Below are positions 1-28,954 of a DNA stretch of 28,954 nt, piece by piece. This DNA comes from Campylobacterota bacterium (GTDB lineage Bacteria; Campylobacterota; Campylobacteria; Campylobacterales; Sulfurimonadaceae), in contig JAYEKO010000087.1 of the NCBI GenBank assembly GCA_034661055.1, positions 1 to 28,954 on the forward strand, in the 5' to 3' direction. The position numbers and the translations under genes were made by a program. The number at the start of each line of letters is the position of its first letter. Within the stretch, counting starts at the first letter, position 1. The notes below the pieces were generated by a model. The model ran no database searches. It was not told the origin of the DNA and saw only the letters and a program-made list of their open reading frames with translations.

Positions 1-1
1 A

Positions 2-844
2 CAACTTGGGAATCTCTCTATCTCTATGATTCACTTAGGAGAGCAGACAGGGACACTTGCAGAGTCCATTGACAGACTTTCAGAGATCCTGCAAAACATT
101 CATGACAACCGTGTCAAACTTAAAAAAGCGACACGATACCCTCTCATTACCATTATTGCTATGGCTATTGCATTTACTGTGGTCATCACCTTTGTTGTTC
201 CACAGTTTGAAGAGCTTTTTAAAGAGAGTAAAACAGAGTTGCCATTTCCAACACTCATTTTACTATGGCTTGAAAATGCCATTTCCAGCTATGGTCCCTA
301 CATATTAGCAGGTGCTGTTGTTCTAGCTAGCATCTACTCTTACATGTATAAAAAAAGTGAGACCTTAGCACTAAAAAGTGATAAGTTTATTTTAAAAGTC
401 TATATTGTCGGAGCCGTTACCAAGTATGCTATGCTTGGGCGTTTTGTCTATATTTTTAATGTTTTAGTTCATGCCGGTATTCCTATTGTCGATGCTTTAA
501 AAGCTGCTACTGGGGTAGTTGACAACCGCTACATGAAACAGCAGTTTAATAAGATTACTGATGCCGTTGAGGAGGGGCGCTCTTTACATGAGGGGTTTGA
601 GTCATCAAACTTTTTTGAGAGTATGATTTTGCAGATGTTAAAAGCGGGTGAAGATGCGGGAGCACTCAATGTGATGTTAGATAAAATAACTTCGTACTAT
701 AATGCAAAATATGATAATATTATAGATAATGTATCGACCATGATTGAGCCTATTTTAATTGGTGCAATTGCAGGGTTTGTGCTTGTCTTAGCCCTTGGAA
801 TTTTCTTGCCAATGTGGTCCATGGCAGAAACTATGGGAATGTAA
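2..844 (+). CDS. Type II secretion F / PilC-family inner-membrane platform protein, 5'-truncated by the window edge
   Basis: Two T2SSF-type repeats (GEQTGTL..SI..L; GEDAGAL..ML), plus YP..T, VVPQF..LF, LP.PT and C-terminal IEP...IFLPMW motifs. The frame is open back to position 2. Confidence 0.92.
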   Translation, partial: QLGNLSISMIHLGEQTGTLAESIDRLSEILQNIHDNRVKLKKATRYPLITIIAMAIAFTVVITFVVPQFEELFKESKTELPFPTLILLWLENAISSYGPYILAGAVVLASIYSYMYKKSETLALKSDKFILKVYIVGAVTKYAMLGRFVYIFNVLVHAGIPIVDALKAATGVVDNRYMKQQFNKITDAVEEGRSLHEGFESSNFFESMILQMLKAGEDAGALNVMLDKITSYYNAKYDNIIDNVSTMIEPILIGAIAGFVLVLALGIFLPMWSMAETMGM

Positions 845-864
845 GTTTATAAGGAGAAATATTA

Positions 865-960
865 ATGGAAAATGAAGCTGGAACACTCACTATTGCTATT
901 GTCTCAGCAATAGTTTTAGGCTTTGCTTTGTGGATAATTCATAAAGTTAATGAGATATAA
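865..960 (+). CDS. 31-aa single-TM small protein (MENEAGTLTIAIVSAIVLGFALWIIHKVNEI)
   Basis: AAGGAG RBS at 851-856, ATG 865, TAA 958-960, one hydrophobic segment. It is below the ORF-track length cutoff. Confidence 0.7.
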   Translation: MENEAGTLTIAIVSAIVLGFALWIIHKVNEI

Positions 961-985
961 AAATGAGAATTACTTCGTATTTGGA

Positions 986-1429
986 CTAGTCGTCAGTTAA
1001 AGTAAATGTTCCATTAGTAGAGTTGTATGCCCAGTGTCGTGTTTTACAAGGTTTTCCAGTTTTACATGTAGAAGCACCTTTAGCACTGTTTGATGCCGGA
1101 CCTTTGTATTGACCACCTGAAAGCGTCCATCCAATAGCAGTAGCATTTTTTAAGATAGCATCTAATGGGCTTCCTAAAGAGTCAGGGTATCCATGAGTAT
1201 TCAAGTCAGCAGAAGCAATAGAAGCACCACAGGTAAATGTTCCCTCATTAATAATCCACTCTCCGTTACAAGCATCGAGGGCTACTTGAACCGACGAAGC
1301 AGTAGAAAGTTCCGCAGAGATTTTAGAGTTGTCACTGAGTCCGGAGAACTTTGGAACAGCAACGGATGCCAACACACCAATAATGACAATTACAAAGATT
1401 AGTTCAATTAGCGTGAAGGCTTTTTTCAT
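986..1429 (-). CDS. Prepilin-type (type IV pilin / T2SS pseudopilin-like) protein
   Basis: Class III signal MKKA|FTLIELIFVIVIIGVLASVAVPKF with Glu5; four Cys in the globular part. Confidence 0.9.
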   Translation of the reverse strand: MKKAFTLIELIFVIVIIGVLASVAVPKFSGLSDNSKISAELSTASSVQVALDACNGEWIINEGTFTCGASIASADLNTHGYPDSLGSPLDAILKNATAIGWTLSGGQYKGPASNSAKGASTCKTGKPCKTRHWAYNSTNGTFTLTDD

Positions 1430-1434
1430 AAATA

Positions 1435-1884
1435 CTAATATGTAAGAGTATCTAATTGATCATCATTGGCAATTACATTACATTTAGCTGTTGTTTTTGA
1501 ATCTGTAAATCCATCACAATTAATAACTAATGTAACATTTCTATCTGCCGCATTCAAGGTAAGTGTTGCAACTACTGCACTGTCTGTAAATATTGCAGTC
1601 TGTCCATTTCCAGCGCCACTTCCACCTATTACCCAACCTTTTCCTGAAATAGTTACTAAATCACTCAACGTAACATTTGCTGAAGTTTTAGTTTCCTCTA
1701 AGTCAACTATATTGACATAAGCAGATGGTATGGAACTAAATGCATCGCTCGCTACTTTTACGGTATTCGAAGCCTCAGCATTTTGCTTTAAGTTAGCAAA
1801 CTTAGGAATTGCAACAGCCGAAAGCACCCCAATAATTACAATAACAAAGATCAATTCAATAAGTGTAAAACCACTTCTCTTCAT
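1435..1884 (-). CDS. Prepilin-type (type IV pilin / T2SS pseudopilin-like) protein
   Basis: Class III signal MKRSG|FTLIELIFVIVIIGVLSAVAIPKF; C-terminal Cys pair (CDGFTDSKTTAKC); AAGGGT RBS upstream. Confidence 0.92.
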   Translation of the reverse strand: MKRSGFTLIELIFVIVIIGVLSAVAIPKFANLKQNAEASNTVKVASDAFSSIPSAYVNIVDLEETKTSANVTLSDLVTISGKGWVIGGSGAGNGQTAIFTDSAVVATLTLNAADRNVTLVINCDGFTDSKTTAKCNVIANDDQLDTLTY

Positions 1885-2037
1885 CTTCTTACCCTTTTAC
1901 GTTTAATTTTAATACTTTTAGTATAGGAAAGCTCTCGTTAAAGCCACCTTAACCATACCACTATATCGACACTTATTGCAGTTTTTAAACTTATTTTACC
2001 TATGATACTACAAAATTTACATGTAAAAGATTTAAAA

Positions 2038-3945
2038 ATGGCAAACTTATTACAATATGAAGACTCTCCTTACCTGCAACAGCATAAAGACAACCCCCTA
2101 GATTGGTACCCATGGGGTGATGAAGCCTTCCAAAAAGCAGAGCGTGAAGATAAACCTATTTTCATCTCCATAGGCTACAGCTCATGTCACTGGTGTCACG
2201 TTATGGAACATGAAGTATTTGAAAATGAGGAAGTGGCTGCTTTTATGAATGAGCACTTTGTTAGCATTAAAGTTGACCGTGAAGAGCGTCCCGATATTGA
2301 CAAGTATTATCAAGAGGTACATATGCTACTCAATCGTCGTCCAGGAGGCTGGCCTACCTCAATTTTTTCTACTCCACAAAACAAACCTATTTTTGCAGCA
2401 ACTTACCTACCTGTAGAGAGTAAAAATCAGTCCATGGGGTTTTCAGAGCTAACACGAATTATTAGTGAAAAAATTAGTGAAAATGACCCAAAACTTTATG
2501 AAAATGCCGATGAGATTGAGGGCTTCTTAAAGCACCACACGCATCCAAAAGAGGCAACACACCTTAAATTTGAGATTTCAAATACCTTTATTAAGCAGTG
2601 TAGTGACAACTTTGAAAAAAGTTTTGGAGGCTTCTCGGTTGAACCGAAATTTCCGCACACTTCAACACTTAACTCTTTAATGAATCTCTTTTTACTTACA
2701 GGAAACGACGATGCCAAAGATATGGCAGTTAAAACACTAACATCGATGCAGCGTGGTGGTATTTATGACATCATAGACGGAGGCTTTTGCCGCTACAGTG
2801 TTGACAGAGAGTGGCTGGTTCCACATTTTGAGAAGATGACCTACGACAATGGTCTGCTTTGTGAACTTTACGTTAAAGCATTTCACAGTTTTGGCAATGA
2901 GACCCTTAAAAGAACTGCCATAGAAATTGCAGAGTTTATGCTTGAGTTTATGAGTGAGAACGCTCAATTTTACTCAGCGAGTGATGCTGACACGGAGGGG
3001 GAAGAGGGAAAATATTTTATCTACAATTATGATGAGACGCTTAAACTCTTAACGCAGAACGGATTTACTCAAAAAGAGAGTGAGACAATCTTAATTAAAC
3101 TAAATATCTCACCAAATGGAAATTTTGAAGGCAGCTCTATTGCTAGAGTGGAAGACAACTCTAGACCAGTGTGGTTTTCTAAGGTACAGAAGCTCTTAAA
3201 AGAGCGGCGAACGAAAAGGATTTACCCGTTTATTGATAAAAAAGTTCAAACCTCATGGAATGCAATGATGATTAAAGCCCTATTTGCACTTAGCAGTATT
3301 GATGCTTCCTACAAAGAGATTGCCGTAAAACATCTAAACGCTTTACTAGAGATAATGCTTATTGACAACAGACTCTACCACTCTACACTTATTCATAAAA
3401 CTCCAAAAATAGAAGCGTTCCTTGAAGATTACGCCTACCTAGGAGTCACACTTATTGCAGCGTATGAGAATACCTATGATGAGCACTATTTAATTAAAGC
3501 ACAGAAGATGGCAAATGCTGCATTAGAGCGATATTACGACAAAGGAATGTGGTACTTTAGTAGAGATGAGTTTGAGACCAAAGCAGATATATCTGACAGC
3601 TCTTATCCTGGTTCAGTAGGTGTTATTGTTGACTTGCTCCTCTCGCTTGGTTCACTTCTAGATGAAAAATATCGCCATTTTGCTTTTAAAACATTAGAGT
3701 ACTACTCTTATGATTTAGCACGAAAACCTATTAATTCACCTTACCTTTTTAATCAGATGATTCGCTACATTAAAGAAGATAGAATTATTAAGAGTAATTT
3801 ACATGTAGGTTTTTTACACTACCCCTACGCCCTTAAAAAGTTTGATCCACAGAGTGATGGCTATATGATTTGTGGATTACAGAGCTGTTTTGCAACGACA
3901 AGTAACATAAGTGAAATTGATACGCTAATTTATAACTCTTTTTAA
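2038..3945 (+). CDS. YyaL/SSP411-like protein (DUF255 thioredoxin domain plus six-hairpin glycosidase-like domain)
   Basis: [50 protein letters not shown] motifs. The start at ATG 2038 (MANLL) is preferred over 2002 because it matches the family N-terminus. Confidence 0.93.
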
Positions 3946-3990
3946 ACTACCCTGCTCTATAATAGCTATAAGATGATTTAAAGGATAAGC

Positions 3991-4923
3991 ATGGGTTCTA
4001 AAAGAAATATGCTAAAAGATGAGTTAAAAGACGGTTCAAAACTAAAAGACCATACGCATGAAGATCGACGTAAAAAAGGTAAAAATAGTAAAAAAGAGAA
4101 TGAGCATCGTGGAAAAAAATCTAAAAAGCGTGTGGCTGTCTGGGTAAAACAAGAGGTTATTGACTATGAAGATGAGTTGCGTACCCTTCAAATTGAACTT
4201 CTTAAAATGCAAAACCACCTCAAAGACAGTGGCAAGAAACTTCTAATGATCTTTGAAGGGCGTGACGCAGCTGGGAAAGGTGGTACAATTAAGCGCATTA
4301 CAGAACATCTTAATCCTCGTGGTGCTCGTGTTGTTGCACTTAACAAACCTTCCGACACTGAACGAACACAGTGGTATTTTCAACGCTACACATCACACCT
4401 GCCATCAGCAAGCGAAATTGTTCTGTTTGACAGAAGTTGGTACAACCGTGGTGGTGTTGAACCTGTTATGAATTTTTGTAACCAAGAAGAGCATAAAGAG
4501 TTTTTACATGAGGTTCCTGAATTTGAGCGTATGCTGGTAAATTCTGATGTTATTATGTTTAAATTCTACTTTTCAGTTTCTAAAAAAGAGCAGGCACGTC
4601 GATTTGAAAAGCGCAAGACAGATCCACTAAAACAGTACAAACTATCTCCGGTAGATCAGAAGTCTCAAGAGCTTTGGGATAAATACACTATTGCTAAGTA
4701 TTCTATGTTGTTAGCATCACACACAACGCATTCACCATGGACGGTCATTAAATCAGATAATAAGAAAAAAGCTCGTATTGAGTGCATAAAGCATATCTTA
4801 CGCAATATTGATTATCCAGATAAAATCTCTAAAAAAGCACTAAAAGCCAACAATGACCTTATCTTCTCAGGTGATGTTGAGATTAAGAATATGGAGAGTG
4901 GCATGTCACTCAAGCAGATATAA
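3991..4923 (+). CDS. ppk2: Polyphosphate kinase 2
   Basis: FEGRDAAGKGG Walker A, LNPRG, QWYFQRY, FDRSWYNR, W/YKLSP.D motifs; AAGGA RBS. Confidence 0.96.
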   Translation: MGSKRNMLKDELKDGSKLKDHTHEDRRKKGKNSKKENEHRGKKSKKRVAVWVKQEVIDYEDELRTLQIELLKMQNHLKDSGKKLLMIFEGRDAAGKGGTIKRITEHLNPRGARVVALNKPSDTERTQWYFQRYTSHLPSASEIVLFDRSWYNRGGVEPVMNFCNQEEHKEFLHEVPEFERMLVNSDVIMFKFYFSVSKKEQARRFEKRKTDPLKQYKLSPVDQKSQELWDKYTIAKYSMLLASHTTHSPWTVIKSDNKKKARIECIKHILRNIDYPDKISKKALKANNDLIFSGDVEIKNMESGMSLKQI

Positions 4924-4936
4924 AAGGATTTTTATT

Positions 4937-5050
4937 ATGATTAAAACAACTGTTCTTGTTGGAGTTTTACTAATGCTCACACTGCTGCAAAGCGGCTGTG
5001 AACGTAATGACTATCAGCATCCAGGTTACCGTAGCGGGCAGCATAAGTAA
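4937..5050 (+). CDS. 37-aa putative lipoprotein (MIKTTVLVGVLLMLTLLQSG|CERNDYQHPGYRSGQHK)
   Basis: AAAGGA RBS immediately after the ppk2 stop, ATG 4937, hydrophobic h-region and lipobox-like QSG-C. Confidence 0.7.
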   Translation: MIKTTVLVGVLLMLTLLQSGCERNDYQHPGYRSGQHK

Positions 5051-5075
5051 GTAATTTACATGTAAATTACTTACT
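5046..5075. repeat. Perfect 30-bp palindrome AGTAAGTAATTTACATGTAAATTACTTACT between convergent genes; possible bidirectional terminator
   Basis: Base-by-base check shows 15-bp arms with no spacer, centred at 5060/5061 on the iterated TACATGTA core. Confidence 0.9.
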
Positions 5076-6545
5076 CTAAATAAAAGAGAGAATTTCTCTC
5101 TCAATATTCTCTTTTTCAATCACACCATTGTGTGTAATTTCTTTATTAAAAAGCTCTTGGATCATTGCAGGAATAGCAACATTAGCTTCTTTTGAAATAG
5201 ACTCTAACGCATCAATATCTTGCGTATCATTCTCACCTGTTAGTGCATTAGCAATTGTTGGCGAAAATTTTGTCCACTCTGCCGTTGAGTAAGCAATCAT
5301 CACTAACTCTTTAGATTTACATGTATCGTACGTTTTGAAACATGTCGCAGTATGTGGGTCCATCAAGTACCCATCGTTAAAAGCACTTTTGATGTACGCT
5401 TTCCCCTCATCATCACTGCAGTAGTCTGCTACAAATAGCTCTTTTAGTTGTGTTAGCTCCTGTGCCGTAAGTTCATACATCTGCTTTGTATCTAAATCGT
5501 GCATTAACTCACGAGTTCGCTCTGCTCCATAAAGTCCGTAAAGAACACGTTCTACATTAGATGACTTTAAAATATCCATTGCAGGTGATGTAGTTAAAAT
5601 TAACTCACTATCACGCATATCGTAAATACCTGTATTGATAAGACGTGTTAAAATATTATTCTCGTTAGATGCAATAACTAACTTTTCAACCGGAAGACCC
5701 ATCTCCATCGCATAGTATCCACCAAGAACATTTCCAAAGTTTCCACTTGGTACATTAAGATAGACATTCTCACCTATAGCAACAGCACCTTGGCGAACCA
5801 CTTCGAGATAGTTGTGAATATGATAGATAATCTGAAAAATAATACGTCCAAAGTTTACTGAGTTAGCTGCTGAAAGAGCAATATTTTTCTCTTTTAAAGT
5901 CGCTTTAAAGCTACTTGAAGCCAAGAGGTTTTTCAAAGCACTCTGAGCATCATCAAAGTTTCCTTCAATTCCAATAACTTTTAAGTTAGTCGCCTCTTCT
6001 GTTACCATTTGGAGACGCTGTACATCAGAAGTCCCTTTGGCTGGGTACATACATGCCACTTTAACATTACTCTGATTTTTAAAAGTCTCTAGTGCAGCAG
6101 GACCGGTATCACCACTAGTTGCTGCTAAAATAAGATAATTCTCATTTCGCTCTTGTGCAATAGCAGAAAGCACTTTTCCAAAAGGCTGCAGTGCCATATC
6201 TTTAAAAGCACGGGTAGGTCCATGGTAAAGTTCACTCACATAAAGATCATCTTTTACTTTTACCACAGGAACAGGATTACTTGGGTCATCAAACTTATCA
6301 TAAAGCGCCAAAGCGTCATCTATAACATCTTGTTTTACATCTATATTAAATACATGTAAAAAATCTGCTGCAAGCTCTTTGTAGTGAGAATTTCTATGTT
6401 TTTCTAAAAAATCCAGACCTAATTTAGGTAGATCTTTAGGTACATATAGACCACCAAACGAAGCGATTGGGCTTAAAATTGCCTCAGAAAAAGTCACCTC
6501 TACAGGGTGCTGTCCATCATTTCCACGTGTTTCAATAAAGTTCAT
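5076..6545 (-). CDS. thrC: Threonine synthase
   Basis: ELYHGPT.AFKD.AL (PLP lysine), AATSGDTG, SANSVNFGR, VPSGNFGN, SPAMDILKSSN.ER, DPHTA motifs. Confidence 0.96.
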   Translation of the reverse strand: MNFIETRGNDGQHPVEVTFSEAILSPIASFGGLYVPKDLPKLGLDFLEKHRNSHYKELAADFLHVFNIDVKQDVIDDALALYDKFDDPSNPVPVVKVKDDLYVSELYHGPTRAFKDMALQPFGKVLSAIAQERNENYLILAATSGDTGPAALETFKNQSNVKVACMYPAKGTSDVQRLQMVTEEATNLKVIGIEGNFDDAQSALKNLLASSSFKATLKEKNIALSAANSVNFGRIIFQIIYHIHNYLEVVRQGAVAIGENVYLNVPSGNFGNVLGGYYAMEMGLPVEKLVIASNENNILTRLINTGIYDMRDSELILTTSPAMDILKSSNVERVLYGLYGAERTRELMHDLDTKQMYELTAQELTQLKELFVADYCSDDEGKAYIKSAFNDGYLMDPHTATCFKTYDTCKSKELVMIAYSTAEWTKFSPTIANALTGENDTQDIDALESISKEANVAIPAMIQELFNKEITHNGVIEKENIEREILSFI

Positions 6546-6584
6546 AACTACTCTTATTTAATTTTTTGAAATTATATCTAAATA

Positions 6585-8219
6585 CTAAGAGATAGCTAAT
6601 AATACAATCTCTTTTGCTTCATCTTGAATCTGCTTTAGGTGCTGAGCAGAGATAAAGCTCTCAGCATAAATTTTGTAGATATCTTCAGTTCCTGATGGTC
6701 GTGCTGCAAACCAGCCATTTTTTGTCACTACTTTTAGACCACCAATTTTAGCACTGTTTCCACTTGCTTTTGTAAACTTATCTACAATCGTTTCACCTGC
6801 TAAAGTTGTTGAAGAGATATTATCTGCAGTAAGATTTTTTAGTAAGGCTTTTTGCTCAAATGTAGCTGGAGCATCAATACGGGCATAGTAAGATACTCCA
6901 AACTTTTTTTCAAACTCTCCATAGATCTCACCAGGATCTTTTTTAGTAGTAGCCCTAATTTCCAAAGCAAGTAGGTTCATAATAATCCCATCTTTATCAG
7001 TAGAAAAAGCACTACCGTCATGACATAAAAATGAAGCCCCAGCGCTCTCTTCACCACCAAAACCAAGCGAGCCGTTATTTAGCCCCTCAACAAACCATTT
7101 AAAACCAACTGGTACTTCGTGAACATCTCTACCTAAAGAGTCTGCTACTCTGTCAATCATAGAGCTTGAAACAGCTGTCTTTCCAATGCCAAGACTATGA
7201 GACCATGCGTGACGATGTGAAAACAGATACCAAATCGAAACAGCTAAATAGTGATTAGGATTCATAAGACCGACACTTGGTGTAACAATACCGTGACGAT
7301 CAAAATCGGGGTCATTGGCAAATGCAATATCATACTCATCTTTTAATGCAATAAGAGAGCTCATGGCATAAGCAGATGAACAGTCCATACGAATTTTTCC
7401 ATCATGATCACAACTCATAAAGCTAAAGGTCGGATCAACATGCTCATTTACGATGTCCATGTTGAGACCATATATCTCATTAATTTTTTGATACACCGCA
7501 ATTCCAGATCCACCTAAAGGATCAACGCCAATCTTTAAGTTAGCAGCCTTAATTGCTGCCATATCAATAACAGTCTCTAACCCTAAGACATAGGGAGTAA
7601 TAAAGTCAAACTCTTCAAGAAAATCACTCTTTAATGCTACATCCAATGAAACTTTTTGAACTTCAGCAAGTCCACTGTTTAAAATTTCATTGGCGCGCTT
7701 CTCAATAAGAGAAGTTACGTCAGCATCGGCAGGTCCACCATGAGGAGGGTTGTATTTAAAACCACCATCACTAGGAGGATTATGTGATGGCGTAATGACA
7801 ACACCATCACAAAGCACTTTACTGTCTCTATTGGCTTGTAAAATAGTAAATGATACAACAGGGGTTGGTGTATAACTATCATTTTTTGCAATTTTACATG
7901 TAACTCCATTTGCAACACATACCTGTATTGCACTCAACTGTGCCGAAGTGGACAGTGCATGAGTGTCTTTTGCAATAAACAGTGCTCCTGTAATACCTGC
8001 AGATTTTCGGTACTCACACACTGCCTGAGTAATGGCAAAAATATGTGCTTCATTAAAACTTCTCTTACTGCTGCTTCCACGATGTCCTGATGTTCCAAAC
8101 GAGACACGCTCGGTCGGCACTTTAACATCAGGATTTTGAGTGTAGTATGCTGATATTAACTGAGGAATATTTTCTAAAATATCCTTAGGAGCCTGTTTTG
8201 AAGCTAGTATGTGTGCCAT
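6585..8219 (-). CDS. pgm: Phosphoglucomutase (alpha-D-glucose-1,6-bisphosphate-dependent)
   Basis: [16 protein letters not shown] (catalytic Ser), [46 protein letters not shown] motifs. Confidence 0.96.
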
Positions 8220-8221
8220 GA

Positions 8222-8359
8222 TTATCCTTTATTATAAAAATTATTCTCATCTTTTTTTCCCTCTTTACGAAATGCTTTCCAATCATCTTCTAAAACCTCG
8301 TGCGCTTCAGCATATTCACCATTTTCTACCATCTCAATAAATGTATCAATTATTTTCAA
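8222..8359 (-). pseudogene. Truncated DUF309-like gene (45 aa: [45 protein letters not shown])
   Basis: TTG start after an AGGTG RBS. It has the DUF309 N-terminal signature F...G.Y.EAHEVLE..W but ends before the C-terminal half (the GLI/A..H region). Confidence 0.6.
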
Positions 8360-8406
8360 ACTATTGCACCTGAAATATCGCAGTTTTAAAACTCATAAAT
8401 TCTCCA

Positions 8407-8745
8407 TTAAAAAGTAATCACTTTCCAGTCATTTTTCAGTGCATTTGTCATCAACTCACCAGTATGGATAGGGTCAATCCCAAGAGAGCGTAACTGCTCA
8501 GTTACACCATAGTCATCGGTGCAGACTACACAAGTAGAGAGTTCTACCCCTGTTTTTGCAATAGTTTTTAGCATCTCTTGAAGCTCACTATTTTCAGCTA
8601 ACAGTTTTGCAGAGGGTCCCCAAACCATGAGATGCGCTTCGTCCCAATACCCTCGTGGTAAAATAACACTAGAGTAGAGAAGCACCATTTTTTTAGCCAC
8701 TTCAACATCACTGCTGCTCCATACTATTAAAAGTTTATCAGTCAT
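8407..8745 (-). CDS. DsrE-family protein
   Basis: 112 aa with WGPSAKLL, C.VC (TCVVC), YGV.E.L..LG and a terminal KVITF, typical of DsrE-like proteins; GAGGT RBS. Confidence 0.8.
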   Translation of the reverse strand: MTDKLLIVWSSSDVEVAKKMVLLYSSVILPRGYWDEAHLMVWGPSAKLLAENSELQEMLKTIAKTGVELSTCVVCTDDYGVTEQLRSLGIDPIHTGELMTNALKNDWKVITF

Positions 8746-8799
8746 TAATTACCTCACACATACTTTAGTATATGAAAGGATATATAATTTTTCTTAAGA

Positions 8800-9615
8800 T
8801 TAAGGTTGAAGAATATAGTAACTTGCAGTAAATAAAATAACAGTCATAACAAAATATTGCAGTGAGATACTCACAAAATTAACAACTTGACATCCCGTAC
8901 ACGATATAACTCTATCAGCTTCCCATTTAGCGTAAGCGAAATAAGCAATATTTAGAATAATAAGTATAATACTAACGTAAAAGTCGAAGCTATAAAATGA
9001 AGCTATTGTCTCAGACTCAAAACTAAACAGTGGTGCAAAAAGTGTTAAAAATTCTAACACCAAAAGCTTAGTCATAACACTCTTGAAGTAGTCACGACCT
9101 GAAACAGGTCCATTGTCGCTAAAGCTTCCAGCAACACCTGCTTTTGCCATCTCTTTTTCAACACCTTTACGCTCCTTGGCATCCATTTTTGTTACAAAAC
9201 TACCACCAAATACATAATCAAACTTTCTCTGAATCAGTAAAGAGAGGTAACCATTTGCTTTTAAAGAGTGCTGATTACCGTCTCTATCATCGTAGATGAG
9301 TGAGATGCTTTCATAACGATTTATAGTTCGTTCTACATCACCTAAGTAGAGCGTTCTCTCTAGTGACTCTACAGAACCTTTTTTATTTAATATGCGTGGA
9401 TTAAGAATTTCAAGAAACTCACCATTGTCATTTTTGATTACAACAATAGCAAGTGGTGCCCCTATCTGAATGGCTGCTAGACCATCGACACCATTTGCTT
9501 CAGCTGTATCTTTCATGTCCTGAATTAACTCTGCAATGCTTTCATCAAACACTCTCACATCTGCTGAAACTAAATTAATTCTGTCATCGGGGAATAATAC
9601 GAGTTCTTTAACCAT
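8800..9615 (-). CDS. Degenerate peptide deformylase-like domain fused to about three C-terminal TM helices
   Basis: N-terminal PDF fold cues (L...PD, DM.DT, GLAAIQIG, I.NP.I, R...I); metal-binding motifs are altered; the hydrophobic C-terminus carries CTGC. Confidence 0.8.
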   Translation of the reverse strand: MVKELVLFPDDRINLVSADVRVFDESIAELIQDMKDTAEANGVDGLAAIQIGAPLAIVVIKNDNGEFLEILNPRILNKKGSVESLERTLYLGDVERTINRYESISLIYDDRDGNQHSLKANGYLSLLIQRKFDYVFGGSFVTKMDAKERKGVEKEMAKAGVAGSFSDNGPVSGRDYFKSVMTKLLVLEFLTLFAPLFSFESETIASFYSFDFYVSIILIILNIAYFAYAKWEADRVISCTGCQVVNFVSISLQYFVMTVILFTASYYILQP

Positions 9616-9682
9616 TATATGTTCTCATTTCTAAAGATAAGAAAGCATTATAAAGACAAAAGATAAAAGTGCGCAATATCAG

Positions 9683-10087
9683 TTAGTATTCTAAAATACG
9701 CGGTAACTCTTTTGCTTGAGCAATCCAACCTTGCACTTGTGAAAGAACCGGAACTTTACGTACTAGGTTACGCTCTGCATTTACCTCTTCCATTTTAACC
9801 ACTAGGTTCTCTGCGTTACGAGTTGCTAATTGAGGGATTGTATTGACATTAGAGAACTCTAATAGATCAGCATACTGAGAACTAATCCCTTTCACACGTG
9901 ATAAGTCTGCTTTGTTTACCCATGTCAAGATTAACTTCTCACTAATTCCTGACTCTTTTGCTACCGCTACACGACCAGCTGGTTTGGCACCCGCTTCAAG
10001 AAGTTTCTCTAGTGTAGCAATTCCTGCCTCTTTTAACTTACTTTGGTATGTTTCACCAATACCCTCAATATCTGAAAGTTTTGCCAT
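9683..10087 (-). CDS. DUF4332 domain protein (helix-hairpin-helix)
   Basis: L.DIEGIG..Y..KL..AGI, WVN.ADL.RV.GI..QYADLLE and V.GWI.QAK.LPR..EY match this family. Confidence 0.88.
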   Translation of the reverse strand: MAKLSDIEGIGETYQSKLKEAGIATLEKLLEAGAKPAGRVAVAKESGISEKLILTWVNKADLSRVKGISSQYADLLEFSNVNTIPQLATRNAENLVVKMEEVNAERNLVRKVPVLSQVQGWIAQAKELPRILEY

Positions 10088-10138
10088 AATAGAACCTTTT
10101 TTTAAATTTTAGTAGTATAACTTAAATTGACGTTATAT

Positions 10139-13100
10139 TCAATTAGAATTACCAACTAACTTTTTTCTAAATACAACAGAGTAGAGAAGCGGTATAAAGA
10201 TTAAATTCAGTACCGTTGCCCAGATAATTCCAAAACCAAGCGACACTGCCATTGGTTGCAGTATCATTGCTTGACCTGAGGCAAAGAAAATAAGTGTTGA
10301 AAGACCCAACACAGTTGTAATAGAAGTAAGTAAAATAGGACGCAGACGTGTTCGTGCCAACTGCATTAACTCCTCAAAAGAGCTTGCCTTTTTAATAAAA
10401 CTGACCATTATTAGCCCATCATTAACCACAACACCCATCAAGCCAACAACACCAAGCATGCCAGGCATTGTCATATTGAGCCCAATTAACAGATGACCCA
10501 CAAATACGCCTAGTAGCACTAAAGGAATGGTACTTAAGACAATAAGTGATAGTTTAAGTGAATCAAAGAGCCATACTAAGGTAATAAAAATTAAAATTAT
10601 GGCTGCAATACCTGCTTGTGCCATCTCCTGTTTTGTTTTAGCATTCTCCTCTTGTTCTCCTTTAATATCTACACTATAGCCATCATCTTGCAACTCTTGA
10701 AGTGTTGCCTCAATACCTTGCATCAACTCTTCAGATGTAATGATTTTTTTATCTAGTGATGCGACCACAGAACGTATTCGTTTTCCATTCTCTTTGTTTA
10801 TTTTTACATATGACTTTTCAAGAATAAAATCAGCTACATCACAAAGAGCAATAAACTCTCCAGAGCCTGGTATCTGTAACTCAAACCCATAAATTGAGGA
10901 GAGTGTATCTTTTTTATTACCCTCAATACGGATACGCACCAACCCCTCTTCATTAAACATCTTGCCATACTCACCTTTTAAGTAATATGAGCGCAACTGT
11001 GCATTTAAGACCTGCTCATTAAATCCCAGTTTTTGTCCATAGTCATTAACTCTAAGCTTTAACTCTTTCTCACCTGTATCAGCATCATTAGCGATGTCAT
11101 GAACACCAACAATCTCTCCTAGTCTTGATTGAAGCTTCTCAAGTCCACTAAGTAATGCCTCGTCGCCCTTACCACCTAAGGCAATCTCAACATCATGTGC
11201 TACAATTCCTGTTCCTGCAATAGTGACACTGAGCTCTTCAAAAAGTATTTCACCATCTTTTTCAACACTTTTTAGTGGTTCCATCCACTCTCGAACATTT
11301 TCGCTTATGGACTTGGCAGTATTATGACGTTTTAGCAGATCTGCGTCATACTCTAATGATAAAATAGGATTTATATATTTATTAAAAAGATTATCTGGTG
11401 CACGTTCATGTAGGTCAATAAACACCTGAAAAAGGTTTTCATTTAGCTCTGCCTCATTTTTAGCATTCATTCTCATACCTACAACAGAAGTAACTGAAGA
11501 CATATCTTCTTTGTCTAGCTTTTCAAGAAGTATTTTTTCAATTTTAGAGACAATAGCCTCTGTTTCATCAAGATCATTGTTAATATTTACCTTTCCACTC
11601 ACATATACCTGAGTCACATCAAAGTCAGGGAAAAGTTGGAATTTGCTGTTCTTAATAAAGAGTGCAGTAGCCCCCACAATAAGTGTGACCATAATAATTA
11701 GTGAGAGAATTCGTCTCTTAAAAAGTACATGTAAAACGGTGTCATACCATCTCCACAGATGCTCCCAAATAGAGTGTGTCATATGCCCCTCTTTACGAAT
11801 ACGTAAGAACTCATATGAGTGTAGTGGTAGAAAATAGAATGCTTCAAATAGTGAGCTAATTAGTAAAATAGAAATCATAACTGGAAGAATTTTAATAAAT
11901 GTCCCCATCTCTCCAGATAAAATAAGTAGCGGTAAAAAAGCAAAAACAGTCGTTGCTGTAGCAGTTAGTACTGCTGGGAACATCTCTAAAGAGCCAATAA
12001 CAACAGCTTCACGTCTATCTTTTCCCTCTTCTAGATGTCGGTAGATATTTTCAGCAACTACAATCGCCTCATCTACTAACATTCCAAGAGCAATCAGCGC
12101 TCCTAGTAAAGAGAGCATATTAAGACTGTAGCCTAAGTAATTTGTAGCAACAAGCCCAATCATAAAACTAAGAGGAATTCCCATGGCAACAACAAGAGCA
12201 ATCCCACGATTAACAAAGACCAACATAGCTAGAAATACCAACATCAAGCCAAACAAAATGTTTGCAAAGACTGTATTGAGACGGTTTTTAATCCAGACCG
12301 AAGTATCTGTATAGATTTCAAACTTTATGTTAGGATATTTTTTAGTATAATCTTTCATTACTGTTCTGATCTCTTTAACTAAAGCGATAGAACTTCCTGT
12401 TTTTGCCTTATTAATATTGACTGAAATATTTTTAACACCGTTATAGTGTGACAACTCACTCTCGTCACTCAACTCAAATGAGATGTCAGCTATGTCTCCT
12501 AAACGAAGACGTTTACTGCCAACGGTTATGAGGCTGTCTTCAATACTTTTTTGCTCTTTTTCACCATTATAGGTACTAATATAGAGATGTTCGCCCTGCT
12601 CTTTTATGGTTCCAATAGGAAAAATAGAACTTAAGTTTTGTAGGGCAGAGATAACCAAGTTGACATCTAAGTCATAAGCTCTGATTTTTTTCTCATTAAT
12701 GCGAATAACCAACTCTACATCAGCATCACCACGAATACTAATATCACTCAGGTCTTTAAAACCGCTAAGTGAGCTTTTTAATTCATCTGCATATTTTAGA
12801 AGCTCTACAGTTGGAACATCCCCAGCTATAGCAATTAAAACTAAAGGAATCTCATTTACATGTATTTTAGCAATTGGCTCATTCATGTCCGATGGTAGAT
12901 CACGCTTAATTTTTGCTATAACATCTTTAACATCATTTAAAACACTGATATTGTTAGAATTTGGTTTGATATCTACTGTCATGGAGAATACACCATTTTT
13001 AATCACAGTCTGTACATCATCAAGTTCGTTAATATTTTTTAGATCATCTTCAATGTTTTTTACAGCCATCTTATCTAAGACATCAGCACTTGTACCTGAA

Positions 13101-13258
13101 TAAGCACCACTAATACTAATTTTATCCATCTGAACAGGAGGGAAAATCTCTTTTGGAATGTTAATGTAAGCAAACACTGAAAGTAGAATAATAAAGAGCA
13201 TAAACATATGATTTAAAAGGGGTTTATCAATTGCGAATTCAATAAAACGTTTTATCAA
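10139..13258 (-). CDS. RND efflux transporter permease (AcrB/AcrD/AcrF family)
   Basis: 1039 aa with 12-TM architecture, GMLVDEAIVVAENI, G.VVNDG and R.RPILLTS.TT..GL motifs; TTG start. Confidence 0.93.
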   Translation of the reverse strand: MIKRFIEFAIDKPLLNHMFMLFIILLSVFAYINIPKEIFPPVQMDKISISGAYSGTSADVLDKMAVKNIEDDLKNINELDDVQTVIKNGVFSMTVDIKPNSNNISVLNDVKDVIAKIKRDLPSDMNEPIAKIHVNEIPLVLIAIAGDVPTVELLKYADELKSSLSGFKDLSDISIRGDADVELVIRINEKKIRAYDLDVNLVISALQNLSSIFPIGTIKEQGEHLYISTYNGEKEQKSIEDSLITVGSKRLRLGDIADISFELSDESELSHYNGVKNISVNINKAKTGSSIALVKEIRTVMKDYTKKYPNIKFEIYTDTSVWIKNRLNTVFANILFGLMLVFLAMLVFVNRGIALVVAMGIPLSFMIGLVATNYLGYSLNMLSLLGALIALGMLVDEAIVVAENIYRHLEEGKDRREAVVIGSLEMFPAVLTATATTVFAFLPLLILSGEMGTFIKILPVMISILLISSLFEAFYFLPLHSYEFLRIRKEGHMTHSIWEHLWRWYDTVLHVLFKRRILSLIIMVTLIVGATALFIKNSKFQLFPDFDVTQVYVSGKVNINNDLDETEAIVSKIEKILLEKLDKEDMSSVTSVVGMRMNAKNEAELNENLFQVFIDLHERAPDNLFNKYINPILSLEYDADLLKRHNTAKSISENVREWMEPLKSVEKDGEILFEELSVTIAGTGIVAHDVEIALGGKGDEALLSGLEKLQSRLGEIVGVHDIANDADTGEKELKLRVNDYGQKLGFNEQVLNAQLRSYYLKGEYGKMFNEEGLVRIRIEGNKKDTLSSIYGFELQIPGSGEFIALCDVADFILEKSYVKINKENGKRIRSVVASLDKKIITSEELMQGIEATLQELQDDGYSVDIKGEQEENAKTKQEMAQAGIAAIILIFITLVWLFDSLKLSLIVLSTIPLVLLGVFVGHLLIGLNMTMPGMLGVVGLMGVVVNDGLIMVSFIKKASSFEELMQLARTRLRPILLTSITTVLGLSTLIFFASGQAMILQPMAVSLGFGIIWATVLNLIFIPLLYSVVFRKKLVGNSN

Positions 13259-13272
13259 GTAGAAGCCTTTGA

Positions 13273-14118
13273 CTAAAAAAGTGATTTAAAAAGTTTTCCC
13301 ACTGCCTCTTCTGCCTCTTCTAGCTCTTTATTATCATTAGGCTCAGGTTTATCTGTAGGTGCTGGGTGCAGCGGTTCTTTCACCGATGGTGGCGTTGCTG
13401 ATACCGATTTTTGGTTGGGATTAAGTAGCATCTGTATCATTGTCGCTGCATGCTGTTTCATCATAGCATCAGCACTCGTGTCGTGGGTAATATCTACTCC
13501 TGATGGCACGTCAAAATGTGATACGTCAACAGCTCCTTTCTCAATCTTTGTAGCCTCTTTTTTTAGAGTCATTCCTAAAGTAGTACCTTCCATTTTCAAC
13601 AAAATAGCCGTATTATGAATACTATAAGTAGTTGCTCCCATCATGCTTGCTTTATCACAACTGTAACCGTGAATCATCGCAGCATTAAATTTTACGCTGC
13701 CATCCATTGTTTGTGCTACGTTAGTACCAAACTTCTTAGAATTTTTCTGTACGGTTTTTTTATCTGATGATGAGAGTTTCTCATACTCCTGCTTCAAATA
13801 CTTTTCCATATTTGTCACTTTGGATCCACTTTTACTCAACATATCAACAGTATAGATCCAGTCTGGAGTAGTAATTGTAAGTTTATCTTCCTCTTTTGAA
13901 AATCCAAACATAATCATACTCGTCTTCTCTCTTTCTGAGAGGTATTTACCGTAATCTTTAATGTAAAGAACCGAACTTCCTTGAGTTGTACCATCTAGGC
14001 TATAACTAATACTAGCACTTTTAAATGGTGCACGATGTTCAAAAGGATTGTTTGAACTGGCAAACAGTGTCACAGCAAAAAGCAACAAGCTTATAGAAAA
14101 AGAGCGTAAAAAAATCAT
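13273..14118 (-). CDS. Secreted hypothetical protein (DUF4412-like beta-rich fold suspected)
   Basis: N-terminal signal peptide, I.GY.C.K and F.VP.G motifs, Pro-rich linker, C-terminal amphipathic GKLFKSLF. Confidence 0.7.
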   Translation of the reverse strand: MIFLRSFSISLLLFAVTLFASSNNPFEHRAPFKSASISYSLDGTTQGSSVLYIKDYGKYLSEREKTSMIMFGFSKEEDKLTITTPDWIYTVDMLSKSGSKVTNMEKYLKQEYEKLSSSDKKTVQKNSKKFGTNVAQTMDGSVKFNAAMIHGYSCDKASMMGATTYSIHNTAILLKMEGTTLGMTLKKEATKIEKGAVDVSHFDVPSGVDITHDTSADAMMKQHAATMIQMLLNPNQKSVSATPPSVKEPLHPAPTDKPEPNDNKELEEAEEAVGKLFKSLF

Positions 14119-14170
14119 AACTAACTACCTTATTTGTAAGTTGCAACAATTATAAATCAGTTTATCTCAC

Positions 14171-14201
14171 AAATTACTTAAAGGCACCTCTAAAGTAATT
14201 T
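14171..14201 (-). terminator. Imperfect hairpin after the ftsL-like gene
   Basis: Inverted repeat AAATTACTT (14171-14179) / AAGTAATTT (14193-14201) with an inner AGG/CCT pair. Confidence 0.4.
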
Positions 14202-14479
14202 TAAAACAGTGTATCTAATATCTGGTTTTTAAACCGAATTGATTCTACTTTTGAAGTAATCACTCGATTTTCCTCTTTTAATGCATTAAACTCACGTTTA
14301 AGTACTGCTATATCACGACTTTTGTAGTAAATTTGATTCTGAACATAAATTTTAGGAAATGAGACAAGAAGAATCATTGTAACAGTTAGTAACATACCAA
14401 CAAGGTATCTTAGGCCCATTTTTGGCAGTGGAGTTATAATACCCTGCACCTCTTCTAAGATATCACTTTTTTCACTCAT
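14201..14479 (-). CDS. FtsL-like cell division protein (single TM plus coiled coil)
   Basis: Directly downstream of rsmH with an ATGAGTGA overlap (start 14479, MSEKSD). TM segment followed by PKIY..N.IYY.SR and a heptad coiled coil; rsmH-ftsL is conserved synteny. Confidence 0.7.
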   Translation of the reverse strand: MSEKSDILEEVQGIITPLPKMGLRYLVGMLLTVTMILLVSFPKIYVQNQIYYKSRDIAVLKREFNALKEENRVITSKVESIRFKNQILDTLF

Positions 14480-15404
14480 AGCTTCGTTCCATCTTGAAAA
14501 TACGCATTTTTGCACTACGACTTCGAGGATTTTTCTTTAACTCATCACTTTTGGCCATAATTGGCTTTTTGCTAATGACTCTACCAAGTGCATTATTATT
14601 ACCGCAAGTACATCGCATAGCCTCACTGCTACAGAGGCAATTTTTAGCCCATTTGGAAAAACGCTGCTTGACAATTCTATCTTCTAAAGAGTGAAATGAG
14701 ATAATAGCGATGTAAGCAGTGTGCAATTTAGATGCTTCAATGGCATCTAAAAGACGCTGTAGCTCACCCAACTCATCATTAACTTCAATACGGATGGCTT
14801 GCATAACTAATGTTGCTGGATGAATTTTCTTACCCCGTGGTGCATAAGGCTTGACTGCATCAGAAAGCTCCTTAGATGAGCTAAAAGGTCGCTTCTGCAT
14901 AATTACAGAGGCAATTTTTTTATAGTTTCTAATTTCACCATATTCACGTAAAATACGCTCAAGCTCTGATTGACTATACCCATTAACAACATCAGCAGCA
15001 CTAAGCGGTGCCTCTGGATCCATCCTCATATCAAGGACATCACTCTCATATGAAAAGCCTCTATCCATCTGGTCCAGCTGTAGCGATGAGACACCAATGT
15101 CGGCTAAAACACCTTTAATTTTTTGAACATCTTCATTTTGAATTACTTTCTCTATAACAGAAGAAAAACGTCCTTTATAAATCTCAAAATGCCCTGTAAA
15201 TGGAGCAAGCCGCTTACTTGAAAAGTCAATTGCAGTCTGGTCTTGGTCAATTCCAATTAACTTAATCTTTGCATTTGACTCTAAAATCATTGAACTATGT
15301 CCAGCATAACCCATGGTACAGTCAATAATCACTCCCTCTTGTATCTCACTAAAAGCATCAATCACCTCTCGATACAGTACAGGAATATGGGGAATATCTT
15401 GCAA
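14472..15404 (-). CDS. rsmH: 16S rRNA m4C1402 methyltransferase
   Basis: HIPVL, DCTMG.AGHS, D.GVSS.QLD, LDMRM, QAIRIEVN.EL, ISFHSLEDRIVK, NPRSRSAK motifs; TTG start. Confidence 0.97.
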   Translation of the reverse strand: MQDIPHIPVLYREVIDAFSEIQEGVIIDCTMGYAGHSSMILESNAKIKLIGIDQDQTAIDFSSKRLAPFTGHFEIYKGRFSSVIEKVIQNEDVQKIKGVLADIGVSSLQLDQMDRGFSYESDVLDMRMDPEAPLSAADVVNGYSQSELERILREYGEIRNYKKIASVIMQKRPFSSSKELSDAVKPYAPRGKKIHPATLVMQAIRIEVNDELGELQRLLDAIEASKLHTAYIAIISFHSLEDRIVKQRFSKWAKNCLCSSEAMRCTCGNNNALGRVISKKPIMAKSDELKKNPRSRSAKMRIFKMERSYE

Positions 15405-15439
15405 GCTTGCCCTTAATATAATTTTTACATGTATTTTAC

Positions 15440-15472
15440 ATTATAACGACTTAAAACATTTTATTGTACAAT
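15440..15472. promoter_or_regulatory. Divergent -10 boxes: TATAAT (minus strand, 15440-15445, for rsmH) and TACAAT (plus strand, 15467-15472, for the aldolase-like gene)
   Basis: Consensus or near-consensus hexamers in a short divergent intergenic region. Confidence 0.55.
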
Positions 15473-15478
15473 GCTTCT

Positions 15479-16072
15479 ATGAATATACAACGCATTAAAC
15501 AACAGTTAGGCACGCTGTCATTGTCAATGTTTCGAAAAGATTTTTTTGGAATATATCACGGTTCAATCTCTGCTCGGGTAGAATCAAATCTCTTTGTAAT
15601 AAATCACAAAGAGGCCATTTTTGATGATATTAATGAGAACTCTTTAGTGGAACTCTATTTTAATAAAGACTACCGTTGGAAAAAAGCTAGTCTTGATGCA
15701 GAGATTCACAAAGAGATATATCAACAGCATAGTGACGCAAAGTTCATCTCTTTCACAATGCCACCATTTACTGTAGCATATTCTCTAATGCACAACGTAA
15801 TTTCACCACTTGATTACTTTGGGAAAAAAGAGTTTCCTGCTATTTATGTCTATGATCCTAAAGAGTTTGATGACTGGTATGACAGAGCTACCACTGCTAT
15901 CTCTCAATATTTTTCTCATAGCCAATCCAATATAATAGTCATTAAGGGCTACGGTGTTTATGCCTACAATCGTGATCTGCATGAGATGGCAAAACAGTTG
16001 GCAATTTTAGAGAAAAGCTGTCGTCTTTTAATGCTCAATTCTAAAACAGCCGCGCTCGATATAGATAACTAA
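15479..16072 (+). CDS. Class II aldolase/adducin N-terminal domain protein
   Basis: G.ISAR, S.DA.IH..IY, G.GVY.Y.RD motifs. ATG 15479 is preferred over the TTG at 15464. Confidence 0.8.
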   Translation: MNIQRIKQQLGTLSLSMFRKDFFGIYHGSISARVESNLFVINHKEAIFDDINENSLVELYFNKDYRWKKASLDAEIHKEIYQQHSDAKFISFTMPPFTVAYSLMHNVISPLDYFGKKEFPAIYVYDPKEFDDWYDRATTAISQYFSHSQSNIIVIKGYGVYAYNRDLHEMAKQLAILEKSCRLLMLNSKTAALDIDN

Positions 16073-16107
16073 TCGTTTTTGATACTAACAGAAGCATATC
16101 TACACAA

Positions 16108-16134
16108 ATCCCTATAAACAGGGGACTGTTTTTT
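16108..16134 (+). terminator. Possible intrinsic terminator after the aldolase-like gene
   Basis: Short stem TCCCT-ATAAAC-AGGGG followed by a T tract at 16129-16134. Confidence 0.35.
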
Positions 16135-16297
16135 ATTGAGTTCTATTTTTATTCTCTAAAACTAACAAAACAAGCATTAAATTTTCAAATATTATTTAAT
16201 TCACAAAAAATAGTAAAATTTATATTCATAAATCGATATAAATATGTTAAAATACAGTCCATATATATACAATACTTCTATCAAGGTTAATACTACA

Positions 16298-17761
16298 ATG
16301 ATTACATGGATGCAACGACATAAAAAATACCTCATTATCACAATGTGGATTTCAACTATCGCTTTTATTGGAGCCGGTTTTGTTGGCTGGGGACAATACA
16401 GCTATGGAGATAAAGCAACTGCTATTGCAAAAGTTGGAGAAGTGCCAATTTCCAATGCAGACCTTCAAAAAAGCTACAGCAGACTTTATGCGCAATATGC
16501 TCAGATGTTTCAAGGAAACTTTGATGAAGAGAAAGCTAAACAATTTGGACTTCAAAAGCAGGCAATTCGTCAACTTATTGATCAGGCTCTAATTTTAAAT
16601 CTTGCCAAGAGCTATAAACTTCGTGTTAGCGATGAAGAACTTTTAAAAGAGATTCAAACTCAAACTGTTTTTCATAACAATGGTACTTTTGACAAAGATG
16701 TCTATCAAAAAACATTAAAGCAGAATCGACTTTCAATGAGAGAGTATGAAGAAGATGTCAAAAAGTCAATGTTAATCTCAAAAGTTTTTAAAATTTTCAA
16801 TCCATCAGTACTCTCATTAGAAAAAGAGCTCATAAATAGTGCTATGGGTATTGAAGATAAAATTAGTTACAAAATTTTAGATAACAGCATGGTGACAGTT
16901 GACTCTAGCCATGAGAACATCAATGCTTATTGGGAAATGCACAAGAGCAACTTCATGACATTGCCATCATATAAAACATCACTTATAAAACAGGAGTTTA
17001 TCTCAGCAGATGCAACTGACGAAGCAATTCAAACATATTACAATGAAAACAAGCATGACTTTAAAGATAGTGAAGGTGCTATTTTAGAATTAGAGAGTGC
17101 TAGGGACCTAGTAGTCAAAGCACTTAATGAAAAGGCGAGTAAAAAAGAGGCTCTTAAAAAGTACATCGCATTTAAAAAAGGAAAGCTTGATGACTCAATA
17201 GAAATTCAACATATGGCAATTGATAGTGCTAACAACATCTTTGGTCCAGCAATTTTTAAAGAGATCACAGAGCTCACTACCGCTAAGCCATTCTTAAAGC
17301 CTAGAAAAGTAGGAAACGCTTTTATGATTCTAAAGCTTGATGCCCTTGAAGCATCTACCGAGAAGAGTTTTGATCAGGCAAAAGATGAAGTTACACTAGC
17401 CTACAACAGCTCTGAAACAACCAGATTGCTTCAAGAGTTAGCACAAAACAGTACCGACTTTAGTGGAGATGAGACAGAGTTTGTCTCTCGTGAGAGCGTT
17501 AGTAGCATTGAAGGACTTTCACCACAAGAAGCGTCAGAGTTTATAAATGCAATTTTTGACAAACAGGACAAACAAGGTTTTGTTGAGCTGAGTGATAAAA
17601 AGATTGTTCTGTACAACATTTTGGAACAACAATTGCTTAACAAATCTATAACAGAAGAAGACAAAAATGTTATTCAGATGAAAACCTCACTGCTGAATCG
17701 TGGTCTTGTTCAATTGCTTGAAAGCAAATACCCTGTAGAGATGTTTGTGAAAGGACTGTAA
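16298..17761 (+). CDS. ppiD: PpiD-like membrane-anchored periplasmic chaperone / peptidyl-prolyl isomerase (SurA N-terminal domain)
   Basis: MITWMQRHKKYL..T.WISTIAF.GAG.VGWG anchor, SurA_N features (L..LI...L....A....L.VSD.E), position upstream of ftsA. Start 16298 follows an AAGG RBS; extended -10 TGTTAAAAT at 16245-16253. Confidence 0.85.
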   Translation: MITWMQRHKKYLIITMWISTIAFIGAGFVGWGQYSYGDKATAIAKVGEVPISNADLQKSYSRLYAQYAQMFQGNFDEEKAKQFGLQKQAIRQLIDQALILNLAKSYKLRVSDEELLKEIQTQTVFHNNGTFDKDVYQKTLKQNRLSMREYEEDVKKSMLISKVFKIFNPSVLSLEKELINSAMGIEDKISYKILDNSMVTVDSSHENINAYWEMHKSNFMTLPSYKTSLIKQEFISADATDEAIQTYYNENKHDFKDSEGAILELESARDLVVKALNEKASKKEALKKYIAFKKGKLDDSIEIQHMAIDSANNIFGPAIFKEITELTTAKPFLKPRKVGNAFMILKLDALEASTEKSFDQAKDEVTLAYNSSETTRLLQELAQNSTDFSGDETEFVSRESVSSIEGLSPQEASEFINAIFDKQDKQGFVELSDKKIVLYNILEQQLLNKSITEEDKNVIQMKTSLLNRGLVQLLESKYPVEMFVKGL

Positions 17762-17763
17762 GT

Positions 17764-19149
17764 TTGAGCCGAACTGTTTTAGCTATTGATATTGGTTCCA
17801 CTAAGATATGTGCCATCATTGCTGATGTCAGTGATGACAATGACGTTAAAGTAACTGGTGCTGGCATTGCAAAAGCACAAGGACTTAAAAAAGGAAGCAT
17901 CACTAACATTGAACTTGCCTCTAAGTCTATTAAAAATGCCCTAAGTGATGCTAAGAGAGTATCGGGTGCTGACATTAAAAATGCAACAGTCTCTATATCT
18001 GGTGCATATACTAAAAGTTTAAATTCCAGCGGTATTGTCAACATTATCAATAAAGAGATTAGTATTAAAGAGATTGAACGTGTCATGCATACCTCTTTAT
18101 ATAACGCAAATATTCCAAATGATTATGAAGTACTTCATACACTGCCGTATAACTTTAAAGTTGATGATCAAGACTTTATTGAAGACCCGCTAGGAATGAA
18201 TGCATCACGTCTTGAAGTAGAGACCCATATTGTCACTACACAAAAATCAAATCTTCACAACCTTAAAAAAGCAGTTAAAGCTGCAGGAGTAGAAGTAGAC
18301 AACATCTTATTAAGCGGTTATTCATCTGCAATTGCAACACTTAATGAAGATGAAAAAGAGCTCGGTGTCGCTGTGATTGATATGGGTGGCAGCACCAGCA
18401 ACCTTGTTATTCACTCAGGAAACTCTATTCGTTATAATGACTTTTTGGGAGTCGGCTCTAACCATATTACTAACGATCTCTCAATGGCACTACATACACC
18501 ACTTAATGTGGCTGACAGTGTTAAAATGACTTATGGTTCACTACATACACCAAGCAATGACCTTATTGAACTTCCAATTATTGGTGATGAGAACTCAACC
18601 CATGAGGTCTCATTAGAAGTTGTACATAATGTTATCTATGCACGAGTGGAAGAGACGCTAATGATTATTGCACAGTCACTTGAAAAAAGTGGTCTTAAAG
18701 AGCATATAGGTGCAGGTATTGTTCTTACAGGCGGCTTTACAAAAATGGATGGCATTCGCGAACTTGCGGTTGCAATTTTTGACAACATGCCGGTACGTCT
18801 TGCTAAGCCTATTGAGATGGATGGTCTTTTCGATACACTCAGAGACCCATCTTATTCAGGAGCAGTAGGTCTTATCCGTTATGCTTCTGGTAAATATTCA
18901 CCTTATGAAATCGATGTCAACAAAAAGATGCGCCACTCTAATGAAGATCCTGCTGAAGGTGGAGTAGCATCGTTAGCAGATATAAGTGGTGACATTGGAA
19001 ACGAAGCTATCTCTATTGATCTTCCAAATAGTGAAGAGATAGGTGATATAAAAAGTGAACTTGCCTCACTTCCAGATCAGAAAAACAAAAATAGTGACGA
19101 AGCAGGGATGTTTGGTAAATTTTGGAATTGGGTCACCCAATTATTTTAA
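17764..19149 (+). CDS. ftsA: Cell division protein FtsA
   Basis: DIGSTKI, G.KKG.I.NI, EKELGV..IDMGG.TS, G.VLTGG motifs, C-terminal amphipathic helix (KFWNWVTQLF); TTG start. Confidence 0.97.
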   Translation: MSRTVLAIDIGSTKICAIIADVSDDNDVKVTGAGIAKAQGLKKGSITNIELASKSIKNALSDAKRVSGADIKNATVSISGAYTKSLNSSGIVNIINKEISIKEIERVMHTSLYNANIPNDYEVLHTLPYNFKVDDQDFIEDPLGMNASRLEVETHIVTTQKSNLHNLKKAVKAAGVEVDNILLSGYSSAIATLNEDEKELGVAVIDMGGSTSNLVIHSGNSIRYNDFLGVGSNHITNDLSMALHTPLNVADSVKMTYGSLHTPSNDLIELPIIGDENSTHEVSLEVVHNVIYARVEETLMIIAQSLEKSGLKEHIGAGIVLTGGFTKMDGIRELAVAIFDNMPVRLAKPIEMDGLFDTLRDPSYSGAVGLIRYASGKYSPYEIDVNKKMRHSNEDPAEGGVASLADISGDIGNEAISIDLPNSEEIGDIKSELASLPDQKNKNSDEAGMFGKFWNWVTQLF

Positions 19150-19167
19150 GCAACTAAGGAGAGAAGC

Positions 19168-20286
19168 ATGGAACCATTTAAAATTGAAGAGTCAGTACCA
19201 CTAACTGGAGCACGCATTGTAGCTGTAGGCGTTGGTGGCGGTGGCGGTAACATGATTGGGCATATGCTCAATGAGAATGTTGCTGGCATTGAGATGGTAT
19301 TGGCAAATACTGATGCACAAGTATTAGATACTACAACAGGGACTACTAAAATACAGCTAGGAAGTAAACTCACCAAAGGACTTGGTGCTGGGATGAAGCC
19401 TGAAGTAGGCCGTGAGTCTGCTTTAGAGAATTATGAAGATATCCGTGCACAACTAGATGGTGCCGATATTGTATTTATTGCTGCAGGTCTTGGTGGTGGA
19501 ACTGGAACGGGAGCTGCTCCAGTTATTGCTCAAATCGCTAAAGAGATAGGAGCTTTAACTATTTCAGTAGTAACAAAACCTTTTGGTTTTGAAGGTCGTA
19601 AACGTCTAAAACTTGCTGAAACTGGTTTAGAAGAACTCAAACTGGCAAGTGACTCAATTGTTGTTATTCCAAATGACAAACTTCTCTCTATTATAGATAG
19701 AAAACTAGGTATGAAAGAAAGTTTTAAAATTGTTGATGGTGTTTTAGCACAAGCCGTTAGTGGTACTTCAGGTGTTATTCTTGCCAGTGGTGACAATGAC
19801 ATAAACCTTGACTTTGCTGACCTTCAAACCGTTATGAGTCATCAAGGCATGGCACTTATGGGTGTAGGTGAGCATCAAGGTGAAAATGCTGCTTATGAAG
19901 CAATTAAGGCAGCAATTGAGTCTCCACTTCTAGACAACATGTCAATTAATGGAGCAATGGGTGTACTTGTACACTTTAATATGCATCCAAACTTTCCAAT
20001 GATTGAACTTAGTGAAGCAATGGAAGTAGTTCATGAAAGTGCCGATGAAGAGGCAGAAGTTATTTTTGGAACCACATCAGATGAAAGTCTTCCTGAGGAC
20101 TTCATCAAAATAACATTAGTTGCAACCGGTTTTGAAAGTGAAAAGAAAAATAACATTGAGTATGAAAACCCTGAAGCTGAAGCAGTAAAACCTCAAGTTG
20201 TTAGACGTCCTAAACTTGTTGTTGGTGGTGATATTAATGAAGACTTTCTTGAAATCCCAACGTTTATGCGTCAGCAGAGAGATTAA
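19168..20286 (+). CDS. ftsZ: Cell division protein FtsZ
   Basis: GVGGGGGN, NTDAQ, GLGAG, AGLGGGTGTG tubulin signature, IN.DFAD, C-terminal LEIPTFMR.Q.D. Confidence 0.98.
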   Translation: MEPFKIEESVPLTGARIVAVGVGGGGGNMIGHMLNENVAGIEMVLANTDAQVLDTTTGTTKIQLGSKLTKGLGAGMKPEVGRESALENYEDIRAQLDGADIVFIAAGLGGGTGTGAAPVIAQIAKEIGALTISVVTKPFGFEGRKRLKLAETGLEELKLASDSIVVIPNDKLLSIIDRKLGMKESFKIVDGVLAQAVSGTSGVILASGDNDINLDFADLQTVMSHQGMALMGVGEHQGENAAYEAIKAAIESPLLDNMSINGAMGVLVHFNMHPNFPMIELSEAMEVVHESADEEAEVIFGTTSDESLPEDFIKITLVATGFESEKKNNIEYENPEAEAVKPQVVRRPKLVVGGDINEDFLEIPTFMRQQRD

Positions 20287-20299
20287 TACTCTGCACTAA

Positions 20300-20602
20300 A
20301 TGTCTTCTTTTACTAAACTCATAAAAGCCAAAACTCTCCTTGGCTTAAATGAGAAAGCCACTCTTCAAGAGATTAAACTAAAATATAAAAACTTAATGCG
20401 ACAATGGCATCCAGACAAGCATCAAGATGATATTAAAAGTGCTACACAGATGAGTGCCAGTATTAATGAAGCTTATGAGACCGTATTAAAATATACACAA
20501 GAGTATGAGTTCCCATTTGATGAAGAAAATCTTCAAAAGAAGACGTTTACAGCCCAAGAGTGGTGGGAACAGAAGTTCGGTACCAAAAAAGACACTATTT
20601 AG
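20300..20602 (+). CDS. Small DnaJ-domain protein
   Basis: LLGL...A...EIK..Y..L...WHPDK and INEAYE motifs; C-terminal EWW..KFG. Confidence 0.9.
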   Translation: MSSFTKLIKAKTLLGLNEKATLQEIKLKYKNLMRQWHPDKHQDDIKSATQMSASINEAYETVLKYTQEYEFPFDEENLQKKTFTAQEWWEQKFGTKKDTI

Positions 20603-21351
20603 TCAAATTGAATAGGTCCCTCAGAAGATGAATTAATAAACTGTTGAACTACAGAGTTAGTAGAATTTTTAAATGCTTCTTCATTTCCAAACTCAATAAT
20701 CTTTCCATCAAACAACATTGCAAAGTTATCACTCGCTTTAAATGTCTCAGAGACATCATGACTAATAAGCACTGAAGTTACTTTTAGTTCATCTTGTAGT
20801 GTCCGTATCATTTGAGAAATTAGATTACTTGTTACTGGGTCAAGCCCTGATGTCGGCTCATCATATAAAATTATGCTTGGTTCTAATGCCAAGGTTCGTG
20901 CAAGACCCACACGCTTTCTCATACCACCACTAAGTTCTTCAGGAAACAGATCTCGTACAATAGAAGGCTTTAAACCTACCATAGAGAGTTTTTCATCAAT
21001 TAACTTATTGACCTCTTTGCGACTAAGCTTTTGATGCTCAATAATTGGAAAAGCGACATTATCTCTAATATTCATACTATCAAAAAGTGCTCCATTTTGA
21101 AAAAGAAAACCGACTTTCTTTCGTATCTGCAAAAGTGTCTTCTCATTGGCACCATTAACTTTAATGCCATCAACCAAAATATCTCCACTAGTAGGCTGAA
21201 GCAGTCCTACAATATGCTTAATAATTGTTGATTTTCCGCCACCTGAGACTCCAAAAATTGCAGTTGTCTCATGAGGTGGAATTTCTAAATTTACTCCACA
21301 AAGAATCTCTCTGCTTCCAAAACTTTTATGGACTTCTTTAAACTCTATCAT
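20599..21351 (-). CDS. ABC transporter ATP-binding protein, MlaF/Ttg2A-like
   Basis: GVSGGGKST, G.LFQ.GALFDS, P.ELSGGMRKRVGLAR, LYDEPTSGLDP, C-terminal V.QFI...EGP. Confidence 0.88.
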   Translation of the reverse strand: MIEFKEVHKSFGSREILCGVNLEIPPHETTAIFGVSGGGKSTIIKHIVGLLQPTSGDILVDGIKVNGANEKTLLQIRKKVGFLFQNGALFDSMNIRDNVAFPIIEHQKLSRKEVNKLIDEKLSMVGLKPSIVRDLFPEELSGGMRKRVGLARTLALEPSIILYDEPTSGLDPVTSNLISQMIRTLQDELKVTSVLISHDVSETFKASDNFAMLFDGKIIEFGNEEAFKNSTNSVVQQFINSSSEGPIQFD

Positions 21352-21842
21352 GATTTAATAGTTCTTAATAGCATCACACGTCTTACAAATAGTAGCGCTA
21401 ATGCAAAGGCTAGAATTTTAAAGTCAATTTCACTTGCAATATGTAACGCTTCAAATGCTTCACTCGTAGTTGCTTCACTGCCAAGTGACTGCATCTCCAG
21501 AATTTTAGGTGTATAGACGGCACTAAACATAAGCCCAGTAGCCAAAACACCAAATGTTGCAGCTTGTGCTACAGCATCACGTCGAAGTGCTCTATACTCC
21601 AAAACTTCATACAGTGCGACAACTGCTGTTAACACATAAATCCAGTAAGAGAATCTATGAAATATTTCTCCCATCAAAAGTCCTTCATTATAGTGATCCA
21701 AAAGTGCCATTGTAAGATGATTATCTGAATTAAATATAACAGGTGCTACCATGATTCCAAGTACTAAAACGCCTCCTAATGTCGCGCCTAAAAATAACAA
21801 ATAGGCTAACTCAACATAGATATTTCTTTTTTTAATCATCAC
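21348..21842 (-). CDS. DUF4149-like 4-TM membrane protein
   Basis: G..VAPVIF, G.LMG.IF.R, P.I and F..LH..SE motifs. Confidence 0.78.
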   Translation of the reverse strand: MMIKKRNIYVELAYLLFLGATLGGVLVLGIMVAPVIFNSDNHLTMALLDHYNEGLLMGEIFHRFSYWIYVLTAVVALYEVLEYRALRRDAVAQAATFGVLATGLMFSAVYTPKILEMQSLGSEATTSEAFEALHIASEIDFKILAFALALLFVRRVMLLRTIKS

Positions 21843-22668
21843 TCATCCTTAAAATAAATCCTCTATCAAACTTGGAATAATCTTTATAAAATTCTAATGA
21901 TTGTACCTTAAAGTCTCTAACATAGGCTTCAACCTTAGCTTTTTGATCATATCCCATCTCACATGCGAAATAATTTATGTGGCGTTTCTCTACCTCATTT
22001 AAAAGTTCTTTAATAATCTCGTCCCCTACACTTCCACCAAAAAGTGCCAAATCAGGCTCATATGAGAGATTCTGTTCTAAGGGAGCGTCCATAGCAATAT
22101 AGGGAGGGTTAGAAACAAGAAAATCAATAGGCTCACTAATAGTAGTCAGCAGACTTCCTTCACGAAGTTCAATTCTATCACTCAACTCAAATTTTTCAAT
22201 ATTTATTTTAGCAACTTCTAAAGCTTTAGGACTAATATCTACTCCGATAAACCGAGCCTTAGGCAGGTGCTGTGCTAAAATAATACTAATTATCCCACTT
22301 CCAACTCCTACTTCAGCAATGGTAAGTTCATCATTATGATTTACATGTAAAAGAACCTTGTCAATTAAAAGTTCTGTTTCGGGACGAGGGATTAAAGCAC
22401 CCTCTTTAATAAAGAAGTTTTGAGAATAGAAACTAACATCATTTGTGATGTACTCTAAAGGTTCATGTTTGGTACGCCTCTCGATCCAGTTAAAAAGAGT
22501 TGGTGTACTTGGCACTATATCATTTACATGTAAAATAAGCCAGAGCTGGTCTTGCTTCATATAGGCACGAAAGAGCAACTCTGCTTCACGCTTTGGGTTT
22601 TCAACCACACTCTCTAAAGCTAGAGAGATAAACTCAAGCCACTCTTTTACACTTCTTGAGGCGGACAT
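21832..22668 (-). CDS. prmC: Release factor glutamine methyltransferase
   Basis: EPLEYI, LIPRPETE, GVGSGII, D.S..AL and SNPPYI motifs. Confidence 0.95.
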   Translation of the reverse strand: MSASRSVKEWLEFISLALESVVENPKREAELLFRAYMKQDQLWLILHVNDIVPSTPTLFNWIERRTKHEPLEYITNDVSFYSQNFFIKEGALIPRPETELLIDKVLLHVNHNDELTIAEVGVGSGIISIILAQHLPKARFIGVDISPKALEVAKINIEKFELSDRIELREGSLLTTISEPIDFLVSNPPYIAMDAPLEQNLSYEPDLALFGGSVGDEIIKELLNEVEKRHINYFACEMGYDQKAKVEAYVRDFKVQSLEFYKDYSKFDRGFILRMSDD

Positions 22669-23897
22669 GTTCCCTCGAGTGCGCTATCATCACCACAGTA
22701 AATATCTACACCCAACTCTTTAAAACGCTCAAGTACTGGCGGATGAGTATAGTAAAAGAAGATAAACAGCGGATGAGAGAGTGGAAAACTCTTGTTTTCA
22801 GTGACTAACTTTGTCAGTGCTGAAACAAGGTTCTCTTTTCCTCCAAGTTCTGCACCGGTTCTATCTGCTTCAAACTCATTATGGCGGCTAATAATTCCCA
22901 TTAACGGCATCATCACAAAGCTAAGCATTGACATCAATAACATAAAAAGAATCATCACCACATGAGGTGAAGCAGCAATGCCAAGTTCTAAATAGAGTGT
23001 CTCCGGAATATTTCCAAAAATCGCAAACATAACAAACAGCATCCCGCCCATTGTTGCAATATTCTTGTAGATATCACCATGGGCAAAGTGACCCAGTTCA
23101 TGTCCTAAGACTGCTAAAAGCTCATCATGGGTCAATTTTTTGAGCAGTGTATCAAACAGCACTACCCGTTTTGTCTTTCCTAAACCACCAAAATACGCAT
23201 TAAGCCGTGCATCACGCTTACTTGCATCACTAATAAAAACTCCACTACTTTGAAACCCTGTTTTATCCATCAGTTCTGCAATCTTACTATTTAACTCTTC
23301 ATCATCAAGAGGGGTAACTTTATCAAAAAACATCGCTCTAACTGTCGGAAAGAACATATTAAGCAGTACAATTACACCAAAAATAAAGAGAAAACTCCAG
23401 AGCCACCATAGCTCAGAACTCTGCATAATCATCGCTACAACATAGACAATAGCCCCACCAATAACCAGTGTTAGAAGTGTTGAAATAAGAGTATCTTTTA
23501 TATACTGCCCATAACTTGAACGGTTAAATCCAAACTCTTCATCTAAAATAAATTTCTGATACCACTCTAGCGGCAAGGAGACAATACCACCAATAACAAT
23601 AAAACTCAGTACGACAACAACTGCTTTGTAGAGTTCATCTTGCATTAAAAAAAGGTTATCTAGCCAGACAATTCCCGTTCCTAACCAAAACACAAAAAGC
23701 AGGTACTCAATAAACGTTCCTACTATTGAGAGCTTCTCTTTTGCTATTGCATATTTTGCCGCCTGCATGTACTCAGCACTCTTCATTAACACAGCTTGCT
23801 GTTTTTTTGCACGGTTAATAAAACCGATTTGCATCACACTAATATAGATTCTAAAAAGAATATAGATAGTATAAATTGCCATAATAGACATTAACAT
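22647..23897 (-). CDS. M48 family (Ste24-like) integral membrane zinc metallopeptidase
   Basis: F.L.E.FGFN, DASKR...NAYFGG.G..KRVVLFDTL, HELGH, SR.NEFEAD, THPP..ER motifs; extended -10 TGCTACAAT on the minus strand at 23923-23931. Confidence 0.94.
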   Translation of the reverse strand: MLMSIMAIYTIYILFRIYISVMQIGFINRAKKQQAVLMKSAEYMQAAKYAIAKEKLSIVGTFIEYLLFVFWLGTGIVWLDNLFLMQDELYKAVVVVLSFIVIGGIVSLPLEWYQKFILDEEFGFNRSSYGQYIKDTLISTLLTLVIGGAIVYVVAMIMQSSELWWLWSFLFIFGVIVLLNMFFPTVRAMFFDKVTPLDDEELNSKIAELMDKTGFQSSGVFISDASKRDARLNAYFGGLGKTKRVVLFDTLLKKLTHDELLAVLGHELGHFAHGDIYKNIATMGGMLFVMFAIFGNIPETLYLELGIAASPHVVMILFMLLMSMLSFVMMPLMGIISRHNEFEADRTGAELGGKENLVSALTKLVTENKSFPLSHPLFIFFYYTHPPVLERFKELGVDIYCGDDSALEGTCPPQEV

Positions 23898-23941
23898 ATA
23901 TTACGCCTTAAATTTTTTTATCATTGTAGCAAAGAAGCTGT

Positions 23942-24133
23942 TTATTTTAATGGTACTTTAGCAACACTATCTTTAATTGGTAAGGCATCATCAACATCAG
24001 AATAGATAATTTTTGCACCTAGATAAATCGTACCAACGATAAGACCTGAAATAATAACAGCCCAAACAACACGTCGTTTTTCACCTTTTAAGGTATCATA
24101 ATCTTCAATATCTTGCAGTGTAGGTTCACTCAT
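23942..24133 (-). CDS. Small single-TM hypothetical protein (63 aa)
   Basis: AGGAG RBS, EPTL.DI.DY..L.GEK N-terminus and one TM segment. Confidence 0.8.
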   Translation of the reverse strand: MSEPTLQDIEDYDTLKGEKRRVVWAVIISGLIVGTIYLGAKIIYSDVDDALPIKDSVAKVPLK

Positions 24134-24284
24134 AATAATTCTCCTAGTTTTTCGAAATAATACAGAAGTTATTTAAGAGATGCTTTAAAAAAATCAACCT
24201 AATGTGACGCTTTAAGTATATTTTTTGTTTAGTTTATTCGTCATAAGTGGTTAGCTGTTTTAGATTGTATGCTACAATCTCACG

Positions 24285-24587
24285 ATGAAAAATGATTTTA
24301 TACCCAACATAGAACCAACACCTCAACTAACTAAAAAAGAGTGCCGTGTTTTTATGATGCTACTCTCACTGTCGCTAAAATTTGGCTCCACGGTGTTAGC
24401 ACTTATTGTTTGGTTAAGTTATGATCTATTTTACGGCGTTGCCTCCTTTTTGGTTTTTTACCTTGTCATTGGTATTATTCGTTCAAAACTGCTCCACGCC
24501 TCCATTCCAAAATTACAACAAGAGTACAACTACACTGATGAAGATATCGCTTCATGGTACGTTAAACGTGTTCTTGTTTGTGAATAA
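24285..24587 (+). CDS. Hypothetical 2-TM membrane protein (100 aa)
   Basis: Clean ORF with two hydrophobic helices, preceded by extended -10 TGCTACAAT at 24270-24278. Confidence 0.75.
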   Translation: MKNDFIPNIEPTPQLTKKECRVFMMLLSLSLKFGSTVLALIVWLSYDLFYGVASFLVFYLVIGIIRSKLLHASIPKLQQEYNYTDEDIASWYVKRVLVCE

Positions 24588-24607
24588 TTTACATGTAAAA
24601 GGTACCT

Positions 24608-26560
24608 ATGGCACTAGTTGATTTACTAAACGTCTCCAAACACTACGAAGCACAAAAAATTCTCGAAGCCATAAACTTTCATGTCGATGAGGGTGAGCGT
24701 ATTGTTATTGTCGGTAAAAACGGCAGCGGGAAATCGACCATTATGAAAATTGTCAACGGAACACTTGATGCCGATGAGGGTAAGCGAATCACCAAGCAGA
24801 ATCTGCATATTAAAATGCTATCACAAGTGCCCCAATTTCAAGATGGTCATAATGTACGTGAAGCAGTTGAGGCCGGCTTGGGTGAACTTAAAAGTGCACG
24901 CATACGTTTTGAGGAGATCTCAAATGAACTTACAACAGACTTTGAGAATCCTGAACTCTTAAAAGAACATTCAGAACTTTCCAACTTTCTTGACCATCAC
25001 AGTGCCTGGAATCTTGATGAAAAAATTGAGAGAGTACTGCAGTTTTTTCAACTCAAGGAGTATGAAAAGAAGTCTGTAATTATGCTAAGTGGTGGGGAGC
25101 AGCGTCGTGTTGCCCTCGCCTCACTTCTGCTTCAAAAACCAGATATCTTGCTTTTAGATGAGCCTACCAATCATCTTGATGTCTATATGGTAGAGTTTTT
25201 AGAAGAGCTTATTTTAAAGGAAAAGTTCACCCTTGTCTTTATTTCACATGATCGTTACTTTATAGATCAGATTGCGACAAAGACCATTGAGATAGAAGAT
25301 TGTAAGCTTCGTGAGTTCAAGGGAGGATATTCGAGCTACCTGACTCAAAAGTCAGAACTTCTTCGTACCATGCAGAAGCAGCATGATAACCTGCTGCGTC
25401 TTCTTAAAGCTGAAAATGAGTGGTTAGGCAAAAGTGTCCGTGCTCGTCTAAAACGAAATGAAGGACGAAAAAAACGGGTTCTTGATCTACGAGAAGATGC
25501 TAAAACCAACCCTGCTAGAATTCGAAAAATTCAAGTGGAGCTCCATCGTGAAGCCAAACATTTTAACCGTGATAAAAGTGTCAATAAGCAGAAGATGCTC
25601 TTTGAGGTTGAAAATTTGGAACTTACACTAGGGAACAAGCTCTTAGTTAAAAATTTCAATACTCGTATTTTACAGCGTGATGTCATCGCCATTGTCGGAC
25701 CAAATGGAAGTGGTAAATCTACTCTTTTAAAAGCCCTACTTGGACGACTTGAACCTACAGAAGGAACTATTAAACAGGGTGAGTTCAATATTGGATATTT
25801 TGATCAACACCGCGAAATGCTTGATGACTCCAAGAACCTCATTGAGACATTCTGTCCTATGGGTGGTGACCGTGTTGAAGTTCAAGGAAAAAATTTACAT
25901 GTATTTGCCTATCTGAAAAACTTTTTATTTCCACGAGAGTTCCTAGATAAAAAAATTGGAGTCTTAAGTGGTGGCGAGAAAAACCGTGTCGCCCTCGCCC
26001 TGCTCTTTACAAAACAAGTTGACTGTCTTATTTTAGATGAACCAACTAATGACTTAGATATTCCTACCATTAATATTTTAGAAGAGCAACTTCAAAGCTT
26101 TCCTGGCGCAGTTATTATTGTCAGTCACGATCGCTATTTTGTCGATAAGATTGCAAAAAAGCTCTTTGTATTTCAAGGCAATGGGCTAGTTGAAGAGTCA
26201 TTTCAGCAGTACAGCCAATATCTTGAGATAGAAAAAGAGATACGAGAAGTCTCACAGATAACAACCATATCTCAAGATGAAAAGCCTGCAAAAGAGAGTA
26301 AGCCAAAAACAAAAGCCCTAAAGCTATCTTTTAAAGAGAAAAAATCTTTAGATACTCTTCCTGTAGAGATTGAAGCACTAGAAGAGAAGATGGAGCAACT
26401 CAACAGCTGTCTAGCAGACCCCTCATGTTACGAAGAGAGAGGTATCTCAACGCTTGCCGATGAACTTACAGCTTTGAAAGAGACGTATGAACTCAAAATT
26501 GAAGCACTGCTTGAGATTGAAGAGAAACTTGAAGAGATAGAAGAAGGAAAATCTTCCTAA
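24608..26560 (+). CDS. ABC-F family ATPase, Uup-like
   Basis: Two ABC domains (GKNGSGKST/LSGGE/LDEPTNHLD and GPNGSGKST/LSGGEK.R/LDEPTNDLD), ARLKRNEGR linker, C-terminal KLSFKE coiled coil. Confidence 0.93.
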   Translation: MALVDLLNVSKHYEAQKILEAINFHVDEGERIVIVGKNGSGKSTIMKIVNGTLDADEGKRITKQNLHIKMLSQVPQFQDGHNVREAVEAGLGELKSARIRFEEISNELTTDFENPELLKEHSELSNFLDHHSAWNLDEKIERVLQFFQLKEYEKKSVIMLSGGEQRRVALASLLLQKPDILLLDEPTNHLDVYMVEFLEELILKEKFTLVFISHDRYFIDQIATKTIEIEDCKLREFKGGYSSYLTQKSELLRTMQKQHDNLLRLLKAENEWLGKSVRARLKRNEGRKKRVLDLREDAKTNPARIRKIQVELHREAKHFNRDKSVNKQKMLFEVENLELTLGNKLLVKNFNTRILQRDVIAIVGPNGSGKSTLLKALLGRLEPTEGTIKQGEFNIGYFDQHREMLDDSKNLIETFCPMGGDRVEVQGKNLHVFAYLKNFLFPREFLDKKIGVLSGGEKNRVALALLFTKQVDCLILDEPTNDLDIPTINILEEQLQSFPGAVIIVSHDRYFVDKIAKKLFVFQGNGLVEESFQQYSQYLEIEKEIREVSQITTISQDEKPAKESKPKTKALKLSFKEKKSLDTLPVEIEALEEKMEQLNSCLADPSCYEERGISTLADELTALKETYELKIEALLEIEEKLEEIEEGKSS

Positions 26561-26591
26561 TGCATAGTCGTAAATTTTTACATGTAAATAA

Positions 26592-26600
26592 TGCTACAAT
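26592..26600 (+). promoter_or_regulatory. Extended -10 promoter TGCTACAAT for the beta-helix gene
   Basis: TGnTAnAAT match 25 nt upstream of ATG 26626; GAGGT RBS at 26614-26618. Confidence 0.6.
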
Positions 26601-26625
26601 ATCTACAAAAATAGAGGTATAAATC

Positions 26626-27837
26626 ATGAAAAAAATCATATTTTTACTACTTGCTTCAATTTTATTAGATGCGAAAGACTACACTATACTAGTAGCTCCA
26701 CCTAAAAGTGAAGCGTACTCAATTGCCAAAGAACGGGTAATTACACACCAATATAATGCTTTCTCAAATATCTCTGATGCTTTGGTGTATGCAGCCAAAC
26801 TTTTAAATAGAGGTCACGACGACAAGGTCACTCTTAAAATCAGTGAAGGAGTCTATAGTGGCCATAAAGGGTACTGGAAAATTCCACCTATAAGTAATGC
26901 AAAAGCGAGCTTAATTATCTCAGGTGGGTATGAAAAACATTTTAAAGAGAGCAACGCGTTTGATACACAAAGCATACTTAATGTAACAGGTAACCACTCC
27001 CACTCCATCATTCAACTTGAAGGTTCTAGAAATAAGTTAAAACAACTCAGCATCAGTGGTCTAATTATTGATGCAGCGCCTAGTAATAGCTACGCTGTTG
27101 ATGGGTCACTATTAAAGTATCGTTCACGAACAACTCCCATACTTGCTTTTGGTTATCTAGAGACAGAAGCTCTTTTTATAACGGACAATGTTTTAATGAA
27201 CAGTGCGCATATGGCGTTAGCACCTCTTATTCGAGCAGCTAATGAGAACGCTTATGTTGTCATCAAAAACAACTTCTTTGTCAATAATGTCTATGCTCTT
27301 AAAATTGATGCTGCTAACTTTAGAAACAGACCCTATAGATATCTTCTCATAAACAACACCTTTGTCTCCAACCTTCCATATAATTTTGACACCACAAGTT
27401 CAACAGTAGCGACGGTAGAGATTGCAAGTAAAAGTTCATCCCCTTCAAACATAATCATAGCCAATAATATCTTTGCTCATAATGCTAGTGCCGCTATTGC
27501 TCCTCTTTATAAAGAGAGTCGTATGGCAAATATAACCATTCACAATAATAATTTTTTTAACAATGCTACGCTCTTTCATCAGAGCAAGCAAAGCAGTGGA
27601 GCTATGATTATTAAAGATAATGCAACTGGAAAGTATATCAATTATGATATTGAGACCATGAAAAAAACATTCTCTTACGACATCGCCAACAACTATGCCC
27701 TTGACCCTAAAATTATGTTGCCTAAAACAGTCAATCAAAATTTAGCCACAAAAATGCCCCTTAATGTCGAGCGTCTCTTTTCTAAAAACCCAAAGCTAAC
27801 AAAATTGGGTGTACGCAAAGTGTTAGCAACAAAGTAA
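26626..27837 (+). CDS. Secreted right-handed parallel beta-helix (pectin lyase-like) protein
   Basis: Signal peptide, F..I..AL...K.SEG.Y and I.GGY N-terminal features, repeated I.NN.F..N units (IKNNFFVNN, INNTFVSN, IANNIFAHN, IHNNNFFNN). Confidence 0.75.
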   Translation: MKKIIFLLLASILLDAKDYTILVAPPKSEAYSIAKERVITHQYNAFSNISDALVYAAKLLNRGHDDKVTLKISEGVYSGHKGYWKIPPISNAKASLIISGGYEKHFKESNAFDTQSILNVTGNHSHSIIQLEGSRNKLKQLSISGLIIDAAPSNSYAVDGSLLKYRSRTTPILAFGYLETEALFITDNVLMNSAHMALAPLIRAANENAYVVIKNNFFVNNVYALKIDAANFRNRPYRYLLINNTFVSNLPYNFDTTSSTVATVEIASKSSSPSNIIIANNIFAHNASAAIAPLYKESRMANITIHNNNFFNNATLFHQSKQSSGAMIIKDNATGKYINYDIETMKKTFSYDIANNYALDPKIMLPKTVNQNLATKMPLNVERLFSKNPKLTKLGVRKVLATK

Positions 27838-27841
27838 GTCA

Positions 27842-28516
27842 ATGAGACTTTTTAAATCACTATTTCATCCTTATGTATGGTTTCGAGCTATCTTTTCAGC
27901 CTTACTCATTGGGATTGTATTGTACTTCATTGTAATGCTCTATACTACTGTAGTCGTTGAGGGTATTCTTCAAACAGACATCGCATCAATTGGAATCTTT
28001 TTTAAACTGCTGTTTTATATACTATCACTACTTGGATATCTTCTGTCAATATATGCTACTGTCATACTCTTTCCCATAATATACACACTAAAAGTCAGCT
28101 TCGATGCAGATAGGTACATAAATTATTTAGCACGTCAATTTGATGTTAAACTGAGTCCAACTTCAGTAACATCCAAATTTAAATACTTTCTTTTAGCAGT
28201 TTTTTATGTTGTTCTATCTGCTTTTTTAGCCCTATCACTCATAATAGCAGTTGATGATACACCTTATGAGTTCTTAATCATTTTTGCTCTAGCTCCACTC
28301 TATATACTGATTTATAAAAACTGGATGTACTCTCTAAAACGAATACTTGGTAATGATTTTACAGTAGTGTATGAGAAGCATAGAGGACGTTTTATTAGAA
28401 AAGGAATTTTTTACATTATACTGATGCATATTCCTTTTCTCTTTTTGCTACAACCGTGGTTTTACATTCTTTTTGCAAATCTCTATTTCAAACAACGTAA
28501 TCAACTACCTTGCTAA
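27842..28516 (+). CDS. Multi-TM membrane protein (EI24/CysZ-like suspected)
   Basis: Five to six hydrophobic segments and IPF.F.L.P near the C-terminus; 4 nt after the beta-helix gene. Confidence 0.6.
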   Translation: MRLFKSLFHPYVWFRAIFSALLIGIVLYFIVMLYTTVVVEGILQTDIASIGIFFKLLFYILSLLGYLLSIYATVILFPIIYTLKVSFDADRYINYLARQFDVKLSPTSVTSKFKYFLLAVFYVVLSAFLALSLIIAVDDTPYEFLIIFALAPLYILIYKNWMYSLKRILGNDFTVVYEKHRGRFIRKGIFYIILMHIPFLFLLQPWFYILFANLYFKQRNQLPC

Positions 28517-28778
28517 CTCGTGTCACCTCTTTTATTACACTTACTGCTTCTAAGTGTGCAGGATGAACAGCATAAGCACTTAAATCCTCTTTTGTCTCAA
28601 ATGTTGAATATAAAGAGAGGTCAAATGCTCGTTCACTCCCATTAAAATCAACTCCTACTTCCATCTTTTTAAGTGGCTCTATTTTCTCAACTAAAGACTC
28701 CAGCATAGTTTTGACTTTAGCAATATTCTCTTCTCTATTCTCATCTTTAAACTCAAACATTACAATATGTACAATCAT
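28488..28778 (-). CDS. Dabb family (stress-responsive A/B barrel) protein
   Basis: MI.HIV.F.FK, D..L.S.F...EDL..Y..HP.H and VVDY motifs; AAGGA RBS. Confidence 0.92.
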   Translation of the reverse strand: MIVHIVMFEFKDENREENIAKVKTMLESLVEKIEPLKKMEVGVDFNGSERAFDLSLYSTFETKEDLSAYAVHPAHLEAVSVIKEVTRVSKVVDYVV

Positions 28779-28838
28779 GGTTCTAATCCTTTTTGTGAAT
28801 TTTATCTAATTTACATGTAAAAATGGTACTATTTAGAA

Positions 28839-28954
28839 ATGAAAGATCTATACGGCAGTGCCATCTTATTTTTTTACTTCTTGAAGTGGCCTATTCTCAT
28901 TGGCTTACCGCTACTTTACAGCCAAGGCCTACAAAACAATTTCATTTTAAACAT
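28839..28954 (+). CDS. Partial hypothetical membrane protein (MKDLYGSAILFFYFLKWPILIGLPLLYSQGLQNNFILN...), runs off the window edge
   Basis: Open frame from ATG 28839 to the window end, hydrophobic, with extended -10 TGGTACTAT at 28824-28832. Confidence 0.6.
   Translation, partial: MKDLYGSAILFFYFLKWPILIGLPLLYSQGLQNNFILN

What the first reader, a model, noticed from the sequence alone, without database searches (positions are those of the whole stretch)
341..28821. Highly iterated palindrome TTTACATGTAAA dispersed across the window (HIP1/DUS-like system candidate)
Seen: TACATGTA occurs 17 times (core starts 341, 1063, 2018, 3800, 5057, 5318, 6351, 7895, 11726, 12857, 15426, 22342, 22525, 24590, 25896, 26579, 28812), about one per 1.7 kb. 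Seven are the full 12-mer TTTACATGTAAA (2016, 5055, 22340, 22523, 24588, 26577, 28810). A rough mononucleotide model at about 36% GC predicts about 1 copy of the 8-mer and about 0.01 of the 12-mer. I found only 3 ACATGT hexamers outside the 8-mer (5340, 19937, 22665), so the longer word is what is enriched. Established: such dispersed words in both coding and intergenic DNA characterise cyanobacterial HIP1 (GCGATCGC, with nested methyltransferase sites), Neisseria/Pasteurellaceae uptake sequences and chromosome-organising sites (matS, SlmA/Noc sites). CATG is a known methyltransferase target in Helicobacter. Inference: this lineage carries a genome-wide sequence tag, with nested CATG/ACATGT, for DNA uptake, methylation-linked repair/recombination or nucleoid-protein binding. 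I do not know of a description of this motif in Campylobacterota but cannot verify novelty.
Basis: partly seen in the sequence, partly recalled or inferred. Interest (0 to 1): 0.9.

Follow-up and report, generated by a model that had tools for sequence, protein, structure and literature searches.

The report
Hyper-abundant TACATGTA palindrome in Campylobacterota genomes
A Sulfurimonas-like bacterium and many relatives write the 8-base palindrome TACATGTA into genes and spacers about once every 2 kb and keep it intact between species, much like the self-DNA tags known from cyanobacteria, Neisseria and Haemophilus.

Summary
TACATGTA occurs 17 times in the window (0.62 expected). It occurs 899 times in the 1.9-Mb genome, where it is the commonest 8-mer, against 20-78 expected by Markov models and 132 by synonymous-codon shuffling.

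- **Sharpness:** one-mismatch variants sit at background.
- **Placement:** copies lie in genes in three frames and make Leu-His-Val the most over-used tripeptide. Spacers hold about twice the density.
- **Conservation:** sites arise by substitution in place. 47-75% are conserved with a congener at 73% identity, against 11% background.
- **Distribution:** the word is enriched in 35 of 38 genomes of a second, Sulfurospirillum-like family and in 10 of 39 of the window's own family. It is enriched in none of 324 genomes of 24 other families.
- **Other features:** flanks differ by lineage, a mobile island lacks the word, and density is even around a complete chromosome.

An orphan NlaIII-type CATG methyltransferase often accompanies the word but is neither necessary nor sufficient. 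I read it as a HIP1/uptake-sequence-like self-DNA tag; its reader is unknown. Ten literature searches found no report. This scan noted analogous words in other phyla, not this one.

The parts
341..348 (.). TACATGTA copy inside the C-terminal part of a T2SSF pilus-platform gene (frame TAC-ATG-TA, peptide YMY)
1063..1070 (.). TACATGTA copy in a 147-aa ORF of unknown family (- strand, ACA-TGT frame, peptide STCK)
2016..2027 (.). Full 12-mer TTTACATGTAAA near the start of a DsbH/thioredoxin-like gene (TTA-CAT-GTA, LHV). The 8-mer is conserved in 4 of 4 aligned congeners.
3800..3807 (.). TACATGTA copy in the same DsbH-like gene (LHV frame). Conserved in 1 of 3 aligned congeners.
5055..5066 (.). Full 12-mer in the spacer between convergent genes (PPK2 and threonine synthase-like)
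5318..5325 (.). TACATGTA copy in the threonine synthase-like gene (- strand, ACA-TGT frame, DTCK). Congeners carry 1- to 4-mismatch versions, so the site was made by substitution.
6351..6358 (.). TACATGTA copy in the threonine synthase-like gene (LHV frame). Conserved in 3 of 4 aligned congeners.
7895..7902 (.). TACATGTA copy in the phosphoglucomutase gene (ACA-TGT frame, VTCK)
11726..11733 (.). TACATGTA copy in the AcrB-type RND pump gene (LHV frame). Absent from all 5 aligned congeners (TGCATGTA, GGTATGCA and others), so it was gained in this lineage or lost in the others.
12857..12864 (.). TACATGTA copy in the AcrB-type pump gene (IHV). Exact in 2 of 5 congeners and GACATGTA in the other 3.
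15426..15433 (.). TACATGTA copy in the divergent spacer between rsmH and a class II aldolase gene. Conserved in 4 of 4 aligned congeners.
22340..22351 (.). Full 12-mer in the PrmC-like protein methyltransferase gene (LHVN)
22523..22534 (.). Full 12-mer in the same PrmC-like gene (LHVN)
24588..24599 (.). Full 12-mer in the 20-bp spacer between a 100-aa ORF and an ABC-F gene
25896..25903 (.). TACATGTA copy in the ABC-F ATPase gene (LHVF)
26577..26588 (.). Full 12-mer in the spacer after the ABC-F gene
28810..28821 (.). Full 12-mer in non-coding DNA near the window's end

Best explanation
SHOWN: TACATGTA is a clade-specific, hyper-abundant DNA word. In this genus the extended form is ATT-TACATGTA-AAT. 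It is created in place by point substitutions in genes and spacers. It is kept exact at the DNA level between species. It is spread evenly along the chromosome and is missing from a recently integrated mobile element. It occurs in a Sulfurospirillum-like family and patchily in the window's own Sulfurimonas-like family, with lineage-specific flanks ('dialects'). INFERRED (my preferred mechanism, about 45%): a dimeric sequence-specific factor reads the palindrome as a mark of the cell's own DNA during natural transformation, at uptake and/or when incoming DNA is recombined. Copies then spread and are maintained because DNA that carries them is taken up or recombined preferentially, as for Neisseria DUS, Pasteurellaceae USS and, as recently proposed, cyanobacterial HIP1. 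In most carriers the central CATG is probably N6-adenine methylated by a solitary NlaIII-type methyltransferase sitting among housekeeping genes. That methylation may modulate recognition but cannot be obligatory. The reader protein is not identified.
For: - **Real and selected word:** 899 copies against 20-78 expected. In CDS, 753 against 132 (synonymous shuffle) and 33 (codon-order shuffle). It is the commonest 8-mer of the genome. All 24 one-mismatch variants have O/E 0.38-1.46.
- **DNA level, not protein level:** three reading frames are used (513, 194 and 47 copies). LHV is the most enriched tripeptide (419 against 80 expected), and 377 of the 419 are written TTACATGTA. Spacer density is 0.86-1.11 per kb against 0.43 per kb in genes.
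- **Maintained between species:** in 190 kb aligned with congener G002 (73% identity), 36 of 77 G000 sites and 36 of 48 G002 sites are shared. Background 8-mer identity is 10.9%. One-mismatch words are conserved in 6 of 78 cases. Conserved LHV tripeptides are nucleotide-identical in 13 of 18 cases, against 4575 of 31718 for all conserved tripeptides.
- **Substitution origin:** partners of unshared sites differ at 1-6 positions without indels.
- **Clade-specific:** the word is at >=3x the reversed control word and >=99 copies in 35 of 38 genomes of family f23 and 10 of 39 of f1. This holds for 0 of 324 genomes of 24 other families, where the maximum is 50 copies (I set the threshold after seeing the table).
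- **Dialects:** the flanks are ATT in g1, (C)CT in g38 and g3, and CTT in f23 and G158.
- **Foreign DNA lacks it:** a 39-kb integrase / type I R-M / replicase island in G158 has 0 copies where about 10 are expected (P x n = 0.004).
- **Even coverage:** in G046, 30 windows of 20 kb hold 3-15 copies (mean 9.9, variance 6.5, chi-square p 0.92) across both replichores.
- **Transformation hardware present:** G000 has ComEC, DprA and two MSHA-type type IV pilus clusters.
- **Precedent:** abstracts report that methylated HIP1 raises transformation more than 100-fold (bioRxiv 10.1101/2024.09.10.611283) and that HIP1 is proposed as an uptake sequence (PMC13756078).
- **Methyltransferase link:** an orphan D12-class enzyme lies downstream of xseA, and the same arrangement holds in all 4 congener genomes that have the gene. 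Homologues at 53-54% identity are named M.NlaIII by their sources. Motif-less relatives pair the enzyme with an ICEA-family nuclease. Within f1 it is present in 7 of 10 enriched genomes against 2 of 29 non-enriched.
Against: - No uptake, binding or methylation was measured, and no reader protein was found.
- The competence genes are not specific to carriers. The pilus secretin occurs in 325 of 401 genomes of the order, and ComEC and DprA also ring in non-competent control genomes.
- The methyltransferase is neither necessary nor sufficient. G158 (611 copies, complete) and G149 (1128) have no D12-class or N6/N4-class methyltransferase. G316 (914 copies) lacks a homologue. G062 and G122 have an orphan copy but only 28 and 27 words. 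78 genomes of other families have the enzyme without enrichment.
- Known uptake sequences are not palindromes, and DUS often sit as inverted pairs in terminators. Here intergenic copies show no preference for convergent spacers.
- In G000 the spacing is Poisson-like rather than clearly even (variance/mean 0.93).
- Conservation between species could reflect a continuing mutational or repair drive instead of selection for a reader.
Confidence: 0.45

Rival explanations
1. Methylation-linked biased repair or drive (Elhai's model for HIP1). A mismatch- or nick-processing activity that works in the context of the methylated CATG converts near-matches into TACATGTA and repairs decayed copies. On this view the word is a by-product with no reader and no function of its own.
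For: - The nested CATG and the orphan NlaIII-type methyltransferase lie next to DNA-processing genes: xseA in this genus and recO in L024.
- In f1 the enzyme is present in 7 of 10 enriched genomes against 2 of 29 non-enriched.
- In f23, genomes with the enzyme average about 964 copies against about 588 without it (my hand sums).
- A MutS_I-domain gene is present in G000.
- The exact 8-mer is razor-sharp.
- HIP1 precedent (PMC4390886, abstract start seen).
Against: - High density persists with no D12-class or N6/N4-class methyltransferase found in G158 and G149 and with no homologue of the enzyme in G316. The ratio of one-mismatch variants does not track the enzyme: 1.12 and 1.13 in carriers G132 and G007, 0.70 in G316, which lacks it.
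- An orphan methyltransferase occurs without the word in G062 and G122.
- CATG as such is not enriched (6220 against 5347 expected), and one-mismatch neighbours are not depleted (O/E 0.93).
- No Vsr-family nuclease was found in G000, which is 83% complete.
- CATG methylation cannot explain specificity for the four outer bases or the flank dialects.
Confidence: 0.2
2. Binding-site array for an abundant nucleoid-associated protein. The protein coats or compacts the resident chromosome, or distinguishes it from foreign DNA, and this is unrelated to transformation.
For: - A 14-bp palindrome is the typical target of a dimeric DNA-binding protein.
- Sites are everywhere on the chromosome at even density and are absent from an integrated mobile element.
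- Close pairs favour centre-to-centre distances of 11-12 and 17 bp: 13 of the 32 pairs that lie under 60 bp apart.
- Flank dialects fit co-evolution with a protein.
Against: - The known palindromic organiser sites (matS, Noc NBS, SlmA SBS, parS; recalled) number tens per genome and are confined to or excluded from macrodomains. Here there are 900-1700 sites with no ori/ter bias.
- No candidate protein was identified.
- Such strong sequence dependence, at the cost of changed amino acids, is unusual for nucleoid proteins.
Confidence: 0.2
3. Recombination or repair signal of the Chi type. The word would be read by the AddAB/RecBCD-class machinery or another recombination enzyme on resident DNA, independently of uptake.
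For: - The word is genome-wide, conserved and absent from foreign DNA.
- The HIP1 preprint abstract suggests a Chi-like component.
- The methyltransferase neighbours xseA and recO.
Against: - Known Chi sites (recalled) are asymmetric and strand-skewed and are only a few-fold over-represented. This word is a perfect palindrome at 25- to 84-fold enrichment.
Confidence: 0.1
4. No special system: the excess comes from base composition, codon or amino-acid usage, a dispersed mobile element (MITE/REP), or restriction avoidance of neighbouring words.
For: The genome is AT-rich (36% G+C). TTA, CAT and GTA are ordinary codons.
Against: - Every null model fails by 6- to 40-fold.
- The sequence logo carries information only within +/-3 bases of the core.
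- Orthologous positions differ by substitutions, not insertions.
- ACATGT outside the 8-mer is near expectation (204 observed; the 15 other NACATGTN words sum to about 237 expected).
- 324 genomes of 24 related families with similar composition show no excess.
Confidence: 0.01

Closest known systems
HIP1 (GCGATCGC) and alternate highly iterated palindromes of cyanobacteria
   Same: Both are 8-bp perfect palindromes at 0.3-0.6 per kb, in genes and spacers alike. Both are far above Markov and codon-aware expectation and are conserved between species beyond background. Both hold a nested 4-bp methyltransferase site served by an orphan enzyme, and both show lineage exceptions. (PMC4390886 and PMC5861425: abstract starts seen. 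PMC13756078 and bioRxiv 10.1101/2024.09.10.611283: abstracts read.)
   Different: The word is different and AT-rich, in a different phylum. The nested site is CATG with a predicted m6A mark, not GATC/CGATCG. The methyltransferase is missing from some high-density genomes. Spacing in G000 is Poisson-like rather than quasi-periodic. The outer flanks vary by lineage.
DNA uptake sequences: DUS of Neisseriaceae and USS of Pasteurellaceae (recalled; no paper read here)
   Same: The copy number and density are similar, about one per 1-2 kb. Both are written into coding DNA at the cost of particular peptides, are commoner in spacers, have lineage 'dialects', and are rare in recently acquired DNA. The hosts have type IV pili, ComEC and DprA.
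   Different: DUS and USS are not palindromes and have an orientation. DUS often form inverted pairs at terminators, which is not seen here. Preferential uptake has been measured for DUS and USS and is untested here. No ComP-like receptor was identified.
Methylation-dependent DNA discrimination in Campylobacter jejuni transformation (orphan methyltransferase CtsM, RAATTY; recalled). One search listed only methylome papers that mention RAATTY. I did not see the original paper.
   Same: It is in the same phylum. An orphan adenine methyltransferase marks a short palindrome-like site on the cell's own DNA, and the competence system is pilus-like.
   Different: RAATTY is a common degenerate 6-mer and is not known to be hyper-enriched. 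Here an exact 8-mer is enriched 25- to 84-fold, and the methyltransferase is dispensable for its persistence.
Chromosome-organising palindromes (matS/MatP, NBS/Noc, SBS/SlmA, parS/ParB; recalled)
   Same: All are short palindromes dispersed on the chromosome and read by dimeric proteins.
   Different: Those arrays have tens of sites restricted to or excluded from the terminus or origin region. This word has 900-1700 sites with even density across both replichores.

Membership tests
HIP1-type highly iterated palindrome | Short perfect palindrome, many-fold over Markov and codon-aware expectation, in coding and non-coding DNA genome-wide | tested here: met
   899 copies against 20-78 expected; 753 against 132 in CDS; 754 coding and 138 intergenic
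HIP1-type highly iterated palindrome | The sequence GCGATCGC in cyanobacteria | tested here: not met
   The word is TACATGTA, and the relatives' record titles name Campylobacterota. It can therefore only be an analogue, not HIP1 itself.
HIP1-type highly iterated palindrome | Sites conserved between species above neutral expectation | tested here: met
   47% and 75% of sites are shared, against 10.9% background and 7.7% for one-mismatch words
HIP1-type highly iterated palindrome | Presence goes with orphan methyltransferase(s) that recognise nested sites | tested here: inconclusive
   An orphan NlaIII-type enzyme is present in 7 of 10 enriched against 2 of 29 non-enriched f1 genomes. It is missing from G158, G149 and G316, and it is present without the word in G062, G122 and 78 genomes of other families. 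Its specificity is inferred from source names and ICEA neighbours only.
HIP1-type highly iterated palindrome | Quasi-periodic spacing | tested here: not met
   In G000 the gap CV is 0.95 and the variance/mean ratio is 0.93. G046 windows are mildly under-dispersed (6.5/9.9), which is not significant.
DNA uptake sequence (DUS/USS) | DNA carrying the word is taken up or transforms preferentially | not testable with these tools
   This needs uptake or transformation assays in a cultured carrier.
DNA uptake sequence (DUS/USS) | About one copy per 1-2 kb over the whole genome, with lineage-specific dialects | tested here: met
   Density is 0.26-0.61 per kb in 11 genomes. Flanks are ATT, CCT, CTC or CTT according to lineage.
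DNA uptake sequence (DUS/USS) | Under-represented in recently acquired DNA | tested here: met
   There are 0 copies in a 39-kb integrated element of G158 (P x n = 0.004). Only one genome was examined in this way.
DNA uptake sequence (DUS/USS) | Competence machinery present, with a dedicated receptor | tested here: inconclusive
   ComEC, DprA and two MSHA-type pilus clusters are present. The secretin is in 325 of 401 genomes of the order regardless of the word. No receptor was found.
Region-specific chromosome organiser sites (matS, NBS, SBS, parS) | Sites confined to or excluded from the ori or ter macrodomain; tens of copies | tested here: not met
   In G046, 30 windows hold 3-15 copies everywhere, including the two GC-skew switch points. 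Genomes carry 899-1727 copies.
REP/MITE-type dispersed repeat | Longer conserved unit, extragenic, spread by insertion | tested here: not met
   There is no sequence information beyond +/-3 bases. 84% of copies lie in genes. Orthologous positions differ by substitutions only.
Restriction-modification target | Cognate nuclease beside the methyltransferase, and site avoidance | tested here: not met
   In this genus the methyltransferase lies between xseA and sppA with no nuclease. CATG is not avoided. The ICEA-linked copies of motif-less relatives sit in CATG-poor DNA.

The most novel reading that the evidence does not exclude
TACATGTA is a DNA-uptake or recombination signal for natural transformation. 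It is shared by Sulfurospirillum-like and several Sulfurimonas-like lineages, has lineage dialects, and has optional m6A gating at its central CATG. That would make it the first uptake-sequence system in Campylobacterota. It would also be a palindromic one, whose scattered presence within a single genus (8 to 850 copies per genome in g2) marks recent gain or loss of an unknown reader gene.
Probability: 0.35. Interest if true: 0.85.

Novelty: new member of a known kind. Interest (0 to 1): 0.72.

Why it matters
Hyper-abundant self-DNA words are known in detail from only three groups: Neisseriaceae, Pasteurellaceae and cyanobacteria. How they arise and who reads them is still debated. This case adds an independent, AT-rich example in a phylum already known for natural competence and methylation-based discrimination of DNA.

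- It spans two families that include cultured species, so uptake, methylome and pull-down experiments are feasible.
- Copy number varies about 100-fold between species of one genus. This is a natural experiment for finding the responsible gene by phylogenetic profiling.
- If the word boosts transformation as methylated HIP1 does in Synechococcus (abstract), adding it to constructs could make Sulfurospirillum and Sulfurimonas easier to engineer.
- The word visibly shapes proteomes (Leu-His-Val excess). It could also serve as a compositional marker for binning and for spotting foreign DNA in these genomes.

Tried and rejected
- **Maximum-order Markov ranking.** This is uninformative for the word because its own sub-words dominate the counts. 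I used lower orders and a model trained with the sites masked instead.
- **12-mer census.** It under-counts lineages with other flanks: G007 has 71 12-mers, while the record that holds locus L024 has 1196 8-mers. I replaced it with the 8-mer census.
- **"The methyltransferase clade predicts the word."** A quick tree put the 12 motif-linked enzymes in one 14-row group (SH-aLRT 89, careful search unfinished). The wider survey then showed orphan copies without the word and the word without the enzyme. I dropped it as a cause.
- **"Genomes without the enzyme are decaying."** One-mismatch O/E looked higher in G158 and G149, but more genomes broke the pattern. Rejected.
- **Pilus secretin as a correlate.** It is present in 325 of 401 genomes. 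Rejected.
- **VirB4/ComB-type system.** Not found in G000, which is 83% complete.
- **C5 methyltransferase found late.** It belongs to a BglII-like R-M pair on a 4.9-kb contig. GATC-type words are near expectation, so it is unrelated.
- **Viral contigs with the 14-mer.** 57 of the 80 fetched loci had a single copy and the maximum was 5.
- **Hairpin, terminator or promoter role.** Copies are uniform along genes and equally dense in tandem, divergent and convergent spacers. The f23 flank (AAAG) removes the -10-like look of the g1 flank. Rejected by reasoning.
- **Literature.** All 10 searches and the passages read gave no report of this word. The library holds open-access papers and bioRxiv only. 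REBASE and methylome supplements were not seen and could bear on the methylation claim.

Full report
The window contains TACATGTA at exactly the 17 stated positions. Dinucleotide-preserving shuffles give 0.62 copies. The 12-mer TTTACATGTAAA is at the 7 stated positions, with 0.01 expected. Only three ACATGT copies lie outside the 8-mer. The window is one whole contig (C87) of a 1,908,352-base, 92-contig assembly that is 83% complete.

**2. The excess is genome-wide and survives every null model.**
- The genome holds 899 copies of the 8-mer and 246 of the 12-mer. The 8-mer is the most frequent 8-mer of all, ahead of TTTTAAAA in a 36% G+C genome.
- Markov models of order 0-4 expect 32-78 copies. 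An order-3 model trained with the sites masked expects 20.
- I called 1752 ORFs with a crude greedy caller (ORFs of at least 90 aa, covering 92% of the DNA). Inside them there are 753 copies. Shuffling synonymous codons within each gene gives 132 +/- 11, and shuffling codon order gives 33 +/- 5 (20 replicates each).
- The 24 one-mismatch variants lie at 0.38-1.46 of expectation, so the enrichment belongs to the exact word.
- ACATGT outside the word is near expectation, and CATG as a whole is not enriched.
- A logo of 894 sites shows information only in the three bases on each side, giving ATT-TACATGTA-AAT. No longer repeat unit lies behind the word.

**3. The word is a DNA-level feature that overrides protein coding.**
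- 754 copies lie in ORFs, 138 in spacers and 7 on boundaries. Spacer density is about twice the genic density: 0.86-1.11 against 0.43 per kb.
- In genes the word sits in all three frames: nTA-CAT-GTA 513 times, ACA-TGT 194 times and TAC-ATG-TA 47 times.
- Leu-His-Val is the most over-represented tripeptide of the proteome (419 against 80 expected), and 377 of the 419 are written TTACATGTA. HVN, TCK and FTC follow.
- Copies are uniform along genes. They show no preference for tandem, divergent or convergent spacers.
- Along the contigs the sites are close to Poisson (variance/mean 0.93, gap CV 0.95). No contig is empty.
- In the window, 12 copies lie in ordinary housekeeping genes and 5 in spacers. 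The host genes include those for an AcrB-type pump, threonine synthase, phosphoglucomutase, PrmC, an ABC-F protein and a DsbH-like protein.

**4. Sites are made in place and then kept.**
- Orthologous regions of five congeners (67-81% identity) show the window's sites either conserved or replaced by versions with one to several substitutions, never by indels. 14 of 35 aligned site-by-genome cells are exact, against 10-17% for any 8-mer.
- In 190 kb aligned with G002 (73% identity), 36 sites are shared, 41 are only in G000 and 12 are only in G002. That is 47% and 75% conservation against 10.9% background.
- One-mismatch words are conserved in 6 of 78 cases.
- Where both species encode LHV, 13 of 18 are identical at all nine bases, against 4575 of 31718 for conserved tripeptides in general.
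- So the exact DNA word, not the peptide, is what is maintained.

**5. Phylogenetic spread.**
- Record titles of the closest methyltransferase loci name uncultured Sulfurimonas, "Helicobacteraceae" and Campylobacterales MAGs.
- I ran an 8-mer census of 401 genomes of the order with the reversed word as control. I set my criterion after seeing the table: at least 3x the control and at least 99 copies.
- By that criterion the word is enriched in 35 of 38 genomes of family f23, where the enriched genomes hold 104-1727 copies. G062 (28), G122 (27) and G136 (109) fall short.
- It is enriched in 10 of 39 genomes of the window's family f1. It is enriched in 0 of 324 genomes of 24 other families, where the maximum is 50 copies.
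- The enriched f1 genomes are G000 (899), G316 (914), G227 (850), G158 (611), G132 (608), G403 (294), G280 (232), G397 (171), G308 (101) and G194 (99).
- Three further genera of f1 (G007, G009, G023) carry 0.37-0.61 copies per kb in samples.
- Named records give the same picture: 1328 copies in CP093061.1, 1298 in a Sulfurospirillum-labelled assembly and 1196 in a Campylobacterota MAG, against 10-22 in two motif-less MAGs.
- f23 shares the methyltransferase-trmA arrangement of the Sulfurospirillum-labelled records, so it is probably that family.
- Within the single genus g2, counts run from 8 to 850.

**6. Dialects, foreign DNA and chromosome position.**
- The core is constant but the flanks differ: ATT in g1, (C)CT in g38 and g3, CTC/CTT in g19, and CTT in f23 and in G158. 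G227 shows no flank preference and a broader ACATGT excess.
- In the first 400 kb of the complete genome G158, two stretches have no copy where about 10 are expected (P x n = 0.004 and 0.009). One is a 39-kb element with two integrases, ParA, a type I R-M system, a resolvase and a replicase. The other is a 36-kb stretch with sulfate-activation, T2SS, S-layer and glycosyltransferase genes followed by ribosomal genes.
- In the complete chromosome of G046, 30 windows of 20 kb hold 3-15 copies (mean 9.9, variance 6.5, chi-square p 0.92). This includes the regions where GC skew changes sign. That excludes terminus- or origin-restricted organiser sites.

**7. The methyltransferase lead.**
- G000 encodes three DNA methyltransferases that I found: an MmeI-like type IIL enzyme, a C5 enzyme paired with a BglII-like nuclease on a small contig, and a 326-aa D12-class adenine enzyme.
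- The D12-class enzyme lies 4 bases downstream of xseA with no nuclease nearby. The same arrangement holds in the four genomes of the genus that have the gene.
- Homologues at 53-54% identity are named "Modification methylase NlaIII" by their sources.
- In motif-less relatives the homologue follows an ICEA-family gene, in two cases (G028, G073), or other nuclease-like ORFs, and it sits in CATG-poor DNA. ICEA is, from memory, the NlaIII-nuclease family. CATG specificity is therefore likely, but it is inferred.
- Carriers hold it as an orphan in housekeeping contexts: dxr/serine hydrolase-MTase-tsaD in f1, and MTase-trmA, folP or transglutaminase neighbours in f23.
- Within f1 it is present in 7 of 10 enriched against 2 of 29 non-enriched genomes. 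In f23, genomes with it average about 964 copies against about 588 without it (hand sums). Relatives are not independent, so these figures overstate the link.
- Against a causal role: G158 and G149 have no D12-class or N6/N4-class methyltransferase, and G316 lacks a homologue. G062 and G122 have an orphan copy without the word. 78 genomes of other families carry the enzyme without enrichment.
- The enzyme is a frequent companion of the word, not its cause.

**8. Competence genes.** G000 has ComEC, DprA, a type II secretion system and two MSHA-type type IV pilus clusters. The clusters are ordered secretin - AAA NTPase - two unknown ORFs - T2SSE - T2SSF. From memory this mirrors the C. jejuni ctsD-P-X-E-F transformation locus. 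No VirB4 was found. These genes make transformation plausible but are not specific to carriers: the secretin is in 325 of 401 genomes.

**9. Interpretation.** The anatomy matches the small class of selected "self-DNA words": HIP1 of cyanobacteria and the uptake sequences of Neisseriaceae and Pasteurellaceae. The matching features are:
- an exact short word at about one per 2 kb;
- imposition on coding sequence;
- conservation at the DNA level;
- a clade-specific distribution with dialects;
- absence from a mobile island;
- even spread around the chromosome.

I favour a reader that acts in uptake or recombination of transforming DNA (about 45%). Three reasons support this. That mechanism is the only one known to both spread and preserve such words. 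The phylum is naturally competent. And HIP1 itself is now reported to enhance transformation in a methylation-dependent way (abstracts).

A methylation-linked repair drive (about 20%), a general nucleoid protein (about 20%) and a Chi-like signal (about 10%) are not excluded. Composition, codon usage, mobile repeats and restriction avoidance are excluded.

**10. Novelty.** Ten full-text searches and four passage look-ups found no description of this word or of any uptake sequence or iterated palindrome in Campylobacterota. The library covers open-access papers and bioRxiv only. REBASE and methylome supplements were not seen. Earlier notes of this scan describe analogous words in Bacteroidota, Kiritimatiellota, Myxococcota and a giant virus, but not this word. 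I class it as a new member of a known kind.

Noticed in passing
window 26-844 and 1435-1884; G000 C52 (L303 3200-14497) and C9 (L302 2965-9731): There are two paralogous MSHA-type type IV pilus clusters, ordered secretin - AAA NTPase - two unknown ORFs - T2SSE - T2SSF. The window opens with the C-terminal part of a T2SSF gene and a prepilin-like ORF, so contig C52 may join the window's start. From memory the order mirrors the C. jejuni cts transformation locus.
   Followed up: partly
G000 C22 (L367 868-4945): A 4.9-kb contig carries a C5 cytosine methyltransferase (cut by the contig end), a BglII-like restriction endonuclease and a RecD2-type helicase. AGATCT and related words are near expectation (O/E 0.81-1.23), so the system may be recent.
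   Followed up: partly
G000 C24:18366-21068 (L003): A complete MmeI-like type IIL restriction-modification enzyme of 900 aa, with all five MmeI domains.
   Followed up: no
L149-L151 (G158:C1:152008-191152): A 39-kb integrated element with lower G+C (0.329 against 0.353). It carries two integrases, ParA, a type I R-M system, a resolvase, a PIN protein and a replicase, and it has no TACATGTA copy.
   Followed up: yes
L333-L338 (G227:C1:100001-220000): This genome has 850 copies of the 8-mer but no flank preference. It has many ACATGT copies outside the 8-mer (65 in 120 kb) and one-mismatch variants at 1.46 of expectation. This is a looser form of the signal than in the other carriers. It may be a different specificity or a signal that is building up or decaying.
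   Followed up: no
G000 genome-wide, e.g. C16:1984-2009, C61:46871-46896: 32 pairs of sites lie under 60 bp apart. Centre-to-centre distances of 17 bp (6 pairs), 12 bp (5) and 11 bp (2) are favoured, and several pairs form longer palindromes. Gaps under 50 bp number 29, against roughly 19 expected.
   Followed up: partly
L308 (G046:C2:1-7000): The second contig of a complete f23 genome is 39.9 kb and plasmid-like, with an ImpB/MucB polymerase and IS21 genes. It carries a second NlaIII-type methyltransferase and 5 TACATGTA copies in 7 kb, so this extra replicon does carry the word.
   Followed up: no
L018 (G028), L321 (G073), L019 (G019): In motif-less relatives the same methyltransferase family sits in restriction-modification cassettes, with an ICEA-family nuclease and in two cases a small HTH controller. 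The local CATG density there is low (0.5-1.7 per kb).
   Followed up: partly
G000 C69:8017-8334: A MutS_I domain lies in a 990-aa open frame, so this lineage seems to have a MutS1-type mismatch-repair protein. I recalled that Helicobacter and Campylobacter lack one.
   Followed up: no

Follow-up and report, generated by a model that had tools for sequence, protein, structure and literature searches.

The octamer TACATGTA, its own reverse complement, is the top palindromic octamer in the genome of a Campylobacterota bacterium of the Sulfurimonadaceae (GCA_034661055.1; 1.91 Mb in 92 contigs), where it is maintained as a DNA word and moulds the protein sequences that it overlaps; with a probability of about one half, it is a self-DNA tag, linked to methylation, that acts in natural transformation (uptake or recombination). 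The window, i.e. the whole stretch of DNA analysed (28,954 nt of contig JAYEKO010000087.1), contains 17 exact copies, whereas 100 shuffles gave 0.62 on average and never more than 3, and the genome contains 899 copies (471 per Mb, near one per 2 kb), an excess of 18.7-fold over an order-2 model and of 44-fold with the motif masked. Such an abundance, hundreds of copies per Mb of a palindromic octamer in at least 15-fold excess, is HIP-like; a literature search, which mostly did not cover subscription journals, found no paper linking TACATGTA to these bacteria. Most copies are within genes, and the density per 10 kb is 10-16 copies in spacers and approximately 4.3 in coding DNA. The core is strictly palindromic, with graded symmetric A/T flanks reaching 14-16 bases and aATTTACATGTAAATt as the favoured context, and 899 of the 6220 genomic CATG sites sit in the strict 8-mer. 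One-mismatch variants are not enriched (0.92 of expectation), and the first-position variants AACATGTA and GACATGTA occur at 0.58 and 0.65 of expectation, respectively.

Eleven of the 17 copies in the window lie in coding sequence, with all three frames represented, as the preliminary description had reported. Six encode Leu-His-Val, always as TTA CAT GTA: in a DUF255/YyaL-like gene (3800..3807, exact in G002; LYL in the orthologue of the motif-poor relative G006), in thrC (5076..6545, minus strand; copy at 6351..6358, exact in two of three congeners; LDA in G006), in an RND transporter gene (10139..13258, minus strand; copy at 11726..11733, exact in none of three congeners), twice in prmC (21832..22668, minus strand; 22342..22349 at codon 107, exact in all three congeners, and 22525..22532 at codon 46, exact in none of the three), and in an ABC-F gene (24608..26560, plus strand; copy at 25896..25903, exact in all three congeners; also LHV in G006). 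A seventh, at 2018..2025, would require the YyaL-like gene to start at 2002; orthologue alignment favours a start at 2038, so that the original count of six is right and this copy is non-coding and precedes the likely start by 12 bases. Thr-Cys-Lys is encoded three times, always as ACA TGT AAA, in a prepilin-type gene (986..1429, minus strand; copy at 1063..1070), in thrC (5318..5325, exact in none of three congeners) and in the phosphoglucomutase gene Pgm (6585..8219, minus strand; copy at 7895..7902). The other coding copies read Ile-His-Val (ATA CAT GTA) in the RND transporter gene (12857..12864, exact in two of three congeners; IKT in G006) and Tyr-Met-Tyr (TAC ATG TAT, frame 0) in a PilC/GspF-like gene (26..844, plus strand; copy at 341..348; YMI in the G006 orthologue). 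The four remaining His-Val pairs of the window use CAC GTT, CAT GTT, CAT GTG and CAT GTC, again as first described. Non-coding copies are also found in the convergent ppk2/thrC spacer, inside a perfect 14-base palindrome (5057..5064), between the divergent ORFs 14472..15404 (minus strand) and 15464..16072 (plus strand) (15426..15433), in the 20-base spacer ahead of the ABC-F gene (24590..24597), 18 bases past its stop codon (26579..26586), and upstream of an ORF at 28488..28778 on the minus strand (28812..28819), the last lying beyond the end given in the preliminary description. The end of the PilC/GspF-like gene and two prepilin-type genes occupy 26..1884; the prepilin N-terminal model scores above its cut-off, the PilC/GspF models score below theirs for the gene at 26..844, and these type IV pilus or type II secretion parts, which could belong to DNA uptake, are context only.

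The pattern extends to the proteome, as counted in 1748 crudely called ORFs with the first 15 codons dropped. LHV is motif-coded in 381 of 401 occurrences (9.3% predicted from independent codon use), IHV in 96 of 112 (4.0% predicted), VHV in 17 of 47 (6.4% predicted) and YMY in 41 of 45 (32% predicted), and the motif likewise encodes TCK in 115 of 121 cases and TCN in 37 of 44, so that the codon combinations of LHV and TCK are far from independent codon frequencies, in agreement with the earlier proposal. LHV and TCK are themselves enriched 5.3-fold and 6.5-fold over expectation, ranking first and third among over-represented tripeptides, with their permutations at 0.5-1.4; in the motif-poor G006, LHV and TCK stand at 0.84 and 0.54 of expectation. 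Coding copies use the three frames 45/494/180 times, compared with 18/56/47 in synonymous shuffles; 522 of the 1748 ORFs hold a copy, and approximately 4% of His and Cys codons fall in one.

Comparison with G006 orthologues indicates which of DNA and protein leads. Motif-coded His matches the G006 residue at 33% of 259 sites, compared with 67% for other His, and motif-coded Cys at 39% of 92 sites, compared with 76% for other Cys; overall identity is 41% for residues at sites, 59% for their neighbours and 70% for all residues. The alignments are ungapped at 365 of 371 sites (6 touch a gap; background 0.5%), which, with the poor conservation of the residues, implies that sites arose by substitution, not insertion, where the protein tolerated a change of residue, and that DNA drives protein. 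Per 10 kb, TACATGTA occurs 6.75 times where gene identity is 45-60% and 1.09 times where it reaches 85% or more, and the same fall of density with gene conservation is described for uptake sequences (PMC2817400). The claim of the preliminary description that the copies fix codon choice stands insofar as motif codons dominate; the peptide does not dictate its codons, however, but the DNA word creates most LHV/TCK/YMY-type peptides and also took over most pre-existing ones. A proteome imprint as such is already known for uptake sequences. Sites are kept between congeners beyond neutral divergence, 11 of 22 comparisons (8 sites, 3 genomes) being exact where 8-13% is the neutral expectation; 8 of 46 are exact in G072, a member of another family (2.6% expected), and 0 of 15 in two motif-rich genera (G023 and G025). 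The tripeptide excess, the low conservation of His and Cys and this retention uphold the original inference that selection or biased conversion preserves the motif in the DNA and that the motif may mould protein sequence.

Among 61 relatives, TACATGTA is abundant in 13, from two families, and a Sulfurospirillum plasmid carries 14 copies in 39.9 kb. G006 has instead a non-palindromic word, CTCACGCA, in 962 copies, at the same density as TACATGTA here, with strands divided approximately 55:45, no replichore polarity, and a halo of near-matches (one-mismatch variants at 1.65 of expectation); the top tripeptide of G006 is LRE, and CTCACGCA resembles an uptake-sequence dialect. A second word was absent from two of three readable 20-kb samples of other motif-poor genomes, the third being ambiguous. 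A polar motif of the Chi/KOPS type was rejected because TACATGTA is palindromic and CTCACGCA is nearly evenly split between strands.

The genome encodes one PF02086 methyltransferase, with no nuclease neighbour, and has no match to PF01555; the methyltransferase profile matched no solved structure. The protein is 52% identical over its whole length to an H. pylori enzyme (locus L092; the H. pylori loci contain no TACATGTA), and its relatives in three genomes adjoin IceA/NlaIII-type nucleases, which belong to a CATG system (PMC13340068). It thus resembles M.HpyI/M.NlaIII of the iceA-hpyIM system and differs from them in its orphan state, in an altered C-terminal loop and in the longer branches of the enzymes of motif-rich genomes; judged by homology, it is probably a divergent orphan adenine enzyme of the NlaIII/HpyI type, the target of which would be CATG, the centre of TACATGTA. 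Of the 13 motif-rich genomes, 11 encode a full-length relative (the other two are approximately 80% complete), as do 8 of 48 poor ones; the loop is altered in all 11 of the former and unaltered in all 8 of the latter. Because the genomes are related to one another, such counts lack independence. In family f23, genomes with the divergent enzyme (n = 15) have 69-499 ten-mers per Mb (median 407), those with the conserved type (n = 14) have a median of 13.5 per Mb, with 5 of 14 at 60 per Mb or above, and 7 of 12 without an enzyme match have at least 60 per Mb. Exceptions include G087 and G065 (99% complete; 389 and 211 ten-mers per Mb), in which no PF02086 match was found, and G079, which has the altered loop yet just 21 copies; no enzyme of the NlaIII/HpyI-type class was found in G006. 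In a tree built without the loop, the enzymes of motif-rich genera group together across two families (SH-aLRT 96); a group of 19 rows that contains the divergent enzymes carries no star (93) and also takes in two of the conserved type. Although widespread, the conserved enzyme has hardly any motif in its surroundings, so that methylation of CATG does not suffice by itself. The methylome of Sulfurospirillum barnesii attributes CATG methylation at 99.1% to an orphan enzyme (PMC4752239), which would argue for plain CATG as target rather than a narrowed specificity of the divergent methylase.

A search for a reader of the word, through competence genes and gene content, found none. ComEC (PF03772) is present here and in 60 of 61 genomes, and so does not discriminate as a marker of the motif. 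Prepilins include a Cj0683-like pilin, the one prepilin-type protein profiled, which is an improbable receptor because its 22 sequences track family lines with no column splitting rich from poor genomes, and a secretin and an ATPase are predicted on contig C52, as read off the sequences and not from a family scan. A subtractive search left 371 of 1748 ORFs without a G006 match, and comparison with 340 kb of the motif-rich G072 left 7 shared candidate genes, including a transposase. A CtsM-like protein, approximately 31% identical to the methyltransferase of this genome, was found among the 61 genomes solely in G047, so that neither a link nor mutual exclusion between CtsM and the motif holds. 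The word TAAATTTA is raised clearly in G047 (2247 versus 467) and less in G044 (604 versus 222); an analogy between TAAATTTA and TACATGTA as 8-mers fails, as AAATTT has no TA flank preference and the hexamer cores alone are comparable. The pairing of a CtsM orthologue with an AAATTT-type excess was not found here.

If TACATGTA is a self-DNA tag, the methyltransferase would mark its central CATG on both strands, and a putative reader, probably dimeric, in the uptake or recombination pathway would favour the methylated word in its A/T context. Replacement of untagged alleles by tagged ones would then outpace the opposite change, a molecular drive halted by protein-level selection, with Leu-His-Val, Thr-Cys-Lys and Tyr-Met-Tyr as its passengers; lineages would differ in their word, as with CTCACGCA in G006, and would slowly lose it after losing the methylase or the reader. 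For uptake sequences, graded receptor binding is expected to leave a halo of one-mismatch variants; the missing halo of TACATGTA argues against such binding. CtsM-methylated DNA is required at the first uptake step in C. jejuni (PMC8468864), and methylated HIP1 raises transformation (bioRxiv 2024.09.10.611283). Counting against the tag are the mostly non-palindromic nature of known uptake sequences as described, the non-discriminating ComEC, the off-pattern pilin and the motif-rich genomes that lack the methylase.

Those methylase-free genomes would fit a second explanation, in which a dimeric protein that organises the nucleoid or chromosome binds the word, copies are selected for chromosome structure, and the methylase only modulates binding; the strict core with graded symmetric flanks, the lack of excess near-matches and the retention of sites between species also agree with this explanation, which periodicity suggested for HIP1 (PMC5861425). 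It is nevertheless unlikely, given near-random spacing (CV 0.95; variance/mean 0.93 per 5 kb), site turnover between motif-rich genera and the non-palindromic word of equal density in so close a relative as G006. Similarly improbable is the proposal made by Elhai for HIP1, that a bias in repair or conversion, directed by methylation, creates the word and renews it although it brings no benefit. The all-or-none pattern, with first-position variants depleted, the density, the link to a divergent methylase and the copies on the plasmid are as this would predict, but the published model requires MutS/MutL (PMC4390886), and MutL scores above its cut-off in 0 of 61 genomes versus 11 of 14 controls, so that MutL-dependent repair was rejected; moreover, m6A in CATG would leave the TA flanks two bases away unexplained without a new enzyme, and rich genomes without the methylase exist.

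Two further origins are very improbable. Transposon excision scars (6-base insertions at TA, as in a Tc1/mariner footprint) would preserve frame, and copies might otherwise be products of a REP-type transposase, the genome having a Y1 transposase; the ungapped alignments refute insertion scars for coding copies, and the Y1/RAYT-like transposase is off-pattern as a driver, occurring in 52 of 78 genomes, many of them motif-poor, and not being found in motif-rich G001, G002, G023 and G031. Even less credible is that the word is a by-product of selection on LHV and TCK, whether as peptides or as codon pairs: 494 of 719 coding copies (69%) are in the His-Val frame, but all three frames are enriched, His-Val without a preceding TA uses CATGTA in 117 of 499 cases, matching codon use, and the explanation is refuted by the greater density in spacers and by motif residues less conserved than their neighbours.

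HIP1 proper (GCGATCGC) is not the word here, since the top palindromic octamer is TACATGTA. As described for HIP1 and the alternate cyanobacterial palindromes (PMC4390886, PMC5861425, PMC13756078), the shared features are a palindromic octamer, flank extension, conserved sites, comparable density (300-2700 per Mb in Elhai's Table 2 versus 471), and a putative orphan methylase site at the centre with exceptions lacking the methylase; HIP1 differs in word, phylum and enzymes (DmtA and DmtC versus one m6A-type enzyme), and TACATGTA is AT-rich, patchy within families and without MutL. Uptake sequences of Neisseriaceae and Pasteurellaceae, as described in PMC2817400, share a density of approximately one per 2 kb, enriched encoded tripeptides (1.8-2.7-fold versus 5.3-6.5-fold for TACATGTA), a bias towards genes and residues of low conservation, frames used unequally, a second word confined to a lineage and some close spacer pairs; unlike them, TACATGTA is palindromic, probably linked to a methylase and without a one-mismatch halo, and no receptor pilin was found, the Cj0683-like pilin being the one profiled. 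The CtsM/RAATTY system of Campylobacter jejuni, in the same order, has, as described, a homologous orphan D12-class adenine methylase and a palindromic target with central AT (PMC8468864, PMC10046745), and ComEC and a Cj0683-like pilin are present here; RAATTY, a degenerate 6-mer, recurs every 60 bases without TA flank preference, whereas TACATGTA is a strict 8-mer.

Three decades on, the function and origin of HIP1 are still open, in part owing to its near-universal presence in cyanobacteria. Among close relatives, the density of TACATGTA spans 2 to 500 copies per Mb, the word largely follows a divergent methylase, and a sister lineage uses another word in its place, so that gain, decay and switching of the word are directly testable, and Sulfurospirillum species are culturable. 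The extent to which a DNA-level signal prevails over protein sequence here exceeds that described for uptake sequences. A bolder and doubtful extension is that the uptake signals of free-living Campylobacterales form a third family of dialects: an NlaIII-type methylase, put to a new use and transferred between families, would deposit m6A, a shared reader would recognise the mark inside TACATGTA, and unrelated words such as CTCACGCA would have taken over in other lineages. If true, this would join the CtsM system, HIP1 and classical uptake sequences in one mechanism, and a mobile methylase would be able to rewrite approximately 4% of the His and Cys of a proteome.

The palindrome picked out in the window by the preliminary description is the octamer TACATGTA, which occurs there 17 times against 0.62 expected; eleven of the 17 copies are coding and read as exactly the peptides then listed, and the copy at 2018 comes before the position at which the YyaL-like gene likely begins. 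The source genome (1.91 Mb, 36% GC, 83% complete), of which the window is contig C87, holds 899 copies, 18.7-fold above an order-2 model and 44-fold above a model from which the motif has been masked; among the top scores, the remaining palindromic octamers reach about 3.6-fold at most. The word extends symmetrically into its flanks to give aATTTACATGTAAATt, its one-mismatch variants lie at background (0.92 of expectation), and its copies are spaced almost at random, pairs 11-17 bases apart being somewhat over-represented. Copies in intergenic DNA number 147, and another 33 fall in ORF starts that are uncertain. Close pairs are found in spacers at C15:33616, C8:24016 and C21:15547 (contig and position in the source genome), at least one of them framing a terminator-like hairpin, and 45 of the 85 spacer copies scored beside a stop codon lie no more than 20 bases from it. 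GTATAC is strongly avoided throughout the genome (48 seen, 440 expected), GATC, GGCC and GCATGC are also avoided, and no methylase matching these avoided words was found in the incomplete assembly.

Coding copies were studied in 1748 mechanically called ORFs of at least 90 codons, the first 15 codons being dropped, and are divided among the three frames as 45, 494 and 180, compared with 18, 56 and 47 after synonymous shuffling. The earlier proposal that the palindrome fixes codon choice holds across these ORFs, the motif coding 381 of 401 LHV and 115 of 121 TCK tripeptides, together with 96 of 112 IHV and 41 of 45 YMY. Over-representation of the tripeptides themselves, which that proposal had raised, is also borne out (5.3-fold for LHV and 6.5-fold for TCK; permutations, 0.5-1.4). 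Only 20 LHV tripeptides lack motif coding, whereas permutations suggest about 60, so that pre-existing tripeptides were synonymously converted and about 330 further ones created. This proteome pattern, together with the low conservation of the residues and genes concerned that is set out below, was described for uptake sequences by Findlay and Redfield (PMC2817400), but is stronger for TACATGTA than the mean tripeptide enrichments of 1.8-2.7-fold given there.

When 918 orthologues (at least 50% identity) were compared with G006, a relative poor in the motif, 365 of 371 motif sites aligned without gaps and two were exact; an origin of the word in insertion scars is thereby excluded or unlikely. 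Identity to G006 is lower for motif-coded residues than for other occurrences of the same amino acid (His, 33% versus 67%; Cys, 39% versus 76%; Thr, 26% versus 62%) and lower than for their neighbours (41% versus 59%), and the density of the word is sixfold lower in the most conserved genes. Among three congeners, 11 of 22 window-site comparisons are exact where 8-13% would be expected from third positions only 51-60% identical to the source genome; the corresponding counts are 8 of 46 in 340 kb of G072, a genome of another family (2.6% expected), and none of 15 in two other motif-rich genera, which indicates that individual sites are retained but are gained and lost over deep evolutionary time. 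The flanks in G072 (loci L172 and L261-L276) are CTTTACATGTAAAG, versus ATTTACATGTAAAT in the source genome.

Among 61 genomes, 13 hold 421-1449 copies of the octamer and 48 hold 2-58; the motif-rich genomes represent five genera of the source genome's own family plus one genome of a second family, f23, in which ten-mer copies range from 5 to 1496 across 41 genomes. Public named records with TACATGTA or a looser form come from Sulfurospirillum cavolei, Sulfurimonas bins and a Sulfurospirillum plasmid, among others. Four loci (L112, L120, L063 and L048) are enriched in the looser forms ACATGTAA, ACATGTCA and ACATGTAG, which may be versions of the palindrome in decay or drift.

The single PF02086 match in the source genome is a methyltransferase with 52% identity to the L092 enzyme of H. 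pylori. Its gene is flanked by xseA and an sppA-like gene, and no nuclease adjoins it. In three relatives its counterpart has an IceA-family neighbour, an arrangement that marks the CATG-specific NlaIII/HpyI system (PMC13340068), and orphan CATG m6A enzymes are reported in the methylomes of Sulfurospirillum barnesii, Nitratifractor and Sulfurimonas denitrificans (PMC4752239). Full-length relatives occur in 11 of 13 motif-rich and 8 of 48 motif-poor genomes, with fragments or distant matches in four further motif-poor genomes. The C-terminal loop is shortened or rewritten in all 11 motif-rich enzymes (the divergent type) and kept in all eight motif-poor ones (the conserved type). In a set of 80 named loci, almost all of which have the conserved loop, the octamer is nearly absent (0-4 copies), and two named loci with an altered loop have seven copies each; within f23, median ten-mers per Mb are 407 with the divergent type, 13.5 with the conserved type and 96 with no match. 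Counter to a strict link, two fairly motif-rich genomes (G061 and G062) have a conserved-type enzyme and G079 is motif-poor despite an altered loop. No enzyme of this class was found in the motif-rich G087 and G065, which could reflect slow decay of the motif after recent loss. In a tree of 37 rows chosen from 56, with the loop left out, 17 divergent enzymes of both families fall in one 19-row group (SH-aLRT 93) that also holds two conserved-type rows, and two own-family genera join one f23 genus (SH-aLRT 96); this grouping across families suggests transfer or shared descent. A plasmid, L331 (NZ_CP059996.1, 39.9 kb), carries a methylase copy at 1692-2732 whose end an IS21 transposase gene overlaps; of the plasmid's 14 copies of the word, four lie inside the methylase gene.

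G006, originally taken as a motif-poor control, has a word of its own: CTCACGCA/TGCGTGAG occurs 962 times in 2.05 Mb (22-fold above expectation), is nearly strand-neutral and has the same density (4.7 per 10 kb) as TACATGTA in the source genome. Its near-match excess is 1.65, the top tripeptide of G006 is LRE (302 of 430 motif-coded), and no other genome among the 61 exceeds 132 copies. This non-palindromic word (loci L153-L171 and L177-L260) resembles classical uptake sequences more closely than TACATGTA does. No iterated word was found in many motif-poor loci, nor in 20 kb each of G064 and G075, so word dialects are shown for one genome and not as a general rule. ACCTCATC, present 11 times in 19 kb of L122, a named Campylobacterota bin (0.22 expected), is a possible further iterated word; AAATTT in a C. 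concisus locus hints at another, and TAAATTTA occurs 604 times in G044 (control, 222), where no CtsM-like match was found. In locus L180 of G006, an extended run of tandem repeats, in which words recur 60-117 times within 20 kb, is probably the gene of a repetitive surface protein; these repeats account for a local excess of CATCGATG.

We favour, at a probability of about 0.5, the reading that in natural transformation TACATGTA serves as a self-DNA tag linked to methylation: the orphan methylase would link its mark to the word, and DNA so tagged would be favoured in transformation. This is favoured because C. jejuni, of the same order, has such a system with a homologous orphan methylase, because methylated HIP1 raises transformation (PMC13756078), because the proteome imprint and the second word of G006 match uptake sequences, and because competence genes are present in the genome. 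The self-DNA tag is weakened by the missing halo of near matches, by the motif-rich genomes without the enzyme, and by the missing receptor for the word, a candidate pilin that does not track the motif having been found. Two further readings are less likely, about equally so: that the word is the site of a nucleoid protein, or that it is written by an as yet unnamed repair bias. As causes, MutL-dependent repair and selection at the protein level can be excluded or are unlikely, as is the Y1 transposase as a source. A RAYT-like Y1 transposase gene lies directly before priA (C77:615-1379 of the source genome), and most f23 genomes hold close relatives of it in a single copy; in G006 the priA-adjacent position is taken by two pilin genes, and the pilin pair of the source genome is on C20.

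The window also encodes a DUF4332 helix-hairpin-helix protein without a G006 match (9683-10087, minus strand) and two secreted-looking proteins with neither a Pfam nor a G006 match (13273-14118, minus strand; 26626-27837, plus strand).

Proteome bias caused by iterated palindromes or uptake sequences is already known. TACATGTA is neither HIP1 nor RAATTY, and no paper on it in these bacteria was found in the part of the literature covered. Its role as an uptake sequence is putative; what is added here is a proteome-wide measurement of the imprint, its origin by substitution, a group of divergent methylases, and the second word of G006.
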